From Sinorhizobium meliloti (GTDB lineage: Bacteria; Pseudomonadota; Alphaproteobacteria; Rhizobiales; Rhizobiaceae): a stretch of DNA of 32,000 nt. Below, in pieces: positions 1 through 32,000 of this stretch. The translations under genes were made by a program, and so were the position numbers. The notes below the pieces were generated by a model, which had not been told where the DNA came from, ran no database searches, and worked only from the letters and a program-made list of their open reading frames with translations. The DNA lies in the NCBI RefSeq assembly GCF_017876815.1, contig NZ_JAGIOS010000003.1, forward strand, positions 1,320,001 to 1,352,000, written 5' to 3'. Each line of letters starts with the position of its first letter. Within the stretch, counting starts at the first letter, position 1.

Positions 1-323
1 TCGGTTCTTTGGCTAAAGTTGCCAATTATCCATCCCACAACTGAGAGCGTGCTGAAAAAAGTCTTTTGCCAATCGCCCGTCGCTGCATGCCTGTTGAAAT
101 GTTTGTCAGCAGCCAGCTGGGCGAAGAGAAGTGAGTTGCTGATGTCATCGATCATCTGTTTTGCAAGACCATCGTCAAAAGCTAGCAGTGCCCCTTCATT
201 AACCTGTGCTGAAGGCGCTCCTGCCGGCGAGAACTGCGTCGCTTCGGATGTTGAACCAGTCTCAAGCAAGCGCTCCCGCGCAGAAGGATCAGAGAGCGTA
301 ATCTCATTGAAATCTACGGACAT
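1..323 (-). CDS. hypothetical protein, N-terminal part only (runs off left edge); paralog of the adjacent 258-aa gene
   Basis: Absent from the ORF track because it has no stop in the window. Reverse-strand ATG at 323 opens a stop-free frame to base 1: MSVDFNEITLSDPSARERLLETGSTSEATQFSPAGAPSAQVNEGALLAFDDGLAKQMIDDISNSLLFAQLAADKHFNRHAATGDWQKTFFSTLSVVGWIIGNFSQRT. It aligns with the 483..1259 product (SAQVNEGAL vs TAQVNAGSL; NSLLFAQLAADKHF vs NSTLFAQLASDRAY; DWQKTF..VGW vs DWYKNY..IGW). The + ORF 19..486 is its antisense shadow. Confidence 0.6.
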   Translation of the reverse strand, partial: MSVDFNEITLSDPSARERLLETGSTSEATQFSPAGAPSAQVNEGALLAFDDGLAKQMIDDISNSLLFAQLAADKHFNRHAATGDWQKTFFSTLSVVGWIIGNFSQRT

Positions 324-482
324 CACAGGTCTCTTGCTCAGTTTGGGGCGACACACAAGCGCGCTCTCGGCGCAGACTTGGAAGACGCCAGGTGGGACAA
401 CAATAGATGTGAACGGGCGGTCGTGGCCATCCCCGCAGCTTCTAAATCGGCGACGGCCACGACGTTGTGTCTGCGTCTGGCG

Positions 483-1259
483 TTAAATGGGAATGTCTGC
501 GACTAACTGCGCGGCGCGATCACCGAGTTTATCGATAACAGCCTGCCGAACCTGCGAATAGACGCTATCGTTGAGCACGAATTTGTTGGCAGCGCGCTGT
601 ATGCGGATGCTAGAGGATTCCCATGTCCACCACAAGAACCGGGAATGAGTGGTGGATGCATTGAACTGCATGCCATCAAGCACCATCACGACGTCCCCGT
701 TGGGCAGAGCATCGACCGGAAATATTTGGAAATTCCCGTTGTTGCCGTCATTCGACTTTGCATCCCAAATGGTCATTTGTTTTGAATCGTCGCTGAGACC
801 CTTGAGGCCATTCATCGTCGCCTCTACCATGGCGATCTCGTCTCCGGTTGCAATCGCGGCGAGGATACCCAAGACCGCCTCGTTGAGTTGAACCGTCGAA
901 CCTCCAGAGGTATAGGTATCGAAAGCAAAGCCCGGCTGGTTCCAGCCAATTTGACCTAGGACATTAATGTAGTTCTTGTACCAGTCCATGGGCGAGTTAT
1001 AACGATCATAAGCGCGGTCTGACGCCAGTTGCGCAAAAAGGGTCGAGTTCTGCACGTCACTTTTGTTCTGGCCAGAAAGATTCTGGGTGAACGAAGTCAG
1101 ACTTCCCGCGTTGACTTGGGCAGTTTGTTTTTTATCTGCCAAAGAGCGGATTGGCGCGGCAGCGTGAGGGAGACCCCGCAGCTTATCCAGCAGCTCCCCA
1201 AGATCGTCGTCGCTAGGAAGTTTTGTTACGGATACGAATTTCAAAGCAGCCGAAGTCAT
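483..1259 (-). CDS. hypothetical protein (258 aa), family not recognised
   Basis: Long ORF with protein-like composition. Overlapping + strand ORFs are short and low-complexity. A paralogous gene lies immediately downstream on the same strand and in the same frame. Confidence 0.7.
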   Translation of the reverse strand: MTSAALKFVSVTKLPSDDDLGELLDKLRGLPHAAAPIRSLADKKQTAQVNAGSLTSFTQNLSGQNKSDVQNSTLFAQLASDRAYDRYNSPMDWYKNYINVLGQIGWNQPGFAFDTYTSGGSTVQLNEAVLGILAAIATGDEIAMVEATMNGLKGLSDDSKQMTIWDAKSNDGNNGNFQIFPVDALPNGDVVMVLDGMQFNASTTHSRFLWWTWESSSIRIQRAANKFVLNDSVYSQVRQAVIDKLGDRAAQLVADIPI

Positions 1260-1739
1260 TTACCAGTCTCCTATCCTTAGAGTGGCAGGCGTGGAATGAT
1301 TTATTTCGATGTGCAGCAGATCGCAGACGTGCGTTGAGCCCGTCAGTTCTACCCCTTGAGAGAGTGGACTTTATCGGATTTTGGAAGCCGTTAAAGAACA
1401 AGAGCGAGCCCTTAACGTCTACCCACGGGCGAGCCTTGCATTTAAATACACTACCTGGGCGCCGCTTGTTTGGCAACCATAAATAGTACCATTAATACTA
1501 TGTGGATCACAGATGGTACCCCTAGCTATCTACTGAGTTCAGAGCAGCAACGAAACAGAAGACCTCGATACGACGAGGCTTCGTAAGCGGCAAGGAGACC
1601 CCATCTGGCGTAGGGGTTGGCGGTCGGATATCGGTAGCACACGTTGTGAGCCGAAGTGAGCTTCTATGTCTGCGCCTAGTTCTGGAACTAGAACCTTCCA
1701 TATGATCGAAGCGGTCGCCGAGCGACTTGAGGGGTGATC

Positions 1740-2195
1740 TGAACCCTTCAAACTGGACCGATTTTGGTTAGAGTTTTCCGGTGATTTTTCCTGGGAAAGG
1801 GACGGAAGGCGATGAAGGCATGGCAATTTCGAACGCGCAGAAAGCGTTCATTCTGAAGCAGGGTGATGAAGGGTGACGGTTGCGGAGATCTGCCGCAAGG
1901 CGGGGATCAGCCAGGCGACCTACTTCAATTGGAAAAAGAAATATGCCGGTCTGTTGCCGCCGGAGATGGAAGCTGAAGCAGCTCGAGGACGAGAATGCGA
2001 GATTGAAGAAGATCGTTGCGGACCTGACGCTGGGCCGCGAGATGCTGCAGGATGTCATTCGGCGAAAGCTTTAAGGCCTGCTCGGAAGCGGGAGGTAGCA
2101 AGGGTATGTGCCGCGATTGGACGATCTCGATCCGGCCTGCATGCGGTGCACTCGACTTTGATCGGTCGACCTACCATCACACCTCCCGTCGTGCC
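1740..2195 (+). mobile_element. IS3-family insertion sequence remnant: left end, frameshifted orfA, stub of orfB, 3' part missing
   Basis: TG-initiated putative left end (TGAACCCTTCAAACTGG) lies 80 bp before the orfA ATG at 1820. The orfA product reads MAISNAQKAFILKQGDEG / VAEICRKAGISQATYFNWKKKYAGLLPPEM / KLKQLEDENARLKKIVADLTLGREMLQDVIRRKL across three frames (HTH plus leucine zipper typical of IS3 OrfA). A short OrfB-like stub follows (ACGALDFDRSTYHHTSRR), and homology then stops where the precursor repeat begins. Confidence 0.8.
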
Positions 2196-2321
2196 GTGAT
2201 CCAAGCGACTAAGTAGGATCCCTTAGTGGTTCACGCGAATTTCTTTAAGTCCGCAAAAATGGCACTTTGCGCGCACATCAGATCCGCCGAGGATTTGATG
2301 CCAACTGATGGAGAAAGTCTA

Positions 2322-2555
2322 ATGGGTTCCATTGATGATTTTCGCAGCAAGCTGGCTACCGACAGCGCCTTTGCAGCGGCAGTGAAGGCCTGCTCCACCC
2401 CGGATGCGATCGTGAATGCTGCCAAGGACGCCGGTATCGACCTCAGCCACAATGATCTGGCCAAGGCGATCGCGGCGGGAAGCCCGAATCTGACGGATGA
2501 AGATCTGGAGTCGGTATCCTCCGGCACCATCATGGCCGCAGCGCTGGTCAAGTAA
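2322..2555 (+). CDS. RiPP precursor peptide, Nif11-like leader, copy 1 (77 aa)
   Basis: MGSIDDFRSKLATDSAFAAAVKACSTPDAIVNAAKDAGIDLSHNDLAKAIAAGSPNLTDEDLESVSSG/TIMAAALVK. It matches the Nif11-type leader pattern (M..eqLkaF..kv..D..l...lka..tpe.vv..Ak.aGf.l...dl......LsdEeLE.VaGG). GGAG lies 8 nt upstream of the ATG. An alternative ATG 24 nt upstream (MPTDGESL..) follows GAGGA. Confidence 0.85.
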   Translation: MGSIDDFRSKLATDSAFAAAVKACSTPDAIVNAAKDAGIDLSHNDLAKAIAAGSPNLTDEDLESVSSGTIMAAALVK

Positions 2556-2570
2556 TCAGTGTGACGGTTC

Positions 2571-2602
2571 GGCCAGGTGCGTGCGCCAAGCCGCACCTGG
2601 CC
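2571..2602 (+). promoter_or_regulatory. Stem-loop 15 nt after the precursor stop (11-bp perfect stem, 10-nt loop), copy 1
   Basis: ggccaggtgcg-tgcgccaagc-cgcacctggcc. No U-tract follows, so an attenuator or mRNA-stabilising/processing hairpin is more likely than a strong intrinsic terminator. Confidence 0.5.
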
Positions 2603-2864
2603 TCTCCAGATGAACACGCTTGCTCTAATATCTTGGAGCCCGAGCCCTCCTGCTCCTGAACGAGCTTGTCGGCACTTCAAGCGCATGTCGAGAACATGAT
2701 TTTGACGAAGCCGTTCAGCGGTCCCCGACCTGCTCGGCGTGATCGAAGCGCCTAAGTGGTATCCCTTAGTGGTTCACCCGAATTTCTTTAAGTCCGCAAA
2801 AGTGGCACTTTGCGCTCACATCAGATCCGCCGAGGATTTGATGCCAACTGATGGAGAAAGTCTA

Positions 2865-3098
2865 ATGGGTTCCATTGATGATTTTCGCAGCAAGCTGGCT
2901 ACCGACAGCGCCTTTGCAGCGGCGGTGAAAGCCTGCTCCACCCCGGATGCGATCGTGAATGCTGCCAAGGACGCCGGTATCGACCTCAGCCACAACGATC
3001 TGGCCAAGGCGATCGCGGCAGGAAGCCCGAATCTGACGGATGAAGATCTGGAGTCGGTATCCTCCGGCACCATCATGGCCGCAGCGCTGGTCAAGTAA
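2865..3098 (+). CDS. RiPP precursor peptide, Nif11-like leader, copy 2 (77 aa, identical peptide)
   Basis: Same peptide as copy 1. It differs from copy 1 at four third-codon positions only (gca/gcg, aag/aaa, aat/aac, gcg/gca). Confidence 0.85.
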   Translation: MGSIDDFRSKLATDSAFAAAVKACSTPDAIVNAAKDAGIDLSHNDLAKAIAAGSPNLTDEDLESVSSGTIMAAALVK

Positions 3099-3113
3099 TC
3101 AGTGTGACGGTTC

Positions 3114-3145
3114 GGCCAGGTGCGTGCGCCAAGCCGCACCTGGCC
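3114..3145 (+). promoter_or_regulatory. Post-precursor stem-loop, copy 2
   Basis: Identical hairpin sequence to 2571..2602. Confidence 0.5.
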
Positions 3146-3406
3146 TCTCCAGATGAACACGCTTGCTCTAATATCTTGGAGCCCGAGCCCTCCTGCTCGT
3201 GAACGAGCTTGTCGGCACTTCAAGCGCATGTCGAGAACATGATTTTGACGAAGCCGTTCAGTGGTCCCGACCTGCTCGGCGTGATCGAAGCGCCTAAGTG
3301 GTATCCCTTAGTGGTTCACCCGAATTTCTTTAAGTCCGCAAAAATGGCACTTTGCGCTCACATCAGATCCGCCGAGGATTTGATGCCAACTGATGGAGAA
3401 AGTCTA

Positions 3407-3640
3407 ATGGGTTCCATTGATGATTTTCGCAGCAAGCTGGCTACCGACAGCGCCTTTGCAGCGGCGGTGAAAGCCTGCTCCACCCCGGATGCGATCGTGA
3501 ATGCTGCCAAGGACGCCGGTATCGACCTCAGCCACAACGATCTGGCCAAGGCGATCGCGGCAGGAAGCCCGAATCTGACGGATGAAGATCTGGAGTCGGT
3601 ATCCTCCGGCACCATCATGGCCGCAGCGCTGGTCAAGTAA
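3407..3640 (+). CDS. RiPP precursor peptide, Nif11-like leader, copy 3 (77 aa, identical peptide)
   Basis: Coding sequence identical to copy 2, with the same GGAG Shine-Dalgarno. Confidence 0.85.
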   Translation: MGSIDDFRSKLATDSAFAAAVKACSTPDAIVNAAKDAGIDLSHNDLAKAIAAGSPNLTDEDLESVSSGTIMAAALVK

Positions 3641-3655
3641 TCAGTGTGACGGTTC

Positions 3656-3687
3656 GGCCAGGTGCGTGCGCCAAGCCGCACCTGGCC
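3656..3687 (+). promoter_or_regulatory. Post-precursor stem-loop, copy 3, 24 nt before the first YcaO gene
   Basis: Identical hairpin sequence. It lies between the last precursor and the enzyme genes. Confidence 0.5.
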
Positions 3688-3710
3688 TCTCCAGATGAAG
3701 GGGCACCGAC

Positions 3711-4901
3711 GTGACCACTCCCGCCATCGGCACTAGAAATCGCAGGCAAGAATCAAGAATAATGACAGCATGTAACAGTTTGGGAACTTCGATTCGCAAT
3801 GTATCCGCAAGTCATACGCTTGCCGCGATCCAGCCACTTCTCGGACGTTACGACATCAGCGGATTTGCCGATCATTCGCCAAAGGGTGCAGAAACTCTGA
3901 AGTTTATAGAGGTCGTGCGCGGCAATCCGCGTTCGGGACATCTTAATCTCGGGAAAGGCTTTAGCTTCGAGACGGCACTTGCCTCGGGATACATGGAAGC
4001 CATCGAGATGAGTACGGTTGAAGGTCCGCCCGAGATCGCGTTGCATGCGCTTCCTCGATCCGCGCTTCTTTATACCGGGGGCGGAAAGCCGCCGGAGCCG
4101 GATGCGGCGCCCATGATCCGTGGCGTTGACCTGTTGTCGGCAGAGCCGGTTTACAGCCCTGTCTATGAACATTTCCTGTCGCCTGCCCCCTCGGCGCGGT
4201 CTGTTTCCGTCAACGGCTTGGCCAGCGGAAACACGGTCGAGGAAGCCAGTTTACATTGTCTCTATGAACTGATCGAACGCGACTTGACTGCCCAATCCCT
4301 CCGCGACCCGGTGCTGGTGCAGCAGCTTCTCCTCAGCGACATTCCAGCGCCCATTTCCAACGCCCTGACGGAACTGGAAGCGTTCGGACTACACGCCGAA
4401 TTCTATCTTCTGGGGCAGTTCCTCGGCGTCACTGTGCTTCAATGTGCGCTTGTAAAAACCGGATCCGGTGGCGAGGTCTATTATGGCTGGGGCGCTCATC
4501 ACTTCCGAGCCATTGCCATTTCTCGTGCCATGACAGAAGCCGTGCAGGCCTGGTGTACGCGCGAGGCATGCAGAGCGCAGACGCTTCCTCTTTCGCGCAT
4601 GCCTGGCGGGGTCATGGTCTCTGCCGAGGTTCTGAAGCTTTTGAGGGAACCTGTTACGAAGGGCGAACGTCAGTTGCGGCGGCGCTTCATCGCCTGCCCG
4701 AGCGTTGCCTATTCGCTCACCGATCAGGATGAGCAGGCACCGGCATCGCCAACGGCTGCCCTGAACCACCTTCTCTCGTCGGCGCGGGACGCCGGCATCC
4801 GTCATGTCTTTGCCTGGACGCTATCCCCGCCAGACCGTCCATTTGCCGTCGTCAAATGTGCCGTCCCCGGATTCGAAACTCCATTTGAGGTGGACGCGTG
4901 A
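3711..4901 (+). CDS. ycaO: YcaO-domain protein 1 (396 aa)
   Basis: YcaO signatures GKGFSFETALASGYMEAIEMSTVE and NGLASGNTVEEASLHCLYELIERD. GTG start is preceded by GAAGGGG (alternative ATG at 3762). Its stop overlaps the TfuA start. Confidence 0.85.
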   Translation: MTTPAIGTRNRRQESRIMTACNSLGTSIRNVSASHTLAAIQPLLGRYDISGFADHSPKGAETLKFIEVVRGNPRSGHLNLGKGFSFETALASGYMEAIEMSTVEGPPEIALHALPRSALLYTGGGKPPEPDAAPMIRGVDLLSAEPVYSPVYEHFLSPAPSARSVSVNGLASGNTVEEASLHCLYELIERDLTAQSLRDPVLVQQLLLSDIPAPISNALTELEAFGLHAEFYLLGQFLGVTVLQCALVKTGSGGEVYYGWGAHHFRAIAISRAMTEAVQAWCTREACRAQTLPLSRMPGGVMVSAEVLKLLREPVTKGERQLRRRFIACPSVAYSLTDQDEQAPASPTAALNHLLSSARDAGIRHVFAWTLSPPDRPFAVVKCAVPGFETPFEVDA

Positions 4902-6271
4902 TGGTTGTCGAGACCAACAATGAGATTGCCGTTTTTCTGGGCCCGTCCTGCTCGATTGAAGAAGCTAAAAGCATCCTGCCGGAGGCAGATTACTTTCCGC
5001 CCGCGGCTCGTGGCTCCATCTACGGTATTATCAATGATGGATACCGGATGATCGTCCTTCTCGACGGTCTGTTCTACGGACAATATTCTGTTTGGCATAA
5101 GGAACTCCTGTTCGCCCTGGATTGCGGCATTGAAGTAATCGGCGCAACGAGCATGGGTGCCCTGCGGGCGGCCGAACTGGACTGCGAGGGCGTGACCGGT
5201 GTCGGGCAGATCTACCAGTGGTTTCGTGACGGCGAAATCGATGGCGATGACGAAGTGGCTCTGCTCCACCAGAGTTCCGAGGGAGCTTACGCGCCTCTTT
5301 CCATCCCTCTCGCCAATTTGCGTTGGAATCTGCGCCTTGCCCGAAGAGAATGTATGATCGACGAGCAGCAGGAAGCGCGGATTCTGGACCATGCAAAGGC
5401 CCTGTGTTTCCAGGACCGAATGATGGAGGTCGTGCTTTCGCCGCTGGCAAAGGAACTGGATGTTTCTGGCTTGCAAAAATGGCTTGAAACGCATGGAGAG
5501 GATCTAAAAAAAAGGGATTGCTTAGAAGCGTTGCACTTTGCCGCCAGCCGGATCGCGACCCTTGGCCCCGCGCAGCCTCCCCGTCTTCGCGCCTATGAGA
5601 CGGTGCATACGCTGATCGGCATCGAGTATTTCAAGCACGAGCGGTTGAATGCCATCTGCGCAAAACGGCAAGGCAAGGCCATGCCGCTCTCGCAGTACAC
5701 CGAGCGAGTTGCCGTGGGAGATCCCTCCTATCGTAGCTATCTGCGCGCTCGCGCTTGCCAGCGCCTTATCAATGGCTGGGCTCGGGAACTTCACCTCGAA
5801 ATCACCCCGGCGCCCATTCTGCCCCAATGGTTACCCAATCGGTTTGACCTCGCTCACCGCAGGGCAACCGGCCTGACGCTAATCGACATTGCACGTGAGG
5901 GACGGGAAGCCGCCTTCACCGCAGGCGTCATCGGATCTCTCTCATCACCCGGCAGCCGCAGCCTCGTCTCCGATATTGACCGGCAACTGGCAGAGGCAGG
6001 TTTCTCGGCATGGGGCGCGGGAGCCGAAATCACACATTTGGATGGCCGCCTTGTTTATACGCTTCGTCGCCTGGGGCGCGAAAAGGGCATTTTGCCGGAC
6101 GAGAATGAAGATGCAGATACCGCCGAAGCGGCGCTCCACTACCTTGAATGGGTCTATCGCACCGGCTTGCAGCACTTCGGCTACACATTTGACGCGGCAA
6201 CCGAAATCCTCCTGGCACACCAATTTGCCGATCGACTTGACGACATTCTCGGATTGAGGGCTGCATCATGA
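4898..6271 (+). CDS. tfuA: TfuA-like protein with about 240-aa C-terminal extension (457 aa)
   Basis: The N-terminal 200 aa carry the TfuA pattern: IAVFLGPSCS..A..ILP.A.YFPPAARGSIY..., LLDGLFYGQYSVWHKELLFALDCGIEVIGATSMGALRAAEL, GVGQIYQWFRDGEIDGDDEVAL. GTG 4898 / ATG 4901 overlap the YcaO1 stop (4899-4901). ATGA overlap with YcaO2 at 6268-6271. Confidence 0.85.
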   Translation: MMVVETNNEIAVFLGPSCSIEEAKSILPEADYFPPAARGSIYGIINDGYRMIVLLDGLFYGQYSVWHKELLFALDCGIEVIGATSMGALRAAELDCEGVTGVGQIYQWFRDGEIDGDDEVALLHQSSEGAYAPLSIPLANLRWNLRLARRECMIDEQQEARILDHAKALCFQDRMMEVVLSPLAKELDVSGLQKWLETHGEDLKKRDCLEALHFAASRIATLGPAQPPRLRAYETVHTLIGIEYFKHERLNAICAKRQGKAMPLSQYTERVAVGDPSYRSYLRARACQRLINGWARELHLEITPAPILPQWLPNRFDLAHRRATGLTLIDIAREGREAAFTAGVIGSLSSPGSRSLVSDIDRQLAEAGFSAWGAGAEITHLDGRLVYTLRRLGREKGILPDENEDADTAEAALHYLEWVYRTGLQHFGYTFDAATEILLAHQFADRLDDILGLRAAS

Positions 6272-7485
6272 ATGCTGTTGAGGAATACTCACAAGGAACC
6301 CAGCGCACCTATAATCCGGAAGAGACATTGCGGAGAATTGCGCCAGCGATGCGCACCTGCGGCATCAGCCGCGTTCTCGACGTCACCCATCTCGATCGAA
6401 TCGGCATCCCCACCTACAATGCCGTGCGCCCCAATGGAATGATCTTGTCCGTGTCCAATGGGAAAGGGTGGACGAAGGCCGCCGCATCCGTATCCGCAAT
6501 CATGGAGTCGATCGAGGTCGAGCACGCCGAATATCCGGATACCTCGGCCTGGCATCTGGCTCAAAGCGCGAAGGTACTGCGAAACCGGGGATATTCGGTC
6601 GTCGATGCGCCAACGCTCATCAGCGAGTGCCTCTGGCCCTCCGATACCTATGGCGGTCTCTACTACTCAGATGATCTTCGCCTCGATTGGGTCGAGGGAC
6701 GCGAGATCATCGAGTCTCGGCCAGTCCTGCTGCCGGCCAGCACCATCTATGTACGCGCGCCTTACGTGCATTATTTCACCAGCAATGGATTGGCGAGCGG
6801 CAACACCTGGGAAGAAGCAACGCTTCACGGCATCTGCGAGTTGATCGAACGCGATTCCACGGCGCGTCTCCTCGGTCGTCCCGAGGGCATGACCACATCA
6901 CGGTTGCTTCGGATCGAGCCAAAATCGATGCCTGAACATCTCGGGCACTTCTCGGAGAAAGTGGCGCAGGCCGGAATAGAGCTTTTCATGTTCGCTCTTC
7001 CGAGTGCCATCGATATCCATACATTCTGGGCTGTGTTCCATTGCCCGGGCGAGCCCAGTTTCATGCTGGCCACCTCGGCGGGCTTCGGGTGCCATACATC
7101 GCCGCAGATCGCCGCGTCTCGCGCCCTGACCGAAGCTGCCCAGTCGCGCCTGACCTATATTCACGGGGCGCGGGAGGATCTGGGGATAGACCACGTCAAT
7201 CGTCAACTGACCTGCGCGGAGACAGAAGCGCGATTGGCCTTGCAGGCGCGGACATTTGCCAAGTTTCGGCAGATCCCGACCGTCACCTGGGATGAACTTC
7301 TGGCCGTGGCGCCACATCGTGCCCGCGGGCGTACGATCCCGGAAAGCCTCTCCATGGTGCTGAGAATGTTGAAGGAGGCCGGACACGGTCAGGTCTATGT
7401 CCACGATCTGACGAAGCGCGGTCTAGACCTGGCCGTGACGAAGGCCTTCGTGCCGGGGCTCAAGGTCAGCGCGAAGATGATTTGA
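6268..7485 (+). CDS. ycaO: YcaO-domain protein 2 (405 aa)
   Basis: Canonical YcaO N-terminus (GISRVLDVTHLDRIGIPTYNAVRPNG..SVSNGKGWTKAAASVSAIMESIEVEHAE) and NGLASGNTWEEATLHGICELIERD. No Pro-rich azoline-type C-terminal tail. Confidence 0.9.
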   Translation: MNAVEEYSQGTQRTYNPEETLRRIAPAMRTCGISRVLDVTHLDRIGIPTYNAVRPNGMILSVSNGKGWTKAAASVSAIMESIEVEHAEYPDTSAWHLAQSAKVLRNRGYSVVDAPTLISECLWPSDTYGGLYYSDDLRLDWVEGREIIESRPVLLPASTIYVRAPYVHYFTSNGLASGNTWEEATLHGICELIERDSTARLLGRPEGMTTSRLLRIEPKSMPEHLGHFSEKVAQAGIELFMFALPSAIDIHTFWAVFHCPGEPSFMLATSAGFGCHTSPQIAASRALTEAAQSRLTYIHGAREDLGIDHVNRQLTCAETEARLALQARTFAKFRQIPTVTWDELLAVAPHRARGRTIPESLSMVLRMLKEAGHGQVYVHDLTKRGLDLAVTKAFVPGLKVSAKMI

Positions 7486-7529
7486 CTCTAGTGAAATGAC
7501 GATAATCGCGCGCCGCAACAGGCTGCGCA

Positions 7530-8507
7530 ATGGAGACGACCCGCATGACCCTGGAGACAGCATCGCCCGTGCAACCGAATAGCCATCCCGGCACGCCCTT
7601 TGGTGAGATGTGGCGCGTAGCGGAACAGAACCCAGCTTATTCCCTTCTGGAAGTGCTCGATTCCATTGATCGAGACGTGTGGGACATGGAAATGCCGAGC
7701 GCCGATCAACGCGGCGTCTACGCCCGGGTGAACGGTCAGGCGGCTCTGCACCGGTTGCGGGAGGCGATGAACGGCATGGAGGCGGAGTATCCGCTCGATG
7801 CCCCGCCGCGACGCCGCCAATGGCTCGCCTCGGGTTGCTTCATGCGTGTCGAGGCGGTGCTTGATGCCTCACAGGTCCGTGAACTGGCGGGGCACTGCGA
7901 CCATCTGCTGCATACGCCCGGAATGCGCCCTGTCCGCCTGTTTGAAAACCCGCATATTCTCTCGGAAGAAGCCATAGTCGCCATAGCCCGAACTGCGCTT
8001 GCGGCTCTCCCACAGGCTTTGCCGTGCTCGGCGAGACCTGCTCTTCTGAAGAGACGAACGCTCTTGCGCCGGACTTTCCCACGGGCACAGCTTCCCGATG
8101 CGCACGGCAACGCCAATAATCAGTTTTGGCATCAGGACAGCAATCAGAAGTTCAACGATGCACCCATGATCACGCTTTGGATTCCGCTGGAGGATGGCGT
8201 TGGAAGAACCTGCCCCGGTATGGAAGTTATCGATGCGCCGGTTTCCTACTTCTCCATTTTGCATGGGGATAGTTCCCAAACCATCTGCCCAATTCTGTGC
8301 GACATGTTTCCCGGCACCCAAATTACGTCGCTGGAAGCAGCTGCTGGAGATTGCGTCATGTTCAACGGCCTTACATTCCACCAGACCGCGACAAATCCTG
8401 AGATGCGGCAGCATCGGGATGCGCTTTTGATCCGCATCATCGAGGCGGCAGATGCGGCCCATTTTGGTCCTGATGGGGCAGCTGATGGGATCGTTCCACT
8501 TGTCTAG
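7530..8507 (+). CDS. PhyH-family Fe(II)/2-oxoglutarate dioxygenase-like protein (325 aa)
   Basis: FWHQDS (HxD facial-triad motif typical of phytanoyl-CoA dioxygenase relatives) and distal LTFHQTA. An alternative ATG at 7545 has GGAG 9 nt upstream. Confidence 0.65.
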   Translation: METTRMTLETASPVQPNSHPGTPFGEMWRVAEQNPAYSLLEVLDSIDRDVWDMEMPSADQRGVYARVNGQAALHRLREAMNGMEAEYPLDAPPRRRQWLASGCFMRVEAVLDASQVRELAGHCDHLLHTPGMRPVRLFENPHILSEEAIVAIARTALAALPQALPCSARPALLKRRTLLRRTFPRAQLPDAHGNANNQFWHQDSNQKFNDAPMITLWIPLEDGVGRTCPGMEVIDAPVSYFSILHGDSSQTICPILCDMFPGTQITSLEAAAGDCVMFNGLTFHQTATNPEMRQHRDALLIRIIEAADAAHFGPDGAADGIVPLV

Positions 8508-9363
8508 CCTCGCCGTCCGCATCATAGGCGCCGGTGCAGTGGGAATGGCGTGCGGCTACCTGCTGCAACGGCGCGGGCATAAGCCACTGCATGTCAGTAT
8601 GCGTGGAGCGCCCTTGCGTGAACTGCCAGTTGCCATGCAAGGCACGGCACGCGGTCGATACCGCCCCGAAGCTGCGACACATGCTTCCCCGACGGATATA
8701 ACGCTCTTTGCTGTCGGGCCGCACGAAGTGGCCGGTGCATTGGCAACATGGGGTCAACCTGATGGGCGAAACCTTGTGTTCTGCGCTCATCCAGAACCGC
8801 AAGAAGGCGCCGTCATGGTCTTTCCGCAGATTTCGGCAGAGATTTGCCCAATGCGCGGACTTGGCATTGTGACGAGCGGCGCTGTGGAGATCTGCAACAA
8901 GTCGCAGCCTCATGCCCCTGGCCTTCTGCTGAAATTGGGCTTCAGGCTGGTACGCATGGTGACGCGGGCTCATTTTGCAGGTCGCGCCCTGCAAACGGCG
9001 GCATCTTATGTTGTGCTTCTCGCCCTCTCCCGTGGTGAGATGACCCGCGATCAGGTCTCACAGGTCTTGCTGATCGACATCATGCGGTTGCTGATGGAGG
9101 CCATGAGAGGGGCCGAAATTGCGGTCCAACTGCCGGATGGCTGTTCCCGCGCCTTCGCTGAACTGGCTTTACACATCTGCGCGCCCACTTCCGCCGAAAA
9201 TGATGTTCTCTCGCAAAACCTGGAAGCGCTGATGGCAACACCACAGCGCAAATTGCGCGGCCACCTTGCCCTCTACGAAGCGCCATGGCGGCGGCATGGT
9301 CCGGCCTCCGACGGGCTTGCGGCACGCCTGATCGATTTCGCGACATCTAAGCCCGTCCTCTAA
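8485..9363 (+). CDS. NAD(P)-binding Rossmann-fold oxidoreductase, possibly ketopantoate-reductase-like (about 292 aa)
   Basis: N-terminal VRIIGAGAVGMACGYLLQRRGH (GxGxxG) right after the start. The ORF opens at 8452 and overlaps the dioxygenase stop. ATGs at 8473/8485 or TTG near 8499 are possible starts. Family assignment beyond the dinucleotide fold is weak. Confidence 0.55.
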   Translation: MGSFHLSSLAVRIIGAGAVGMACGYLLQRRGHKPLHVSMRGAPLRELPVAMQGTARGRYRPEAATHASPTDITLFAVGPHEVAGALATWGQPDGRNLVFCAHPEPQEGAVMVFPQISAEICPMRGLGIVTSGAVEICNKSQPHAPGLLLKLGFRLVRMVTRAHFAGRALQTAASYVVLLALSRGEMTRDQVSQVLLIDIMRLLMEAMRGAEIAVQLPDGCSRAFAELALHICAPTSAENDVLSQNLEALMATPQRKLRGHLALYEAPWRRHGPASDGLAARLIDFATSKPVL

Positions 9364-9400
9364 TGAACTGTCCTCGCCCATGCGCAAGAAAGGAAATTCC

Positions 9401-9679
9401 ATGCAACAACTGACAGTGATCGTCCCACCCTCGATCCGGCCCTATGTCGGGGGTCAATCGCGCATCACAGTTGAGGCCCAAACCGTGCGCGAGGCGCTGG
9501 GCGCCATGTCCGCCAAATCCGCGCAATTGAAGGAGCATTTGTTCGACACGAAAGGCGAGATCAATCGCTTTGTTCGGATTTTTGTCAACGGACGGCCCGT
9601 GCCGCTCGGATCGCGCGGCGATGAAGCCGTCGAAAACGGCGCGGAGATAGCGGTCGTGTTGGCGCTGGCTGGAGGTTGA
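9401..9679 (+). CDS. ThiS/MoaD-family ubiquitin-like sulfur carrier protein (92 aa, C-terminal Gly-Gly)
   Basis: MQQLTVIVPPSIRPYVGG...VNGRPV....EAVENGAEIAVVLALAGG-stop. Size, beta-grasp-like pattern and terminal GG fit the family. AAGGAA lies 6 nt upstream of ATG 9401. Confidence 0.8.
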   Translation: MQQLTVIVPPSIRPYVGGQSRITVEAQTVREALGAMSAKSAQLKEHLFDTKGEINRFVRIFVNGRPVPLGSRGDEAVENGAEIAVVLALAGG

Positions 9680-9683
9680 GGGC

Positions 9684-10826
9684 ATGCTCAGGCAGGAACG
9701 TCTATCACGTCTACGGGAATCCTTGTCTCGGATCAGTGTCGAGGAGGCAAGACGGAAGCAAAAGGCTGGCGTCAAACTGATCGATATTCGTGACGCCGAA
9801 GAAACCGCCAAAGGCAGCCCTGTCGGCGCGGTACGCATCAGCCGATCCTTTCTGGAATTGCAGATTGAAAACGTGGCGCCGGATGCCGATACCGAGCTTA
9901 TGGTACTCTGCGCCAGCGATGCGCGCGCGCTGTTTGCCGCAGACGATCTCAACCGCCTCGGCTATTCTTCCGTTCATTGGGTCGATGGCGGATTTCAAGC
10001 CTGGGAGGCAGCCGGTCTTCCCGTTGAAAAACACCGACAGCTGAGCGCAGCGGAGAAGGAGCGATACGCGCGCCATTTGAGCATACCCGAAGTGGGGGCT
10101 GAGGGTCAGGCGCTGCTTCTGTCCAAGAAGGTGGCTCTGGTCGGTGCTGGAGGCCTTGGCTCTCCGCTGGCCTTTTATCTTGCGGCAGCAGGCATTGGAA
10201 CATTGGGGCTGATTGACAGCGACCGGCTCGAACGGTCGAATCTTCAGCGGCAAATCCTCCATACCGACGACCGGATCGGGGAGTTGAAGGTCAGTTCGGC
10301 CGCAAAATCTCTTCAGGCGTTCAATCCGGACGTAGCTCTCAATCTCCATGAGATACGGTTGAACGAGAACAATGCACTGGAAATACTGGCCGATTACGAT
10401 CTGGTGATCGACGGCAGCGACAATCTGGCGACCCGCTACGTCGTGAGCGACGCCAGCACGCTGCTTAATATTCCCATGATTTATGGCGCGATCTTCCGTT
10501 TCGAGGGACACGTTTCCGCATTTTGGCCCAATGGCCCGTCCGGTGGCCCGTGCTATCGCTGTCTCTTTCCTGAAAAGCTGCCCGCATCGCTCACTCCATC
10601 CTGCTCCGAGGTCGGTGTGCTTGGCGTGTTACCGGGCGTCATCGGGACGATCATGGCAACGGAAGCGATCAAGATCCTGCTCGGAATCGGCGATCCGCTG
10701 ATTGGGCGTTTGCTGACCTACAATGCCCTCGATTGCTCTTTCCACGACCTCGAGGTCCCCGCGAACCCCCATTGCGAGCAGTGCCAATCCAACCGGGATC
10801 TGCCACGCATGCGCGCCGGGTTGTGA
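9684..10826 (+). CDS. Rhodanese-ThiF/MoeB fusion (E1-like adenylyltransferase/sulfurtransferase, 380 aa)
   Basis: Residues about 1-115 form a rhodanese domain with an active-site loop Cys (MVLCASDARALFAADDLNRLGYSSVHWVDGGFQAWEAAG). The rest is canonical MoeB/ThiF: RYARHLSIPEVGAEGQ, VGAGGLGSPLAFYLAAAGIG, DSDRLERSNLQRQILH, DGSDNLATRY, CYRC...CEQC zinc motifs. GGAGG lies 9 nt upstream. Confidence 0.9.
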   Translation: MLRQERLSRLRESLSRISVEEARRKQKAGVKLIDIRDAEETAKGSPVGAVRISRSFLELQIENVAPDADTELMVLCASDARALFAADDLNRLGYSSVHWVDGGFQAWEAAGLPVEKHRQLSAAEKERYARHLSIPEVGAEGQALLLSKKVALVGAGGLGSPLAFYLAAAGIGTLGLIDSDRLERSNLQRQILHTDDRIGELKVSSAAKSLQAFNPDVALNLHEIRLNENNALEILADYDLVIDGSDNLATRYVVSDASTLLNIPMIYGAIFRFEGHVSAFWPNGPSGGPCYRCLFPEKLPASLTPSCSEVGVLGVLPGVIGTIMATEAIKILLGIGDPLIGRLLTYNALDCSFHDLEVPANPHCEQCQSNRDLPRMRAGL

Positions 10827-10846
10827 GCGTGGGCGGCCCTCTTACG

Positions 10847-11467
10847 ATGCTGCAAGCCTTCCGGTTTGGTGAAAGCGACCGGGACCATGTGTCCCGATTG
10901 CTGCATTGGGCGGACTTTCCCAACAGTGCACGTATTGTGGACCTCGGCGCTGGCAGCGGCGGGGTCGCGGCCCATATGGCGGCTTTGCGTCCGGATTTAC
11001 GTTTCTGTCTGGTCGATCTGGATGAAACGAAACTGGCGGCCAGTTCATTCGAAAAACACATTGCAAATATAACGCAAGTCCCAGAACCCGATGGTGCATT
11101 CGACGCGGCGATTTGCTGTTACGCAATGGGTTATGCGCCTTCGGATGCGCTATGGTCGGAGATTTCACGCCTTCTGCGACCGGGTGGCACTGTTTTTATC
11201 GTGGATATGGTGCCCAAGGATGCCACGATCCCGAAGCTTAGCCTGTTCGGCTATGAGATACGGAGCCGTGGGATGGTCGAGGAAGCGGCGCAATCTGTTG
11301 GTTTGATACCGGATGTCTATATCGAGCCGTATGATTCCGGCGATTGGGGCCGGTCCGTCTTTTCGGATGCTTTCGATGTATTCTTCGGCGATCTGCGGCC
11401 CGCCATCTGGTGCTGGCGCGCGCCCGAAACCAAGACCGTCGCTCACCCCTCGACCACCCAAGCGTGA
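10847..11467 (+). CDS. Class I SAM-dependent methyltransferase (about 206 aa)
   Basis: Motif I IVDLGAGSGGVAAHMA, post-I LVDLDE, motif II FDAAICCYAMGY, motif III LLRPGGTVFIVD. An alternative GTG at 10823 forms a GTGA overlap with the E1 stop. Confidence 0.8.
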   Translation: MLQAFRFGESDRDHVSRLLHWADFPNSARIVDLGAGSGGVAAHMAALRPDLRFCLVDLDETKLAASSFEKHIANITQVPEPDGAFDAAICCYAMGYAPSDALWSEISRLLRPGGTVFIVDMVPKDATIPKLSLFGYEIRSRGMVEEAAQSVGLIPDVYIEPYDSGDWGRSVFSDAFDVFFGDLRPAIWCWRAPETKTVAHPSTTQA

Positions 11468-11532
11468 TCGATCGACGGCATCCTAAGGTTACTGCGGCAG
11501 GGGCATAGCAGAGCGCGCATTCTGTCTGAGCG

Positions 11533-12066
11533 TTATACCAGGGCGATATTCGCCCACAGGTTCATCGCCTCGGCGAGAATTTCGCGATGATGGCTTGAGG
11601 AGCACGCCGGCACGCCGCAAGACAACATTTCCCGGTGCAGCCGTCGCTCAGTTCGAAAGCAATGACGGGGTGCCTGACCGACTGTGCCGACGTTCCCAAC
11701 TCGCCGCCGCAGCGAGGATTTGGCGCTCGCGCCACGTCTGGAACGAGGGACGACCATCGCCATTTCGCCCTCGTCGCGCACCATGTTCCGATAGTCCATT
11801 AACTCTTGCTCACACTCAAGCCACATTGCCACCACCGGCCCGGCCACGCTGTACTCTCCGGCTCTTGGCAGTACTTGACGTAGTTCTCGTGCCAAAGCGG
11901 CAGTATATCCACCGGGTCGACATCGACACCGTAGCGCTCGGCAATGGTACGGGAGTTGTCGACGTTCTCCAAAAGCGTGGCCAGGAACGCCTTGCACCGA
12001 GCCGGCGCTCCGTGAAGCGCTTGACATGCGACAGCGTGCGAAGCTGTCCAGACTTGCGTCGATCAA
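11533..12066 (-). pseudogene. Decayed gene of unknown family (protein-like stretches spread over three reverse frames)
   Basis: Reverse frames give YRNIFDRRKSGQLRTLSHVKRFTE, then FLATLLENVDNSRTIAERYGVDVDPVDILPLWHENYVKYCQE, then WLECEQELMDYRNMVRDEGE ... HHREILAEAMNLWANIALV-stop. No single frame is intact or recognisable. Confidence 0.3.
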
Positions 12067-12128
12067 AGATGTTTCGGTAGCATTCGGTAGCCGCGCTGGT
12101 ACATAACCGGGCCTCTTACTTGCAGGTT

Positions 12129-12317
12129 TCAGATTATGGGGGTGGATGTGCGTTTAAGGGTCACAGTGCCGGCCACGACTAGAACGACTTCGATGGCGAC
12201 AGTCGCAATTACGGTGGTGCCGTTCGATTGATTTTGGCCGGAGATCTCCCCTTCAACAAATGCGTCCGAGCGTGCTGTGCAATTGTTGGCGTCATCGATC
12301 GTGAAAATGGTAGCCAC
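12129..12317 (-). CDS. Candidate small ORF (62 aa) downstream of the LanM-like gene
   Basis: GTG start 2-3 nt after AGGAAG. Product MATIFTIDDANNCTARSDAFVEGEISGQNQSNGTTVIATVAIEVVLVVAGTVTLKRTSTPII. Moderate GC3 bias. An AT-rich stretch lies upstream. Not recognisable, and may be a gene fragment. Confidence 0.25.
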   Translation of the reverse strand: MATIFTIDDANNCTARSDAFVEGEISGQNQSNGTTVIATVAIEVVLVVAGTVTLKRTSTPII

Positions 12318-12468
12318 GCTTCCTGACGCTCGCCACCAGCGTTGCGAGGCCCCATAGTATTTGATTTAACATGTTCGACGAGGACAAAAGCAAAAACGAT
12401 CATATCAAAACAAATTTTCAAAACACAGCCTTTCGGCGTTTGACAAAAAAGCTTGTACTTCTGACCGT

Positions 12469-15390
12469 TCAATGGCCTATGGTCGGAAGAAGACCAGCAG
12501 AGATGATAAGGTCGCGAGCCGCGTTGGACCGCTCGTCCCGGATCTGTGCGAACCCTATACCAGCAACGCCAGTGAACAGACCGAGATGGCGTGGATCGCA
12601 GTACTTCTGGGTGTCTGAAGAGCATGGCAAATTGCCAGTTGCCTGTGCTGATGACGCGCAGGCCATCTCGACGCCGGCGGTGCCGCTGTGGATACCGGCT
12701 CCTTGGTTAGGCAGGGACGCCAATCCGATCACCCCGCGCCGGATTGCAGCATCCGCATTCGCTCGCCATTCTTGGTCATGACGCAGGCACAGGCATGTGA
12801 TGATGTGACCTGCAATGCCGCAACTCCATTCAGAACCGGCGCGAGGGCCGAAGCGCCAGAAGGCTTCCGAGCTGTGTTGAAGCAGGGATTGAACCGAAGC
12901 GCGAATGTTTGCGTTCCCTGATACATGCGCAAACTGACTGAGCGCAGCCAATACACCAAAAGCACCTTGCGCAAAGCCAGACGGTGCCGTTTCCGCCTCT
13001 CTGCTGGTCCAGTCGGCCAGACGGCAGGCAACCATCTCGGCCTGAGTGTCCGCTGTGTCGGAATTCACGAGTAGGAGCGGACCCAGCAAGCCCGCATATC
13101 CGGACCAGACATCCCAAGGCTTATCTTCGAGCAAGGCCCGATCGAGAACTGCAACCAACTGCTGCATGGCGTGCGGGATTCGATCGGCCATTATGCTAAG
13201 CCTCTGCAGTGCCGACAATGCCAGAAGCTGTCCGCCGCTGCCACGCAACCCGATGGGCAGGTCTCGCCACCACCGCAGGCGCTCAGCCGGTGTTCCGCTC
13301 TCCGCCAGCCTCAGAAGCGGCTCAGCCAAATTTTCTGCAATATGGCAGGCCTCTGGTCTTCCGGTCGCTGCAAGATAGACGGCAAGACCAAGTGTGCCGC
13401 TCACGAGCGACATTCCAAGCGGCTGGTAGCAGAACCGGATACCATCCGGCGCGAGATCGAATCCGATCCAGCCATCTGATCGACGCCTGATTTCCGATAA
13501 AAGCTGGTCTGTCGGATTGGTGATCGGTTGGAGGCTGTTCTCGCAACTCCGCCCGTGCTGCGCGAGCCGCAATGCCTTGGCCGATGCCAAAGCGTCTATT
13601 GTTTCGATCTCACGCTCGATCCTTTCGCAGGACAATGCCTCTATTCGCTCCCGGCTTGCCGCCAAGCCACTCGTCTCGAAATAGTCATCGATTCGTTGAT
13701 CGCCGGTCAGGTTCAGGGCCGTTTGCGAGACCGTGTGCGTGAATACGGGAATATCCAGTTGGCGCATTTGCAGCTTTTCAGAGGCGCATAGGCTTGAAAC
13801 GTCCTGACGATCTGCAAGCGGCGCAAAAAGGCGCTCCAGCGGATAAAGAACGTCTGCTTGGGACTGCTCGCTTCGCAATGCTTCCGCCGTCAACTGACGG
13901 CGTGCAAGCGCCGCATAGATCCGTGTCGCGCGAATGACAGCGCGCCCCTTGCAGCCGTTGAAGGCCTGCAACAGGCCATCTTCCCCCAGCCAAACGGGTT
14001 TGTTGGCGATGATGGACCTGCACTGCGCATGGAATCCGGCCATGAAGAGCTTACGATGACGGAAAAATGGATTCTTCCTGTCTGACGTTACGGGCAATGA
14101 TTGCGTGCGAACGAGCTCCCCGATCATGACGGTGCGGGCCATGTTATCCGTATTGATGGAGTGCCAGCCGGGAATTTGCCTTGGCCATTCCTGAGGCTCG
14201 ATGCCGAAAGCGCTCGTATCGACGGCATCGCGTGCGAGGCCCAGTAAGGTCCAGGCTGGAAATAGCTCGGTTCGTGCAACGGTGGTGTCGAACCAAGACC
14301 ATGCCGTCTGGGCCGCACCCAGGCTGTCCCCCGGCCGTGGACGGCGAATTGCTGGCTTCTCGAAGGGCGTCAAAAGCGTTTCGGCGTCTATAACATATAG
14401 ATGGCTGTGATGCGCCACGAGGTTTTCGTGGTGACCATCCGTGTAACCTAAAACATGCAGGAGAGCGGCCAGTCTGCCGGCACTGCGATAGAATGCCTGC
14501 AGTACATCTTCGTTGTCGCAGGGCGCGCCCTCAACAAATTCCATATAGCCATAGTCTTCTGCGCACCAGATTTTCAGCCCGGGAAGAGGTGAAAGACCGA
14601 TGCTAGCGCGCGGATCCGCCAGCAAATTCTGGAACGCCGCCTCGAGGGCGAGGTTACGGGGCTTGTAGACGAGTTTTGTCTGCCGCCCCTGCCAAGTGAA
14701 TTCCAGCAGCACGACGCTCCGTCCACCCTTATGGGTATCGCCGACAGCAAATTGCATGCCGGAAAGCGCCGCGTCTTCAGGAAGGCGGAAGTTTTGAGCG
14801 ATTGCTGTCCGATCCGCCTCGAGGCGGGCTAAAAGCTCGCGAAGATTTCTGATCCAGACTGCAATTGTGAAAGGAATCAAGCGTCGAAGGACCGGAAAGC
14901 GATCCAGCAGTTCCGCCAGATGTGTCTGCCGCAGTTCGTCTGTCAAGCGATCATAGATCTCGCATTTCGCGGCGCTCGGGTCTTTCTCCGGGGCTAATGC
15001 GGCGATGACGGACGCGCCAGCGCCACGCCGCTCTTCAAGTATTTGCTGAAGTGCATCTGCCCCCAACGCGCAAAGGCGCTCTGTCAGCGCTACAATCAGT
15101 TGCCCGATGACGGTTGGCGCCAACGCGGCTTGCGGCAGAAGCCCCATTGCGACTTCGGCCAGAGGAAACCACAGGTGAACAAAAGGCAGCTCTTTCGCAA
15201 GGCAAGGCGTTCGCGAAATGTCTTGCCTCGCCGCGAAGCATAAACCCGAGAGAAACGCATCTCCGGAACCGGCTTTCTCACGAGGCGCGCCTGTATTGCC
15301 CACCGGATCGGCAAGCTCGTCCACCAATGGCCAAAGGGCTACTATCGCCGTATTGTCTCGTGCCTCTTTTCGGATGTTTGCGTCGATCAT
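12469..15390 (-). CDS. lanM: LanM-like class II lanthipeptide synthetase (973 aa) with degenerate LanC-type cyclase motifs
   Basis: Dehydratase (DUF4135-type) signatures GDTHKGGRSVVLLEFTWQGRQTKLVYKPRNL and YGYMEFV...FYRSAGRLAALLHVLGYTDGHHENLVAHHSHLYVIDAETLL. The C-terminal repeats are LanC-like, but GFAQGAFG replaces G-x-A-H-G, EWSCGIAG replaces W-C-x-G, and GIHSGTAG (12673-12696) replaces C-H-G. Start moved to ATG 15390 (GGGAGG 9 nt upstream) rather than the track's 15441. Confidence 0.85.
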   Translation of the reverse strand: MIDANIRKEARDNTAIVALWPLVDELADPVGNTGAPREKAGSGDAFLSGLCFAARQDISRTPCLAKELPFVHLWFPLAEVAMGLLPQAALAPTVIGQLIVALTERLCALGADALQQILEERRGAGASVIAALAPEKDPSAAKCEIYDRLTDELRQTHLAELLDRFPVLRRLIPFTIAVWIRNLRELLARLEADRTAIAQNFRLPEDAALSGMQFAVGDTHKGGRSVVLLEFTWQGRQTKLVYKPRNLALEAAFQNLLADPRASIGLSPLPGLKIWCAEDYGYMEFVEGAPCDNEDVLQAFYRSAGRLAALLHVLGYTDGHHENLVAHHSHLYVIDAETLLTPFEKPAIRRPRPGDSLGAAQTAWSWFDTTVARTELFPAWTLLGLARDAVDTSAFGIEPQEWPRQIPGWHSINTDNMARTVMIGELVRTQSLPVTSDRKNPFFRHRKLFMAGFHAQCRSIIANKPVWLGEDGLLQAFNGCKGRAVIRATRIYAALARRQLTAEALRSEQSQADVLYPLERLFAPLADRQDVSSLCASEKLQMRQLDIPVFTHTVSQTALNLTGDQRIDDYFETSGLAASRERIEALSCERIEREIETIDALASAKALRLAQHGRSCENSLQPITNPTDQLLSEIRRRSDGWIGFDLAPDGIRFCYQPLGMSLVSGTLGLAVYLAATGRPEACHIAENLAEPLLRLAESGTPAERLRWWRDLPIGLRGSGGQLLALSALQRLSIMADRIPHAMQQLVAVLDRALLEDKPWDVWSGYAGLLGPLLLVNSDTADTQAEMVACRLADWTSREAETAPSGFAQGAFGVLAALSQFAHVSGNANIRASVQSLLQHSSEAFWRFGPRAGSEWSCGIAGHIITCLCLRHDQEWRANADAAIRRGVIGLASLPNQGAGIHSGTAGVEMACASSAQATGNLPCSSDTQKYCDPRHLGLFTGVAGIGFAQIRDERSNAARDLIISAGLLPTIGH

Positions 15391-15455
15391 GGCGATGCCT
15401 CCCGCACAAATCTCCCTTTCGACCCGGCAACATTTCCGCATTGACAGCTATGGAT

Positions 15456-15473
15456 ATTGCAACATGGTGCAAT
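15456..15473. promoter_or_regulatory. Palindrome ATTGCA-N6-TGCAAT in the divergent lanM-like/protease intergenic region
   Basis: Perfect 6-bp arms, 10 bp downstream of a TTGACA hexamer (15441-15446). Candidate operator, but short enough to occur by chance. Confidence 0.2.
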
Positions 15474-15494
15474 CTGAGGAATGTGGAGACATAT

Positions 15495-16682
15495 ATGCAG
15501 CCTACAATGCCGTCCTATAACTTTCTGCCGGAGGATTTCAAGGTCTATGTCGGCGCGGATGGAGGTGTGTCTTACATGCCCGGCCCGCAGCGGCAGGAGC
15601 GCACTTTGCCGACGATCAATCGTTACGGGGGGCCTGACGGTGGCTATGTCGCGGTCTGTTCGCGTGTGGCGGATCATGCTGTCTATTCCGTTGGCGACGG
15701 GATCTATGTGGTTGGCCAGATCAGGCTGCAAGGCGCCTATGAGGGGCGCTTTTTCGTGCCGAAGGGCTATGGAAGAAAGGGCATCAGCGCTGCTCCGGAC
15801 ATGAAGGCGATATGCGATCAAGCCTTTCCCGGTAGCGCACCAAACTGGGCGAGCGGCGATGCCGGCGGTTGGTTTGGTCTGCTGATCGATAAGCGGGACG
15901 TTCGCGATAAGATCCTCACGTTGGATTTGCCCCAGCAATTGCCGGAAAAGGTTGATTTGCGACGATGGTGCTCGCAGGTCCAAAATCAGGGCACCTTGAA
16001 CGCCTGCACCGCCTACGCCGCCTCGGCCATCCTGGAATATTTCGAAAATCGCGCCGGCGGAAACGCAGTGTCGCTGTCGGAAATTTTCCTTTACAAGGTC
16101 ACGCGCAACCTGATGCACAAGACGGGCGACACGGGAGCCAATACGCGATCCGTCATGAAGGCTTTGGCAGCCTTAGGCACGGTGCCGGAAGAATATTGGC
16201 CGGATGACGCATCCCAATTCGATGCTGAACCGTCTGCCTTTGCCTATGCGCTGGCAGGTCGTTATCGCTCTCTCAAGTACAGCAGGATTGATGCGAAGGA
16301 CCGTTCAAAGGACGTGGTGTTGCGCCAGGCCAAGACATTGCTCAGTCGGAACCGTCCGGTCATGTTTGGCGTCATGGCGTATTTCGGCACCTGGCAGCAA
16401 TTCGTGACGTCCGATCGCCTGCCTTACCCGAGTGAGGATGACACGCTTTTTGGCGCCCATAACATTGCCGTCATGGGCTATGACGATGGCATCACAACGG
16501 AAAATGCCAAGAACCCCGGCATCAAGACGAGGGGCGCCTTCCTCATTAAAAACTCCTATGGCGAGGAGTGGGGTGACAAGGGCTACGGCTGGATTCCTTA
16601 CGATTACCTACTGAAACATCAGTCGATTGACTGGTGGACGATCACCAAGCAGGAATGGCTCGACATGAGCGTGTTCAGCTAA
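15495..16682 (+). CDS. Papain-family (C1) cysteine peptidase with about 130-aa N-terminal domain of unknown function (395 aa)
   Basis: Catalytic motifs VQNQGTLNACTAYAAS (Gln/Cys), GAHNIAVMGYDD (His), FLIKNSYGEEWGDKGYGWIPY (Asn). No signal peptide is apparent. GGAG lies 6 nt upstream of ATG 15495. The track's upstream extension (15114) overlaps the lanM-like gene. Confidence 0.85.
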   Translation: MQPTMPSYNFLPEDFKVYVGADGGVSYMPGPQRQERTLPTINRYGGPDGGYVAVCSRVADHAVYSVGDGIYVVGQIRLQGAYEGRFFVPKGYGRKGISAAPDMKAICDQAFPGSAPNWASGDAGGWFGLLIDKRDVRDKILTLDLPQQLPEKVDLRRWCSQVQNQGTLNACTAYAASAILEYFENRAGGNAVSLSEIFLYKVTRNLMHKTGDTGANTRSVMKALAALGTVPEEYWPDDASQFDAEPSAFAYALAGRYRSLKYSRIDAKDRSKDVVLRQAKTLLSRNRPVMFGVMAYFGTWQQFVTSDRLPYPSEDDTLFGAHNIAVMGYDDGITTENAKNPGIKTRGAFLIKNSYGEEWGDKGYGWIPYDYLLKHQSIDWWTITKQEWLDMSVFS

Positions 16683-16701
16683 ATGAAAGGTATAAAATGC
16701 A

Positions 16702-16733
16702 AACCCGTTTCCGCGTGACCGCGGAAACGGGTT
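16702..16733 (+). terminator. Strong hairpin 20 nt after the protease stop
   Basis: aacccgtttccgcg-tgac-cgcggaaacgggtt: 14-bp perfect stem, followed by cttctcc (poor U-tract), A-rich on the 5' side. Confidence 0.6.
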
Positions 16734-17070
16734 CTTCTCCTGACTTTTCGTTAGCCGAGTCATCATGGTAGCCTCCTCGATGCTGGTTCCGCTGATCGGT
16801 CGAAATCCGCCGACTTAAAACCAGTAAGGAGAAAGATGTTCGGGCGTACGCGAGGGACCTTAAGCGAAGGCATGATGCGGCGGATGCGTTTTGTTGGCGT
16901 TCTCGACTTTCTGCCACGTTGAATACGAATCGTAGAGCATGGGGTAATCGCGGTGCGATCGTCCAAAGCCTTTTCGTAAGATGATGCTGACGGGGTGGTC
17001 GCCCCCGATGAGATGGAAAGACGGGCTCACGATTGGAACCGGCTAATATCAAGCGGCAGCAACCCGGGAC

Positions 17071-17700
17071 CAATATATTGGGCTTGATGTTCATTGAAAG
17101 ATACGGCGACCTCGGTTCGGGAGGGCGGGAAGCGGATCTGGCGGGGAAAGTGCCTTTCGGACCCAAAGCTCGGGGCTGACATTACCCGCAAGCACGCGCC
17201 GCACGCCAGGCGCGTCGCCTTCGAAAACGGGGCCGCTGTCGACGTGGTTCTATCATGCGCTAATGGCCGAAGGGGCTCCGGCGATCTGCATTGAAGCGCG
17301 GCACGCGCATAAGGTATTGAGCGAAACACTCAACAAGACCGACGCCAATGATGCCGATAGCCTGGCTCAGCTCGCTGAAGTCGGCTTTTTATAAAACGGT
17401 TCGCGTCACGTCGTTCGACGCTATGATGGCCCACGCGTTGGGGCGGCCGCAATCTGCTGCTGAGCCTCTCAAGCCAACTTGGCAATCAGATCCGCGGTGT
17501 CATGAAGACGTTCGGCCTTATCGTGCGCAACGGCACACGTCGGATTTTTGATCCCAATGTTCGAGAGCTTCTGGAGAATCAGACTACTTTGGTACAGATC
17601 ATTTTGCCCTTACTTGATGCGTGGCGCGATCTTCGCAAGCGTGCGGCCATTCTTGAACGTCAGCTCATCGCAGAGGGCGCGGCAGAGCCCGGCTACAAAG
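17071..17700 (+). pseudogene. IS110-family transposase pseudogene (N-terminal two thirds, several frameshifts, no start, C-terminus missing)
   Basis: QYIGLDVH-stop / KDTATSVREGGKRIWRGKCLSDPK..ITRKHAPHARRVAFENG / PLSTWFYHALMAEGAPAICIEARHAHKVLSETLNKTDANDADSLAQLAEVGFYKTVRV / SSQLGNQIRGVMKTFGLIVRNG...ILPLLDAWRDLRKRAAILERQL, spread over three frames. Confidence 0.8.
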
Positions 17701-18109
17701 ATGCTTTATATCTCCCAAGTCCTGTATCTCGGGACGCGGGTCTCCAGATTTGGCCTCGAGGCGCGATAGAGGGTCGCCAGCGCGATATAGCCGCTTACCT
17801 GCCGGCGCAAAGCGACATCAGCGAGCACGAGCTGCTTCAGAAGCTCATCAGACGACTTCAGGCCGCCAGGCGAAGAATGCGCTTGGCAACGATTGGCGCG
17901 GCTGGTGGCCCGACGAAGATCCCGACGATGGTGGCGATGATACCGCCTGATCGAAGGTGCCGGGTTGGCCGCTGCTGTTCCGCACGGCCCCGGCTGGCAG
18001 TCGCCAGTTGCAATCCCCCACTCAGCCGCTTCTGGTTTACTCTACCAGCCCTCTTTTGACTGAAATCGAGCCTTCGACGAGCAGTTAGGGACCAACCCAG
18101 AGAGGCTGC

Positions 18110-18586
18110 ATGTTGAAAAATTCGTCCTGTTGTTCACCGGTGTTGGCGCTGCTCTTGTCGGCCAGCCTCGCGACGACTGCCGAAACCATTACCGGCCGCT
18201 CAAGGGTGATCGACGGAGATACAATCGAAATCAGAGGCGAGCGCATCCGCTTGCACGGCGTCGATGCTCCGGAAAGCTGGCGAGGATGCGAAGACGGCGA
18301 CGGCGGTACCTATCGCTGCGGTAAAGAGGCCGCTTACGCGCTAGACAGTTCTGTTGCCCCGTCGCGCCCTATTCGTTGCGAGCTCGTCGAGCGCACTCGA
18401 TACAAGCGCCGGGTCAGCATTTGCTTTCGCGCCGACGGTCGCGAGGTCAATCGCTGGCTGGTTGAGAGTGGCAACGCGGCAGATTGGCCCTGTTGCGGCA
18501 AAGCGGGACACCTGGCGAGGAAGGTTCGTCCTGCCGTGCGAGGCGCGCGTGCGGTCCGCACAAAACGGAACGCATCATCATGCTGA
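18110..18586 (+). pseudogene. Secreted staphylococcal-nuclease (SNase/thermonuclease)-like protein, C-terminus frameshifted
   Basis: Signal-like N-terminus, then RVIDGDTIEIRGERIRLHGVDAPES...CGKEA...RYKRRVSICFADGREVNRWLVESGNA. The expected tail (WRGRFVLP..) is found in the ORF 18354..18602 in another frame. Confidence 0.65.
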
Positions 18587-19214
18587 TGCTGGCAGAGCAT
18601 GATGGTTGTGTATCTTCGCGCCTCCCCTAGTGCAGCATACCAAAGGATAAATTCATGCCAACCTATCCGCGATAATGAGAGCGCAATCAGCTACCTCAGC
18701 GAGGTTGCAGAGAGGCTCAACAAGCAACGGATTAAGGTCCAGGGCGAGAACATGGTGACGAAGTCCCTGATCAAACGGCTCATGATGCTCGTTGTCCTCC
18801 CTCGCGCCGAGTTCCGCCAGGGCTGGGATGAGGCACTTGACTCGACCGCGGCGATTGGATACCGAAATTGGAACAGGCAAATGAGCCAACGCGGGCGTTC
18901 GTTCAAGCTGCGATAGACCTTCTCGCCTACTACGAGACATCCTCGCCTGACCACGACCCACGGTGTTCTCAGGGTACTTGAGGGAGGCTTGCGGGATTGA
19001 TGCCCCCCGGTTCTGCCGCTTCCACGGGCGAAGCCGTACAGCGCGTTTTCTCTGCGTGGTGAGATTCGCAAACACCTTGCCGAGCGTGCCCTGAGTCGAA
19101 TTTGGGCTAAATAGAAGCACGTCCGACACAGCCGAGTTGCTGCGGCCCTCCCTTTTTTCGTCGTTTCCACCCCGGCGCAAAACTTTCGCGCTTCCTGACG
19201 TCGTCATTTGTCGT

Positions 19215-19502
19215 CAGCCGCGCCGCAGTGGGCGCCTAACAGCACCGGACTCCGTAGCGGCCTCGCGCGTGTTGAAATGGTTGCTTCTGCGGGTGGATTC
19301 CCAGCGCCCGCGCGCAGCGCCGAGCCTGCTGATGTTCACAATTGTTGACAGTTTCGGTGCAGGGGATCGCTTCGACTCGACTTCAAAGCAACTTCTTGCT
19401 TGAAATCTTCCGCCGAAAAAGCACCGATCCATCTACATTGGCCGCGTGAACTTGAATTATGCTCTTGGCCAAATCCAAACCGATTATGCTAACCTTTTCC
19501 AT
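19215..19502 (-). pseudogene. IS110-family transposase relic (clear 39-aa N-terminus, degraded thereafter)
   Basis: MEKVSIIGLDLAKSIIQVHAANVDGSVLFRRKISSKKLL-stop (19383..19502) is a typical IS110-group N-terminus. Downstream frames keep only faint similarity. Confidence 0.6.
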
Positions 19503-20534
19503 GGACGCTCTCCCTTGTAATGGTTCCAACACAACCATTCTGGTACGAAGATGCCGTAGAGTGGGAGCGTCCACCCCATCGCTCACGTTGAATCAGCAGT
19601 CGCTGTCTTTGGTAGAAAAAGGCCATGTATCGACTGGAATGCTCGCCGTTGCTGCGGCCGACGACGCGCCGGGTATGGTGCCTACGACTCTCAGGGTAGG
19701 GATGACGCTGCAGGGGCCGTACTGAACGCGCGCTGGGCGCACTTCAACAATCATGCAGCCAACCAGTTTGGGCGGTCCCCGACCGTTGCACTTCATCCTC
19801 GTCGACTGCGCACCAGTCGCAAATCCGACATATGTCGATGCCGACCTCCGCGCCACGATGAAGCACGATCAGTTTATGTGCTTTGCGATACATGTATGAG
19901 GCGACATACGCGCGACTCTGTCCTTCATCATCAACGATTTCGAAGATATACCTCAAACAAATCACCCGCAGTAATTGTACAATCTGAGGAGTATTCGCCA
20001 ACGCTTGGGGGAGGCTTGTACCCTTCCGCCCAAAGGAGCGCTTTCCATTCTGCCGGATACGGGCTCCTTAGCGACGAGTAACACGCGGCTTGCGCCTCGA
20101 TGGCTTATTAGCGTCTTGACCGCGCGAGACCTCCCTTGGAATTTGGAAAAGATATCGCGTTCGGCATAACCCCCCTCGCAACTCGAAGCTGAAGTCTAGG
20201 AGATTCCCGCTTCAGAGTTTCGGTTGTGACCCCTGCCTTCATATTGATGATCCTTCCCTTCCCTGGACCTCGCGCCATCGCCCCTGTCCTGGATACAAGC
20301 CTCAAAGTTCCGGCAACCGCACGGGGCAGACGAAGATCCGGCTGTGGTGCCGCTCCCCACGGCCCTGCGGCTTGGAAGGTGACAATCCGACAGCCGGCCG
20401 CCGGGCGGGATGACGGCCGGCCCCGAGACGATCCTCATGCAGAGATTCACATCCAAGAAGGTGGCCAGCAGACCGGATGATCAGCGTCGGATCGACCTGT
20501 CTCAACGAGATCGCTCGCGTCTCTTTGTTGCGTA

Positions 20535-20562
20535 CAAAAAAGGGCGGCCCGAGAGCCGCCCT
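20535..20562 (-). terminator. Rho-independent terminator of groESL
   Basis: On the reverse strand: agggcggc-tctcgg-gccgccct followed by TTTTTT, 38 nt after the groEL stop. Confidence 0.85.
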
Positions 20563-20599
20563 TCGGATCCGGATGGATCGTGCTAAGGCTGTCGCCTTA

Positions 20600-22279
<1,680 letters not shown>

Positions 22280-22312
22280 TCAAATTGCGGAAGTTTGAAG
22301 GGTTGCCGGCGA

Positions 22313-22609
22313 TCAGCCGATGACACCCATGATGTCGGCTTCCTTCATGATCAGAAGGTCTTCGCCGTTGATCTTGACTTCGCTGCCGGACCACTTGCCG
22401 AACAGGATGCGGTCGCCGGCCTTGACGTCGAGCGGAACAACCTTGCCGCTTTCGTCACGGGCACCCGAACCGACAGCGACGATTTCGCCTTCCTGCGGCT
22501 TTTCCTTAGCGGTGTCCGGAATGATGATGCCGCCCTTGGTCTTTTCTTCAGACTCGACGCGGCGGACGACAACGCGGTCGTGCAGCGGACGGAAATTGGT
22601 GCTTGCCAT
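22313..22609 (-). CDS. groES: Co-chaperonin GroES (98 aa)
   Basis: [79 protein letters not shown]. Confidence 0.98.
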
Positions 22610-22664
22610 TGTCTAATCCCTCGATCATTGACACTGCGGATTTTGAACGACCCGGTGGTGGTTG

Positions 22665-22691
22665 TTAGCACTCTTCACACGAGAGTGCTAG
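22665..22691. promoter_or_regulatory. CIRCE operator (HrcA binding site) upstream of groES
   Basis: TTAGCACTC-ttcacacga-GAGTGCTAg matches TTAGCACTC-N9-GAGTGCTAA with one mismatch, 56 nt upstream of the groES start. Confidence 0.9.
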
Positions 22692-22856
22692 CTCCGTGGC
22701 TGAGATACGTTCGTCGCAGATCTGTCGTCGCGGGACATCATTGCAGGACAGCTTTGAGACCTGTTCGGAAGCGCGAGACAGTGAAGGGATGGGAAAACTC
22801 CACCTTCGTCCCAGCACGACTCATTTTACCCTTGCTGCGGCTAGAGCACGTCCACT

Positions 22857-23444
22857 TTAATCCGGGTCATATCCTGCTGCTGCGAAGTAGTTCGCACACT
22901 CTTGCGGCTCGAAGAGCTTGACGATGTCGCCAACGGTGTTCCACAGGGCGTCGACGGAGCGTTCGGCCCTTGCCCGCAGAAGCGCCTTGAGCTTTGAGAA
23001 GGCGTTTTCGATCGGGTTGAAGTCGGGGCTATAGGGCGGGAGATAGAGCAGCGTGCAGCCAGCGGTTTCTATGGCCTGTCGGATGCCATCTGCCTTGTGG
23101 GCCGGCAGGTTGTCCATGACGACGATGTCGCCGGGCGTGAAGGTTGGCACGAGAACCTGCTCGACATAGGCCTTGAAAGCAACTCCGTTCATCGCCCCGT
23201 CAAGGACCATTGGCGCGGTCATGCCGGAGAGCCTGAGCGCCCCGGTGAACGTCGTAGTTTTCCAATGACCGTGCGGAACGCCCGATCGGCAACGCTCTCC
23301 GCGCGGAGAGCGACCGCGAAGTCGGGACATCTTCGTGGAAAGACCCGTCTCGTCTATGAAGACGAGGCGGGCTGGATCGAGATCAAGCTGTGCATCGAAC
23401 CAGTCCTGACGCCGCTTCAGGAGGTCTGGCCGCTCCTGCTCCAA
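22857..23444 (-). CDS. IS630-family transposase, DDE catalytic part (orfB)
   Basis: [13 protein letters not shown]...[10 protein letters not shown]...[22 protein letters not shown] (DDE with the characteristic PYSPDxNPIE). Confidence 0.9.
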
Positions 23445-23800
23445 TGCATGTGCGGTCTTTTTTTGAATGTGAAGCCGCGCTTGCGCAGCCAGACGTCGAG
23501 GGTGCTGCGGCCGATAGAGACGGATCGGTCCTCTTCCAGACGCAAAACCATCTCGTTCAGCGTGATGTCCTTCGACGCCTCGATCATGCCGATGATGAAA
23601 GCCTCATGATCGTCGAGACGGGAACCTCCAGGTCGACCCTGCTTGGCAGCGCTCACCTGACCCTGCCGGGCGCTCGCGATCCAGGCAATCGCCGTCGAAA
23701 TCCCGATCCCGAGCCGCGCTGCAGTCGACCGCGCGGACATCCCACCAGCCGACGCAGCCAGAACCCGGTGGCGAAGATCATCACTCAATGCTCGGGCCAT
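23417..23800 (-). CDS. IS630-family transposase, N-terminal HTH part (orfA)
   Basis: [41 protein letters not shown]...[18 protein letters not shown]. After the A7 run, the -1 frame continues [19 protein letters not shown] into orfB. Confidence 0.85.
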
Positions 23801-23878
23801 ATTCCCTCCGACAAATCAAAGACAGCAGGAGGGAATCACAGAACGCTCTGAAAAGGAATCCTCACGCCGATTCCGCTT

Positions 23879-24136
23879 TCATCGGACGCGCTTGGTTTTC
23901 GACGTAACCACGTAAATTGCATCTCCGACCGTGATCACGGCCTTTGCCACGTCATCTGAAAGTTCGATATTGAACTCGTCCTGAATCATCATGACGATTT
24001 GAGCGACTTCGAGAAAGTCGGCGCCGAGGTCATCGACCAGAGACGCGTCGTCCACAGCATGGGCAGGGTCGACGCCCAACTGCTCGACGATTATTGCTCT
24101 TATACGGTTAGAGACGTCCGCGCTGGATTTTTCCAC
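23879..24136 (-). CDS. Acyl carrier protein homologue lacking the phosphopantetheine-attachment Ser (85 aa)
   Basis: IRAIIVEQLGVDPAHAVDDASLVDDLGADFLEVAQIVMMIQDEFNIELSDD..ITVGDAI is ACP-like, but the DSL motif reads DFL (TTT at 24014-24016 reverse strand, one substitution from TCT). Confidence 0.7.
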   Translation of the reverse strand: MEKSSADVSNRIRAIIVEQLGVDPAHAVDDASLVDDLGADFLEVAQIVMMIQDEFNIELSDDVAKAVITVGDAIYVVTSKTKRVR

Positions 24137-24237
24137 CGGTGTCCTCCCTTAAAGCATGATCACGCTTCTCCCGGCCTGCTCGGGCACCGAGACGTGAGCA
24201 TAATCATCGCTTTTCTCTATACCATTAATCTCGACGT

Positions 24238-24314
24238 CGCAGACAGGGCATCTGGTAAGCCGCGTGGCTCACACAACCACGAAAGACCGGGTTCGATTCC
24301 CGGGCCTGCAACCA
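24238..24314 (+). tRNA. tRNA-like relic / pseudo-tRNA (canonical T-arm and CCA end, imperfect acceptor, 9-nt anticodon loop)
   Basis: T-arm ccggg-ttcgatt-cccgg (24287-24303), then gcctgca-a-cca. 5' acceptor cgcagac pairs at 5 of 7 positions. D-arm ggc-atctggtaa-gcc. Anticodon stem cgtgg/ccacg encloses ctcacacaa, which would read as a CAC anticodon loop if 2 nt (ac) are extra. Confidence 0.45.
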
Positions 24315-24732
24315 ACACACAAACCGGCCACCCCGTTTCATCTTAGGGGCGTCTGAGGAACCACTTCCGGTACATCGGGGGGCACCTCATTCTCTGGAAC
24401 GAACCAAAGTATGCTCACCATGAGAGCGATGGGGATGCTGATGAGTAAAAGGAAGGCGACGGCGGCTCTTCCTCACATTAAATAACGTTAAGATGGTTGG
24501 ACGAAGCCTCAGCCAAGGTGGCCAGCGCGAGTGGCGCATTGTATAGGCGCCTGGAGGGTAGCTCTCAGCCCGCGCCCGCCCATCGGTGACGGTTTTTCGT
24601 TTTCAGGAGCGTAAATGAACACCCCTTCCCGAAGAGCGACCAGCGCATCTCTGAGGGCCCATACCGCGTCCACTTCTATGAGAAATGCAACCATTCGCCA
24701 GCGTCGTGTTTGGTGCCGCAGGCAATAAGTGA

Positions 24733-25070
24733 GATCAAGAGAAAGGGTTCGCCGACCGGACACCCACTCTGCCGATTTACGAGGAACGCTGCGTGGCAGC
24801 TATCGGTGAAGACGGCAAGGCAATGGCCTTGCTCACCTACGTCTGCGTCGGGGAGGAAATCACGCTCGGCTACACGGCCACCCGATCATCGACGGAAAGG
24901 TACCCACATCGTTCTCTTCAATGCCCTTGTCGACAGAGCCACAAAGCAAGGAAATATCGTTTCAATCGACTCCCGTACGCACGCCAACAACCTGGCCGCC
25001 CAAGCAGCATTCGAAGCGCAAGGTAGGACAAAAGAATACATCACGTATACCTATCCGCTGAAGGATCGGC
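24733..25070 (+). pseudogene. GNAT-family N-acetyltransferase pseudogene (N-terminally truncated, frameshift near 24885)
   Basis: VAAIGEDGKAMALLTYVCVGEEITLGYTAT (frame of ORF 24793) continues in the next frame as DHRRKGTHIVLFNALVDRATKQGNIVSIDSRTHANNLAAQAAFEAQGRTKEYITYTYPL (acetyl-CoA motif R-x-x-G-x-G/A and C-terminal N..A...F...G). Confidence 0.6.
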
Positions 25071-25253
25071 GCGACGGCAAAGGGCCCACGGATGAGGAGA
25101 TGAGGATGCCCGAATACTCGTCGAGCCCTTCGAGGCCCAGACGGCCTCAAGAGCATGCAGGCCTTCATAAACGAGAGAAGGCAGCAGAAGGATATGCGCT
25201 CCACCAGGCAGTGCCGGAAAGCAAATACCGGTGGGTACTGATCTTTTCCTCGC

Positions 25254-25433
25254 TCAGCAGCGCGCAAAGACCAGCCACATGAGCGAGAAGGCAGAGGTGA
25301 ACAGCACCCACCGATTGCTTTCCCGCACTGCCTGGTGGAACGAATAGCCCTTGGCCGCCCACTCGTTGATGAGCACTTCCATGCCCGGCATACCCGTAGG
25401 GTCGGAATCGTATTCAACGACGCGGTAGGGCAT
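25254..25433 (-). CDS. Small protein (59 aa), family uncertain (possibly DUF4177-like)
   Basis: One residue below the track's apparent 60-aa cutoff. ATG 25433: MPYRVVEYDSDPTGMPGMEVLINEWAAKGYSFHQAVRESNRWVLFTSAFSLMWLVFARC. A decayed convergent copy sits on the + strand (...MQAFINERKAAEGYALHQAVPESKYRWVLIF). Confidence 0.45.
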   Translation of the reverse strand: MPYRVVEYDSDPTGMPGMEVLINEWAAKGYSFHQAVRESNRWVLFTSAFSLMWLVFARC

Positions 25434-25835
25434 GGTGGCCTCTTTGTGTGGGAGTAGCCCGCTCGGTACGCTTCTTCGAGCGGCAGCGGGACTTGTTATA
25501 TGGGAGGGCCGTGAGCTTAGCGCTGCTTAGCACGCATACTGTGCGCCATTCGCGCTGGCCACCATCAACTATGACAGGCCCCGGTGAGGGAACTTCACCG
25601 GTGTCGCCTTGCTTTGCTCGCATTCATCGATCGTGATGGGGGATGGATAAGGCAGGCATCGCATTTATGGGTTTAATACTCGTCCTCATCTCTCTCGTGT
25701 TGAGCATCCTGGCAGTCGATCGAACATCGATAGAAGCGCGCCCGAATACGCAGGCGCTGGTTCCCACCGACTACCGGTGAGATTGTTTGCGCCCGCGGGA
25801 ATTCTGGCGGACCTGACAGTTTCCCAGGAAGACTT

Positions 25836-25857
25836 AAAACCCGCCTCGGGAGGCGGG
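25836..25857 (-). terminator. Terminator-like hairpin (reverse strand)
   Basis: Reverse strand: cccgcc-tcccga-ggcggg followed by TTTT. It lies about 145 nt downstream of the candidate small ORF 26002..26076. Confidence 0.45.
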
Positions 25858-26001
25858 TGATCAGTTCGCCATCGTGAAGTCTGGTTCCACGTCCGCCCCA
25901 AGTCGGGCTTTCCATCAGGAGCCATCCAGCAGCAATGTCCTCGAACGAGTTCACTTCTTGTTCCTAGTTATTTAGGCAACCCTTATGTGAACGATGCCCG
26001 G

Positions 26002-26076
26002 TTAGTGCAATGCCAGCATTGTAAATAGGACGACGGCGGCAAGGACGGAGAGGAGAAGGATAGTACCTTCTTTCAT
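26002..26076 (-). CDS. Candidate 24-aa hydrophobic peptide
   Basis: GGAG 10 nt upstream of the ATG. Product MKEGTILLLSVLAAVVLFTMLALH forms a single transmembrane-like helix. Too short to assess statistically. Confidence 0.2.
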   Translation of the reverse strand: MKEGTILLLSVLAAVVLFTMLALH

Positions 26077-26188
26077 GGCATTGTTACTCCTGCCCCAATT
26101 CAGAAAATATGGGGAATCGGACGTCTCTTCACCCATCCGGCCGGCAAACGCAAGAGATCACCATGGCAGGTAAGGACGAACTGCCTGA

Positions 26189-26827
26189 TTGGGGCGCCGG
26201 GCTTTGAGGCTGCAACCTCCGATCTCGCTCTTCGAGAATATCAGCTCCCCGGCCTTCATTCCCGCCGAAAATATGCCAGAATGGATAAAGGCGACCTTCC
26301 TCAATCCTTCGCTCACCCTCCACAACGAGCAGCACGCTCACCTTGCATATGCCGAGATCGGCTTTCTCTGGACCGTAGTCGAGAACAGCCGCAAAGGCCG
26401 CCGCATCATCGGCGACTGCGAGGAGGGAAAACCTCAGGGCGCCATGGGCAAATGGCCCCGCGCCCGAGCAGAGATGCAGGTAAGGCAGTGGTTCGGCTTC
26501 GTCCCGGATTTCATCATCACGCTCGATGCCGAATACTGCCGGGCATGTGGCGATGCAGAATTCATGGCGCTCGTCGAGCACGAGCTCTACCACGCCGCCC
26601 AAGAGACGGATGCATTCGGTGCTCCGAAGTTCGGCCGGTCGACAGGGCGCCCCGTCTTCACTATCCGCGGACATGACGTGGAAGAGTTCGTCGGCGTTGT
26701 TCGGCGCTATGGCGCAGATGCAGCTGGTGTCCGCGCGATCGTAGATGCCGCTAACCGCCCGCCAGAGATAGCCCTGGCTAAGATTATTGCCCACGCTTGC
26801 GGCACATGCCAGCTCAGGGTCGCCTGA
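26189..26827 (+). CDS. Putative zinc metallopeptidase (HExxH), phage/ICE-type accessory protein
   Basis: FMALVEHELYHAAQETDAFGAPKF contains HExxH. The frame is coding-like, whereas the overlapping reverse ORF 26129..26794 is not. The start may be ATG 26273 (MPEWIKATFLN). Confidence 0.6.
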   Translation: MGRRALRLQPPISLFENISSPAFIPAENMPEWIKATFLNPSLTLHNEQHAHLAYAEIGFLWTVVENSRKGRRIIGDCEEGKPQGAMGKWPRARAEMQVRQWFGFVPDFIITLDAEYCRACGDAEFMALVEHELYHAAQETDAFGAPKFGRSTGRPVFTIRGHDVEEFVGVVRRYGADAAGVRAIVDAANRPPEIALAKIIAHACGTCQLRVA

Positions 26828-27073
26828 TCAACTCTCGACGATGAGGCCCTGTTGCATCAAGTCCGTAACATTCACTGAGCTGGCATTGAGAGCTTTATCA
26901 GCATCAACATATTTGTCAGCGGTCAGGCACAAAAATACGGCCTGCGCCCTGCCGCCTTCAGCTTTCACATCTGGCTGATCAATCGTCACGCCCTGATACG
27001 TGCCTTGAGGTATGGCGTGACCGCGGATCTCGCAATCTCCGAGAGCTTCAAGGTTGATCAGGTGTTTAGCCAT
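26828..27073 (-). CDS. hypothetical protein (81 aa)
   Basis: MAKHLINLEALGDCEIRGHAIPQGTYQGVTIDQPDVKAEGGRAQAVFLCLTADKYVDADKALNASSVNVTDLMQQGLIVES. Its stop abuts the convergent metallopeptidase stop (tgatca). Confidence 0.45.
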   Translation of the reverse strand: MAKHLINLEALGDCEIRGHAIPQGTYQGVTIDQPDVKAEGGRAQAVFLCLTADKYVDADKALNASSVNVTDLMQQGLIVES

Positions 27074-27382
27074 GCAGATGCGCGGATAGTAGAACAAAGC
27101 CCTGGTTAGGTTTTGTCAAGCGTAACATGTTTCTGGTGATGGCGCTGACGAGATATGGTGAAGGCTTTACCGGAAGTACCGCCTCTGCCCTGGCATAGGA
27201 TGAACATCGTGGGCGGCCATCGGATCAAGCAGGTCGGCGATCGCGGCTCCGCGGCAGGAGCCTACGCCTTCGACGAGGTCGCATTGGAGCTGTGATGACA
27301 TACGAAGCCGTGACGCTATCCGTCGCCAAAATCCGGTATAGTGTGTCCTGCCTCTCACGGGCCAATCCAGAAATGATACGAG

Positions 27383-27600
27383 CTATACCTCGTCGCTTAG
27401 GCGTCCCAACGGCTTTGAGCAGCAGGCGAGGATATAGCCGTCCTCGACATCCTCATCGGTGATGCCGCCATTGTGCACCATATGAACCGGGCCCCTCGGT
27501 CTTGCGGAAGTTGCAGGTGCCGCAGATCCCCATTGCACAGCAAGAGGGATGACGGCCTGCACCTAACAAGACAACTGAGGCCGGGCACATTGCGATCACA
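27383..27600 (-). pseudogene. Relic of a plant-type 2Fe-2S ferredoxin domain (C-terminus of a reductase-type protein), frameshifted and truncated
   Basis: Reverse strand: SCCAMGICGTCNFRKTEGP (C-x4-C-x2-C), then after a 1-nt frameshift VHMVHNGGITDEDVEDGYILACCSKPLGRLSDEV-stop. Confidence 0.6.
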
Positions 27601-27926
27601 GCAATCATCTCGCTCGGCTCAGGTCGCTATCAGCAGGAAATCTCGTCGACGAATTCAAAACGACGGTTTTGAATGCTCGAACACTCTGAGGACTGTCGGC
27701 AGGTCCTGAGCAAAAAGGCCGTTCACGAGCTCTGCCATGTGGTCGAGGATGTCCCCGCGCCAGCATGGTCTCCATCGTTCGTGTCCCAATCTCTTTCTTG
27801 TCAATCAACCGCCGCGATTCCCGGCATGTATCACGTCAAATCCATCAGAGGCTGCCTCAAAAAGAATTGAGTGATTTCAGCCAGTTGTGATTCCGTCGGA
27901 TTTGCAAAGATTTGATGGAGATCACG

Positions 27927-28790
27927 ATGGCCTGGACTGAAACCACCCGGCGCAATTATGTCCGGCGGACGAGCGGATATGCAAGCGATGTCACGGATCG
28001 CGAATGGGATTTTGTTGCACCGTTCATGCCTGCGCCACGGCGTCTGGGTCGTCCGCGCAAGACTGAATTGCGCGATGTTTTAAACGCCCTTCTCTATATC
28101 GCTTCGACAGGCTGCCAGTAGCGGATGCTGCCGAAGGACTTTCCGCCCTGTTCGACGGTGCAGCGATATTTCTATGAATGGCGGGCAATGGGTCTTTGGC
28201 CACGGATCAACCATCACCTCGTCATGGAGGCGCGGGAATTGGAGGGGAAAGAAGCCTCGCCGACAGCGGGCGCGATCGACAGCCAAAGCGTTAAAACGAC
28301 GGAAAGCGGCGGTATTCGTGGCTTTGATGCAGGCAAGAAGATTAAGGGCCGCAAGCGCCACATCATTGTCGACACGCTCGGGCTGATGGTCGGCCTCATG
28401 GTGCACAGCGCCGATATTCAGGATCGCGACGGCGCTCCCGATCTCCTGAAATCCATCAAAAACCGGTGGCCGTGGTTGCTTCATGTCTTCGCTGATGGCG
28501 GCTATGCGGGCGACAAGCTCAAAAAGCGGCTGCAGAAAATCGGGAAATGGACACTCGAAATCATCAAACGTTCCGACAAGGCCAAAGGTTTTGAAATCCT
28601 GCCGCGCCGCTGGGTTCGTCGAGCGGACCTTCGCCTGGCTGGGTCGATGCCGCAGACTGGCCAAGGACTTCGAAAAATCCGTCGCTTCAAGCAGAAGCGT
28701 GGATCACCATCGCCCACATCGGCATGCTCACCAGACGCCTTGCAAGATATGGATATCGTTGAAACCTTTTCGAGTCCGACTCTTAGTTGA
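27927..28790 (+). pseudogene. IS5-family transposase pseudogene (in-frame TGG to TAG plus two frameshifts)
   Basis: MAWTETTRRNYVRRTSGYASDVTDREWDFVAPFMP...LLYIASTGCQ-TAG(28119-28121)-RMLPKDFPPCSTVQRYFYEWR...IDSQSVKTTE...FADGGYAGDKL. The tail ERTFAWLGRCRRLAKDFEKSVASS and ITIAHIGMLTRRLA lie in other frames. Element ends roughly 27850 and 28795. Confidence 0.85.
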
Positions 28791-29019
28791 GACAATAAAA
28801 CAGGAGAATATTTTTAAATATATTTTTCGTACGTTTCCGGATCTTGACGATATATAGAAGACGTATTGTCGCACTATCAAATAACAGAATATTTTCTTAA
28901 ATACATCTCTGCTCCTCTTGCCTTAAACAAGTACTACTAGTAGAGCTTCGTCTTACGTCATTCGCTGCCCAGCGCATGCCGGTCCCGCCCTTCCATCGCT
29001 TAGAGAGTGAAGTGCCACC

Positions 29020-30222
29020 ATGTCCGAACAACCCTTACCGATGCTGCCGATGTGGCGCGTCGATCACATCGAGCCCTCGCCCGAGATGTTGGCGCTACGC
29101 GTCAAAGGTCCGATCCACCGCGTGCGCTTCCCGTCCGGGGACGAAGGCTGGTGGGTGACAGGCTACGACGAGGCCAAGGCGGTACTGTCCGACGCGGCGT
29201 TCCGGCCCTCGGGAATGCCGCCAGCGGCAGTCACCTCGGCTACGGTGATTCTCGGTTCGCCGGGGTGGCTGGGCTCGCACGAGGGGAGCGAGCATGCCAG
29301 GCTACGCACGATCGTGGCGCCGGCCTTCAGCAGCGGCAGGGTGAAGCTGCTCGCGCAGCAGGTCGAGGCGATCGCAGCGGAGTTGTTCGAGACGCTGGCG
29401 GCCCAGCCGCAGCCCGCCGACCTGCGCCGCCACCTCTCCTTTCCGCTTCCGGCCATGGTCATCAGCGCGCTGATGGGCGTGCTCTATGAGGATCACGCCT
29501 TTTTCGCCGGGCTGTCCGACAAGGTGATGACGCACCAGCATGAAAGCGGCCCGCGCAGCGCGGCGCGCCTGGCCTGGGAAGAATTGCGCGCCTACATTCG
29601 CGGCAAGATGCGAGACAAGCGCCAGGATCCGGGCGACAACCTGCTGACGGATCTACTCGCGGCGGTCGACCAGGGCAAGGCGACCGAGGAAGAGGCGATC
29701 GGCCTGGCGGCTGGCATGCTGGTGGCCGGCCACGAGACCACTGTCGCGCAGATCGAATTCGGCCTACTGGCCATGTTCCGCCATCCGCAACAGCGCGAAC
29801 GCCTGGTCGGCGATCCATCTCTGGTGGACAAGGCGGTGGAGGAAATCCTGCGCATGTACCCGCCGGGCGCGGGCTGGGACGGCATCATGCGCTATCCGAG
29901 GACCGACGTGACCATCGCGGGCGTACATATTCCCGCAGAGAGCAAGGTGCTTGTCGGTCTGCCGGCGACATCGTTCGATCCGCGCCATTTTGACGACCCG
30001 GAAATCTTCGACGTCGGACGCGAGGAAAAGCCGCATCTGGCCTTCTCCTACGGCCCGCACTACTGCATCGGCGTGGAGCTGGCCAGGCTGGAACTCAGGG
30101 TGGTGTTCGGTTCTATCTTCCAGCGATTTCCCGCGCTGCGCCTGGCCGTGGCACCCGAAGAACTGAAGCTGCGCAAGGCGATCATCACGGGCGGGTTCGA
30201 AGCGTTCCCGGTGCTCTGGTGA
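29020..30222 (+). CDS. Cytochrome P450 monooxygenase (400 aa), apparently intact
   Basis: I-helix [16 protein letters not shown] (ExxR), heme loop [15 protein letters not shown]. Confidence 0.9.
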
Positions 30223-30316
30223 TGCGCGGACGCCGCCGCGCATCGCGATCTTTTCCGCAATTTGCCGGGGCGCCTGGCGCGCACCGCCCGGATCAGCCAG
30301 CCAAGAGGTAATCAAG

Positions 30317-31050
30317 ATGGACGTGCCAGAAACCACGGCAGCATGCCGGGACGCCTTCGCCGAAATGGCTTCGCCAACCTGCATCCACGACCCGTATCCG
30401 TTCATGCGGTGGTTGCGCGAGCATGATCCGGTGCATCGCGCGGAGTCGGGGCTCTTTCTGTTGAGCCGCCACGCCGACATCCACTGGGCGCTCAAGGCGC
30501 ATACGCGTCTGCGTCGGCTGATCTCGCGCGATTTCACCAGGCGCCAGATCGACAACCTGCGGCCGAGCATCGCGCGCATCGTCGCAGCGCGCCTGGACGG
30601 CATGGCGTCCACGCTGGAGCGCGGGGAGGTGGTGGACCTGCATCGGGAATTCGCGCTGGCCTTGCCCATGCTGGTCTTCGCCTGCCCCAGGACGACATGT
30701 TCGGGCTCGCCGCCGGCATCGGCGCGATTCTCGAAGGCCTAAGCCCGCACGCCAGCGATCCCCAGCTCGCCGCGGCGGACGCGGCCAGCGCCAGGGTGCA
30801 GGCCTACTTCGGCGACCTCATACAGCGCAAGCGCACCGATCCGTGCCACGACATCGTATCGATGCTGGTAGGCGCACACGACGACGATGCCGACACGCTG
30901 TCGGATGCGGAGTTGATCAGCATGCTATGGGGCATGCTGCTGGGCGGCTTCGCCACCACTGCTGCGACCATCGACCACGCGGTCCTTGCGATGCTGGCGT
31001 ATCCCGAACAGCGGCACTGGCTACAGGGAGACGCCGTGGGCGCGTCCGAA
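30317..31050 (+). pseudogene. Second cytochrome P450, decayed (internal deletion, frameshift near 30690, truncated before ExxR/heme loop)
   Basis: [17 protein letters not shown]...[11 protein letters not shown] joins directly to [22 protein letters not shown] (the usual intervening segment is missing). It continues in another frame as [13 protein letters not shown]...[30 protein letters not shown]. No Cys heme ligand region follows. Confidence 0.75.
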
Positions 31051-31587
31051 CGGGCCCGCAACAATTCGGGCCAATCCTATCGGTTACGGGGCCTTCATGG
31101 ACCCCCATTTTGCCGTCGTAAACCGTTACCGCGTTTACCTAAAGTGACATTGGTAGCGCGGGCGAGGACTGCGTCCCTCTGCTTTTCTGCTTCAGTCAGC
31201 ATAGCTACAAAGGCTGTCGCCTTCAGGGGGCGAACGGGAGCCGGGAGCTTCTGAAGAATTTTCGAATCTTCTGGCTAGCGGATTTTGCATCCGAAAGCAT
31301 TGTAAGCACCGACTCGGCGCAATCAGTAGTTTTACAGGGGTGTGCGAGACACCGCTTTGCGCTATATAGTTTGCGAGGCTGAAACGTAATGCACCTGTAA
31401 CCATCGGATGACCCTCTGGTTCTGATGGGTAACTTCTCATTGGTGAGAAGATTGGATCGGACAACTTCCTTCTATAAACATACGGAGATGAAGTGATCTT
31501 CAGACCTCAAGCTGAGGGCCTGTGTGTGTATCACTAACGTCATAGACAATACCCGCTGTCTCGCTCTTGCTCGTTTGGGAGGTTTGA

Positions 31588-32000
31588 TTGTTTGTATCTC
31601 ACAAAATTGCGCTCTTCGGTGTGGCGAGCGTTCTTTCGGCCGCCCATGTGCTATCGGCTGTTGCTCAAGAGGCCCGGACTGTGAGTAACCCACCAACCTA
31701 CATATTGGAGCCGATCACGAAATCGCGGGCGAAGCTGGAAACCTTCGCGCAGAACCGGGCGACCTTCCCGGGCGAGGTTCTGCTTGATATGAACGTCACA
31801 TACCTCGACCGTCAGGTCTACAATCCGGCCACCGCGCGATATGACCGAGTGAGGCTCCGCGGCTATCAGGACGCCCGCCAAGCCCGCCCATCCGGTGCCG
31901 ACACGCCGCTGGTCGGGCCGACGATCGATGTGCGCCCAGGTGAGACGGTGCGGACAACACTGAACAACATGCTCCCTCAGGATTCGACCTGCGGCATCGG
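31588..32000 (+). CDS. Multicopper oxidase, N-terminal part (runs off right edge)
   Basis: Absent from the track (no stop). TTG 31588 lies 5 nt after GGGAGG. Signal-like FVSHKIALFGVASVLSAAHVLSAVAQE, then LDMNVTYLDRQVYNPATARYDRVRLRGYQDA....LVGPTIDVRPGETVRTTLNNML, typical of cupredoxin domain 1. Confidence 0.7.
   Translation, partial: MFVSHKIALFGVASVLSAAHVLSAVAQEARTVSNPPTYILEPITKSRAKLETFAQNRATFPGEVLLDMNVTYLDRQVYNPATARYDRVRLRGYQDARQARPSGADTPLVGPTIDVRPGETVRTTLNNMLPQDSTCGI

Follow-up and report, generated by a model that had tools for sequence, protein, structure and literature searches.

Gene content and limits of the locus

The window analysed here, a 32,000-nucleotide stretch of Sinorhizobium meliloti DNA, contains a gene cluster that spans positions 2195-16734 and is carried by a Sinorhizobium symbiosis megaplasmid. 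It encodes three precursor peptides, two YcaO proteins, a TfuA protein, a PhyH-fold oxygenase, an oxidoreductase resembling ketopantoate reductase (KPR-like), a ThiS-type sulfur carrier, a rhodanese-MoeB fusion, a SAM-dependent methyltransferase, a LanM-type enzyme and a C1 peptidase, and all eleven reading frames are intact. The original prediction had proposed these genes, and every call was upheld by HMM profile searches against Pfam and TIGRFAM (through an orthologue profile in the case of the Rossmann protein). The limits that it had given, 2196-16735, agree with the first repeat unit (2195) and with the end (16734) of a palindrome with a 15-bp stem located downstream of the C1 stop codon (16701..16734), which is likely to be the cluster boundary or a terminator. 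The overlapping stop and start codons that it had described in the operon were found at 4898-4901 and 6268-6271, the latter a 4-nt overlap between TfuA and YcaO-2. The LanM-type gene (- strand) is convergent with the YcaO/TfuA operon and is transcribed divergently from the C1 gene (+ strand), from a spacer of ~104 bp. The window contains no transporter gene, as had been said of an exporter, and none is conserved across the related loci, which also applies to ABC and C39 genes in particular. Remnants of IS3, IS630 and IS5 elements are also present in the window.

Precursor genes, leader and core

Three tandem units of ~543 bp (2195..3737, + strand), detected by repeat search at spacings of 543 and 542 nt and with 96-97% identity, each contain one precursor gene with a ribosome binding site and a downstream hairpin. 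The three genes (2322..2555, 2865..3098 and 3407..3640, all + strand) encode an identical 77-aa peptide, the length of the annotated orthologue in the related locus L002, and the aligned repeat copies differ only by synonymous or non-coding changes. A GGAG ribosome binding site lies 8 nt upstream of the start codon of the first copy. The peptide comprises a Nif11-type leader, ending in ...LESVSSG, and the nine-residue core TIMAAALVK; it matches PF07862 and scores 68.7 bits with the Nif11-leader model TIGR03798 (curated cutoff 32.3), confirming the three Nif11-leader copies of the original prediction. Copy number is variable, with one gene in R. leguminosarum, three here and five in S. medicae ml29. 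A strong hairpin without a U-tract (3656..3687, + strand; -32.5 kcal/mol, z = -4.15) is located 16 nt past the precursor stop codon, with identical copies at 2571-2602 and 3114-3145. Hairpins of non-identical sequence occupy the same site in L084, L004 and L087, and that of L002 differs in one base; this element is likely to stabilise or attenuate the transcript.

The family consensus of the core is T-[IVP]-M-A-A-A-L-[VI]-K, and the cores are near-invariant across lineages (TIMAAALVK, TVMAAALVK, TPMAAALIK), a conservation across phyla that implies a specific molecular target. Conservation is highest at Thr1, the sole hydroxyl residue of the core, and at the C-terminal Lys, the latter being retained also in LanM-containing relatives without TfuA. 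Cys is absent from TIMAAALVK and from every family core compared. The leader ends with the pattern ...LSDEELE.V..G, and the cleavage motif across the family is SG, TG, VG or SD instead of the Gly-Gly of Nif11 precursors.

YcaO proteins, TfuA and a predicted sulfur relay

YcaO-1 (3711..4901, + strand, with a likely true start at 3762) is a divergent YcaO (PF02624, 132 bits) that keeps the ATP/Mg motifs EAIE, NGLASGN and ELIERD. Its closest PDB sequences are archaeal thioamide YcaOs, with a mere 33-34 bits, and every full locus contains an orthologue (44-53% identity). YcaO-2 (6268..7485, + strand; PF02624 222 bits, TIGR03266 214 bits, MJ1094 111 bits), the partner of TfuA, is closest to the YcaOs responsible for McrA-glycine thioamidation, its TIGR03266 score being under the equivalog cutoff of that model. 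The TfuA protein (4898..6271, + strand; PF07812, 136 bits) is a long form, in which an N-terminal TfuA domain is followed by an all-helical C-terminal domain of ~240 aa. In an AF2 model (pLDDT 85) the N-terminal domain matches 6xp8 with a TM of 0.85, and the C-terminal domain showed no structural match in the PDB. With these PF02624 and PF07812 matches, the YcaO/TfuA pair stands as a thioamidation signature, as had been proposed.

The predicted sulfur relay is formed by a ThiS/MoaD-type carrier ending in ...ALAGG (9380..9679, + strand; PF02597 33.9 bits, SAMP1-like 43.6 bits) and by a MoeB/ThiF E1 adenylyltransferase with a fused N-terminal rhodanese (9684..10826, + strand; NF006444 558 bits with a cutoff of 449, ThiF 242 bits, Rhodanese 45.7 bits), whose sequence contains the rhodanese loop CASDAR and two CxxC pairs. 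TfuA, ThiS-GG and an E1 with a sulfurtransferase domain are conserved together in L002, L004, L083, L084, L085 and L087, and the dedication of this relay to the cluster, as originally suggested, is supported. The ThiS/MoeB/TfuA set matches the published route in which sulfur is delivered through TfuA and thiocarboxylated ThiS (Liu 2021, as cited in PMC13063428).

The LanM-type enzyme

The LanM-type enzyme (12469..15390, - strand; 973 aa) consists of a DUF4135 kinase/eliminase domain (296 bits) fused to a LanC-like domain, and matches TIGR03897 with 453 bits. Its DUF4135 motifs DTHKGG, VYKPR, DGHHEN, IDAET and RAVIRAT align with the catalytic motifs of CylM and LicM2, so that the DUF4135 dehydratase with catalytic residues that characterises class II LanMs is present. 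The LANC_like match is weak (33 bits), and the match to TIGR03897 spans only residues 104-861, ending before the C-terminal ligand motifs. The three cyclase motifs read GFAQG, WSCG and IHSG here, and GFANG, GFAMG, GFI-G, GFTKG and the like in orthologues, with Q, N, M or K, or a gap, at the position of the cyclase His. Five of five orthologues compared lack both this catalytic His and the Cys/Cys-His zinc ligands, although the cyclase-like domain is full-length in all of them. Given cores without Cys and a LanC-like domain with neither the His nor the zinc ligands, the protein is predicted to be a dehydratase-only enzyme of the "LanMbC" type and not a lanthionine synthetase. The original assignment as a class II dehydratase/cyclase therefore stands for the dehydratase half, whose motifs are intact, and not for the cyclase half.

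The original prediction corresponds to the view of a true lanthipeptide/thioamide hybrid, in which LanM dehydrates the core and cyclises it to (methyl)lanthionine rings. The TIGR03897 and LANC_like matches are consistent with it, Nif11 leaders are known to serve ProcM-type LanMs, and chimeric thioamide lanthipeptides such as the nocathioamides exist (PMC8362196); nevertheless, the lack of Cys in any family core, the replaced cyclase His and non-conserved zinc ligands of the five orthologues, and a model match that stops short of the ligand motifs make it very improbable. Another reading is that dehydrobutyrine is captured by a nucleophile other than Cys to give a cyclic product, either by the epsilon-amine of the C-terminal Lys (lysinoalanine-like) or by a thioamide sulfur (Cys-independent methylthiazoline), with the possible assistance of YcaO-1 or of the zinc-less cyclase-like domain. 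The conservation of Thr1 and of the Lys, the latter kept even in LanM-containing relatives without TfuA, is in line with this, as are the conserved second, divergent YcaO and the full-length cyclase-like domain, which in CcaM is needed for activity (PMC10676384). However, it is purely inferential and neither reaction has precedent for these enzyme types, the Lys might just as well serve recognition or solubility, and the thioamitide parallel accounts for Thr1 without cyclisation, so that capture of this kind is considered unlikely. Rather unlikely, too, is the broader proposition that the family product represents chemistry not yet seen in RiPPs, with dehydrobutyrine formed by a zinc-less LanM-type enzyme, captured by the Lys amine or thioamide sulfur, and the second YcaO and the cyclase-like domain acting as catalysts.

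Tailoring enzymes and peptidase

The PhyH-fold Fe(II)/2-oxoglutarate (Fe/2OG) oxygenase (7530..8507, + strand; PhyH 24.4 bits, cutoff 22) has an HxD motif (H201, D203), H284 and R296 that are invariant among 31 homologues, and its AF2 model (pLDDT 88) matches SnoN, SnoK, CurA-Hal, EctD and PhyH, all of them generic PhyH-fold matches only. The following gene (8452..9363, + strand) codes for an NAD(P)H oxidoreductase similar to ketopantoate reductases (ApbA/PanE), identified by an orthologue profile that matches the 2-dehydropantoate 2-reductases 3hn2, 3i83 and 3hwr (E ~2e-5). PF02558 is matched by 7 of 9 orthologues and the window protein alone is under the Pfam cutoffs, but this profile confirms the predicted Rossmann oxidoreductase and refines it to the ketopantoate-reductase family. 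A class I SAM-dependent methyltransferase (10847..11467, + strand; Methyltransf_11/25/12, 38-44 bits, with 44 for Methyltransf_11) has orthologues with 51-61% identity in all full loci. Finally, the C1 (papain-family) cysteine peptidase (15495..16682, + strand; PF00112, 41 bits), whose best PDB sequence match is the bacterial cysteine protease 3ois (83 bits), is a candidate leader peptidase; it is also encoded in L084, L091, L088 and L089, whereas several family members have no C1 gene within 10 kb.

Related loci and distribution

A ten-gene set, in shuffled order, is found in six loci (L002, L004, L005, L084, L085 and L087). They come from Rhizobium (Rhizobiaceae), from Mycetohabitans (Burkholderiales), from two MAGs, one of an unclassified lineage of Pseudomonadota and one of Acidobacteriota (Terriglobia), and from two metagenome contigs without taxonomic assignment. 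All of these except L002 are distant members, with 31-73% protein identity (31-42% for LanM), whereas between S. meliloti and S. medicae the conservation of the cluster proteins is 99-100%. The cluster is also located on a megaplasmid of Mycetohabitans rhizoxinica, a fungal endosymbiont, and it occurs patchily, in 27 of 72,556 plasmid records. L088-type relatives lack TfuA and contain the oxygenase, the KPR-like gene and C1, and their cores start with Ala. All 8 loci with the long TfuA and enough flank contain LanM, versus 3 of ~75 other TfuA loci fetched. The linkage of LanM to the operon is kept through at least five gene orders, and some of these loci lie on large contigs of unrelated lineages. 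The operon and the lanM/protease pair were originally treated as one unit, and the evidence supports a single functional unit: they occur together across phyla, and in different gene orders, in all related loci whose flanks are long enough (C1 in a subset). The proposed survey of co-occurrence in other genomes thus found the two halves together. What the locus encodes is an uncharacterised small modified peptide, from a gene cluster that is intact and conserved in evolution.

Alternatively, the YcaO/TfuA operon and lanM-C1 might be unrelated modules that came together by chance on a mosaic plasmid rich in IS elements. The IS remnants of the window would fit this idea, together with the inversion of LanM relative to the operon, an IS66 between the operon and the lanM-C1 modules in S. 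medicae, and R. etli NXC12, which has only a truncated lanM plus C1. The R. etli copy, however, is a truncated remnant that adjoins an IS66 element, and linkage in all eight loci, with this diversity of gene orders and this divergence of LanM in the distant members, renders the idea extremely improbable. Chance joining is already largely refuted.

It has also been considered that the cluster is a silent or decaying relic in this strain, which does not exclude the best explanation for the family. Its patchy distribution, the rearranged region, the lack of a transporter, a split TfuA in S. medicae ml29 and the truncated R. etli copy point in that direction, but the reading frames are all intact, the threefold amplification of the precursor has left only synonymous or non-coding differences between the copies, and the proteins are almost unchanged between S. 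meliloti and S. medicae; a silent or decaying state is considered unlikely.

Proposed pathway and product

The reading that we favour, and consider probable, is that the cluster encodes a cut-down thioamitide-like RiPP pathway, the predicted product being a linear thioamide peptide, small and hydrophobic, that ends in Lys and is not a lanthipeptide. Three gene copies would supply the leader-bearing precursor. The rhodanese-MoeB protein would adenylate the C-terminal Gly-Gly of ThiS and convert it into a thiocarboxylate, which TfuA would hydrolyse, passing sulfide to YcaO-2 and possibly YcaO-1, and the YcaO would activate backbone amides with ATP, leading to one or several thioamides in I/V-M-A-A-A. 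Thr1 would be dehydrated to dehydrobutyrine by the LanM-type enzyme, with its kinase/eliminase intact and its cyclase dead. Cleavage after Gly-1 by the C1 peptidase would expose an enamine that hydrolyses to an N-terminal 2-oxobutyryl group, and this would be reduced to 2-hydroxybutyryl by the KPR-like enzyme. The Fe/2OG oxygenase and the methyltransferase would add hydroxyl and methyl groups at positions that are not predictable.

The number and position of the thioamides and the substrates of YcaO-1, oxygenase and methyltransferase are guesses. The reductase may not act on the N-terminal keto-acyl group, because L088 cores, which accompany a KPR-like gene as well, start with Ala. The family precursor P0160 (GVILAAALIK), whose core contains no Thr, and the missing C1 of several members count against the proposed pathway. 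The short core match to thioviridamide could be due to convergence on a YcaO substrate.

Implications

No literature report was found of the product of the Nif11/MoeB TfuA cluster family, which, judging from its sequences, is most likely a short thioamide peptide resembling the tail of the thioviridamides, which are antitumour compounds, and not a lanthipeptide. The characterised YcaO-TfuA thioamide natural products found are from actinomycetes (according to Malit et al. 2021, PMC8120280), and the sole proteobacterial product found in the literature is a mono-thioamidated Desulforegula peptide. In this family, Gram-negative bacteria would possess a compact pathway of the thioamitide type, which combines a core of only nine residues with sulfur-donor genes of its own and is therefore attractive for reconstituting and engineering thioamidation. 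It would provide a second natural setting for zinc-less LanM-type dehydratases paired with YcaO enzymes, and it includes a conserved second YcaO. The megaplasmid location in rhizobia and in a fungal endosymbiont raises the question of host interaction versus strain competition; since thioamitides are reported to hit mitochondrial ATP synthase (PMC8153245) and the cluster resides on symbiosis and endosymbiont megaplasmids, the peptide could act on a eukaryotic host rather than on competing bacteria.

Comparison with known systems

Thioamitides from Actinomycetota (thioviridamide, thioholgamide, thiostreptamide S4 and thioalbamide) are a close parallel, and both the core likeness to the thioviridamide tail and the thioamitide-like enzyme set were missed by the original prediction. 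Their clusters contain YcaO, TfuA, a C1A protease, an Fe/2OG oxygenase, a SAM methyltransferase and a pyruvyl-to-lactyl reductase, and they are reported to target mitochondrial ATP synthase (PMC8153245); the thioviridamide core, SVMAAAASIALHC, carries five contiguous thioamides (PMC10125368). Shared with them are a YcaO/TfuA pair encoded with the precursor and four further enzyme types, namely a protease of the C1 family, an Fe/2OG oxygenase of the PhyH type, a SAM methyltransferase and a reductase that uses NAD(P)H. The core start [S/T]-V/I-M-A-A-A is also common, and corresponds in thioviridamide to the poly-thioamidated N-terminal tail (SVMAAAA...). In both, residue 1 is dehydrated (here, a prediction), so that the peptide begins with a keto- or hydroxy-acyl group, and a Ser1-to-Thr precursor mutant of a thioamitide yields an N-terminal 2-oxobutyryl group (PMC8153245). 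By contrast, this cluster has no C-terminal Cys, His or LanD-type decarboxylase (no flavoprotein-decarboxylase domain was found by domain profile searches of its eleven proteins) and therefore no AviCys macrocycle. Dehydration here is assigned to a LanM-type DUF4135 enzyme, whereas thioamitides use a TsaC/D/E phosphotransferase/HopA1-lyase, domains that profile searches did not find in the cluster. The Nif11-type leader, the second YcaO, the in-cluster ThiS and rhodanese-MoeB, and hosts among Pseudomonadota and Acidobacteriota are further differences.

For a zinc-less DUF4135 enzyme working with a YcaO, carnazolamide CcaM, of the dehydrazole/LanMbC group, offers a precedent (PMC10676384). The dehydrazoles share with this cluster a DUF4135 dehydratase with a cyclase-like domain that lacks zinc ligands, next to a YcaO and with no lanthionine expected, and a Nakamurella cluster combines a poly-Ala core with an additional YcaO-TfuA pair (PMC10676384). 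Unlike them, the S. meliloti cluster has no azole-forming YcaO/dehydrogenase pair (no FMN-dehydrogenase domain was found in its proteins by profile searches), its core has a single Thr and not the Cys-/Ser-rich sequence needed for azoles, and its partner chemistry is predicted to be thioamidation.

YcaO-2 has its nearest relatives in MJ1094 and the methan_mark_1 family of the McrA thioglycine system (Mahanta 2018, as cited in PMC13063428), and the TfuA match to 6xp8, with ThiS-GG and an E1 encoded alongside, recalls the TfuA/ThiS-COSH route (Liu 2021, as cited there). The substrate here is a leader-bearing RiPP precursor and in the McrA system a folded enzyme, and the extra helical domain of TfuA and the N-terminal rhodanese of the E1 are further differences. 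Nif11-leader RiPPs such as the prochlorosins (TIGR03798) share a leader above the curated threshold, but their cores are hypervariable, instead of nearly invariant, and are cleaved at GG by a C39-peptidase ABC exporter, in place of the SG/TG/VG motif and the candidate C1 peptidase encoded here.

The survey of Malit et al. 2021 (PMC8120280) reported >500 TfuA clusters in Rhizobium, some with Nif11-like precursors, and showed one Nif11 cluster with MoeB, which probably belongs to this family; it gives no product or core analysis and, in its main text, no LanM link, and this cluster is not named in its searchable supplementary text. Among the clusters listed there with Nif11 precursors is that of the proteobacterium Desulforegula, whose heterologously made peptide contains one thioamide (PMC9576775). 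The original statement that no described family combines these genes is thus outdated, as TfuA/Nif11/MoeB clusters (PMC8120280) and zinc-less DUF4135-YcaO systems (PMC10676384) have both been described.

Gene content and genomic setting

Scoring against Pfam and NCBIfam profiles recovered every gene named in the original prediction, at the position predicted for it. The Nif11-leader precursor reaches 68.7 bits with TIGR03798 (cutoff 32.3), Pfam profiles give 132 bits for YcaO-1, 136 bits for TfuA, 222 bits for YcaO-2 and ~34 bits for ThiS, the fused rhodanese and ThiF/MoeB protein matches NF006444 with 558 bits and the methyltransferase is assigned by Pfam to class I. The PhyH-like protein scores ~24 bits with PhyH, barely over the cutoff, and its assignment and that of the Rossmann protein needed an AF2 model and an orthologue profile, respectively. 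The lanM gene (12469-15390, minus strand; 973 aa by annotated orthologues; DUF4135 296 bits, TIGR03897 453 bits) and the C1 peptidase gene (15495-16682, plus strand; 395 aa by annotated orthologues; 41 bits) are divergent and separated by a ~104 bp spacer, and the YcaO-1/TfuA and TfuA/YcaO-2 gene pairs each overlap by 4 nt. A palindrome with a 15-bp stem (16701-16734) lies at the end of the block. As predicted, inspection of ORFs and Pfam matches found neither a transporter nor a recognisable immunity gene in the window. Scans gave four sigma-70 promoter-like sites (6.8 expected) and 14 terminator-like sites (14.8 expected), and an Rfam search of the window returned zero matches.

The window is 100% identical to a megaplasmid of Sinorhizobium meliloti RU11/001 (NZ_CP021217), and related DNA is restricted to 27 of 72,556 plasmid records, all of them conjugative plasmids from Sinorhizobium or Rhizobium. 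The region is a mosaic. An IS3-family transposase fragment (1873-2199) adjoins the first precursor repeat, with further transposase genes or fragments, IS630-like and IS5-like, downstream of the cluster (22857-23800 and 28125-28790). A groES-groEL pair is found at 20600-22609 (minus strand), and the 814-aa ORF opposite to it (20477-22921) looks like a spurious antisense frame. At 29020-31254, two ORFs that, by appearance only, are putative P450 fragments come after an intact 400-aa cytochrome P450 gene; the GC content of this segment (66% vs ~57% elsewhere) suggests a separate origin. A phage-type metallopeptidase-like protein (26189-26827; PF18894, 131 bits) and a weak staphylococcal-nuclease-like protein (18110-18586), with an N-terminal hydrophobic stretch that resembles a signal peptide by eye, have no obvious link to the cluster.

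Conservation of the locus

The original prediction would have failed if the YcaO/TfuA operon and the lanM-C1 peptidase pair never co-occurred in relatives; related loci show that they do. The long TfuA (457 aa) marks a subfamily that aligns across its full length, whose distant members were found by scanning 185,579 species genomes with a profile and by looking up individual homologues. All eight TfuA-long loci with enough flanking sequence contain LanM, vs just 3 of ~75 other TfuA loci fetched. Five distant members, a Pseudomonadota MAG (L004; TfuA 50% identical), a Terriglobia MAG (L005; 46%), two metagenome contigs (L084, 57%; L085, 51%) and the Mycetohabitans rhizoxinica megaplasmid (L087; 49%), each encode a Nif11 precursor, YcaO-1, TfuA, YcaO-2, the PhyH-like and Rossmann proteins, the methyltransferase and LanM, and all except L005 also encode ThiS and rhodanese-MoeB. 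Since gene orders and strands vary from locus to locus, this co-occurrence rules out chance juxtaposition, and the two halves do belong together, as had been proposed. The C1 peptidase is not present in all members, although it was found again in L084 and locus L091, and in the TfuA-less relatives L088 and L089.

Among rhizobia, R. leguminosarum ATCC 14479 has an operon with an identical core and lanM on the operon strand, 19 bp past the methyltransferase gene, and R. etli NXC12 retains only a truncated lanM and C1 beside IS66, a remnant. S. medicae ml29 has the layout of the window, but with IS66 between the methyltransferase gene and lanM, in the interval equivalent to window 11468-12468; in the window this 1 kb contains only ORFs lacking a family match. 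The order in L084 is C1 (minus strand), LanM, precursor, YcaO-1, TfuA, YcaO-2, PhyH, reductase, ThiS, MoeB and methyltransferase, suggesting that the Sinorhizobium layout was derived by relocation and inversion of the lanM-C1 pair.

A histidine kinase and a LytTR response regulator, a type of pair that frequently controls peptide production, are encoded directly after the L084 methyltransferase gene (17017-18758). The Mycetohabitans cluster (plasmid CP062175, 582624-603574) is complete, with core TPMAAALIK, and its host lives as an endosymbiont in Rhizopus; every cultured carrier found, whether a rhizobium or Mycetohabitans, is symbiotic with a eukaryote.

Precursor genes and core peptide

The three precursor genes (2322-2555, 2865-3098 and 3407-3640) encode an identical 77-aa peptide and lie in 543-bp tandem units, which exceed the 500-nt period limit of Tandem Repeats Finder (no match) and were resolved by repeat search and alignment. 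Copy number varies from one in R. leguminosarum ATCC 14479 (L002 8013-8246) to three in the window (2195-3737) and five in S. medicae ml29 (L086 7279-9742), the copies being tandem duplications of ~543 bp nearly unchanged in sequence, which suggests a recent amplification. A hairpin with a 13-bp stem lies 16 nt 3' of each precursor stop (2571-2602, 3114-3145 and 3656-3687; -32.5 kcal/mol, z = -4.15) without a U-tract. The L002 hairpin differs by one base, and L084, L004 and L087 have hairpins of different sequence at the same place. These elements may be attenuators or stabilisers setting the precursor-to-enzyme ratio.

The leader, as modelled, ends in ...LESVSSG and is followed by a core of nine residues, TIMAAALVK. 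This core is shared by Rhizobium orthologues, and is TVMAAALVK in L084 and TPMAAALIK in L004, L005, L085 and Mycetohabitans. Searched exhaustively with HMMER, 1.84 billion representative proteins yielded no more than 27 relatives, adding TVMAAALIK, TVLAAALIK, TVMALALIK, TPMAITLAVK and one Thr-less core, GVILAAALIK. Cys is absent from every core peptide of the TfuA-long family. Whereas prochlorosin-type Nif11 peptides have hypervariable cores, these cores are conserved across phyla, implying, at the level of sequence, that the family makes one specific product.

The LanM-type enzyme

LanM had been predicted to be a dehydratase/cyclase, and only the first of these activities is supported. Aligned with LicM2 and CylM, two LanMs of solved structure, the enzyme keeps the DUF4135 kinase/eliminase motifs (DTHKGG, VYKPR, DGHHEN, IDAET and RAVIRAT). 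The LanC-like domain, on the other hand, has GFAQG, WSCG and IHSG at three motifs that we take to hold, in genuine cyclases, the catalytic His and the zinc ligands (Cys/Cys-His), in agreement with the CylM alignment. These motifs are as degenerate in four orthologues, in which the first reads GFANG, GFAMG, GFI-G or GFTKG; the second reads WAYG, WRHG or WCRG and the third LFSG, LGCG or VCCG in orthologues. The match to the curated LanM model stops at residue 861, before the cyclase motifs. Together with the Cys-less cores, this predicts a dehydratase-only LanM relative whose product, on these sequences, cannot be a lanthipeptide. Zinc-less LanM-type enzymes (LanMbC) paired with YcaO in dehydrazole biosynthesis, where the cyclase-like domain is still needed for dehydration (PMC10676384), are a direct precedent, and a Nakamurella cluster has an extra YcaO-TfuA pair and a poly-Ala core (PMC10676384).

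YcaO enzymes, TfuA and the sulfur relay

YcaO-2 is nearest to MJ1094, the archaeal YcaO for McrA thioamidation (111 bits). YcaO-1 has diverged much further (33-34 bits to the archaeal McrA-thioamidation YcaOs), keeps its ATP/Mg motifs (EAIE, NGLASGN and ELIERD, in sequence) and is conserved across all full loci. The single YcaO of L089, on a truncated contig where TfuA is not visible, is closer to YcaO-1 than to YcaO-2, a hint that YcaO-1 may catalyse a reaction other than TfuA-assisted thioamidation.

The first ~215 residues of the TfuA model (AF2, pLDDT 85) superpose on M. acetivorans TfuA (6xp8) with a TM of 0.85. Residues ~220-457 (~240 residues) form a confidently modelled all-helical C-terminal domain, for which a fold search of the PDB found no structural match and which may bind the leader. 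Of the other TfuA proteins in the database, those with 400-520 aa align to the N-terminal half only and may carry different extensions.

ThiS ends in Gly-Gly, and the E1 protein has a rhodanese loop (CASDAR) and two CxxC pairs. A housekeeping role of ThiS and MoeB in Moco or thiamin synthesis was rejected, because six loci of different lineages keep both genes inside the cluster. The sulfur relay proposed as the cluster's own is encoded in full within it and follows a logic that is already known: in the model given in PMC13063428 (citing Liu et al. 2021), organisms outside high-sulfide habitats supply their thioamide-forming YcaOs with sulfide by means of a ThiS homologue in thiocarboxylate form and the hydrolase TfuA. 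A single 409-aa ORF of R. leguminosarum ATCC 14479 (L002 13046-14275) combines the reductase-like and ThiS frames, and several Rhizobium records have a 355-aa version labelled 'MoaD/ThiS family protein' (P0185).

PhyH-like oxygenase, Rossmann reductase and TfuA-less relatives

On its own, the PhyH-like protein had no meaningful sequence match in the PDB; its AF2 model is a confident PhyH fold, and the HxD...H triad and an Arg are invariant in 31 homologues. The homologue search found three close relatives of the Rossmann protein, whose orthologue profile matches 2-dehydropantoate 2-reductases (E ~2e-5), with 7/9 orthologues matching the ApbA Pfam family. Enzymes of this family convert alpha-keto acids into alpha-hydroxy acids, a chemistry that would fit reduction of a 2-oxobutyryl N-terminus.

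Distant members of the only 36 detectable PhyH-like homologues lie in clusters with a Nif11 precursor, LanM and C1 but without TfuA. L088 also has the ketopantoate reductase-like gene, a LanM retaining the His and one Cys motif, and three precursors with Cys-containing cores ending V[IV]K; these cores start with Ala, which weakens the assignment of the reductase to an N-terminal keto-acyl group. L089 has core TIISPVVAITTSVAIK, a radical SAM gene and one YcaO. A zinc-ADH-type gene is present in addition, at least in L088. The base module (Nif11 precursor, LanM, C1, oxygenase and, in L088, reductase) therefore appears to be older, with thioamidation and the sulfur relay added later. A C-terminal Lys after a hydrophobic residue is common to the L088, L089 and TfuA-long cores, and could be a nucleophile or a recognition element.

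Comparison with known systems

The proposal that no described family combines these genes is outdated. Malit et al. 2021 (PMC8120280) catalogued >500 Rhizobium TfuA clusters, described Nif11-like precursors for TfuA clusters from several genera, Rhizobium among them, and showed one Nif11 cluster with MoeB; the Desulforegula cluster is also listed with Nif11 precursors, and its peptide was made with one thioamide (PMC9576775). Within a literature search that reached only a minority of subscription journals, no paper was found on the family's product, its core, the LanM link or a thioamitide link, nor did a string search with the core sequences find any.

The cluster parallels those of thioamitides, whose core sequences and enzyme roles are taken from the literature, as are the YcaO/TfuA/ThiS chemistry and the LanMbC precedent. 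The gene identities, their conserved co-occurrence, the conserved core without Cys and the degenerate cyclase motifs come from the present computations. The cores of thioviridamide (SVMAAAASIALHC, with five contiguous thioamides) and thioholgamide (SVMAAAATVAFHC) (PMC10125368) start with [S/T]-V/I-M-A-A-A, as does the core of this cluster. Besides YcaO and TfuA, thioamitide clusters have a C1A cysteine protease (TsaK, of a family described as rare in bacteria), an Fe/2OG oxygenase (TsaJ) and a SAM methyltransferase (TsaG), and the thioalbamide reductase TaaRed converts the N-terminal pyruvyl group into lactyl (PMC8153245); each of these functions has a counterpart here. The pyruvyl group arises from dehydrated Ser1 once the leader is removed; replacing Ser1 by Thr yields 2-oxobutyryl instead, and some actinomycetes are predicted to have natural Thr1 cores (PMC8153245). 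By analogy, Thr1 would be the dehydration site in this cluster, and the N-terminus would become 2-oxobutyryl and then 2-hydroxybutyryl; the order of steps, how many thioamides form and where, and what YcaO-1, the oxygenase and the methyltransferase act on are likewise inferred. The calculated [M+H]+ is 917.549 for the unmodified core and, for the predicted 2-hydroxybutyryl product, 918.515, 934.492, 950.469, 966.447 or 982.424 with one, two, three, four or five thioamides, to which a hydroxylation would add 15.995 and a methylation 14.016. In contrast, thioamitides have a C-terminal Cys, a His and a LanD-type decarboxylase for the AviCys macrocycle, all missing here, and they dehydrate by the TsaC/D/E system instead of a LanM-type dehydratase. 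With the enzyme counterparts present and these parts absent, the cluster would function like a truncated thioamitide pathway, strictly not a thioamitide.

Follow-up and report, generated by a model that had tools for sequence, protein, structure and literature searches.

An array of three precursor genes was found on pSymA of Sinorhizobium meliloti RU11/001, within the 32,000-nucleotide stretch analyzed here (the window; Table 1). The array is composed of head-to-tail units with start-to-start spacings of 543 and 542 nt. It was delimited by a direct-repeat search and direct alignment; Tandem Repeats Finder gave no array match in the window because its period limit is 500 nt and the unit is longer. 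An earlier note on this DNA had described three units, each with a Shine-Dalgarno sequence, a 77-aa ORF and a perfect 11-bp hairpin. The repeats, translations and hairpins were all recovered, and in every copy a spacing of 8 nt separates the Shine-Dalgarno sequence (GGAGAAAG) from the ATG. Three coding sequences and three hairpins are present, but the array amounts to only 2.77 full units, as the 5' side of unit 1 is cut by an IS3-family remnant and unit 3 stops at a junction with ycaO that is the same in single-copy Rhizobium. The IS3 assignment is based on ORF translations read as orfA and orfB and on a neighbouring "IS3 family transposase" annotation, and in S. medicae ml29 the first copy is preceded by the same remnant junction. 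Whether the sequence 5' of unit 1 might be another, diverged fixT fragment was also considered, but it reads as the start of IS3 orfB and the idea was rejected.

Table 1. Features of the precursor array and the surrounding gene cluster, with positions in the window.
Feature	Position	Strand	Remarks
IS3-family remnant	1873..2194	+	orfA-like ORF and orfB start; left array border, truncates unit 1
Repeat unit 1	2195..2737	+	543 nt: promoter-like region, precursor copy 1, hairpin 1, fixT' fragment leading into unit 2
Repeat unit 2	2738..3279	+	542 nt
Repeat unit 3	3280..3699	+	420 nt; stops past the hairpin at the native ycaO junction
fixK-promoter-like core 1	2210..2279	+	TAAGTAGGATCCCTTA ... CGAATTT ... 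CACATC, 70 nt
fixK-promoter-like core 2	2753..2822	+	TAAGTGGTATCCCTTA ... CCGAATTT ... CACATC
fixK-promoter-like core 3	3295..3364	+	FixJ-box motif and 70-nt spacing
Precursor copy 1	2322..2555	+	77 aa, Nif11-type leader (residues 1-68) and core TIMAAALVK
Precursor copy 2	2865..3098	+	peptide identical to copy 1
Precursor copy 3	3407..3640	+	CDS identical to copy 2
Stem-loop 1	2571..2602	+	11-bp perfect stem, 10-nt loop, no U-tract
Stem-loop 2	3114..3145	+	11-bp perfect stem, 10-nt loop
Stem-loop 3	3656..3687	+	74 nt before the probable ycaO start at 3762
fixT' pseudogene fragment 1	2615..2759	+	3' ~45% of a fixT-like receiver gene ("...LSALQAHVENMILTKPFSGP...")
fixT' pseudogene fragment 2	3158..3301	+	frame intact; stop TAG changed to TGG
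Modification operon	3711..11467	+	same gene order in S. medicae, Rhizobium and the metagenome relative
YcaO	3711/3762-4901	+	probable start 3762 inferred from annotation
TfuA fusion	4898-6271	+	
Second YcaO	6268-7485	+	
PhyH-like oxygenase	7530-8507	+	
NAD-binding-like protein	8452-9363	+	
ThiS-like protein	9380-9679	+	
ThiF/MoeB-rhodanese	9684-10826	+	
Class I methyltransferase	10733-11467	+	
LanM-type enzyme	12469-15441	-	divergent from the C1 peptidase
Papain-family C1 peptidase	about 15114-16682	+	divergent from LanM

Comparison of the coding sequences confirmed that all copies specify the same peptide. Copy 1 departs from copies 2 and 3 at CDS positions 60, 66, 132 and 156, and all four changes are synonymous third-position transitions. 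Outside the CDS, the 127 nt preceding the ATG contain seven differences between copies 1 and 2 and the 59 nt past the stop codon contain none, and copies 2 and 3 show one upstream difference and three substitutions in all. Copy 1 is set apart from the others at 11 positions. The flanking substitutions reported before are therefore real, but the 1-nt indel reported with them is a length difference of a C4 homopolymer at 2722-2725, which frameshifts fixT' fragment 1 in the window. Neither the RefSeq record of RU11/001 nor any other strain has the indel, which is therefore probably a sequencing or assembly error.

The precursor matches TIGR03798 with 69.7 bits (cut-off 32.3; E=1.8e-19), its residues 3-68 covering positions 5-68 of the 68-position profile, and Pfam Nif11 with 26.6 bits against a cut-off of 23.8. 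The leader ends in ...LTDEDLESVSSG, or in STG in Rhizobium, so that Ser-Gly or Thr-Gly is present rather than Gly-Gly, and a C1 peptidase takes the place of a C39 transporter in the cluster. The precursor family is small, as a homology search with the precursor matched only six clusters. In literature searches on the core sequence, on YcaO with pSymA and on Nif11/TfuA in rhizobia, no publication describing this cluster was met; those on Nif11/TfuA gave genome-mining surveys and reviews only.

The core of nine residues, T(I/V)MAAALVK, does not vary within Sinorhizobium and Rhizobium, and only I70V distinguishes the metagenome relative. The 43 intact Sinorhizobium copies fall into 13 alleles and five peptides; TIMAAALVK is unchanged in every one of them (43/43), and the peptides differ in the leader only (residue 2 G/C/S, A19V, N56D). 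Purifying selection, which had been proposed for the array, was borne out at three levels. In the window alone, the probability that four of four changes are synonymous is 0.004-0.015; among the pooled Sinorhizobium copies, 11 variable sites are synonymous and 3 are non-synonymous (P=4e-5); and codons 67-77 of a 68%-identical relative carry eight synonymous codon changes and one non-synonymous change. The peptide, and above all its core, is thus held constant by purifying selection. The five peptide variants might suggest that copies are kept since different leaders are processed differently. We regard this as very improbable, because the three peptides in the window are identical and the variants are few, conservative and away from the cleavage motif.

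The flanks of the copies had been taken as plain non-coding DNA. Blastn, alignment and motif scanning revealed instead a 3' fragment of fixT followed by a fixK-type promoter. The spacer shows 75-89% identity to annotated fixT or "transcriptional regulator" genes, as found by blastn and followed by alignment and translation, and in the alignment the precursor ATG falls at the place of the fixK ATG. With FixJ site and motif definitions from PMC4999443, a TAAGTAATTTCCCTTA-like FixJ site and CSNAATWT were found at conserved spacing, the combination that marks fixK-promoter homology; unit 1 has one mismatch to CSNAATWT (GCGAATTT). The composite FixJ-box motif occurs three times in the window, once before each copy, with none expected, and is also present at real fixK promoters; it was not found in the Rhizobium or metagenome relative loci. 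The 70-nt spacing of the promoter cores is exactly that of real fixT-fixK loci, and 52-53 of 70 positions are identical to them (75%), compared with 64/70 among true fixK promoters themselves. The FixJ box of the units differs by one or two changes from TAAGTAGT(T/A)TCCCTTA. With the core diverged and the box changed in this way, FixJ dependence of the promoter copies may have been lost. Since each flank combines a fixT' fragment and a fixK-type promoter with a FixJ box, each precursor copy is probably its own transcription unit. A sigma-54 promoter (TGGCAC-N5-TTGC) was also considered. It was rejected because the region aligns to the fixK promoter; moreover, where the window has TGGCAC most S. 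medicae units have TGACAC, so the GG is not conserved, and GCGC is found at the -12 element.

Perfect 11-bp inverted repeats occur three times in the window, with none expected by chance, and the stem-loops they form are stable (z = -2.7 to -3.8). The stem is kept in Rhizobium with one G.U pair and recurs in the 68%-identical relative, where three pairs carry compensatory changes. A hairpin after every copy had been proposed as part of the cassette. This holds for the window, and the stem-loop is always present behind the last copy in the loci surveyed, but about half of the S. medicae units lack it, so a hairpin per copy is not a required feature. In the short S. medicae units the promoter core is kept while both the hairpin and the fixT' fragment are gone. 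A dispersed REP-like palindrome was rejected, as only the three cassette copies were found in the window even with three mismatches allowed, and a scan of the whole window at Rfam gathering thresholds returned no known RNA family.

The hairpins could be full terminators, making the cassettes monocistronic and placing a promoter of the enzyme operon between 3688 and 3761. A stable G+C-rich stem directly behind each stop codon, at a position conserved across three lineages, would suit such a role. However, the tail past the stem reads UCUCCAGAUGAA with no U-tract, and the terminator scan gave no terminator-like match, which excludes a canonical intrinsic terminator. Short S. medicae units also lack a hairpin between consecutive copies. 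Nor is there a FixJ box within the 74 nt before ycaO, and the lone sigma-70-like match there (3734-3763) straddles the probable ycaO start and is no excess over shuffled sequence (mean 0.8). Full termination is therefore considered unlikely. The modification operon, having no recognisable promoter, is probably transcribed by read-through from the array, and we infer that the hairpin could act by attenuation, leaving more precursor mRNA than enzyme mRNA.

Stop and start codons overlap in the YcaO-TfuA-YcaO series, and the precursor lies directly 5' of YcaO/TfuA in four lineages. Adjoining YcaO and TfuA genes beside a precursor, the hallmark of a YcaO-TfuA RiPP cluster, are thus present. The LanM and C1 peptidase pair is part of the cluster in the relatives: at locus L012 LanM immediately precedes the single precursor and is divergent from the C1 peptidase, and in Rhizobium LanM is found behind the methyltransferase. 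The zinc ligands of LanM are not conserved.

The comparison of copy number across related strains, which the earlier note had proposed, covered 13 loci in complete genomes and gave a range of one to eight. One copy was found in Rhizobium and one in the metagenome relative, two in S. meliloti SM11, three in RU11/001 and in S. kummerowiae, and five to eight in S. medicae, where the number varies between closely related strains. Every Sinorhizobium genome examined keeps at least two intact copies. Each S. medicae genome has between one and three frameshifted copies, the first copy always among them. In S. kummerowiae, which has the same three copies as RU11/001 and the same four copy-1 variants, an IS lies within the copy-2 promoter and splits the array. 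Copy 1 is the same in RU11/001 and S. kummerowiae; in SM11 it is a mosaic. The range of copy number, the mosaic and the frameshifted copies show that the units expand, contract and swap patches by homologous recombination.

The doubt whether the triplication is an assembly artefact, so that the true RU11/001 locus has another copy number, was also addressed by this comparison. Copies 2 and 3 differ by so few substitutions outside the CDS that mis-assembly of the repeat is conceivable, and the window disagrees with the RU11/001 RefSeq record in two homopolymers, which indicates that its sequence is not error-free. However, that record also contains three copies, copy 1 is recognisable at its distinguishing positions, and 11 independent complete plasmid records carry two to eight copies. 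The S. kummerowiae assembly, with its matching copies and copy-1 variants, is unambiguous because the IS breaks the repeat. An artefact thus appears highly unlikely.

The previously suggested dosage amplification of a single product stood in part: a single core is encoded by all intact Sinorhizobium copies, but adaptive dosage is only a possibility, since frameshifted copies and varying copy number fit neutral unequal crossing-over equally well. Under neutral drift, a single copy would do: unequal recombination between 540-nt direct repeats, in a region of pSymA that is plastic and rich in IS elements, would alone account for the array, and the extra copies would be tolerated passengers of no dosage benefit. 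Copy number could drift in this way because not every copy is maintained, as seen from the frameshifts and from the IS-split promoter of S. kummerowiae. The differences among S. medicae strains close in kinship agree with drift, and a single copy suffices in Rhizobium and the metagenome relative. Intact copies are, on the other hand, under strong purifying selection even inside arrays, and two or more are retained throughout the Sinorhizobium genomes, though neither observation proves a dosage benefit. Drift is a possible explanation, but we consider it the less probable one.

The gene cluster resembles those of the thioamitides (thioviridamide, thioholgamide, thiostreptamide S4), and its product is a putative thioamide-type RiPP. 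The parallels extend over the core (SVMAAAATVAFHC) and the gene set, which includes YcaO with TfuA, an Fe/2OG oxygenase (PF05721), a class I methyltransferase (PF13649) and a C1A cysteine protease. The core opens with (S/T)(V/I)MAAA as in thioamitides, and dehydration of Ser/Thr1 is expected to give an N-terminal 2-oxoacyl group. In contrast to thioamitide clusters, the S. meliloti cluster has a Nif11 leader, a second YcaO, dedicated ThiS and ThiF-rhodanese genes, and LanM in place of the phosphotransferase/lyase pair. Its core has no Cys or His and a decarboxylase is absent from the cluster genes. The predicted product would accordingly have no AviMeCys macrocycle, because both Cys and the decarboxylase are missing, and for the same two features the cluster was not assigned to the thioamitides. 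Thioamitides are actinobacterial, whereas the S. meliloti cluster is proteobacterial. It would partly work like a thioamitide cluster, yet it is no member.

Prochlorosin-type systems likewise possess a Nif11-type leader (TIGR03798), LanM in the cluster and several precursor genes. They differ in having many different cores and often dispersed precursor genes, whereas the present array has one invariant core without Cys and a LanM without conserved zinc ligands; the contrast with prochlorosin-type diversification drawn in the earlier note is upheld. A closer parallel in gene arrangement is the thiocillin cluster of Bacillus cereus ATCC 14579, where tclE-H are four identical tandem precursor genes (PMC5100339). 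In both cases contiguous genes for one RiPP precursor are placed before or within one set of modification enzymes, and the array fits the definition of multi-copy identical RiPP precursors given in that paper. Unlike thiocillin, each S. meliloti copy carries a captured fixK-type promoter and a 3' stem-loop, the copy number is polymorphic among strains (1-8), and a Nif11 leader is combined with YcaO/TfuA on an alphaproteobacterial symbiosis plasmid. TfuA-related clusters with Nif11-like precursors have been reported with Rhizobium among the genera (Malit et al. 2021, PMC8120280), and the figure of these clusters includes MoeB among the additional genes, as here. The passages of that survey consulted here do not describe tandem identical precursors, a fixK-type promoter or a thioamitide-like core.

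Duplications of the fixK promoter are known in S. meliloti before SMc03253, proB2 and SMc06992 (Ferrieres et al. 2004, as cited in PMC3738161 and PMC3164228), with two tandem promoter copies at SMc06992 (PMC3738161). The array shares with these duplications a fixK promoter copy before an unrelated gene, with the spacing between FixJ box and -33 motif kept. It differs from them in that the copied segment takes in the 3' part of fixT and not the beginning of fixK, and in that the promoter is more diverged (75% identity), is co-amplified with the gene and is only putatively controlled by FixJ. Both tandem identical precursor genes, as in tclE-H, and fixK promoter duplication thus have precedents, and tandem copies in themselves are unsurprising, since other clusters are known to carry identical precursor genes in several copies.

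Based on these results, we propose, with a probability of roughly 0.7, that the array arose by genuine tandem amplification of an entire small expression cassette with a captured promoter, and that it feeds a thioamide-type RiPP operon. The cassette would consist of a promoter region that originated in a fixT-fixK locus and was captured with its fixT 3' pseudogene fragment, FixJ box and -33 motif, then a 5'UTR of about 45 nt with the Shine-Dalgarno sequence, the 77-codon Nif11-leader precursor gene and a stable stem-loop without a U-tract. Several copies of promoter and CDS could yield more precursor mRNA and peptide relative to the enzymes, and the stem-loop might shield or partly end precursor transcripts. 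The promoter copies may answer to FixJ, that is, to oxygen limitation or to conditions in the nodule. The product would be a short linear polythioamide that resembles thioamitides in their N-terminal half, and a cyclase-dead LanM would dehydrate its Thr1. A more specific scenario, offered only tentatively, is that a thioamitide-like polythioamide entered the FixLJ regulon through capture of the fixT-fixK promoter and that its unit was amplified up to eight-fold, providing bulk product in nodules or microoxic niches for symbiosis or strain competition.

For RiPP biology, the array offers a clean natural case of a nine-residue core kept constant by selection while, from strain to strain, its gene is copied, converted and lost. 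The cluster suggests that the cytotoxic thioamitides have an uncharacterised relative in proteobacteria, with sulfur-relay genes of its own. For rhizobia, the fixK-type promoter in the amplified unit leads to the testable idea of a symbiosis-plasmid peptide induced by low oxygen, and the array extends a habit of S. meliloti, in which genes are recruited into the FixJ regulon via promoter duplication.

The precursor genes form a genuine recombining tandem array of the complete cassette. A repeat search returned a direct repeat at 2195-3699, with start-to-start distances of 543 and 542 nt. Each ATG is preceded at 8 nt by the Shine-Dalgarno site GGAGAAAG, and translation of the three CDSs gives one and the same peptide; repeat, translation and inverted-repeat analyses agree on the three cassettes, each with a perfect 11-bp hairpin, described in the earlier note. 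As also claimed there, the CDSs of copies 2 and 3 are identical, and copy 1 is distinguished at CDS positions 60, 66, 132 and 156, all third-position synonymous transitions. Copies 1 and 2 show 4 differences within the 234-nt CDS and 7 within the 127 nt that precede the ATG; the 59 nt past the stop are identical. A single upstream substitution separates copies 2 and 3. Unit 1 is truncated on its left side by an IS3 remnant, with a junction common to S. medicae, and unit 3 terminates at the native ycaO junction, so that the repeat unit of fixT' fragment, promoter, Shine-Dalgarno site, CDS and hairpin is present in 2.77 copies. Because it is limited to periods of up to 500, Tandem Repeats Finder did not detect the array.

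Features of the window and of related loci
Feature	Position	Remark
Precursor CDS 1	2322-2555	77-aa peptide
Precursor CDS 2	2865-3098	77-aa peptide
Precursor CDS 3	3407-3640	77-aa peptide
Core codons 69-77	3611-3637; metagenome contig L012, 10205-10231	T(I/V)MAAALVK
Perfect 11-bp inverted repeats	2571-2602, 3114-3145, 3656-3687	10-nt loop; 15 nt past each stop codon
TfuA fusion protein	4898-6271	C-terminal fusion partner of ~240 aa, family unknown; total length 457 aa here and 455 aa in L012; two separate annotated ORFs in S. medicae ml29 and Rhizobium TP37
LanM-type enzyme	12469-15441; L012, 6941-9862	minus strand in the window
IS4/IS5-type transposase	28125-28790	adjoins cytochrome P450 gene
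High-G+C stretch	29001-31000	G+C 66% vs about 57% elsewhere
Cytochrome P450 gene	29020-30222	inside high-G+C stretch
Dispersed repeat, probably an IS	31079-31708	94% identity to L001 1-631, same plasmid, about 10 kb upstream of window

The two inter-copy spacers are 2 substitutions and one extra C apart. This C (C4 versus C3) lies at 2722-2725, and every other strain has C3. Over 19.5 kb, the window differs from the RefSeq record of the same strain (NZ_CP021217.1) at only two places, the second being A4 versus A3 at 12304-12307. Since both discrepancies are +1 in homopolymer length in the window and the other strains all have C3, the extra C is most likely a sequencing error rather than biology, and residual homopolymer errors in this sequence version are suggested. 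The flank substitutions noted earlier hold, then, and the accompanying 1-nt indel probably does not.

The window is a section of plasmid pSymA from S. meliloti RU11/001, at about 100% identity. Precursor copies were counted in 13 loci, comprising complete plasmids and one metagenome contig. Three copies were found in S. meliloti RU11/001 and in both S. kummerowiae records, and two in S. meliloti SM11, all intact. Seven S. medicae strains possess 5, 5, 6, 6, 7, 7 and 8 copies (3-6 intact), and one intact copy each is present in Rhizobium (TP37; ten further records each have a single match to the unit) and in the metagenome relative with a 68% identical precursor. The comparison across strains asked for by the earlier note thus gives 1 to 8 copies, with a multi-copy state in all Sinorhizobium loci counted. 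In S. medicae (L002, L013-L018), long 542-nt and short 383-nt units alternate, and Cys2-type and Ser2-type leaders form a higher-order pattern; copy 1 is frameshifted in 7/7 strains, and some carry additional frameshifted copies. The four copy-1 variants of RU11/001 exactly equal those of S. kummerowiae copy 1. In S. kummerowiae CIP 108026 (L004 3620-4555; likewise L006), a ~935-bp IS5-like element, whose DDE transposase ORF is on the minus strand, sits within the copy-2 FixJ box, at CCCTTAG, and interrupts the copy-2 promoter; as it splits the array, the assembly there is unambiguous. The multi-copy state is thus real and old, and the number shifts among close relatives. The exact count of three in RU11/001 is that of the assembled sequence and is unverifiable without reads; a mis-assembly of this count is highly improbable. 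Copy 1 of SM11 combines copy-1 with copy-2 states as a mosaic, a sign of gene conversion, and shifting copy number would be the outcome expected of unequal homologous recombination between 540-nt repeats. That the number drifts neutrally, with no consequence for dosage, is somewhat unlikely.

Strong purifying selection acts on the peptide, in line with the earlier reading of a single selected product. In the window alone, four random changes would all be synonymous with a probability of 0.004, or of 0.015 if only transitions are considered. The 43 intact Sinorhizobium copies pooled represent 13 alleles and 5 peptides, with 11 of the variable sites synonymous and 3 non-synonymous (P=4e-5 for an expectation of 25%, 1e-3 for one of 35%). 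The three amino-acid changes, G/C/S2, A19V and N56D, are all in the leader; diversification of the leader as the reason for the array is nonetheless very hard to credit. Because codons 67-77 of the metagenome relative differ by eight synonymous changes and a single conservative replacement (I70V), against 24 replacements in its leader, the C-terminal T(I/V)MAAALVK is, as judged from sequence, under very strong constraint.

The flanks had been taken for plain non-coding DNA; they are instead a fixT 3' fragment and a fixT-fixK intergenic region. The 285 nt from hairpin to next ATG match annotated fixT or 'transcriptional regulator' genes on many Sinorhizobium plasmids with 75-89% identity (blastn). 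The alignment covers the 3'-terminal ~45% of a fixT-like receiver gene ('...LSALQAHVENMILTKPFSGPDLLGVIEA...') and then the intergenic region, the precursor ATG occupying the position of the fixK ATG; the upstream part of the cassette is homologous to fixT-fixK. A FixJ site TAAGTAATTTCCCTTA, a SELEX consensus GTAGTTTCCC and a CSNAATWT motif at -33 have been reported (PMC4999443). Each of the three copies has the composite pattern TAAGT-N5-CCCTTA-N10-SNAATWT upstream exactly once, against an expectation of 0. Nearly all copies in the other Sinorhizobium arrays are likewise preceded by it; it also occurs at the real fixT-stop/fixK-promoter junction of three control loci, and was not found in the single-copy Rhizobium and metagenome loci. 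The units and the true fixK promoters have an element of exactly 70 nt from TAAG to CACATC; 52-53/70 positions are identical between them versus 64/70 among the true promoters, and the similarity ends near the expected transcription start. By sequence comparison, the fixT'-promoter piece is an insertion in the Sinorhizobium lineage, since homology to Rhizobium is restricted to the Shine-Dalgarno site, CDS and hairpin and resumes from ycaO on. The nearest fixT-like gene (89% identity) is located on accessory plasmid pMl3 of S. meliloti ml21 (L008 2812-3300), not on pSymA, and the true pSymA fixT has only ~76% identity; the donor was probably, for this reason, a paralogous fixT-fixK pair. S. meliloti recruits genes via fixK promoter duplication, and one gene has two tandem promoter copies upstream (PMC3738161). 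The odds that the diverged copies would still respond to FixJ are roughly even.

The hairpins are stable: their 70-73-nt contexts have a folding energy of -34 kcal/mol, and the z-scores lie between -2.7 and -3.8. The hairpins have no U-tract and a terminator scan gave no match, which rules out a canonical terminator; a palindrome search ruled out a dispersed palindrome, and no Rfam family matched. Rhizobium retains the hairpin with one C-G to U.G change, and the metagenome relative has a hairpin of different sequence at this position; in three of its pairs both bases differ. About half of the S. medicae units are of the 383-nt short form, where a 160-nt deletion took the 3' arm and the fixT' fragment and spared the promoter core; these do not fold. 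The final copy before ycaO always keeps its hairpin. We read this conserved hairpin as an RNA 3' element, a stabiliser, processing barrier or weak attenuator between precursor and enzyme genes, which may set the ratio of precursor to enzyme mRNA. No recognisable promoter was found within the 74 nt from hairpin 3 to the probable ycaO start; full termination combined with a separate enzyme promoter is unlikely. Each cassette would fire its own promoter and transcripts would read through into the enzyme operon, a greater copy number would give more precursor mRNA per enzyme mRNA, and expression would respond to FixJ and low oxygen.

Downstream are encoded YcaO, a TfuA fusion protein, a second YcaO, a PhyH-family oxygenase, a weak NAD-binding match, and ThiS-like, ThiF/MoeB-rhodanese and class I methyltransferase proteins. 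LanM and a papain-family C1 peptidase are found nearby and are cluster members in relatives; the single precursor of the metagenome contig has LanM directly upstream. The LanC-like domain of LanM lacks the conserved zinc ligands and catalytic His, read at what we take to be the LanC/LanM motif positions (AQG / WSCG / IHSG here; AMG / WAYG / LFSG in the metagenome relative). The missing ligands suggest a putative dehydratase-only LanM, a role that fits a core without Cys: the TIGR03798 match ends the leader at residue 68 and thus leaves the nine residues TIMAAALVK. Sulfur would be supplied by ThiS and ThiF; ThiS thiocarboxylate is reportedly used by TfuA, as Liu et al. are said to have found in 2021.

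In its N-terminal part, the thioviridamide core SVMAAAATVAFHC (PMC10125368) is similar to T(I/V)MAAALVK. Thioamitide clusters contain YcaO and TfuA, a PF05721 oxygenase, a PF13649 methyltransferase and a C1A protease, and the N-terminal pyruvyl group arises from dehydrated Ser1, an S1T mutant giving 2-oxobutyryl (bioRxiv 10.1101/2020.12.17.423248). The PF05721 oxygenase, class I methyltransferase and C1A protease are common to these clusters and ours. Strictly speaking, the product falls outside the thioamitides, as it cannot form the Avi(Me)Cys macrocycle that defines them. From the likeness of core and gene set, and from the S1T result, our best guess would be a short, linear, methylated and hydroxylated polythioamide whose N-terminal group is 2-oxobutyryl.

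Nif11-type precursors and LanM were reported in S. medicae WSM419 (Haft et al. 2010), and a genome-mining study lists TfuA clusters with Nif11-like precursors for Rhizobium (PMC8120280). Neither the product nor the array nor its promoter was described in any paper that our literature search found. Identical tandem RiPP precursor genes are already known, as in the thiocillin cluster with its four identical copies tclE-H (PMC5100339), and so is fixK promoter duplication. What is new is the combination: promoter and precursor as the amplified unit, a promoter captured from the symbiosis plasmid's oxygen-response circuit, a copy number that varies from 1 to 8 between strains, and a cluster that is an uncharacterised thioamitide-like system. 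With the promoter capture, a connection of this peptide natural product to the nodule oxygen regulon can be put to a sharp test.

What the first reader, a model, noticed from the sequence alone, without database searches (positions are those of the whole stretch)
3407..3640. Cys-free 9-aa core TIMAAALVK resembles the thioamidated segment of thioamitide cores
By analogy with Nif11 leaders ending ..LSDEELEAVAGG, the leader here ends ..LTDEDLESVSSG, which leaves TIMAAALVK. As I recall, thioviridamide-type cores begin S-V-M-A-A-A-A, where the N-terminal Ser is dehydrated to a pyruvyl cap and the V-M-A-A-A stretch carries the thioamides. T-I-M-A-A-A-L has the same pattern with Thr for Ser. The macrocycle-forming Thr/His/Cys tail of thioamitides is absent. 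Predicted product: a short linear polythioamide with an N-terminal Dhb that would hydrolyse to 2-oxobutyryl after leader removal.
Basis: partly seen in the sequence, partly recalled or inferred. Interest (0 to 1): 0.85.

Follow-up and report, generated by a model that had tools for sequence, protein, structure and literature searches.

The report
Thioamitide-like capped thiopeptide precursor, rhizobial plasmid
A short gene, present in three identical copies on a Sinorhizobium symbiosis megaplasmid, encodes the precursor of an uncharacterised modified peptide whose 9-residue business end closely mimics the sulfur-substituted segment of the anticancer thioamitides, and it sits in a conserved gene cluster that could plausibly build such a molecule.

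Summary
Window 3407-3640 encodes a 77-aa Nif11-leader peptide ending ...LESVSSG|TIMAAALVK. It is the third of three tandem copies that encode the same peptide. Published thioamitide precursors read ...QG|SVMAAAA..., so the recalled motif is real and the shared junction is G|[ST][VIP]MAAA. Twelve further relatives give a family core consensus of T-V-M-A-A-A-L-(I/V)-K. Selection acts mainly on the core. A fixed gene set travels with the precursor in varying gene orders. It comprises a long TfuA followed by a YcaO, a second YcaO, an iron/2-oxoglutarate (PhyH-type) oxygenase, a ketopantoate-reductase-like protein, a methyltransferase, a LanM and usually a C1A cysteine protease. The rhizobial branch also carries ThiS and rhodanese-MoeB. 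The LanM here keeps its dehydratase motifs but has lost the zinc site of its cyclase, which fits a core with no cysteine. The most likely product is a linear, thioamidated, N-terminally 2-oxobutyryl (or 2-hydroxybutyryl) capped nonapeptide. It is not a thioamitide. The leaders are unrelated, the thioviridamide precursor model does not match, and the AviCys tail and its enzymes are absent. No characterisation was found in the literature searched. The chemistry itself remains untested.

The parts
2322..2555 (+). Precursor gene, copy 1 (77 aa, peptide identical to copy 3)
   Evidence: It differs from copies 2 and 3 by four synonymous substitutions.
2865..3098 (+). Precursor gene, copy 2 (peptide identical)
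3407..3640 (+). Precursor gene, copy 3 (the finding). Nif11 leader is residues 1-68; predicted core is T69-K77, TIMAAALVK.
   Evidence: TIGR03798 scores 69.7 bits and the end of the model falls on G68.
3656..3687 (+). GC-rich hairpin just after the precursor stop codon. It is repeated after every copy (about 2571-2602 and 3114-3145). It has no T-tract.
   Evidence: dG -30.5 kcal/mol, z -3.8, 0 of 200 shuffles fold as well. (conserved in all three copies). (not called as an intrinsic terminator).
3711..4901 (+). YcaO1, a divergent YcaO paralogue (396 aa)
   Evidence: PF02624, 4e-38. (best solved match is the M. kandleri thioglycine YcaO). (25% identical to YcaO2). (conserved across the family). 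The GKG...ExxE and NGLASGN...ELIERD motifs are present (sequence).
4898..6271 (+). TfuA with a family-specific C-terminal domain of about 230 aa, fold unknown
   Evidence: PF07812 9e-40; NF033432 188 bits. (the C-terminal domain is conserved in 8 orthologs). (no Pfam match; model unusable).
6268..7485 (+). YcaO2, whose gene directly follows (in the window overlaps) tfuA in every family member
   Evidence: (best solved match is MJ1094, a thioglycine-type YcaO, 5e-31). (TfuA followed by YcaO2 in all loci).
7530..8507 (+). PhyH-type Fe(II)/2-oxoglutarate oxygenase (probable start 7545)
   Evidence: PF05721, 24.4 bits, cutoff 22. (H201-x-D203...H284 invariant in 6 orthologs).
8452..9363 (+). Rossmann protein resembling 2-dehydropantoate 2-reductase. 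It is always adjacent to the oxygenase gene.
   Evidence: GxGxxG. (profile against PDB: 3hwr, E 1.8e-4 over the full length, plus other ketopantoate reductases). (adjacent pair in all loci). (fused to ThiS in R. leguminosarum).
9380..9679 (+). ThiS/MoaD-type sulfur carrier ending in -GG (probable start 9401)
   Evidence: PF02597, 4.8e-8.
9684..10826 (+). Rhodanese-MoeB/ThiF adenylyltransferase/sulfurtransferase
   Evidence: NF006444, 557.7 bits; rhodanese plus ThiF domains.
10847..11467 (+). Class I SAM-dependent methyltransferase (Methyltransf_11/25)
   Evidence: The start is set by the R. leguminosarum ortholog..
12469..15390 (-). LanM with an intact dehydratase domain and a cyclase domain without zinc ligands
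   Evidence: TIGR03897, 453 bits. (dehydratase motifs invariant). (alignment register fixed with CylM, a B. thuringiensis LanM and a Nodularia LanM: GxxHG becomes GFAQG, WCxG becomes WSCG, C[HC]G becomes IHSG).
15495..16682 (+). C1A papain-type cysteine protease with an extra N-terminal beta-rich domain. It is transcribed divergently from lanM.
   Evidence: (Q165, C171, H322, N353 invariant). (model pLDDT 82.6). (best fold matches are xylellain, Lpg2622 and cathepsins).

Best explanation
The ORF is one of three identical copies of the precursor for a conserved, uncharacterised family of modified peptides.

**Shown**
- The peptide has a Nif11-type leader (residues 1-68) and a strongly conserved C-terminal core, TIMAAALVK.
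- The same gene set accompanies the precursor in every relative.

**Inferred pathway**
1. ThiS is adenylated and thiocarboxylated by the rhodanese-MoeB enzyme.
2. TfuA releases the sulfur for the YcaO enzymes. The invariant TfuA-YcaO2 pair probably acts with help from the paralogue YcaO1. The YcaOs ATP-activate backbone amides in the hydrophobic I-M-A-A-A-L-V stretch and convert one or several into thioamides.
3. The LanM acts only as a dehydratase, because its cyclase zinc site is gone. It converts the invariant Thr69 to dehydrobutyrine.
4. The C1A cysteine protease cuts after Gly68.
5. The exposed enamine hydrolyses spontaneously to an N-terminal 2-oxobutyryl cap. The ketopantoate-reductase-like enzyme may reduce this cap to 2-hydroxybutyryl.
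6. The PhyH-type oxygenase and the methyltransferase add further decorations. The nearly invariant C-terminal Lys is an obvious candidate site.

The expected product is a short, linear, capped thioamidated peptide. It works like the N-terminal half of a thioamitide but is built on a different leader and dehydratase chassis.
For: **Precursor and core**
- Anatomy and core boundary.
- Twelve further distinct cores were found. Thr1, Ala4 and Leu7 are invariant in the 10 nine-residue cores, and Lys9 is present in 9 of 10.
- Window versus L003: the core has 6 synonymous and 1 conservative change in 9 codons, while the leader has 28 synonymous and 24 non-synonymous.

**Gene set**
- The gene set is constant although gene order is shuffled and host G+C ranges from 42 to 71%.

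**Thioamidation**
- Both YcaOs are closest to thioglycine-forming YcaOs.
- TfuA is present.
- ThiS and rhodanese-MoeB lie in the cluster. ThiS thiocarboxylate plus TfuA is the established sulfur route (PMC13063428).

**Dehydration**
- LanM dehydratase motifs are invariant. The zinc ligands and the catalytic His are lost in the rhizobial branch and in L008. They are retained, in the ProcM-like CCG form, in relatives L010 and L014.

**Cleavage and cap**
- The C1A catalytic residues are invariant, and the model has a papain fold.
- C1A proteases remove the leaders of thioamitides and polytheonamide.
- A TsaA S1T mutant yields an N-terminal 2-oxobutyryl group.
- The C1 plus LanM pair recurs as a module in a Nodularia NHLP cluster.

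**Resemblance to thioamitides**
- The junction G|[ST][VIP]MAAA is shared. The Pro2 variant also occurs in both families: Mastigocladus SPMAAA and L008 TPMAAALIK.
- Thioamitide clusters use the same Pfam families: PF05721, PF13649 and C1A.

**Reductase**
- A profile of the reductase-like protein matches ketopantoate reductases over its full length.
- ElxO and TaaRed reduce N-terminal pyruvyl caps.
Against: - No chemistry has been observed. The number and position of thioamides are unknown.
- Thioamitide clusters have one YcaO and this family has two. The second could do something else.
- MAAA is not invariant in the family. Met can be Leu or Ile, and Ala can be Leu, Ile or Thr. One member (P0009) has Gly instead of Thr at +1.
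- Residue -1 is Asp rather than Gly in two members.
- The C1A gene is not next to the cluster in R. leguminosarum ATCC 14479 or in L008.
- ThiS and MoeB are not seen in L013 and L014.
- The reductase assignment is weak (E 1.8e-4). Its fusion to ThiS in R. leguminosarum hints at another role.
- Precursors and leaders show no significant similarity to thioamitide precursors.
- No exporter or immunity gene was identified in the window.
Confidence: 0.6

Rival explanations
1. The peptide is a thioamidated RiPP, but LanM and the C1 protease do not act as a cap-forming pair on Thr69. One YcaO might instead make a methyloxazoline from Thr69 or an N-terminal amidine. The mature N-terminus would then not be 2-oxobutyryl.
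For: - There are two YcaO paralogues but one TfuA.
- YcaO enzymes are known to make azolines and amidines as well as thioamides (established knowledge).
- YcaO1 is divergent, scoring 131.9 bits against 222.4 for YcaO2 on PF02624.
Against: - Both YcaOs are closest to thioamide-forming enzymes.
- No azoline dehydrogenase or E1-like or Ocin-ThiF partner was seen. The only ThiF-family protein is a rhodanese-MoeB enzyme next to ThiS.
- LanM co-occurs with the precursor throughout the family, and Thr1 is the only hydroxyl residue in the core and is invariant.
Confidence: 0.15
2. LanM and the C1 protease are a separate, decaying lanthipeptide module that merely sits beside the YcaO/TfuA cluster. The product would be a thioamidated peptice released by other proteases, with an ordinary Thr N-terminus.
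For: - In S. meliloti the LanM-C1 pair is inverted and separated from the methyltransferase by about 1 kb.
- R. etli carries a truncated LanM plus C1 without the rest of the cluster.
- The cyclase domain is degenerate.
- In S. medicae plasmids the DNA match breaks after 63% of the query.
Against: - LanM lies directly downstream on the same strand in R. leguminosarum, and directly upstream of the precursor in L003.
- LanM is present in every family locus long enough to show it. C1 is present in five loci, in differing gene orders.
- Searching from C1 orthologs led back to the same clusters.
- The dehydratase half of LanM is under strong conservation while only the cyclase site decays.
Confidence: 0.1
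3. The cluster is a true evolutionary offshoot of the thioamitide pathway. On this view the core and the YcaO, TfuA, oxygenase, methyltransferase and protease genes share ancestry with TvaA/H/I/J/K. The AviCys part was lost and the leader and dehydratase were swapped.
For: - The junction motif is shared, including the parallel Pro2 and Thr1 variants.
- The same five enzyme families occur in both.
- A thioamitide-type precursor exists in a cyanobacterium, Mastigocladus. Several distant members of this family have a low G+C content.
Against: - There is no significant similarity between the precursors outside 7 residues.
- NF033415 is not matched.
- No actinobacterial proteins appear among the 120 closest C1 relatives.
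- A profile of the oxygenase finds nothing among PDB sequences.
- The enzymes could not be compared directly, because no thioamitide cluster could be fetched.
Confidence: 0.15

Closest known systems
Thioamitides (thioviridamide, thioholgamide, thiostreptamide S4, thioalbamide)
   Same: - YcaO plus TfuA.
- A core that begins G|[ST][VIP]MAAA, the segment that carries the thioamides in thioamitides.
- Ser or Thr at +1, which gives a pyruvyl or 2-oxobutyryl cap.
- A C1A cysteine protease, a PF05721 oxygenase and a PF13649-type methyltransferase.
- A positively charged residue near the C-terminus: Lys here, bis-N-methyl-His there.

Sources.
   Different: - The leader is Nif11-type and unrelated to the thioamitide leader.
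- The precursor is not matched by the thioviridamide precursor model NF033415.
- The core has no Thr8, His12 or Cys13 tail. No cysteine decarboxylase or phosphotransferase/HopA1 pair was found among the ORFs scanned.
- Dehydration would be by a LanM.
- There are two YcaOs instead of one.
- The sulfur carrier genes lie inside the cluster.
- Hosts are Alphaproteobacteria and unidentified lower-G+C organisms, not Actinobacteria.
N-terminal keto-acyl capping in polytheonamide (PoyF/PoyH) and in the lanthipeptides Pep5 and epilancin 15X
   Same: A LanM-type dehydratase acts on a Thr or Ser at +1 after a Gly. The leader is then removed (by a C1A protease in polytheonamide) and the residue hydrolyses spontaneously to a 2-oxoacyl cap. 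A reductase (ElxO, TaaRed) can follow.
   Different: - The leader here is Nif11, not NHLP.
- There are no radical SAM epimerases or methyltransferases.
- The core is 9 residues long rather than about 48.
- The candidate reductase is ketopantoate-reductase-like rather than a short-chain dehydrogenase.
Prochlorosin-type class II lanthipeptides (Nif11 leader plus ProcM-like LanM)
   Same: A Nif11 leader is paired with a LanM. In the distant family members L010 and L014 this LanM still has the ProcM-type Cys/Cys-Cys zinc motif.
   Different: - The core has no Cys, and the zinc site is lost in this window's LanM.
- The core is conserved and the leader variable, the reverse of prochlorosins.
- The cleavage site is SG or SD rather than GG, and no C39 transporter is present.
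TfuA-associated YcaO clusters with Nif11-like precursors, catalogued by genome mining (Malit et al. 2021, PMC8120280)
   Same: That survey lists Rhizobium, Ruegeria, Anabaena and other genera with Nif11-like precursors in TfuA clusters, and marks MoeB as a co-located gene. This cluster very probably belongs to that group.
   Different: The survey gives no product. In the text read, it does not mention the thioamitide-like core, the LanM/C1A pair or the degenerate cyclase.
McrA thioglycine system (YcaO, TfuA, ThiS)
   Same: It is the closest solved and modelled relative of both YcaOs and of TfuA. The sulfur delivery logic is the same.
   Different: Scores fall below the equivalog cutoffs (214 against 365 bits; 188 against 235 bits). 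The substrate here is a small leader-bearing peptide rather than an enzyme subunit.

Membership tests
Nif11-leader RiPP precursor (TIGR03798 / PF07862) | Leader matches the family model above its curated cutoff | tested here: met
   TIGR03798 scores 69.7 bits against a cutoff of 32.3. PF07862 scores 26.6 against 23.8.
Nif11-leader RiPP precursor (TIGR03798 / PF07862) | Gly-Gly cleavage motif processed by a C39 peptidase-ABC transporter | tested here: not met
   The site is S-G. In relatives it is T-G, V-G, K-G or S/T-D. No peptidase-transporter was found among the window ORFs scanned. A C1A protease is present instead.
Thioamitide (thioviridamide family) | Precursor matches the thioviridamide-family peptide model NF033415 | tested here: not met
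   An NCBIfam scan of the precursor at E<=0.01 returned only TIGR03798. Smith-Waterman with shuffles and a family HMM show no significant similarity to 8 published thioamitide precursors.
Thioamitide (thioviridamide family) | YcaO and TfuA pair in the cluster | tested here: met
   PF02624 matches twice and PF07812 once.
Thioamitide (thioviridamide family) | Core starts with Ser/Thr followed by a V/I-M-A-A-A type segment | tested here: met
   TIMAAALVK compared with SVMAAAA... The family consensus is TVMAAAL(I/V)K.
Thioamitide (thioviridamide family) | Multiple backbone thioamides in that segment | not testable with these tools
   Needs mass spectrometry of the modified peptide.
Thioamitide (thioviridamide family) | [quoted passage not shown] | tested here: not met
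   The core has no Cys and no second Ser or Thr. No flavoprotein decarboxylase, APH or HopA1 domain appeared among the ORFs scanned.
Thioamitide (thioviridamide family) | Bis-N-methylated, beta-hydroxylated His made by a PF06325 methyltransferase and a PF05721 oxygenase | tested here: not met
   The core has no His. The methyltransferase is of the PF08241/PF13649 type, not PF06325. A PF05721 oxygenase is present.
Thioamitide (thioviridamide family) | C1A cysteine protease in the cluster | tested here: met
   PF00112 match, invariant catalytic residues and a papain fold.
Class II lanthipeptide | LanM synthetase | tested here: met
   TIGR03897 scores 453 bits against a cutoff of 304.
Class II lanthipeptide | Cys in the core and a zinc site (Cys, Cys, His or Cys) in the cyclase domain to form lanthionine | tested here: not met
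   The core has no Cys. Aligned with CylM, a B. thuringiensis LanM and a Nodularia LanM, the motifs read GFAQG, WSCG and IHSG in place of GxxHG, WCxG and C(H/C)G.
Keto-acyl capped RiPPs (PoyF/PoyH-type logic) | Dehydratase plus C1A protease, with Thr or Ser at +1 after a small residue | tested here: met
   The LanM dehydratase motifs are intact. A C1A protease is present. The junction is G68|T69, and Thr is invariant in the nine-residue cores.
Keto-acyl capped RiPPs (PoyF/PoyH-type logic) | An N-terminal 2-oxoacyl group is actually formed | not testable with these tools
   Needs product analysis. The precedent is the TsaA S1T mutant, which gives 2-oxobutyryl.

The most novel reading that the evidence does not exclude
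This could be the founding member of a distinct RiPP class. The product would be a minimal, linear, keto- or hydroxy-acyl-capped polythioamide nonapeptide made by a hybrid pathway of Nif11 leader, LanM, C1A protease and two YcaOs with TfuA. On this reading it arrived independently at the thioamidated V-M-A-A-A pharmacophore of the thioamitides, which are mitochondrial F1Fo-ATP synthase inhibitors. It is carried on the symbiosis megaplasmids of rhizobia and in unrelated lower-G+C bacteria. The second YcaO, the TfuA C-terminal domain and the oxygenase/reductase pair would carry out chemistry not yet described.
Probability: 0.35. Interest if true: 0.75.

Novelty: new variant of a known kind. Interest (0 to 1): 0.62.

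Why it matters
- **Scope of thioamitide-like chemistry.** Thioamitides are potent, selective antitumour leads. All characterised examples are actinobacterial and structurally complex. A nine-residue linear analogue carrying only the thioamidated segment and the cap would show which part of the scaffold the YcaO/TfuA pair recognises. It would also give a minimal substrate for engineering polythioamides.
- **Experimental access.** The cluster is in genetically tractable model rhizobia (S. meliloti, R. leguminosarum), so the prediction is directly testable.
- **Sulfur delivery.** The cluster brings its own ThiS and MoeB, which could ease heterologous thioamidation in hosts that lack a suitable sulfur donor.
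- **Enzyme evolution.** The family records a lanthionine synthetase being reduced to a dehydratase. Different members keep or lose the cyclase zinc site.
- **Ecology.** The location on symbiosis plasmids raises the question of a role in rhizosphere competition or in nodules.

Tried and rejected
**Attempts that led nowhere**
- Fetching real thioamitide clusters. I scanned genome contigs with the back-translated pattern TCNGTNATGGCNGCNGCNGCN. The enzymes could therefore not be compared directly with TvaH/I/J/K.
- Homolog search with the TfuA C-terminal domain. It returned nothing.
- Pfam scan of its 8 orthologs. It returned nothing.
- Structure prediction of the TfuA C-terminal domain. The single-sequence model had pLDDT 39 and was not used.
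- Profile of the PhyH-like protein against PDB sequences. No hit, even at E<=10.
- Metagenome scan with the TfuA C-terminal domain. Only three further loci were found.
- Fold search of the C1 protease. It confirmed the papain fold but gave no match for the N-terminal beta-rich domain.
- Literature searches for the core strings and for combinations of Nif11, TfuA, LanM, Rhizobium and Sinorhizobium. No characterisation was found.

**Readings rejected**
- A lanthipeptide. There is no Cys in the core and no zinc site in the cyclase.
- A bona fide thioamitide. The defining tail and its enzymes are absent.
- A chance ORF. It matches a curated HMM, is conserved at peptide level across 42-71% G+C hosts, and differs between copies only by synonymous changes.
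- Cys24 of the leader as a lanthionine partner. It is a common Nif11-leader residue and is absent in P0008 and P0013.
Full report
**1. The observation**

Window 3407-3640 (+) is an ATG-to-TAA ORF of 77 codons. It has a GGAG ribosome-binding site 8 nt upstream. The peptide matches the Nif11 leader family above the curated cutoffs: TIGR03798 at 69.7 bits against 32.3, and PF07862 at 26.6 against 23.8.

The TIGR03798 alignment runs from residue 3 to residue 68 and reaches the last position of the model. The canonical Gly-Gly therefore corresponds to S67-G68. The remainder, T69-K77, is TIMAAALVK, which has no cysteine.

The copies encode the same peptide and differ by four synonymous substitutions. 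Each copy is followed by the same GC-rich hairpin (dG -30.5 kcal/mol, z -3.8).

**2. Source**

The window is 100% identical to a 1.6-Mb megaplasmid of Sinorhizobium meliloti RU11/001. The same region occurs on megaplasmids of S. meliloti SM11, S. medicae and S. kummerowiae. At about 91% DNA identity it also occurs on conjugative plasmids of Rhizobium leguminosarum, R. johnstonii, R. beringeri and R. ruizarguesonis. IS fragments flank it.

**3. The gene neighbourhood**

Downstream of the three precursor genes, on the same strand, lie:
- a divergent YcaO (YcaO1, 3711-4901);
- a TfuA with a C-terminal extension of about 230 aa (4898-6271);
- a second YcaO (YcaO2, 6268-7485);
- a PhyH-type oxygenase (7530-8507);
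- a Rossmann protein (8452-9363);
- a ThiS-like carrier ending in GG (9380-9679);
- a rhodanese-MoeB enzyme (9684-10826);
- a class I methyltransferase (10847-11467).

Then comes a divergent pair, LanM (12469-15390, minus strand) and a C1 papain-type protease (15495-16682).

**4. Do LanM and the protease belong to the cluster?**

I treated this as a real question, for two reasons. The DNA match to Rhizobium plasmids stops after the methyltransferase. R. etli also carries only a truncated LanM plus C1 beside IS elements and nod genes.

The evidence says they do belong:
- In R. leguminosarum ATCC 14479, LanM follows the methyltransferase directly on the same strand.
- In a 346-kb metagenome contig whose precursor is only 68% identical (L003), the pair C1 and LanM sits immediately upstream of the precursor, and the other nine genes follow.

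**5. A family emerges**

A profile search of 1.84 billion representative proteins with the three closest precursors found further members. Starting instead from orthologs of the C1 protease led to two more.

I built local profile HMMs from the orthologs and used them to tabulate gene content across 15 loci. Wherever enough sequence is visible, the constant set is:
- the precursor;
- the long TfuA, immediately followed by YcaO2;
- YcaO1;
- an adjacent and often overlapping oxygenase/Rossmann-protein pair;
- the methyltransferase;
- LanM.

The C1 protease is seen in five loci. ThiS and rhodanese-MoeB are seen only in the rhizobial-type branch. Gene order is shuffled between members. Locus G+C ranges from 42 to 71%, so the cluster has moved between very different hosts while keeping its content.

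**6. The cores**

The family cores found so far are:
- TIMAAALVK
- TVMAAALVK
- TVMAAALIK
- TPMAAALIK
- TVLAAALIK
- TVMALALIK (found twice)
- TVLAALLVK
- TPLAALLIN
- GVILAAALIK
- TPMAITLAVK
- TPMVVTTVIK
- TVIPTLMQVTIAIK

Among the ten distinct nine-residue cores:

| Position | Residues |
|---|---|
| 1 | T in 10/10 |
| 2 | V, I or P |
| 3 | M in 7, L in 3 |
| 4 | A in 10/10 |
| 5 | A or L |
| 6 | A or L |
| 7 | L in 10/10 |
| 8 | I or V |
| 9 | K in 9/10 |

Selection acts on the peptide and mainly on the core. Between the window and L003 the nine core codons carry six synonymous changes and one conservative change. The 68 leader codons carry 28 synonymous and 24 non-synonymous changes. This is the opposite of the usual Nif11/prochlorosin pattern.

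**7. The comparison with thioamitides**

A review gives SVMAAAASIALHC and SVMAAAATVAFHC. The supplementary table of Eyles et al. (PMC8153245) gives full precursors:
- ...ISPDEEAQG|SVMAAAASIALHC (TvaA)
- ...QG|SVMAAAATVAFHC
- ...QG|SVMAAIATVAYHC (TsaA)
- ...SQG|SPMAAAVSIAYHC (the cyanobacterium Mastigocladus)
- ...VQG|TFVSVVVTPATHC (Micromonospora eburnea)
- ...VQQ|SVIGFAVTIAVHC (Amycolatopsis alba)

The shared element is therefore G|[ST][VIP]MAAA. The two families also show the same kinds of variation, namely Thr for Ser at position 1 and Pro at position 2.

The motif is absent from 142 other Nif11-type precursors. Its expected frequency at a fixed position is about 3.5e-7. That gives about 3e-4 after allowing for the 797 TfuA-associated precursor families reported by Malit et al..

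The resemblance stops there:
- Smith-Waterman scores against shuffled sequences are unremarkable. Leader-only z-scores are mostly between -1.4 and 1.7, and the one higher value (3.3) did not recur with the other thioamitide precursors.
- A family HMM scores the thioamitide precursors at 0.5-4 bits.
- The curated thioviridamide precursor model NF033415 was not hit.

**8. Enzyme-level parallels with thioamitides**

According to Eyles et al.:
- thioamidation by TsaH/TsaI (YcaO/TfuA) is the first step;
- the N-terminal pyruvyl group comes from dehydrated Ser1;
- a Ser1Thr mutant yields an N-terminal 2-oxobutyryl group;
- TsaK is a C1A cysteine protease of a family described as rare in bacteria;
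- TsaJ is a PF05721 oxygenase and TsaMT a PF13649 methyltransferase;
- a reductase (TaaRed, like ElxO) can reduce the cap.

A review adds that ThoK and PoyH are the C1A leader peptidases of thioholgamide and polytheonamide.

The window contains the same families: YcaO, TfuA, PF05721 (24.4 bits), PF13649/PF08241 and C1A. It lacks everything connected with the AviCys-His macrocycle.

**9. State of the individual enzymes**

- **YcaO1 and YcaO2.** They are full-length paralogues, 25% identical. Both are closest to the archaeal thioglycine-forming YcaOs among solved structures. Both keep the GKG...ExxE and NGLASGN...ELIERD motifs. From established knowledge of YcaO enzymes, these motifs hold the ATP/Mg ligands.
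- **Sulfur supply.** ThiS and rhodanese-MoeB give the cluster a complete sulfur-carrier line. A recent paper states that thioamide-forming YcaOs outside sulfide-rich habitats use a thiocarboxylated ThiS homologue and TfuA.
- **LanM.** The dehydratase motifs (VYKPR, DGHxxN, DxETLL, RATRIY) are invariant in three orthologs. I aligned the cyclase domain with CylM, a B. thuringiensis LanM and a Nodularia ProcM-type enzyme to fix the alignment register. The motifs then read GFAQG, WSCG and IHSG in place of GxxHG, WCxG and C(H/C)G. L003 and L008 are equally degenerate. The distant members L010 and L014 still have the WC/CC...CCG arrangement. So a ProcM-like synthetase has been reduced to a dehydratase in the rhizobial branch. 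This fits a core whose only hydroxyl residue is the invariant Thr1.
- **C1 protease.** The Gln, Cys, His and Asn catalytic residues are invariant. The model is confident (pLDDT 82.6) with a papain fold closest to xylellain and Lpg2622. Its extra N-terminal beta-rich domain has no match.
- **Oxygenase.** An invariant H-x-D...H triad is present.
- **Rossmann partner.** It has GxGxxG. As a profile it matches 2-dehydropantoate 2-reductase over its full length (E 1.8e-4, with further ketopantoate reductases below). That enzyme is an alpha-keto-acid reductase, which suggests reduction of the cap. The evidence is weak. In R. leguminosarum the protein is fused in frame to ThiS, so another role is possible.

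**10. Most likely mechanism**

Shown: the anatomy, the conservation and the state of the catalytic motifs.

Inferred, in order:
1. A ThiS-borne sulfur is released by TfuA.
2. The YcaOs use it to thioamidate the hydrophobic I-M-A-A-A-L-V stretch.
3. LanM dehydrates Thr69.
4. The C1A protease cuts after Gly68.
5. The enamine hydrolyses to a 2-oxobutyryl cap, which may then be reduced.
6. The oxygenase and methyltransferase decorate the peptide, perhaps at the conserved Lys.

I put about 0.6 on this overall scheme. I put well above 0.9 on the narrower statement that this is a RiPP precursor whose core is the last nine residues.

The rivals are:
- different chemistry by one YcaO at the N-terminus;
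- an unrelated or decaying LanM/C1 module;
- true common ancestry with thioamitides rather than convergence.

I could not resolve the last point, because no thioamitide cluster could be retrieved for enzyme comparison.

**11. Known or new?**

Malit et al. 2021 list Nif11-like precursors in TfuA clusters of Rhizobium and other genera and mark MoeB as a neighbour. The cluster type has therefore been catalogued.

In the searchable literature I found no product, no mention of the core sequence, and no mention of the link to thioamitide cores or of the LanM/C1A capping pair. Papers in subscription journals are not covered by these searches.

I classify it as a new variant of a known kind. It is a thioamidated RiPP that works like the N-terminal half of a thioamitide but fails the membership tests for thioamitides and for lanthipeptides.

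**12. Verdict**

The caveats are that the resemblance is a short local motif rather than homology, and that the chemistry is still a prediction. Interest is moderate to high for natural-product biochemistry.

Noticed in passing
window 2195-3700: The precursor gene, its ribosome-binding site and its downstream hairpin are triplicated in tandem (period about 542 nt). The copies are 96-100% identical and differ only by synonymous changes. R. leguminosarum has a single copy. An IS3-type transposase fragment (1873-2199) abuts the first copy.
   Followed up: yes
L001 17025-18275 versus window 8452-9679: In R. leguminosarum the ketopantoate-reductase-like protein and ThiS form one in-frame ORF. In S. 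meliloti they are two genes in different frames. This may indicate a functional link between the reductase-like protein and the sulfur carrier.
   Followed up: partly
L015 1468-9158 (Nodularia sp. MAG): An ortholog of the long C1 protease sits with a LanM, a cupin and an acetyltransferase. They lie next to a 205-aa NHLP-type precursor ending ...ELIAGG|KLSQGAQCGIGAG..., and there is no YcaO or TfuA. The C1 plus LanM pair therefore looks like a portable module shared between RiPP clusters.
   Followed up: partly
L010 1094-4489, L014 1491-4829: The LanMs of these distant family members keep a ProcM-type zinc site (WC/CC...CCG), although their cores (TVLAAALIK, TVLAALLVK) also lack Cys. Either the loss of the cyclase site is recent, or the domain has another use there.
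   Followed up: partly
L012 1076-1270 and 2365-2601: This family member carries two different precursors with 10-residue cores, TPMVVTTVIK and TPMAITLAVK.
   Followed up: no
window 11468-12468 and 12469-16682: Compared with R. leguminosarum, the LanM-C1 segment is inverted and separated from the methyltransferase by about 1 kb of unannotated sequence. A 62-aa ORF (12129-12317, minus strand) lies just downstream of lanM. Its significance is unknown.
   Followed up: no
L002 (R. etli pRetNXC12d) 9941-12968: A truncated LanM plus an intact C1 protease, 92% identical to the window, sits beside IS66 and nodA/nodB without the YcaO/TfuA genes. It looks like a decayed remnant of the cluster on a symbiosis plasmid.
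   Followed up: partly
window 20600-22237 (-) and 20477-22921 (+): A GroEL/Cpn60 paralogue lies on the minus strand. The 814-aa ORF on the opposite strand has no family match and is probably a spurious antisense reading frame.
   Followed up: partly
window 22857-23444 (-), 26189-26827 (+), 28125-28790 (+), 29020-30222 (+), 30697-31254 (+), 18110-18586 (+): The right flank is a mosaic. It holds a DDE_3 transposase, a phage-type metallopeptidase, an IS4/5 transposase, one complete and one fragmentary cytochrome P450, and a weak SNase-like ORF. No transporter or obvious immunity gene for the peptide was found.
   Followed up: no
window 4898-6271, residues about 227-457 of TfuA: TfuA has a conserved C-terminal domain of about 230 aa, predicted to be all-helical. 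It has no Pfam match and no usable model, and it is specific to this cluster family. It is a candidate leader-binding domain.
   Followed up: partly

Follow-up and report, generated by a model that had tools for sequence, protein, structure and literature searches.

Organisation of the gene cluster

The window, i.e., the whole stretch of 32,000 nucleotides that was analysed, belongs to a Sinorhizobium meliloti megaplasmid and contains a Nif11-leader RiPP cluster, whose gene content was assigned with Pfam and NCBIfam profiles. Three ORFs were present at 3711-4901, 4898-6271 and 6268-7485, as the original prediction stated, and represent one tfuA flanked by two intact ycaO genes. Their stop and start codons overlapped as claimed, by 1 nt at the ycaO1/tfuA junction (TGATG, 4899-4903, with GAGGTGGA approximately 7 nt upstream) and by 4 nt at the tfuA/ycaO2 junction (ATGA, 6268-6271, with GAGG upstream). 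The cluster also encodes three identical precursors, a PhyH-like Fe(II)/2-oxoglutarate (2OG) oxygenase, a Rossmann protein, a ThiS carrier ending in Gly-Gly, a rhodanese-ThiF protein, a methyltransferase and a LanM-like enzyme. Among the Pfam and NCBIfam profile matches, none pointed to an RRE-type leader-binding protein in the cluster.

The precursor genes (2322..2555, 2865..3098 and 3407..3640, all on the + strand) form a three-copy direct repeat family with a spacing of 543 and 542 bp. The sequence of the first copy was read as a peptide of 77 aa with the C-terminal end ...ESVSSGTIMAAALVK, and the other two peptides were identical to it; the NCBIfam leader_Nif11 profile was scored on the third copy (E 1.8e-19). 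A GC-rich stem-loop (3656..3687, +) was located just 3' of the stop codon of this copy, and the same sequence trailed copies 1 and 2. The RNA fold of 3636-3712 had an energy of -33.9 kcal/mol (z -2.15). The stem-loop had no U-tract and was not called in the terminator scan; it may act as an attenuator or stabilise the mRNA. Across the related loci, the 9-residue core T-x-M-A-A-A-L-(I/V)-K was almost invariant between phyla, and the Thr at its first position was invariant.

Two further tailoring genes were conserved at the related loci. One encodes a class I SAM-dependent methyltransferase (10733..11467, +, start codon uncertain; Pfam Methyltransf_11/25). The other encodes a LanM-like enzyme (12469..15441, - strand) with an intact dehydratase domain (Pfam DUF4135, 296 bits) and a degenerate LanC-like domain (LANC_like, only 33 bits), in which the His of the GxAHG motif was missing and IHSG was found in place of CHG. 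The catalytic His was absent in all five orthologues, some of which had a ProcM-like CCG motif, and the Zn ligands were degenerate in the window's copy. Neither C39 nor any other conserved protease was found at the core-family loci.

The same set of ten genes, in shuffled order, was found in Mycetohabitans, S. medicae, a Pseudomonadota MAG, Allosphingosinicella and a Terriglobia MAG, and the set was also present in R. leguminosarum and on four metagenome contigs (L090, L096, L098 and L104). The cluster is a conserved and probably horizontally mobile RiPP cluster with ycaO1-tfuA-ycaO2 as its centre. The order ycaO1-tfuA-ycaO2 itself occurred only in Sinorhizobium and Rhizobium, and in other lineages ycaO1 was located elsewhere in the cluster. 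Because tfuA-ycaO2 was the sole constant adjacency, the sandwich is specific to Rhizobiaceae. The original description of a fully coupled sandwich is true at this locus, but neither the arrangement nor the ycaO1-tfuA coupling is conserved.

YcaO2, TfuA and the sulfur relay

YcaO2 (6268..7485, +) matched the Pfam YcaO profile with an E-value of 1e-65 (222 bits). Its best NCBIfam match was the McrA-glycine thioamidation YcaO (214 bits), its phmmer E-value against M. jannaschii YcaO (6PE3) was 5e-31, and its gene stood immediately 3' of tfuA at all related loci showing both genes. By its sequence, YcaO2 is a typical, canonical TfuA-partnered (thioamide-type) enzyme.

The TfuA ORF (4898-6271, +) matched Pfam TfuA with an E-value of 9e-40 over aa 56-174 only. 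Its start is most likely the ATG at 4901, as in cluster P0110, which would give a protein of 456 aa. The catalytic domain (aa 1-215; 4901..5545, +) was matched to 6XP8 by phmmer (E 2e-38) and to NCBIfam ThioGly_TfuA_rel (188 bits), and in a Foldseek comparison of the AF2 model with 6XP8 (TM 0.91), the 6XP8 fold spanned residues 1 to ~219. The remainder is the C-terminal extension of approximately 240 aa (5546..6271, +) that had been noticed originally. It was confidently predicted to be helical with one beta-hairpin (AF2 pLDDT 89), but matched no solved structure (best E 0.38 in the PDB fold search) and no Pfam family. Only ten matches to the extension were found among 1.84 billion representative proteins, and the best two (P0113 and P0132) were long TfuAs of the same cluster family. 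In the interpretation proposed below, the C-terminal domain is a structured part of TfuA that is peculiar to this cluster family; the docking role suggested originally is a hypothetical function of the domain. Long C-terminal extensions are common among bacterial TfuAs, including those of single-YcaO clusters, so that having one does not depend on the presence of two YcaOs.

The ThiS/MoaD-like sulfur carrier (9380..9679, +; Pfam ThiS) ended in ...LALAGG, with the terminal Gly-Gly. It was followed by the rhodanese-ThiF/MoeB adenylyltransferase-sulfurtransferase (9684..10826, +), which scored above the cut-off of NCBIfam MoeB PRK08762 (558 bits) and contained the rhodanese loop CASDAR, GAGGLGS and two CxxC motifs. 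Sulfide delivery has been described as the role of ThiS/TfuA (PMC13063428).

YcaO1 is a divergent but intact YcaO

YcaO1 (3711..4901, +) matched the Pfam YcaO profile (E 4e-38, 132 bits) and scored under the cut-off of NCBIfam TIGR00702. Its true start is most likely the ATG at 3762 (379 aa), where the homologues and the Rhizobium annotation start. The two YcaOs proved to be as different as had been proposed, with an identity of 25% (BLASTP E 2e-16). The motifs quoted originally were found in both proteins (MEAIE and ELIERD in YcaO1, MESIE and ELIERD in YcaO2), and on proper alignment both retained all nucleotide/Mg-binding positions; neither is a degenerate copy. In YcaO1, these positions were kept in 8 of 8 members of its clade and in 26 of 26 core-clade sequences. 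The catalytic motifs were invariant in the clade alignment, whose members were 40-86% identical, and the ATP/Mg invariance extended to members of ~28% identity. The dN/dS values were 0.38 for YcaO1, 0.15 for YcaO2 and 0.37 for TfuA. YcaO1 is therefore under purifying selection, and its sequence suggests ATP-dependent catalytic competence. Its evolution is faster than that of YcaO2, the mean distances over the same genomes being 0.80 and 0.44, respectively.

YcaO1-type proteins were monophyletic in two trees (bootstrap 96 and 99). In a neighbour-joining tree of these very divergent sequences, which covered five azoline-type references but no amidine-forming ones, they grouped with the TfuA-type YcaOs, and both the azoline references and E. 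coli YcaO fell outside this group (bootstrap 96). In the phylogeny proposed originally, YcaO1 thus has its own clade on the TfuA side relative to the azoline type. E. coli YcaO was the most distant sequence in the trees. YcaO1 and YcaO2 each formed a conserved clade of their own in all lineages with the cluster.

Of 55 positions that were at least 90% conserved among 86 TfuA-adjacent YcaOs, 19 were missing from the YcaO1 clade. The missing positions were concentrated in the LD..GIP stretch of the N-terminal part and in IHG.R.D, a motif located past the third ATP motif; TfuA-YcaO-specific motifs have been placed in these same regions (PMC8120280). Pairwise alignment showed the IHG.R.D motif in M. 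jannaschii YcaO as well. The ATP motifs of YcaO1 had the Met/His/Ala preferences reported for TfuA-associated YcaOs (PMC8120280). YcaO1 thus appears to be an offshoot of the thioamide-type lineage minus positions conserved in TfuA-adjacent YcaOs.

YcaO1 is linked to an oxygenase

The constant companion of YcaO1 is the PhyH-like oxygenase, not TfuA. The oxygenase (7530..8507, +) gave a weak Pfam PhyH match, and its motifs WHQD...FNGLTFH...RDALLIR, including the facial triad, were intact across homologues. Its gene was found at each YcaO1-type locus whose flank was long enough, and at none of 74 plus 66 (~140) ordinary TfuA-YcaO loci. It directly adjoined the YcaO1-type gene in L008, L083, L084, L089, L098, L107, L108 and L112. 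The Rossmann (PanE/ApbA-like) protein (8452..9363, +) had a GxGxxG motif and weak NAD_binding_8/ApbA matches. Its weak, transitive similarity to proteins of 280-310 aa adjoining YcaO1-like genes suggests that the YcaO1 module has it as a third, fast-evolving component.

The 16-kb contig L107 contained genes for a TolC-like protein, a C39-ABC exporter, a YcaO1-like protein, PhyH-like and Rossmann proteins and Nif11 precursors, and within these 16 kb neither TfuA, a second YcaO, ThiS nor ThiF was present. Three other YcaO1-type modules (L008, L088 and L089) resembled it. Since these apparently TfuA-less contigs are only 7-16 kb long, TfuA could be located farther off. The precursor tails at these loci were ...AILIK, ...GVMVK and ...TVYVK, compared with ...AALIK/AALVK in the S. 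meliloti family. A hydrophobic-[IV]-K C-terminal tail was therefore common to the precursors of YcaO1-type modules, the [IV]K link coming from three locus families.

Proposed two-module model

On balance, we lean towards two separate modules with different jobs, in which YcaO2 would perform thioamidation with TfuA and YcaO1 would perform a second, TfuA-independent amide activation. Judging from their sequences, the two proteins are clearly non-redundant paralogues, and YcaO1 probably carries out a different backbone modification from YcaO2. Of the roles suggested originally, different chemistry for one of the enzymes fits the evidence better than a division of labour over amide positions.

The first module would consist of rhodanese-ThiF, ThiS-GG, TfuA and YcaO2. 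ThiF would adenylate ThiS and, with the rhodanese domain, convert it to the thiocarboxylate, whose hydrolysis by TfuA would deliver sulfide. YcaO2 would use ATP to phosphorylate the oxygen of a backbone amide, after which sulfide would displace the phosphate to give the thioamide. The genes, motifs and folds of this module were found in the window, and its presumed mechanism is that of the characterised archaeal and thioamitide systems.

The second, non-redundant step would be performed by YcaO1, the co-inherited PhyH-like oxygenase and the Rossmann protein. The ATP-dependent activation by YcaO1 would be independent of TfuA and would probably act on the conserved hydrophobic-[IV]-K tail, together with side-chain hydroxylation. 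Candidate reactions are cyclodehydration onto an enzymatically installed beta-hydroxyl to give an oxazoline, as in the phenyloxazole of curacozole, amidine formation with the Lys amine, and TfuA-independent thioamidation. LanM, acting as a dehydratase only, and the methyltransferase may tailor the product further.

Alternative roles of YcaO1

YcaO1 could instead form thioamides as well, fed by the same ThiS/ThiF relay and with TfuA either working in trans or dispensable; its substrate would then be a different amide or maturation state (e.g., hydroxylated peptide) from that of YcaO2. The grouping with TfuA-type YcaOs and the Met/His/Ala preferences point to thioamidation by ancestry and count against the two-module model. 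In addition, ycaO1 overlapped thiF, to which it was translationally coupled, in L090 and L103/L104 and adjoined thiS-phyH in L084, so it could use the sulfur relay. It has also been reported that E. coli YcaO needs no TfuA to thioamidate uL16, at a site neighbouring a residue that a 2OG oxygenase hydroxylates (PMC13063428). This reading is nevertheless rather doubtful because YcaO1 lacks the 19 positions, IHG.R.D included, and YcaO1-type modules exist whose visible surroundings lack TfuA, ThiS and ThiF. Moreover, ordinary multi-YcaO loci carry an extra tfuA (two tfuA and two ycaO each in L041 and L065), whereas YcaO1-type loci never had more than one. In thioamitides, several thioamides are installed by one YcaO-TfuA pair, and a second enzyme is therefore unneeded merely for more sites.

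An ATP-dependent YcaO of the MusD type that cleaves the leader or backbone, or one that acts on the conserved Thr of the leader-core junction through a hydrolysing methyloxazoline, would replace the leader protease missing from the core-family loci, and MusD (7U58), a peptidase-type YcaO, was among the solved structures matched by YcaO2. Such a role for YcaO1 is improbable, since MusD was not matched when YcaO1 was searched against solved YcaO structures, L107 and L089 have a C39-ABC exporter in addition to the YcaO1-like gene, the invariant Thr is more obviously a LanM substrate, and the strict linkage with the oxygenase and the Rossmann protein would be left unexplained.

It is likewise improbable that YcaO1 is a non-catalytic scaffold, leader-binding subunit or regulator of YcaO2/TfuA. 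Its faster evolution (distance and dN/dS) and the lack of a recognised RRE-type protein in the cluster would agree with this, but ATP/Mg positions invariant down to ~28% identity are hard to explain without catalysis, and YcaO1-type genes were seen without YcaO2 or TfuA in view. Redundancy of the two YcaOs, or decay of YcaO1 as a duplicate, might be suspected from the shared operon, superfamily and single tfuA, but is scarcely credible and effectively refuted by the low identity, the separate conserved clades and the intact motifs of YcaO1 under purifying selection.

Comparison with known systems

The cluster resembles the YcaO-TfuA(-ThiS) systems (McrA thioglycine; thioamitides such as thioviridamide and thioholgamide; thiovarsolins) in its adjacent, coupled YcaO2-TfuA pair, in the 6XP8 fold of TfuA and in the ThiS-GG carrier and ThiF/rhodanese activator encoded alongside. 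It shares with thioamitide clusters a PhyH-type oxygenase, a SAM methyltransferase and a dehydration enzyme. It differs from these systems in the second YcaO of a separate subfamily, the Nif11-type leader, the LanM-like dehydration and the complete sulfur relay inside the cluster. With neither Cys nor His in its core, the precursor cannot form AviCys or hydroxy-dimethyl-His, as in thioamitides.

In thioamidated thiopeptides, an azoline-forming YcaO and a TfuA-partnered thioamide-forming YcaO occur in one cluster (PMC8120280). Thiopeptin, saalfelduracin and Sch 18640 are thus similar in having two YcaOs per cluster with, in thiopeptides, different chemistries. In contrast, the extra YcaO described here is not of the azoline type, from which it was split in the tree, and the E1-like/Ocin-ThiF partner, SagB dehydrogenase, Cys/Ser-rich core and pyridine synthase are absent.

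In curacozole, YM-216391 and mechercharmycin, a non-Ser/Thr residue is hydroxylated and then cyclodehydrated to an oxazole (PMC11575548), which may parallel the logic of one option proposed for the PhyH-like oxygenase and YcaO1. In those systems, however, hydroxylation at the beta position is assigned to a predicted P450, and cyclodehydration is performed by cyanobactin-like azoline machinery. E. coli YcaO differs in that its substrate uL16 is a folded protein rather than a leader-bearing peptide and the oxygenase is RoxA, not a PhyH-type enzyme. Prochlorosins, class II lanthipeptides made by ProcM, likewise have a Nif11-type leader, a LanM-like enzyme and several precursor copies, but here the core is without Cys, the copies are identical rather than hypervariable, and the LanC-like domain is degenerate.

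One YcaO with one TfuA, as stated originally, is the rule, but a 2021 survey (PMC8120280, Fig. 5E and S27) had already noted further ycaO genes, left unassigned, in TfuA clusters. Those clusters are similar in the extra ycaO, and the present family may be the one drawn there; the survey gave the extra YcaO no functional or phylogenetic analysis. New observations of the present analysis are the linkage of YcaO1 to the oxygenase, its missing conserved positions and the YcaO1-type loci without TfuA in view.

Organization of the three central genes

Three overlapping genes of the forward strand were found at the centre of a RiPP operon. The ycaO1 ORF (3711-4901, 396 aa) matched the Pfam YcaO family at E 4e-38, the tfuA ORF (4898-6271, 457 aa) matched Pfam TfuA at E 9e-40 over residues 56-174 only, and the ycaO2 ORF (6268-7485, 405 aa) matched Pfam YcaO at E 1e-65. 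The ycaO1/tfuA junction was TGATG (4899-4903), the tfuA/ycaO2 junction was ATGA (6268-6271), and a Shine-Dalgarno-like GAGG was located 7-8 nt upstream at both. The genes and the junction sequences were as claimed in the original prediction, which described two YcaO genes overlapping one tfuA on either side. The ATP/Mg glutamate motifs quoted there were found in both YcaO proteins, and the two were indeed otherwise divergent (25% identity). Homologues of YcaO1, and the gene as annotated in Rhizobium, start at the position matching ATG 3762, which gives a probable true length of 379 aa for YcaO1; for TfuA, ATG 4901 is the likely start. A further ORF (17502-18059, 185 aa) was considered as a possible YcaO (Pfam E 0.015, 15 bits); it had no YcaO motifs, and this match was probably due to chance.

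Catalytic residues and divergence of the two YcaO proteins

Catalytic competence was assessed in an alignment of 95 YcaOs with E. coli YcaO. The ATP/Mg-binding positions of the latter, which we take to be S71, E75, E78, N187, E199, E202, R203 and R286 (a list that reportedly goes back to Dunbar et al. in 2014), had equivalents in YcaO1, in YcaO2, in all eight members of the YcaO1 clade and in 81 of 81 other TfuA-type YcaOs. The same motifs were invariant in a 26-sequence alignment of the core clade. Between the Sinorhizobium and Rhizobium orthologues, dN/dS was 0.38 for YcaO1, 0.15 for YcaO2, 0.37 for TfuA and 0.39 for ThiF. Because all ATP/Mg positions were kept and the dN/dS of YcaO1 was 0.38, the idea that one of the two YcaOs is a degenerate copy was not upheld.

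The two proteins differed in their relationships. YcaO2 best matched the McrA-glycine thioamidation family (214 bits) and the M. jannaschii YcaO (E 5e-31); the score of YcaO1 was under the generic YcaO NCBIfam cut-off. The protein collection contained approximately 27 close relatives of YcaO1 (40-99% identical), and the next ones appeared only at E 1e-26.

In a neighbour-joining tree of sequences that were 17-25% identical, YcaO1 and remoter YcaO1-like proteins (28-31% identical; loci L008, L083 and L084 from the compared genomes and metagenomes) formed one clade with a bootstrap of 96. When five azoline-type references from plasmids were included, in a tree with Poisson distances, the bootstrap of this YcaO1-type clade was 99, and the split between YcaO1-type plus TfuA-type proteins and the five azoline-type references plus E. 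coli YcaO had a bootstrap of 96/100. The YcaO1-type proteins may be sister to the TfuA-type radiation or nested inside it (neighbour-joining, bootstrap 37). Since the tree set the YcaO1-type and TfuA-type proteins apart from the azoline references, YcaO1 appears to be an offshoot of the thioamide-type lineage and not an azoline-type enzyme. Of the placement that had been proposed, relative to TfuA-associated, azoline-forming and amidine-forming clades, the first two parts were thus obtained: YcaO1 formed its own clade and stood with the TfuA-type proteins against the azoline-type ones, in trees whose outside references were the five azoline-type YcaOs and E. coli YcaO.

The YcaO1 clade had also lost 19 of the 55 columns with a conservation of 90% or more among 86 TfuA-adjacent YcaOs; YcaO2 carried the majority residue at all 19 of these. 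The lost columns cluster in the N-terminal G..R....T.LD..G.P stretch and in R...I.G.R.D just after the third ATP motif. In the text of Malit et al. (PMC8120280), three motifs specific to TfuA-associated YcaOs (motifs 1-3) are located at the same places.

Association of YcaO1 with a PhyH-like oxygenase and a Rossmann protein

A PhyH-like gene was present in every YcaO1-type locus with enough flank and in none of the 74 genome loci and 66 metagenome loci that held only ordinary TfuA-type YcaOs. It directly adjoined, and often overlapped, the YcaO1-type gene in L008, L083, L084, L089, L098, L107, L108 and L112, and in L006 ycaO1 and the PhyH-like gene were divergent neighbours. Because the HxD...H triad and the 2OG-binding Arg are intact (WHQD, FNGLTFH, RDALLIR), the PhyH-like protein is predicted to be a genuine Fe/2OG oxygenase. 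A fast-evolving, PanE/ApbA-like Rossmann protein of 280-320 aa was usually encoded beside the YcaO1/PhyH-like pair.

The cleanest stand-alone YcaO1 module is L107, a self-contained operon on a 16-kb metagenome contig (ERZ887942 NODE-1483). It comprised a TolC-like protein, a C39-ABC exporter, a second ABC protein, a YcaO1-like gene, a PhyH-like gene, a Rossmann protein and three Nif11 precursors, and no TfuA, second YcaO, ThiS or ThiF was found on the contig. These four were likewise absent within the available sequence of L008 (13 kb), L088 and L089, the TfuA-less loci being short contigs. Beside the YcaO1-like genes of L008, L083 and L089, no precursor was identified, and the precursor in L085 was cut by the contig end.

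L041, L065 and L074 (Legionellales, Kofleriaceae) show that multi-YcaO thioamide clusters can also be assembled differently. These loci held two or three ordinary TfuA-type ycaO genes, with a second tfuA in both L041 and L065 and, by ORF scan, one tfuA in L074.

Organization and distribution of the cluster

Upstream of ycaO1 were three tandem copies of a gene for a 77-aa Nif11-leader peptide ending ...ESVSSGTIMAAALVK, with spacings of 543 and 542 bp and a stable hairpin behind each copy. The PhyH-like protein, the Rossmann protein, a ThiS-like protein with a Gly-Gly C-terminus, a rhodanese-ThiF/MoeB protein with all catalytic motifs and a SAM methyltransferase were encoded downstream of ycaO2, and a LanM-like enzyme was encoded on the reverse strand (12469-15441). 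Scans for terminators and promoters gave sites no more numerous than in shuffled sequence.

The unit repeated in tandem across 2195-3700 consisted of the upstream region, the precursor gene and the hairpin; its copies were 96-97% identical in DNA and encoded identical peptides. Its period, above 500 bp, was beyond the range of Tandem Repeats Finder, and the triplication was detected by a repeat search. Five precursor matches, one of them split across two reading frames, were found in S. medicae USDA1037 (L003), and one copy was found in R. leguminosarum ATCC 14479 (L176); therefore, the precursor copy number, three in the window, differs among close relatives.

The loci for comparison were taken from genomes and metagenomes, and the window proteins were mapped onto each of them. 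The full set (LanM, Nif11 precursor, YcaO1, long TfuA, YcaO2, PhyH-like protein, Rossmann protein, ThiS, rhodanese-ThiF and methyltransferase) was found again in Mycetohabitans rhizoxinica, Mycetohabitans sp. B46, S. medicae, R. leguminosarum, Allosphingosinicella, a Pseudomonadota MAG, a Terriglobia MAG and several metagenome contigs. Within the fetched flanks, no thiS or thiF match was obtained in L007 and no methyltransferase match in L006.

The gene order differed by lineage, and the sole constant adjacency was tfuA followed directly by ycaO2 (window, L001, L004-L007, L083, L084, L090, L096, L098, L104 and L108). The position of ycaO1 was by the precursor in Mycetohabitans, after ycaO2 in Terriglobia, after thiF in L090 and L103/104 and before phyH in L098. 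In Sinorhizobium and Rhizobium ycaO1 adjoined tfuA, as the YcaO1-type gene did in divergent orientation in the YcaO1-like loci L083 and L108. Because the order is shuffled and only tfuA-ycaO2 is constant, the sandwich of tfuA between two ycaO genes, which holds for the window, is a local Rhizobiaceae arrangement and not a general layout.

The segment was 100% identical to the 1.6-Mb megaplasmid of S. meliloti RU11/001, and PLSDB contained it on 25 plasmids (14 from Sinorhizobium and 11 from Rhizobium), on which its genes carried only generic names. Transposase fragments or genes (IS3-type HTH_Tnp_1, DDE_3, DDE_Tnp_1) were located on either side at 1873-2075, 22857-23444 and 28125-28790, and in R. 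leguminosarum three integrase/recombinase genes lay ahead of the cluster. These flanking remnants and integrase genes are consistent with horizontal mobility of the cluster. The segment 29000-31300, with a GC content of 66% compared with ~57%, carried a cytochrome P450 gene (29020-30222) and a P450-like fragment (30697-31254) and is probably of separate origin.

On the R. leguminosarum ATCC 14479 plasmid, the Rossmann gene (L176, 11208-12275) was annotated without the N-terminal GxGxxG region and fused in frame to thiS, giving a 355-aa 'MoaD/ThiS family protein', which could reflect gene decay, a fusion or an artefact of annotation.

Precursor core and LanM-like enzyme

The core, the last nine residues of the precursor, was T(P/I/V)MAAAL(I/V)K, with one Thr and no Cys or Ser. 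The precursor ended in ...VGTPMAAALIK in five lineages, in TIMAAALVK in rhizobia and in TVMAAALIK in L104. From Acidobacteriota to symbionts among the alpha- and beta-proteobacteria, the core was nearly invariant, with leader identity down to ~50% (L001, L004, L006, L007, L090, L104 and L176). Such conservation is unusual for a RiPP core; its reach from Acidobacteriota to symbionts of plants and fungi (rhizobia, Mycetohabitans) suggests that the target is conserved or that the peptide serves in signalling, possibly in connection with symbiosis. Other precursors in YcaO1-type loci ended in ...MPAIGLAILIK, ...GAIAFGVMVK and ...TILSVVVWTVYVK. A hydrophobic-[IV]-K C-terminus was common to these and to the ...MAAALIK/VK precursors, and the C-terminal Lys was conserved among the precursors of YcaO1-type loci.

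The precursor matched leader_Nif11, and the dehydratase domain of the LanM-like enzyme matched DUF4135 (296 bits). In the LanC-like domain, the His of GxAHG, which we take to be catalytic, was missing from all five orthologues. The CHG motif, presumably the zinc motif, was replaced by CCG (ProcM-like) in three orthologues, by GCG in L090 and by IHSG in the window. Because the catalytic His is lost, the Zn ligands are degenerate in the window copy and the core contains no Cys, the LanM-like enzyme probably functions as a dehydratase only, acting on the invariant Thr.

A papain-family (Peptidase_C1) ORF at 15114-16682 was located beside lanM on the opposite strand and overlapped its 5' end. No counterpart was seen in related clusters from other genera, and the ORF could encode a local leader protease or be unrelated.

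C-terminal extension of TfuA

An AlphaFold2 model of whole TfuA had a pLDDT of 90.7. Residues 1 to ~219 superposed on M. acetivorans TfuA 6XP8 (Foldseek TM 0.91, rmsd 1.8 A), which was also matched by phmmer at E 2e-38. The C-terminal ~240 aa beyond this catalytic domain, modelled alone, gave a pLDDT of 89 and were helical with one beta-hairpin. A search of the PDB with the fold of the extension gave no significant match (best E 0.38), and the whole model matched 6XP8 by the N-domain only. The structure prediction that had been suggested for the extension thus yielded a confidently modelled fold without a counterpart among solved structures. Since no RRE, winged-helix or other fold emerged from these searches, the idea of a recognizable leader-binding RRE was abandoned.

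The extension belonged to no Pfam family. A word-indexed search with the extension alone gave no match despite existing homologues, which reflects the limit of the word index, and an exhaustive HMMER scan of 1.84 billion representatives gave 10 matches only. The best of these, P0113 and P0132, were long TfuAs of the window's cluster family, and the others were short proteins or weak matches. A length of 400-520 aa was found for most of the 120 nearest TfuAs. Specificity of the extension for two-YcaO clusters was rejected, as long TfuAs also occurred in single-YcaO clusters; the last ~50 residues (W..G..FGY.FD..E..LA.Q) were weakly shared with one TfuA of a single-YcaO cluster. The extension may plausibly have a docking role, with ThiS, the leader or a YcaO as its partner.

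Possible roles of the two YcaO proteins

Three or four backbone chemistries of YcaO enzymes are known (azoline, amidine, thioamide and peptidase), and, to our knowledge, every new YcaO partner protein so far has brought new chemistry.

The rhodanese-ThiF protein, ThiS with its Gly-Gly terminus, TfuA and YcaO2 (module 1) are all present in the window. By analogy with characterised systems, ThiF/rhodanese would make ThiS-COSH, TfuA would release the sulfide, and YcaO2 would O-phosphorylate a backbone amide, which would become a thioamide. ThiS homologues with TfuA have been described as a sulfide delivery route (PMC13063428). The presence of the whole sulfur relay in one cluster would help the in vitro reconstitution of physiological thioamidation.

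YcaO1, the oxygenase and the Rossmann protein (module 2) would activate a second amide independently of TfuA, probably one in the C-terminal tail. The reaction could be cyclodehydration onto an installed beta-hydroxyl, for which the conversion of phenylserine to phenyloxazole is a precedent in the logic of hydroxylation followed by cyclodehydration (PMC11575548), or formation of an amidine with the Lys amine. It could also be thioamidation without TfuA, as performed by E. coli YcaO on uL16 beside hydroxy-Arg81 (PMC13063428).

The main rival is that YcaO1 is a second thioamide former using the same sulfur relay. This was judged unlikely, and it keeps real weight because of the ancestry of YcaO1 in the thioamide-type lineage and the occasional coupling of ycaO1 to thiF or thiS. 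The boldest reading, given a little less than an even chance, is that a YcaO1-type enzyme, an obligate PhyH-like oxygenase and a small Rossmann protein constitute an unrecognised portable three-gene RiPP module. Its YcaO would catalyse an undescribed reaction without TfuA or an E1-like partner and would here be joined to classical thioamidation on a peptide with cross-phylum conservation. The product of such a module might be a heterocycle on an enzymatically hydroxylated residue other than Ser/Thr or a Lys-derived amidine at the hydrophobic-[IV]-K tail.

Because the catalytic residues are intact, the TfuA-adjacent positions are lost and the Fe/2OG oxygenase is strictly linked, the YcaO1 subfamily offers enzymologists a concrete, inexpensive target. 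The precursor (77 residues, of which 9 form the core) would serve as substrate, and YcaO2/TfuA of the same cluster would provide an internal control.

Comparison with known systems

The literature search found no characterisation of the core peptide strings or of the cluster in Sinorhizobium or Mycetohabitans; a paper on Synechococcus YcaO concerned cyanobactin-like YcaOs and was not relevant. Clusters of TfuA 'with multiple uncharacterized ycaO genes' are already on record in a 2021 survey (PMC8120280), so the bare observation of several YcaOs is not new. What is new is the delimitation of the extra YcaO as a distinct and, as judged from its residues, catalytically intact subfamily. Its strict link to an Fe/2OG oxygenase and a Rossmann protein is also new, as are its lack of positions conserved in TfuA-adjacent YcaOs, its occurrence without TfuA (on short contigs) and the C-terminal [IV]K signature common to its loci.

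The window resembles TfuA-dependent YcaO thioamidation systems in its TfuA hydrolase fold, ThiS-like Gly-Gly carrier and E1/rhodanese activator, and YcaO2 conforms to them, since tfuA adjoins ycaO2 throughout the loci listed. In contrast, the adjacency of ycaO1 to tfuA is not constant, no tfuA is in view in L107, L008, L088 and L089, and YcaO1 has lost the near-invariant LD..GIP and IHG.R.D positions. Unlike azoline YcaO systems (LAP/TOMM, cyanobactin and thiopeptide), the window has a core poor in Cys, Ser and Thr, carries no E1-like domain fused to either YcaO, and has no adjacent Ocin-ThiF-like partner. The only ThiF homologue in the cluster is a complete MoeB-type protein, which carries a rhodanese domain and exceeds the equivalog cut-off with 558 bits, and no nitroreductase or SagB match, as for a SagB/ThcOx FMN dehydrogenase, was obtained among the cluster ORFs. 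The LanM dehydratase domain and the Nif11-type leader are shared with class II lanthipeptides (LanM/ProcM), whereas the LanC-like cyclase residues are lost and the core has no Cys. The closest known systems are YcaO-TfuA-ThiS thioamidation, the thioamitides, which also bring together a YcaO/TfuA pair with a PhyH-type oxygenase, a methyltransferase and dehydration, and the thioamidated thiopeptides, which have two YcaOs of differing chemistry.

Follow-up and report, generated by a model that had tools for sequence, protein, structure and literature searches.

A sulfur-carrier protein and an N-terminal-rhodanese E1 as a probable sulfur relay for YcaO-TfuA thioamidation in a Sinorhizobium meliloti Nif11-type peptide cluster

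The 32,000-nucleotide stretch of Sinorhizobium meliloti DNA analysed here (the window) holds a plus-strand operon of Nif11 precursors, a YcaO, a TfuA, another YcaO, two uncharacterised genes, a sulfur carrier, an E1 enzyme and a methyltransferase, with a LanM gene on the opposite strand. The carrier-E1 pair belongs to an accessory part of conjugative megaplasmids. The original prediction had described a 92-aa carrier ending in Gly-Gly, followed 4 nt downstream by a fusion of MoeB/ThiF and rhodanese domains, within a thioamide RiPP operon. Open reading frames and domain matches confirmed the pair, and the setting was borne out by the Nif11 precursors, two YcaO genes and TfuA on the same strand.

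The carrier gene (positions 9401-9679, + strand) comprises 92 codons that begin with ATG 9401, preceded by AAGAAAGGAA, and end in LALAGG and a TGA at 9677-9679. ATG 9380 is an alternative start and would extend the product to 99 aa; homologues are 90-92 aa long, with a Met start equivalent to ATG 9401. The protein is of the ThiS/MoaD/CysO type, matching Pfam ThiS above the cutoff (3.8e-8). Its best match in the PDB is Mycobacterium tuberculosis CysO (3dwg_C, E 1.4e-9, residues 4-92), with a further match to 4n6e_B (3e-7), and homology to CysO and ThiS points to a small beta-grasp fold. The C-terminal Gly-Gly is kept in 13/13 aligned carriers. An exact Gly-Gly end was found in all 23 TfuA-linked carriers, compared with 3/22 carriers from cysteine-pathway loci, the other 19 being fused or bearing extra residues; this fits the TfuA-linked clusters being without a JAB protease. 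Two overlapping minus-strand ORFs (9347-9952 and 9711-10511) were rejected as high-GC artefacts, the plus-strand ORFs having strong family matches and conserved synteny.

The carrier stop is followed, after four nucleotides (GGGC), by the ATG of the 380-aa E1 (9684-10826, + strand), in which a rhodanese domain (residues 20-109, 9741-10010; Pfam Rhodanese, 9.5e-12) precedes a MoeB/ThiF adenylation domain (residues 128-365, 10065-10778; Pfam ThiF, 8.3e-72). The adenylation domain aligns with E. coli MoeB (1jw9_B, E 4e-52), and the ATP loop G154-A-G-G-L-G159 and residues R130, R189, K202 and D243/D246 are invariant in the alignment and match the E. coli enzyme. Likewise invariant among the aligned E1s are the zinc-site CxxC pairs C290/C293 and C364/C367 and the crossover-loop C307, which corresponds to the cysteine in the MoeB motif TCVEAGV. 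The E1 scores 557.7 bits on NCBIfam NF006444 (PRK08762), above the cutoff of 449, with residues 3-374 aligning to model positions 3-374 of 387. The MoeZ model NF005902 covers the ThiF part only and stays below its cutoff (332 vs 647 bits). The rhodanese domain of MoeZ is C-terminal, an order absent from the window E1. The original prediction regarded the N-terminal order as unusual; this did not hold, as the order defines the curated family NF006444 and recurs in 80/80 metagenomic E1 relatives among the matches listed.

Upstream, three copies of a 77-aa Nif11-type precursor gene (2322-2555, 2865-3098 and 3407-3640, all + strand) were recognized from their translations in a tandem repeat of ~542 bp. 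Copies 2 and 3 are identical in the alignment, and the ORF carrying copy 3 matches TIGR03798 (7.8e-19). The repeat was found by a repeat search and was missed by Tandem Repeats Finder because its period exceeds 500. The precursor core, T-x-M-A-A-A-L-x-K, contains an invariant Thr and no Cys, and Gly68-Thr69 is invariant. These precursors are the substrate genes encoded together with TfuA and its partner YcaO. The long-form TfuA (457 aa, 4898-6271, + strand; Pfam TfuA, 9e-40) is proposed to consume the thiocarboxylate of the carrier; it matches 6xp8_A with E 2e-38, and residues 1-220 of its AlphaFold2 model (pLDDT 90) superpose on 6xp8 with a TM score of 0.90 at 34% identity, while a Foldseek search with the model gave no significant PDB match to its C-terminal helical half. 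The partner YcaO (405 aa, 6268-7485, + strand; Pfam YcaO, 1.2e-65; TIGR03266, thioamidation YcaO, 2.5e-63) has a start that overlaps the TfuA stop. A second, divergent YcaO (396 aa, 3711-4901, + strand; Pfam YcaO, 4.4e-38) is conserved across the cluster family; almost all surveyed TfuA-adjacent YcaOs match the 6268-7485 copy far better.

Between the partner YcaO and the carrier lie a PhyH-like protein (325 aa, 7530-8507, + strand; weak Pfam PhyH match, 4e-5), conserved across the cluster family and present in loci L001-L008, L013 and L173, and, directly upstream of the carrier, a Rossmann-like protein (303 aa, 8452-9363, + strand; weak NAD_binding_8/ApbA matches). A SAM-dependent methyltransferase (10847-11467, + strand; Pfam Methyltransf_11, 3.6e-11) follows the E1 and probably starts at ATG 10847, its homologues being 197-216 aa long. 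The LanM-type class II lanthipeptide synthetase (990 aa, 12469-15441, - strand; TIGR03897, 1.4e-135) has an altered cyclase metal site in the motif alignment. A papain-family (Peptidase_C1) ORF (15114-16682, + strand; Pfam, 2.6e-10) is a candidate leader peptidase; its true start probably lies downstream of 15441, and the same gene adjoins LanM in locus L004. An Rfam scan of the whole window at the gathering threshold returned no match. Promoter and terminator sites in 2400-12600 were no more frequent than in shuffled sequence, so that no internal operon break can be called in this interval. The carrier and E1 show purifying selection similar to that of neighbouring genes: dN/dS against Rhizobium is 0.4-0.5, which does not amount to strong constraint, and the carrier value is 0.47 with Rhizobium and 0.13 with L004 as the comparison.

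We then placed the pair in its genomic and phylogenetic context. YcaO-TfuA adjoins the E1 in 10/10 close relatives looked up (56-88% identity), which span at least four different cluster types. A recurrent block of TfuA, YcaO, PhyH-like, Rossmann-like, ThiS, E1 and methyltransferase genes, together with a second YcaO, a Nif11 precursor and LanM, is present, with shuffled order in some members, in Rhizobium (E1 identity 88%), a Logan metagenome (73%), a JGI contig (67%), Mycetohabitans, a Pseudomonadota MAG and Allosphingosinicella (66% each). The linkage to YcaO-TfuA is conserved across Alpha- and Betaproteobacteria. E1s of the same clade also occur in minimal operons free of other tailoring genes, as YcaO-TfuA-ThiS-E1 in Azospirillum and as ThiS-E1-YcaO-TfuA in two metagenomes, and beside a different cluster with a LanB-type dehydratase, YcaO and TfuA. 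Because the minimal operons and the LanB-type cluster share it, YcaO-TfuA is the constant partner of this E1 clade. The pair is not indispensable to the cluster family, since this cluster occurs in a Terriglobia MAG with no ThiS/E1 within 10 kb.

A neighbour-joining tree built from 221 ThiF-domain sequences with 100 bootstraps placed the window E1 in a clade of 34 members with bootstrap support of 90 and in one of 55 members with support of 79. Every clade member of known context in this run, 14 in number, is TfuA-linked, a later sequence (P0019) makes 15, and none of those of known context is linked to the cysteine pathway. Outgroup relatives (42-57% identity) belong to JAB-CysO-E1-CysM operons or stand alone. 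The 80 metagenomic E1 relatives listed (42-53% identity), which represent an outgroup and not a census of the TfuA-linked clade, included no TfuA-linked member (0/80). The outgroup operons and the CysO match of the carrier assign the pair to the CysO/cysteine-pathway lineage and not to the thiamin or Moco pathways.

We consider it likely that the carrier and E1 form a dedicated sulfur relay for the thioamidating YcaO-TfuA machinery of this cluster; synteny and phylogeny thereby support the earlier proposal that a thiocarboxylate-forming kit feeding TfuA/YcaO is encoded within the cluster, and the pair probably supplies the sulfur of the thioamide cluster. Judging from the homologous MoeB, MoeZ and Uba4, the carrier would bind to the ThiF domain, which would adenylate Gly92 with ATP. 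A cellular donor not encoded here (e.g. a cysteine desulfurase, or thiosulfate) would load Cys76 as a persulfide, which would attack the acyl-adenylate; reduction of the acyl-disulfide, possibly via the conserved Cys307, would then yield carrier-Gly-Gly-COSH. Following the methanogen biochemistry, TfuA would hydrolyse this thiocarboxylate, and its partner YcaO (6268-7485) would receive the sulfide equivalent; this YcaO would use ATP to activate a backbone amide in the Nif11-type precursor, yielding a thioamide. The use of thiocarboxylated ThiS homologues by TfuA systems is described in two papers (PMC13063428; PMC9576775).

A different acceptor within the pathway is an unlikely destination for the carrier's sulfur. 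One candidate is a dehydrobutyrine formed by LanM on the invariant Thr of the core, to which sulfur could be added directly in a CysO/CysM-like manner; another route would involve the Rossmann-like or PhyH-like proteins. CysO, the carrier's nearest structure, natively attacks an aminoacrylate; the LanM of the cluster makes a dehydro-amino acid and is conserved even though the core is devoid of Cys; and the Rossmann-like ORF of Rhizobium runs on into that of the carrier. The four-gene YcaO-TfuA-ThiS-E1 operons, however, have no dehydratase, Rossmann-like or PhyH-like gene, whereas TfuA, a known thiocarboxylate hydrolase fold, is present in every case.

Somewhat more doubtful is a specific product, a new kind of Cys-free ribosomal sulfur peptide carrying a 5-methylthiazoline, all of whose sulfur would come from carrier-COSH. 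YcaO/TfuA would thioamidate Gly68-Thr69 with carrier sulfur, LanM would dehydrate Thr69, and the thioamide sulfur would add to the resulting dehydrobutyrine with no need for cysteine, the ring being closed perhaps by the second YcaO or by the remodelled LanC-like domain. If so, the role of the ThiS-E1 pair would go beyond boosting thioamidation: it would be the entry point of the ring sulfur.

It is comparably doubtful that the rhodanese half of the Sinorhizobium E1 is crippled and that sulfur reaches the adenylated carrier or YcaO through a trans-acting sulfurtransferase or as free sulfide. An intact rhodanese active-site Cys had been predicted, and Cys76 (nt 9909-9911) is indeed present, as is Arg81, but the surrounding loop is less ordinary: it reads CASDARA, with Gly79 changed to Asp and Ser82 to Ala, and departs from the C-x-x-G-x-R-S pattern of 204/204 tabulated N-rhodanese relatives. 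The Sinorhizobium medicae protein P0001 has CASDTRA, while Rhizobium retains CASGARS. These changes may impair or alter persulfide loading. Against a crippled domain, the two key residues are retained and dN/dS is the same in the rhodanese and ThiF domains (0.39). Moreover, Gly or Ser is missing from these loop positions in certain active rhodaneses, including the bovine (CRKGVTA) and Azotobacter (CQTHHRS) enzymes.

That an ordinary Moco, thiamin or cysteine-pathway pair came to lie beside the cluster by chance appears highly improbable. RefSeq and NCBIfam both name the E1 "molybdopterin-synthase adenylyltransferase MoeB", and the outgroup relatives are cysteine-pathway genes. On the other hand, the cluster holds no MoaE or ThiG/ThiH, and the window gave no match to JAB or CysM, both of which are present in loci L010 and L011. 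The two genes are also translationally adjacent in a same-strand operon. Chance insertion of a housekeeping pair is largely refuted by the conserved YcaO-TfuA synteny and by the E1 clade, which is TfuA-linked and separate from the cysteine-pathway E1s; the original prediction had named clustering with ordinary Moco or thiamin genes as grounds for abandoning its proposal.

Two further roles were rejected. The E1 could act as a YcaO scaffold, since E1-like YcaO partners are well known (PMC5589413, PMC6511847) and the cluster has a divergent second YcaO, but we give this very little weight: the ATP loop, the catalytic Asp and Arg residues, the two CxxC pairs and the loop Cys do not vary, the sole N-terminal domain is a rhodanese and not a peptide-recognition element, and the E1 is always paired with a Gly-Gly-ending carrier. 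Least credible of all, the carrier might be a SAMP- or Urm1-like ubiquitin-like modifier conjugated to proteins by the E1, SAMP1 being its top NCBIfam match (43.9 bits, below the cutoff of 60), against which stand the absence of an E2 and a JAB deconjugase from the cluster, the rhodanese domain on the E1 and the strict association with TfuA.

Among known systems, the methanogen YcaO-TfuA systems with ThiS/ThiF (McrA thioglycine; TfuA 6XP8) share the logic of this pair, a Gly-Gly-ending carrier and an E1 beside YcaO-TfuA, and Methanothrix has the order YcaO-TfuA-ThiS(92 aa)-ThiF. The archaeal E1s, however, are bare ThiF proteins of 243-257 aa with no rhodanese, archaeal TfuA is a short form of ~215 aa, and the substrate is McrA rather than a Nif11-leader peptide; in the tree, these E1s lie outside the well-supported 55-member clade and join it only at the next, weakly supported node (bootstrap 25). 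The CysO/MoeZ/Mec+ (JAB)/CysM pathway of M. tuberculosis (3DWG) provides the carrier's nearest relative and the E1 outgroup, but the Sinorhizobium cluster has neither CysM nor JAB and its carrier ends in Gly-Gly-stop. QbsE/QbsC (thioquinolobactin) and PdtH/PdtF (PDTC) likewise place a dedicated ThiS-like carrier and a rhodanese-E1 in a biosynthetic cluster (PMC1779556); there, the rhodanese is C-terminal, a JAB peptidase is alongside and the acceptor is an adenylated small-molecule carboxylate, unlike the YcaO-activated peptide amide proposed here. The E1-like/ocin-ThiF-like partners of azoline-forming YcaOs are also YcaO-adjacent members of the ThiF superfamily, but those partners are leader-binding scaffolds that do not adenylate a carrier, whereas the Sinorhizobium E1 keeps all its catalytic motifs and has its own carrier.

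Both the arrangement and the N-terminal-rhodanese E1 type are already known, making this a well-supported ordinary case, and the novelty first implied was overstated: thiF, moaD and moeB near ycaO-tfuA were reported in 2017 (PMC5589413), RefSeq already names these genes, and MoeB appears in the legend of a figure on TfuA clusters whose precursors are of the Nif11 type and of three further types (PMC8120280, Fig. 4). A distinct N-rhodanese E1 clade with CysO-like carriers, apparently dedicated to TfuA, is a modest but useful refinement that leaves the accepted mechanism unchanged. For this clade the database name "MoeB" is misleading. NF006444, which the window E1 matches at full length with identical domain order, implies Moco synthesis by its name, whereas the contexts found were cysteine-pathway operons, stand-alone genes and, for the window E1 clade, YcaO-TfuA. 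In a 2026 paper on E. coli uL16 (PMC13063428), the sulfur route to thioamide-forming YcaOs in aerobic bacteria is regarded as only partly settled. YcaO, TfuA, the Gly-Gly-ending carrier and the rhodanese-E1 of this cluster and its relatives make up a compact, self-contained four-part cassette from cultivable Proteobacteria, which could serve for in vitro reconstitution or for heterologous thioamide production without added sulfide.

Finally, we surveyed how often such genes neighbour ycaO-tfuA, as the original prediction had proposed, and found ThiS/ThiF-type genes in 22 of the 80 TfuA loci sampled. Two TfuA-linked E1s elsewhere (L071 and L077) have the C-terminal rhodanese order. The coexistence of N-terminal-rhodanese, C-terminal-rhodanese and rhodanese-free archaeal solutions suggests that YcaO-TfuA systems acquired sulfur-carrier pairs on more than one occasion.

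We examined the coding evidence for the sulfur carrier and its activating enzyme. The carrier is encoded by a 92-codon ORF (9401-9679, +) with AAGAAAGGAA just 5' of its start and a C-terminus of ...LALAGG-TGA; starting instead from the ATG at 9380 would yield a 99-aa protein. The 380-codon E1 ORF (9684-10826, +) starts four nucleotides past the carrier stop. The carrier matches Pfam ThiS (3.8e-8) and, over its whole length, the solved structures of M. tuberculosis CysO (3dwg_C; E 1.4e-9) and ThiS/MoaD-family 4n6e_B. Pfam places Rhodanese at E1 residues 20-109 and ThiF at residues 128-365, the latter aligning with E. coli MoeB (E 4e-52). The ATP loop (G154-G159), the Arg/Asp catalytic residues, both CxxC pairs (C290/C293 and C364/C367) and the crossover-loop Cys307 are unbroken and invariant across aligned relatives. 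In Rhizobium (L001-L003, 8768-9997, corresponding to window 8452-9679), the upstream Rossmann-like ORF has lost its stop codon and continues in frame through the carrier as a single ORF of 409 aa, in which the ribosome-binding site and ATG of the carrier itself are preserved; this may be a true fusion or a mere annotation effect.

The original prediction of a Gly-Gly-ending carrier followed, after a 4-nt gap, by a rhodanese-ThiF E1 was borne out, with the qualification that the rhodanese loop reads CASDARA (from C76) as opposed to C-x-x-G-x-R-S in 204/204 tabulated N-rhodanese relatives. The loop is CASDTRA in S. medicae and CASGARS in Rhizobium, and it is possible, though improbable, that the Sinorhizobium rhodanese domain is disabled. 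The dN/dS values were 0.47 (carrier) and 0.39 (E1) against Rhizobium, and 0.13 (carrier) and 0.18 (rhodanese domain) against a more distant relative; those of both genes are similar to values for genes nearby. The N-terminal position of the rhodanese domain, initially thought unusual, proved to be common: NCBIfam NF006444 (PRK08762, 'MoeB') aligns E1 residues 3-374 with model positions 3-374 of 387 (557.7 bits, cutoff 449), all of the 120 best database relatives contain both domains (query coverage 89-100%), and the rhodanese is N-terminal in 80/80 E1 relatives listed from metagenomes.

Upstream of the pair lie three identical Nif11-type precursor genes of 77 aa (2322-2555, 2865-3098 and 3407-3640, +) inside a ~542-bp tandem (direct) repeat, a divergent YcaO (3711-4901, +), a long-form TfuA (4898-6271, +), a YcaO of the canonical thioamidation type (6268-7485, +) whose start overlaps the TfuA stop, a PhyH-like protein (7530-8507, +) and a Rossmann-like protein (8452-9363, +). 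A methyltransferase (probable start 10847) lies 3' of E1, followed by LanM (12469-15441, -). Divergent from LanM is a papain-family (Peptidase_C1) ORF (15114-16682), a candidate leader peptidase because no PCAT transporter was seen; the compared locus L004 holds the same gene. The segment 2700-11500 is 100% identical to a Sinorhizobium meliloti RU11/001 megaplasmid; just 25 plasmid records contain it (14 Sinorhizobium, 11 Rhizobium), and all 25 are predicted to be conjugative. Existing annotation, where given, reads moeB, MoaD/ThiS family protein, TfuA-like protein and YcaO-like family protein. S. medicae plasmids match the precursor-repeat region in 2-3 pieces, so precursor copy number is probably strain-variable. 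The window scan returned no Rfam families, and no promoter or terminator signals rose beyond chance level across 2400-12600.

In an AF2 model (pLDDT 90), TfuA residues 1-220 superpose on 6xp8 with a TM of 0.90, and by this model the protein is a genuine structural homologue of solved TfuA. The remainder (residues ~220-457) is modelled with confidence as largely helical, with no significant PDB match. Long TfuAs (at least 435 aa) make up about half of 80 sampled, and those from methanogens are all short; the extension might bind precursor or carrier.

Next, we inspected the gene neighbourhoods of twelve E1 relatives. Six belong to the same cluster family (Rhizobium, 88% identity; Logan metagenome, 73%; JGI contig, 67%; Mycetohabitans, Pseudomonadota MAG and Allosphingosinicella, 66% each); the block TfuA-YcaO-PhyH-like-Rossmann-like-ThiS-E1-methyltransferase recurs in most, some have a rearranged gene order, and a second YcaO, LanM and a 77-aa precursor are present in 6/6. 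Another four are likewise linked to TfuA, in different layouts: a minimal YcaO-TfuA-ThiS-E1 operon in Azospirillum (57%), ThiS-E1-YcaO-short TfuA on two metagenomic contigs (60-61%), and ThiS-E1 adjoining another cluster type with a LanB-type dehydratase, YcaO and TfuA on one contig (58%). At L175 (7721-17173), the ThiS-E1 module accompanies Lant_dehydr_N/C (LanB-type), YcaO, long TfuA, a luciferase-like oxidoreductase, DUF6445 and a cupin, bordered by integrases and an IS110 transposase. The remaining two relatives (56-57%) sit in JAB-ThiS-E1-PALP(CysM) operons of the CysO-type cysteine pathway, one also with sulfite reductase and PAPS reductase genes.

A neighbour-joining tree of ThiF domains (221 sequences, 100 bootstraps) assigned the window E1 to a clade of 34 members (bootstrap 90), nested in a clade of 55 (bootstrap 79) that takes in the Azospirillum group as well. 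All 14 clade members of known context are TfuA-linked, 15 with the E1 relative P0019, examined afterwards, and the tree put no cysteine-pathway E1 inside the clade. Among the 80 metagenomic E1 relatives listed at 42-53% identity, JAB or CysM was nearby in 25 and TfuA in none. Carriers end exactly at Gly-Gly-stop in 23/23 TfuA-linked cases, which fits the JAB protease missing from TfuA clusters; 19/22 cysteine-pathway carriers carry additional residues or form a fusion with E1. Together, neighbourhoods, tree and carrier ends set the pair apart from ordinary Moco, thiamin or cysteine genes, in line with the dedicated role first proposed.

The survey called for in the original prediction, a TfuA-profile scan of one genome per species, yielded a ThiF-family E1 in 22 of the 80 best loci, and in 14 of the 49 with at least 5 kb on each side. 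E1 lies within 2 kb of the YcaO-TfuA pair in 19 of the 22, and a small GG-ending ORF is adjacent in 17; judging by record titles, archaea and bacteria contribute half each. E1 comes in three architectures, with N-terminal rhodanese (window cluster, Azospirillum), C-terminal rhodanese (gammaproteobacterial and Francisellaceae MAGs) or no rhodanese (methanogens, 243-257 aa; Chlamydiota and Verrucomicrobia, 345-362 aa), suggesting that YcaO-TfuA recruited sulfur-carrier pairs more than once. A Terriglobia MAG (L013, 7635-17646) has the same cluster family, with long TfuA, two YcaO, PhyH-like, Rossmann-like, methyltransferase and a fragmented LanM, and lacks ThiS/E1 within 10 kb; the pair is therefore an accessory, non-obligate module.

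Genes for thiF, moaD, moeB and rhodanese domains near ycaO-tfuA were noted in 2017 (PMC5589413), and a genome-mining survey from 2021 names MoeB, in its Fig. 4 legend, as one of the additional genes in TfuA clusters of four precursor types, including a Nif11-related one (PMC8120280). The PDTC and quinolobactin systems are earlier examples of dedicated carrier/E1 pairs encoded, as here, inside secondary-metabolite clusters (PMC1779556). What our analysis adds is the pair's CysO-type lineage, distinct from thiamin or Moco, the finding that one clade of N-rhodanese E1s is dedicated to TfuA and has carriers marked by a GG-stop ending, and the unusual rhodanese loop of Sinorhizobium.

Domain content, motifs, operon arrangement, synteny and clade structure are direct observations. 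Statements in the TfuA literature describe a thiocarboxylated ThiS homologue as sulfur donor, hydrolysed by TfuA (PMC13063428; PMC9576775). By analogy with these and with MoeB/MoeZ/Uba4 chemistry, E1 would adenylate Gly92 of the carrier, a persulfide on rhodanese Cys76 would attack the adenylate, and reduction would form carrier-COSH; TfuA would then hydrolyse it, and the partner YcaO would react the sulfide equivalent with a precursor backbone amide that has been activated with ATP. The observation itself is real, and we consider this functional reading probably right. Sulfur could instead reach another acceptor, for example by CysO-like addition to a LanM-made dehydrobutyrine, which is possible because the precursor core is free of Cys but disfavoured because the same E1 clade occurs in minimal operons without a dehydratase. 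Synteny and tree argue against chance insertion of the pair beside the cluster. Intact E1 motifs speak against E1 as a YcaO scaffold, and gene context against ubiquitin-like conjugation by the carrier.

The post-leader C-terminus of the precursors (window 2865-3098; homologues in L002, L004 and L006-L008) is near-invariant, ...LESV(S/T)xG-T-x-M-A-A-A-L-x-K. The nine residues of the putative core include a single Thr and lack Cys, and LanM is nonetheless retained in every cluster, suggesting a product that lacks Cys and for which the carrier would be the sole source of added sulfur. In the LanC-like domain of LanM (C-terminal ~330 residues), metal ligands are lost or shifted in Sinorhizobium and Rhizobium (WSCG ... 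IHSG), where the cyclase site seems to be in decay or to have taken on another use; the WC[HR]G ... CCG pattern, which resembles ProcM, is retained in Mycetohabitans, a MAG and Allosphingosinicella.

Elsewhere in the window, an 814-aa ORF with no Pfam match (20477-22921) lies where AT skew is strongly negative (21-23 kb). At 28125-31254, an IS4/5-family transposase ORF precedes a 66% GC segment (rest of window ~57%) that holds cytochrome P450 ORFs, one of which looks split; the region was probably acquired separately or disrupted.

What the first reader, a model, noticed from the sequence alone, without database searches (positions are those of the whole stretch)
12469..15390. LanM-like enzyme keeps the dehydratase signatures but has degenerate cyclase motifs, matching a Cys-free substrate
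The N-terminal kinase-like/lyase region is well conserved (KLVYKPRNL; DGHHENLVA..YVIDAETL). In the C-terminal LanC-like repeats the canonical G-x-A-H-G, W-C-x-G and C-H-G motifs read GFAQGAFG, EWSCGIAG and GIHSGTAG (motif region about 12673-12978). The catalytic His and at least one Zn ligand therefore appear lost. The only candidate substrate has one Thr and no Cys, so no lanthionine can form. The enzyme may act purely as a Thr1 dehydratase, filling the role taken by separate kinase/lyase proteins in thioamitide clusters. The cyclase domain may be retained for leader binding or stability.
Basis: partly seen in the sequence, partly recalled or inferred. Interest (0 to 1): 0.75.

Follow-up and report, generated by a model that had tools for sequence, protein, structure and literature searches.

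The report
Zinc-less LanM dehydratase, thioamide cluster
This gene encodes a lanthipeptide-synthetase-type enzyme that keeps a working-looking dehydratase half but has lost the zinc site of its ring-forming half; it sits in a conserved thioamide-peptide gene cluster whose 9-residue substrate has one threonine and no cysteine, so it most likely only dehydrates that threonine, a job already known for related enzymes.

Summary
Window 12469-15390 (minus strand) encodes a 973-aa class II LanM-family protein. All nine CylM-type kinase and elimination residues are conserved. The LanC-like half reads GFAQG / WSCG / IHSG where relatives read GFSHG / SWCHG / CCG.

The gene belongs to a conserved cluster. 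Its parts are three identical Nif11-leader precursors (core TIMAAALVK), YcaO-TfuA-YcaO, ThiS-MoeB, a PhyH-like protein, a methyltransferase and a C1 cysteine protease. Twenty-one distinct homologous precursors all have cores T-x-[ML]-A-x-x-L-x-K, with Thr1 and Lys9 invariant and no Cys.

The LanMs of these clusters form one clade nested in ProcM-like (CCG) lanthipeptide synthetases. Within it the cyclase site runs from fully intact to fully lost, so ligand loss follows the switch to a Cys-free substrate. The LanC-like domain is still under purifying selection (dN/dS 0.37) and folds as a complete toroid.

Most likely the enzyme dehydrates Thr1 only, giving a 2-oxobutyryl N-terminus after leader cleavage. 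That is the PoyF/PoyH and thioamitide logic. Zinc-less LanM-like dehydratases are already described (CcaM/LanMbC), and 28 of 61 other LanM homologues retrieved here also lack both Cys ligands. I rate it a new variant of a known kind, of moderate interest.

The parts
12469..15390 (-). LanM-family gene, 973 aa plus stop codon: a dehydratase with a zinc-less LanC-like domain
   Evidence: TIGR03897 453 bits (cut-off 304), DUF4135 E 5e-88. 99% identical to P0001, annotated as LanM of Sinorhizobium medicae. AF2 model pLDDT 84.4; best PDB folds are LicM2 and CylM.
13735..14898 (-). DUF4135 kinase/lyase (dehydratase) domain, aa 165-552
   Evidence: Pfam PF13575 covers profile 1-377 of 378. All nine CylM catalytic residues are conserved. 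dN/dS 0.21 against the 86% orthologue.
12472..13485 (-). LanC-like alpha/alpha-toroid domain, aa 636-973, zinc ligands substituted
   Evidence: Partial PF05147 hit. About 15 predicted helices with high pLDDT. All seven G-x-x-G repeats are kept. dN/dS 0.37. Only 3 clusters at 50% identity reach E<=1e-30 in 1.84 billion representatives.
12673..12978 (-). Degenerate motif region: GFAQG (His to Gln), EWSCG (Cys to Ser, with a Cys one residue later), GIHSG (Cys-Cys/His to His-Ser)
   Evidence: Alignments A1, A4 and the 70-sequence table. CylM pairwise alignment. CylM zinc ligands are C875, C911 and H912.
2322..2555 (+). Nif11-leader precursor, copy 1 (77 aa, core TIMAAALVK)
   Evidence: tblastn and translation. 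Tandem repeat family D1.
2865..3098 (+). Nif11-leader precursor, copy 2 (identical peptide)
3407..3640 (+). Nif11-leader precursor, copy 3 (identical peptide)
3711..4901 (+). YcaO protein 1 (not the TfuA-coupled one)
   Evidence: PF02624 E 4e-38. Present in every orthologous cluster.
4898..6271 (+). TfuA protein with a long C-terminal extension
   Evidence: PF07812 E 9e-40, aa 56-174 of 457
6268..7485 (+). YcaO protein 2, translationally coupled to TfuA (presumed thioamide-forming pair)
   Evidence: PF02624 E 1e-65. The overlapping stop/start with TfuA is conserved in orthologues.
7530..8507 (+). PhyH-like (2-oxoglutarate/Fe oxygenase-like) protein; weak assignment
   Evidence: PF05721 E 4e-5, a short stretch only. 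Faint PhyH hits in orthologues. No PDB sequence match.
8452..9363 (+). Rossmann-type NAD(P)/FAD-binding protein, weakly ApbA (ketopantoate reductase)-like
   Evidence: Sub-threshold NAD_binding_8/ApbA hits here and in the L004 and L005 orthologues. PDB hits are not significant.
9380..9679 (+). ThiS/MoaD-type sulfur carrier
   Evidence: PF02597 E 5e-8
9684..10826 (+). MoeB/ThiF adenylyltransferase with a rhodanese domain (sulfur relay)
   Evidence: NF006444 558 bits; ThiF E 8e-72; Rhodanese E 1e-11
10847..11467 (+). Class I SAM-dependent methyltransferase (206 aa from the second Met)
   Evidence: PF08241 and PF13649. The 206-aa length matches the annotated orthologue.
15495..16682 (+). C1 (papain-family) cysteine protease, divergent from the LanM gene: the presumed leader peptidase
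   Evidence: PF00112 E 3e-10. Sequence strings resembling the papain Cys, His and Asn motifs (QGTLNAC, GAHNIA, IKNSYG) are present; this is my reading of the translation, not an alignment. A 395-397-aa orthologue lies next to the LanM gene in L002, L085 and L089.

Best explanation
The gene encodes a class II LanM-family enzyme. Its lineage was recruited from Nif11-associated, ProcM-like (CCG-type) lanthipeptide synthetases into a YcaO-TfuA thioamide-peptide pathway, where it works only as a dehydratase.

The proposed course is as follows.
1. The intact kinase/lyase domain phosphorylates the single hydroxyl residue of the core, Thr1 of TIMAAALVK. It then eliminates phosphate to give dehydrobutyrine.
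2. The TfuA-YcaO pair installs backbone thioamides in the I/V-M-A-A-A stretch, as in thioviridamide. ThiS-MoeB supplies the sulfur.
3. The neighbouring C1 cysteine protease removes the Nif11 leader.
4. The exposed N-terminal enamine then hydrolyses to a 2-oxobutyryl cap. The Rossmann-fold protein may reduce that cap.

No lanthionine is made, because no core in the family has a Cys. The zinc site of the LanC-like half is therefore unused and has decayed to different degrees in different lineages. It is completely lost in the Sinorhizobium/Rhizobium branch. The toroid itself is kept, probably because the dehydratase needs it for folding or substrate binding, as shown for CcaM.

Shown by my analysis: gene family, residue states, synteny, precursor conservation, phylogeny and selection. 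Inferred: the site of dehydration, the order of steps, the keto cap and the role of the retained domain.
For: **Dehydratase half intact.** All nine catalytic residues are intact in the query and in 70 homologues. Their roles come from CylM mutagenesis.

**Cyclase site lost.** The query reads GFAQG/WSCG/IHSG. P0002 reads GFANG/WSCG/IHSG, L085 reads GFAMG/WAYG/LFSG, and P0004 reads GFAHG/WATG/LYGG.

**Linkage to the thioamide cluster.** The LanM gene lies inside the cluster in at least five different gene orders. These are the window, L001 and L086 (MT-LanM on the same strand, 19 nt apart), L085 (LanM-precursor-YcaO), and L087, L089, L091 and L005.

**Substrate.** All 21 distinct precursor homologues have cores T[IVP][ML]A[AL][AL]L[IV]K. 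Thr1 and Lys9 are invariant, and there is no Cys and no other Ser or Thr. Leaders meanwhile fall to 44-51% identity. Only the three cluster copies of this leader occur on the 1.6-Mb replicon.

**Evolution.** NJ trees of the two domains are congruent. They place all cluster LanMs in one clade inside the CCG-type LanMs. The sister enzymes P0009 and P0012 have intact motifs and sit next to Nif11 precursors with Cys/Thr-rich cores and no YcaO. Within the clade, site states run from HCCC (L089) through -CCC (L091, L004, L005, P0006) and partial loss (P0107, L087) to none.

**Retained domain.** dN/dS is 0.37 against 0.21 for the dehydratase. Identity to L085 is 41% against 46%. The toroid is confidently predicted, and the best folds are LicM2 and CylM.

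**Precedents.**
- PoyF (a LanM dehydratase domain) dehydrates Thr1, and the C1 protease PoyH then exposes an alpha-keto cap.
- Thioamitide Ser1 gives pyruvyl, and an S1T mutant gives 2-oxobutyryl. TsaK is a C1A protease.
- CcaM needs its zinc-less cyclase domain for dehydration.
Against: - No experiment exists. Dehydration of Thr1 is inferred only because it is the sole invariant hydroxyl residue downstream of the double-Gly-like motif.
- The leader/core boundary is itself inferred. Leader position -3 is always Ser or Thr and could be a further or alternative site.
- Orthologues with fully intact His and zinc ligands (L089) still act on Cys-free cores. Some thiol-dependent or structural role of the site therefore cannot be excluded for the family.
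- The Sinorhizobium protein keeps C857 and H901 next to the old ligand positions.
- The C1 protease is missing near the Burkholderiales versions of the cluster (L004, L005, L087).
- The first YcaO has no assigned role. It could modify Thr1 instead, for example by cyclodehydration.
Confidence: 0.68

Rival explanations
1. The zinc-less LanC-like domain has a new active role. It might recognise the thioamidated core and so gate dehydration on prior YcaO/TfuA action, much as CcaM binds azoles. Or it might catalyse a non-thiol conjugate addition onto Dhb1, for example by the invariant C-terminal Lys9 amine, giving a macrocycle.
For: The domain is under purifying selection and keeps all seven G-x-x-G repeats. 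CcaM's zinc-less domain is required for activity and binds the modified core. Thr1 and Lys9 are both invariant in 21 cores.
Against: The former active-site residues are not conserved even within the zinc-less subclade: Q/N/M/H, S/A, H/F/Y, S/G. Two active-site loops are shortened by roughly 14 and 15-20 residues relative to the zinc-containing orthologues. Known lysinoalanine formation uses a different protein, DurN (my knowledge). No covarying new motif was seen.
Confidence: 0.15
2. The enzyme is only a kinase, and the mature peptide carries phospho-Thr1, as with EmbM in phospeptin.
For: LanM-like kinases that stop at phosphorylation exist: EmbM and salivaricin 10 (title).
Against: EmbM lacks the elimination residues. 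Here D218, H220, R483 and T489 are all present and invariant across the family. These correspond to CylM D252, H254, R506 and T512, whose mutation traps phosphopeptides.
Confidence: 0.05
3. It is still a true lanthipeptide synthetase. Its Cys-containing LanA is encoded elsewhere, and shifted residues (C857, H901) rebuild a zinc site.
For: C857 and H901 lie within one residue of the canonical ligand positions. Only one replicon was searched for further precursors.
Against: C857 and H901 are absent from L085 and P0004. The gene is always embedded in the thioamide cluster, next to Cys-free precursors, in several gene orders. No other precursor with this leader occurs on the 1.6-Mb megaplasmid. 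The catalytic His is gone.
Confidence: 0.04
4. The gene, or at least its C-terminal half, is a decaying remnant with no function.
For: The locus is rich in insertion sequences. The R. etli copy is truncated by IS66, and IS66 sits beside the gene in S. medicae ml29. The linker region has dN/dS 0.72.
Against: A full-length 973-aa ORF is conserved from 99% down to 41% identity. dN/dS is 0.33 overall and 0.37 for the LanC-like half. The structure is confidently predicted.
Confidence: 0.03

Closest known systems
PoyF / PoyH of polytheonamide biosynthesis
   Same: A LanM-type (DUF4135) dehydratase acts on a single Thr at position 1 of the core of an NHLP/Nif11-type precursor. A C1-family cysteine protease then removes the leader, and the N-terminal enamine becomes an alpha-keto acyl cap. 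The window has the same pair, and they are divergent neighbours.
   Different: PoyF lacks a cyclase domain altogether. This protein keeps a full-length, selected LanC-like toroid. The rest of the pathway also differs: thioamidation here, against radical-SAM epimerisation and methylation there. Direct homology to PoyF was not tested because no sequence was at hand.
CcaM / 'LanMbC' of the dehydrazoles (carnazolamide)
   Same: [quoted passage not shown] It is encoded next to YcaO genes and makes dehydro-amino acids but no lanthionine. The cyclase-like domain is needed for dehydration. The same paper foresaw clusters that add TfuA.
   Different: CcaM's C-terminal domain is described as class III-like. 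In the published alignment it shows no recognisable C-H-G context. The domain here is plainly a CCG-type class II LanC domain with point substitutions, and its tree matches that of the dehydratase domain. [quoted passage not shown] Here Thr1 is followed by Ile, Val or Pro, which cannot form azoles.
Thioamitide (thioviridamide / thiostreptamide) gene clusters
   Same: Both have YcaO plus TfuA, a PF05721-type oxygenase (here only a weak PhyH-like hit), a C1 cysteine protease and a SAM methyltransferase. Both cores begin S/T-V/I-M-A-A-A. In thioamitides Ser1 (or Thr1) is dehydrated and becomes a pyruvyl (or 2-oxobutyryl) cap.
   Different: There is no C-terminal Cys, no LanD-type decarboxylase, no His and no AviMeCys macrocycle. 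Dehydration would be done by a LanM-type enzyme in place of the phosphotransferase/HopA1 pair. The leader is Nif11-type, and the hosts are Proteobacteria (rhizobial megaplasmids and Mycetohabitans), not Actinobacteria. A second YcaO and a ThiS-MoeB pair are present.
ProcM-like (CCG-type) class II lanthipeptide synthetases with Nif11 leaders
   Same: These are the nearest relatives with intact motifs. P0008-P0012 are 31-36% identical, read GFSHG/SWCHG/CCG, and sit beside Nif11 precursors.
   Different: Those enzymes have Cys/Ser/Thr-rich cores and no YcaO/TfuA. This one has no zinc ligands, two shortened active-site loops and a Cys-free substrate.
EmbM (phospeptin)
   Same: A LanM-like enzyme acting on a Cys-free precursor without cyclisation.
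   Different: EmbM lacks both the cyclase domain and the elimination residues, and it stops at phospho-Thr. This protein keeps the elimination residues.

Membership tests
Class II lanthipeptide synthetase LanM (TIGR03897; PF13575 + PF05147) | N-terminal DUF4135 kinase/lyase domain with the catalytic Lys, D-x-H, Asn and Asp, plus the elimination residues Asp, His, Arg and Thr | tested here: met
   D218, H220, K243, D318, H320, N323, D335, R483 and T489 are aligned to the CylM residues. PF13575 E 5e-88; TIGR03897 453 bits, above the 304 cut-off.
Class II lanthipeptide synthetase LanM (TIGR03897; PF13575 + PF05147) | C-terminal LanC-like alpha/alpha-toroid domain | tested here: met
   PF05147 33 bits (cut-off 23), but only profile positions 2-233 of 350. 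The AF2 model shows a complete helical toroid. Foldseek returns LicM2, CylM and LanCL1.
Class II lanthipeptide synthetase LanM (TIGR03897; PF13575 + PF05147) | Zinc site Cys/Cys/His(Cys) plus the conserved His of G-x-x-H-G | tested here: not met
   Q808, S856, H901 and S902 occupy the four positions.
Class II lanthipeptide synthetase LanM (TIGR03897; PF13575 + PF05147) | A Cys-containing LanA substrate, so that (methyl)lanthionine can form | tested here: not met
   The three linked precursors and all 21 family homologues lack Cys in the core. There is no further precursor with this leader on the replicon. The rest of the genome was not searched.
LanMbC (CcaM-type azole-dependent dehydratases) | DUF4135 fused to a cyclase-like domain without zinc ligands, encoded with a YcaO | tested here: met
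   definition taken
LanMbC (CcaM-type azole-dependent dehydratases) | Cyclase-like domain of class III type; common descent with CcaM | tested here: inconclusive
   No CcaM sequence was available. Both domain trees place this protein inside the CCG-type class II LanMs. The LanMbC sequences in the published alignment lack the G-x-C-H-G-x-x-G context that is still visible here. This points to independent origin but is not a direct comparison.
LanMbC (CcaM-type azole-dependent dehydratases) | [quoted passage not shown] | tested here: not met
   At the sequence level only. The residue after Thr1 is Ile, Val or Pro in all 21 cores, so no azole can follow it. Leader dependence cannot be tested here.
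PoyF-type stand-alone LanM dehydratase | Dehydratase domain only, with no cyclase domain | tested here: not met
   A 338-aa LanC-like domain is present and conserved.
PoyF-type stand-alone LanM dehydratase | Single Thr1 dehydration, then C1 protease cleavage giving an alpha-keto N-terminus | not testable with these tools
   Only the gene pairing (LanM plus C1 protease) and the single invariant Thr1 are seen.
Thioamitide RiPP cluster | YcaO plus TfuA with an Ala-rich core that starts with Ser or Thr | tested here: met
Thioamitide RiPP cluster | C-terminal Cys with a LanD-type flavoprotein decarboxylase (AviCys macrocycle) and a phosphotransferase/HopA1 dehydratase pair | tested here: not met
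   There is no Cys in the core. No flavoprotein, HopA1 or APH-type hit appears among the cluster ORFs scanned against Pfam.

The most novel reading that the evidence does not exclude
The retained zinc-less LanC-like domain is not vestigial. It could be a reader of the thioamidated core that orders the pathway. Or it could be a catalyst for a thiol-free conjugate addition, such as Lys9 N-epsilon onto Dhb1, closing a 9-residue ring. The mixture of intact, half-lost and fully lost zinc sites within one orthologous cluster family would then record a change of function. It would not record simple decay.
Probability: 0.12. Interest if true: 0.7.

Novelty: new variant of a known kind. Interest (0 to 1): 0.4.

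Why it matters
It points to an uncharacterised family of short thioamide peptides with the thioviridamide-like head T-x-M-A-A-A. The family is carried on rhizobial symbiosis megaplasmids and in the fungal endosymbiont Mycetohabitans. No paper in the searchable library contains its core sequence.

The family uses a lanthipeptide synthetase as a single-site dehydratase. It therefore links three known strategies: PoyF/PoyH keto-cap formation, thioamitide thioamidation, and zinc-less LanM dehydratases.

Orthologous clusters carry the same Cys-free substrate, yet their cyclase sites range from intact to erased. They form a natural series for asking what a LanC-like domain contributes to a LanM dehydratase once cyclisation is no longer needed.

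For annotation, it is a reminder that 'type 2 lanthipeptide synthetase LanM' calls often do not imply a lanthipeptide. Here 28 of 61 unrelated homologues also lack both Cys ligands.

Tried and rejected
- **A Cys-bearing alternative substrate (rejected).** The 62-aa ORF just downstream of the LanM stop (12129-12317, minus strand) has one Cys and many Thr. It occurs only in near-identical Sinorhizobium loci. It is absent from L001, L085 and L086, where the neighbourhood differs. I rejected it.
- **The precursor next to P0004.** The contig DNA was not retrievable and the metagenome scan did not recover it, so its core remains unknown.
- **Genome-collection scan.** It gave only three loci. The family was mapped instead through precursor homologues and their contigs.
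- **Direct comparison with CcaM or PoyF.** No sequences were available. Only the published alignment fragment could be read.
- **PDB sequence searches.** Searches for the PhyH-like and Rossmann-fold neighbours gave nothing significant. The 'reductase of the keto cap' idea therefore rests only on recurrent sub-threshold ApbA hits.
- **Promoter and terminator scan around the gene.** It gave no more than chance.
- **Literature searches.** Searches for the core sequences, and for Mycetohabitans/rhizoxinica with TfuA or YcaO, found no description of this cluster. A thioamitide refactoring paper concerned a different cluster.
- **A class III domain swap (considered and rejected).** Weak NCBIfam hits to LanKC and LanL suggested it. 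The two domain trees are congruent.


Full report
**What is there**

The window is 100% identical over 15 kb to the 1.6-Mb megaplasmid of Sinorhizobium meliloti RU11/001. It is about 99% identical to S. medicae plasmids.

The finding's coordinates are correct. The ORF runs 12469..15441 on the minus strand. Homologues are 973 aa and begin MIDAN, which fixes the start at 15390. The protein scores 453 bits on TIGR03897 LanM (cut-off 304) and E 5e-88 on DUF4135. The LANC_like profile is matched only over its first two thirds. Amino acids 805-906 map exactly to nt 12978-12673.

**The two halves of the enzyme**

CylM mutagenesis defined two sets of residues:
- Lys274, Asp347, His349, Asn352 and Asp364 for phosphorylation.
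- Asp252, His254, Arg506 and Thr512 for phosphate elimination.

Pairwise alignment with CylM and a 70-sequence alignment place query K243, D318, H320, N323, D335, D218, H220, R483 and T489 at these positions. All are conserved. The enzyme should therefore both phosphorylate and eliminate.

In CylM, zinc is held by Cys875, Cys911 and His912. The query has Ser856 at the first position, with a Cys one residue later. It has His901-Ser902 at the pair, and Gln808 at the conserved His of G-x-x-H-G.

Three further members of the same subclade read GFANG/WSCG/IHSG, GFAMG/WAYG/LFSG and GFAHG/WATG/LYGG. So neither the shifted Cys nor the His is conserved. Two loops flanking the old site are shorter, by about 14 and 15-20 residues, than in relatives that keep zinc ligands.

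The domain is nevertheless not collapsing.
- All seven G-x-x-G repeats remain.
- AlphaFold2 predicts a complete helical toroid (mean pLDDT 84.4, pTM 0.86).
- The best structural matches are LicM2 and CylM, then the class III/IV enzymes and LanCL1.
- Against the 86%-identical orthologue, dN/dS is 0.37 for this domain and 0.21 for the dehydratase.

**The surrounding cluster and the substrate**

Upstream lie three tandem, about 543-bp repeats. Each encodes the same 77-aa Nif11-leader peptide, which ends ...DEDLESVSSG-TIMAAALVK. The genes that follow are:
- YcaO, TfuA and a second YcaO
- a weakly PhyH-like protein
- a Rossmann-fold protein
- ThiS
- MoeB with a rhodanese domain
- a SAM methyltransferase

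The LanM gene comes next, inverted. A C1 cysteine protease gene is divergent from it. That protease has sequence strings resembling the papain Cys, His and Asn motifs; this is my reading of the translation.

The association is not accidental. The LanM gene lies within the same gene set in several different orders.
- In a metagenome contig and in R. leguminosarum it sits directly after the methyltransferase, on the same strand.
- In L085 it sits directly before the precursor.
- It takes other arrangements in L087, L089, L091 and Mycetohabitans.

A profile search found 21 distinct precursor homologues. Their cores are TIMAAALVK, TVMAAALVK/IK, TPMAAALIK, TPLAAALIK, TVLAALLVK and TVMALALIK. Thr1 and Lys9 are invariant. 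There is no Cys and no other Ser or Thr. The leaders meanwhile diverge to about 45-50% identity, and the one leader Cys is not conserved.

On the RU11/001 megaplasmid only the three cluster copies of this leader exist. A Cys-bearing 62-aa ORF just downstream of the LanM gene is not conserved outside near-identical strains, so I dismissed it.

**Evolution of the cyclase site**

NJ trees built separately from the dehydratase and the LanC-like domain agree. All thioamide-cluster LanMs form one clade nested in CCG-type (ProcM-like) LanMs. This argues against a domain swap with a class III enzyme.

The sister enzymes P0009 and P0012 have all motifs intact. They sit beside Nif11 precursors with Cys/Thr-rich cores (for example SNCTLTCCWVATSCLHTCWWTVV) and have no YcaO, so they are ordinary lanthipeptide systems.

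Inside the thioamide clade the substrate is always Cys-free, yet the site varies:

| Member(s) | State of the cyclase site |
|---|---|
| L089 | fully intact |
| L091, L004, L005, P0006 | His lost, the three Cys kept |
| P0107 | motif 2 lost, CCG kept |
| L087 group | almost all lost |
| Sinorhizobium/Rhizobium/L085/P0004 subclade | all lost |

This pattern is what relaxed selection on an unused site would give. It shows that the switch to a Cys-free substrate came first.

The fully zinc-less subclade is small. Among 1.84 billion representatives, only three clusters at 50% identity reach E<=1e-30.

**Mechanism proposed**

The core resembles the head of thioviridamide, SVMAAAATVAFHC. The cluster also holds the thioamitide enzyme set: YcaO, TfuA, a weakly PhyH-like protein (PF05721), a C1A protease and a methyltransferase. 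It lacks the phosphotransferase/HopA1 pair and the decarboxylase.

In thioamitides, Ser1 is dehydrated and becomes a pyruvyl cap after leader removal. An S1T mutant gives 2-oxobutyryl. In polytheonamide biosynthesis a LanM-type dehydratase domain, PoyF, dehydrates Thr1, and the C1 protease PoyH then exposes the alpha-keto cap.

I therefore propose that this LanM dehydrates Thr1 only. TfuA-YcaO, with ThiS-MoeB, thioamidates the I/V-M-A-A-A stretch. The C1 protease releases a 2-oxobutyryl-capped, thioamidated nonapeptide. The predicted mass is 899.515 Da plus 15.977 Da per thioamide.

The Rossmann-fold protein gives recurrent but sub-threshold ketopantoate-reductase-type hits in three orthologues. 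It might reduce the keto cap, but this is a weak lead. The retained LanC-like domain probably supports folding or substrate binding, as in CcaM, whose zinc-less domain is required for dehydration.

None of these chemical steps is shown here.

**Comparison with what is known, and novelty**

Zinc-less LanM-like dehydratases encoded with YcaO genes were described in 2023 as LanMbC (CcaM, dehydrazoles). That paper anticipated versions combined with TfuA. This enzyme meets the operational definition but appears to be an independent lineage, for three reasons:
- Its domain is a recognisable CCG-type LanC domain.
- Some of its orthologues keep the zinc ligands.
- Its target Thr cannot precede an azole.

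Loss of the ligands is common in general. Of 61 other full-length LanM homologues retrieved, 28 lack both Cys ligands.

TfuA clusters with Nif11 precursors and MoeB in Rhizobium were noted in a genome-mining survey, without mention of the LanM. No paper in the searchable library contains the core sequences.

I rate the finding a new variant of a known kind. Two corrections apply: the ligand loss is a secondary decay and not a matched feature, and good precedents already exist.

**Limits**

- The leader/core boundary is inferred.
- Leader position -3 is always Ser or Thr and could matter.
- The first YcaO has no assigned role.
- The C1 protease is absent near the Burkholderiales clusters.
- Only one replicon was searched for other substrates.
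- C857 and H901 might still bind metal in this particular protein.

Noticed in passing
window 2195-3640: The precursor gene lies in three tandem repeats of about 543 bp that encode identical peptides. Copy number is 1 in Rhizobium and Mycetohabitans plasmids and 2-8 in Sinorhizobium plasmids.
   Followed up: partly
window 4898-6271: The TfuA ORF is 457 aa, but the TfuA domain covers only aa 56-174. A C-terminal extension of about 280 aa with no Pfam hit is kept, at similar length (452-482 aa in total), in all orthologous clusters. It is annotated as two separate CDS in S. medicae ml29.
   Followed up: no
window 3711-4901: A second YcaO, not coupled to TfuA, is conserved in every cluster of the family. 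It has no obvious substrate residue in a core without Cys or Ser. Thr1 or an amidine-type reaction are the only evident options.
   Followed up: no
window 11468-12468: The 1-kb gap between the methyltransferase and the LanM stop has no conserved ORF. An IS66 element sits at this junction in S. medicae ml29. The R. etli plasmid copy of the LanM gene is truncated to 582 aa beside an IS66 TnpB, near nodA.
   Followed up: partly
window 3599-3607 (leader positions -5 to -3 of precursor copy 3) and homologues P0074-P0097: Leader position -3 is Ser or Thr in all 21 family precursors. In the generic Nif11 hits it is Ala, Asn or Thr. It could be a recognition element or a second modification site.
   Followed up: no
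window 8452-9363; L005 4883-5881; L004 4970-5950: The conserved Rossmann-fold protein gives repeated sub-threshold hits to the ketopantoate reductase (ApbA) N-terminal domain. This may hint at reduction of an alpha-keto group. No significant PDB sequence match was found.
   Followed up: partly
L094 7723-8001; L095 5286-5609: The sister LanMs with intact motifs (P0009, P0012) are translationally coupled to Nif11 precursors with Cys/Thr-rich cores. These appear to be uncharacterised proteobacterial class II lanthipeptides.
   Followed up: partly
window 29000-31000 and 26189-28790: A 66% G+C island carries two cytochrome P450 ORFs. It is preceded by an IS4/5 transposase and a phage-type metallopeptidase gene. 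It lies outside the cluster and is probably of separate origin.
   Followed up: no
window 20477-22921; L002 5167-7551: An ORF of about 800 aa with no Pfam hit lies a few kb from the C1 protease gene, both here and on the R. etli plasmid. Its function and any relation to the cluster are unknown, and homology between the two ORFs was not tested.
   Followed up: no
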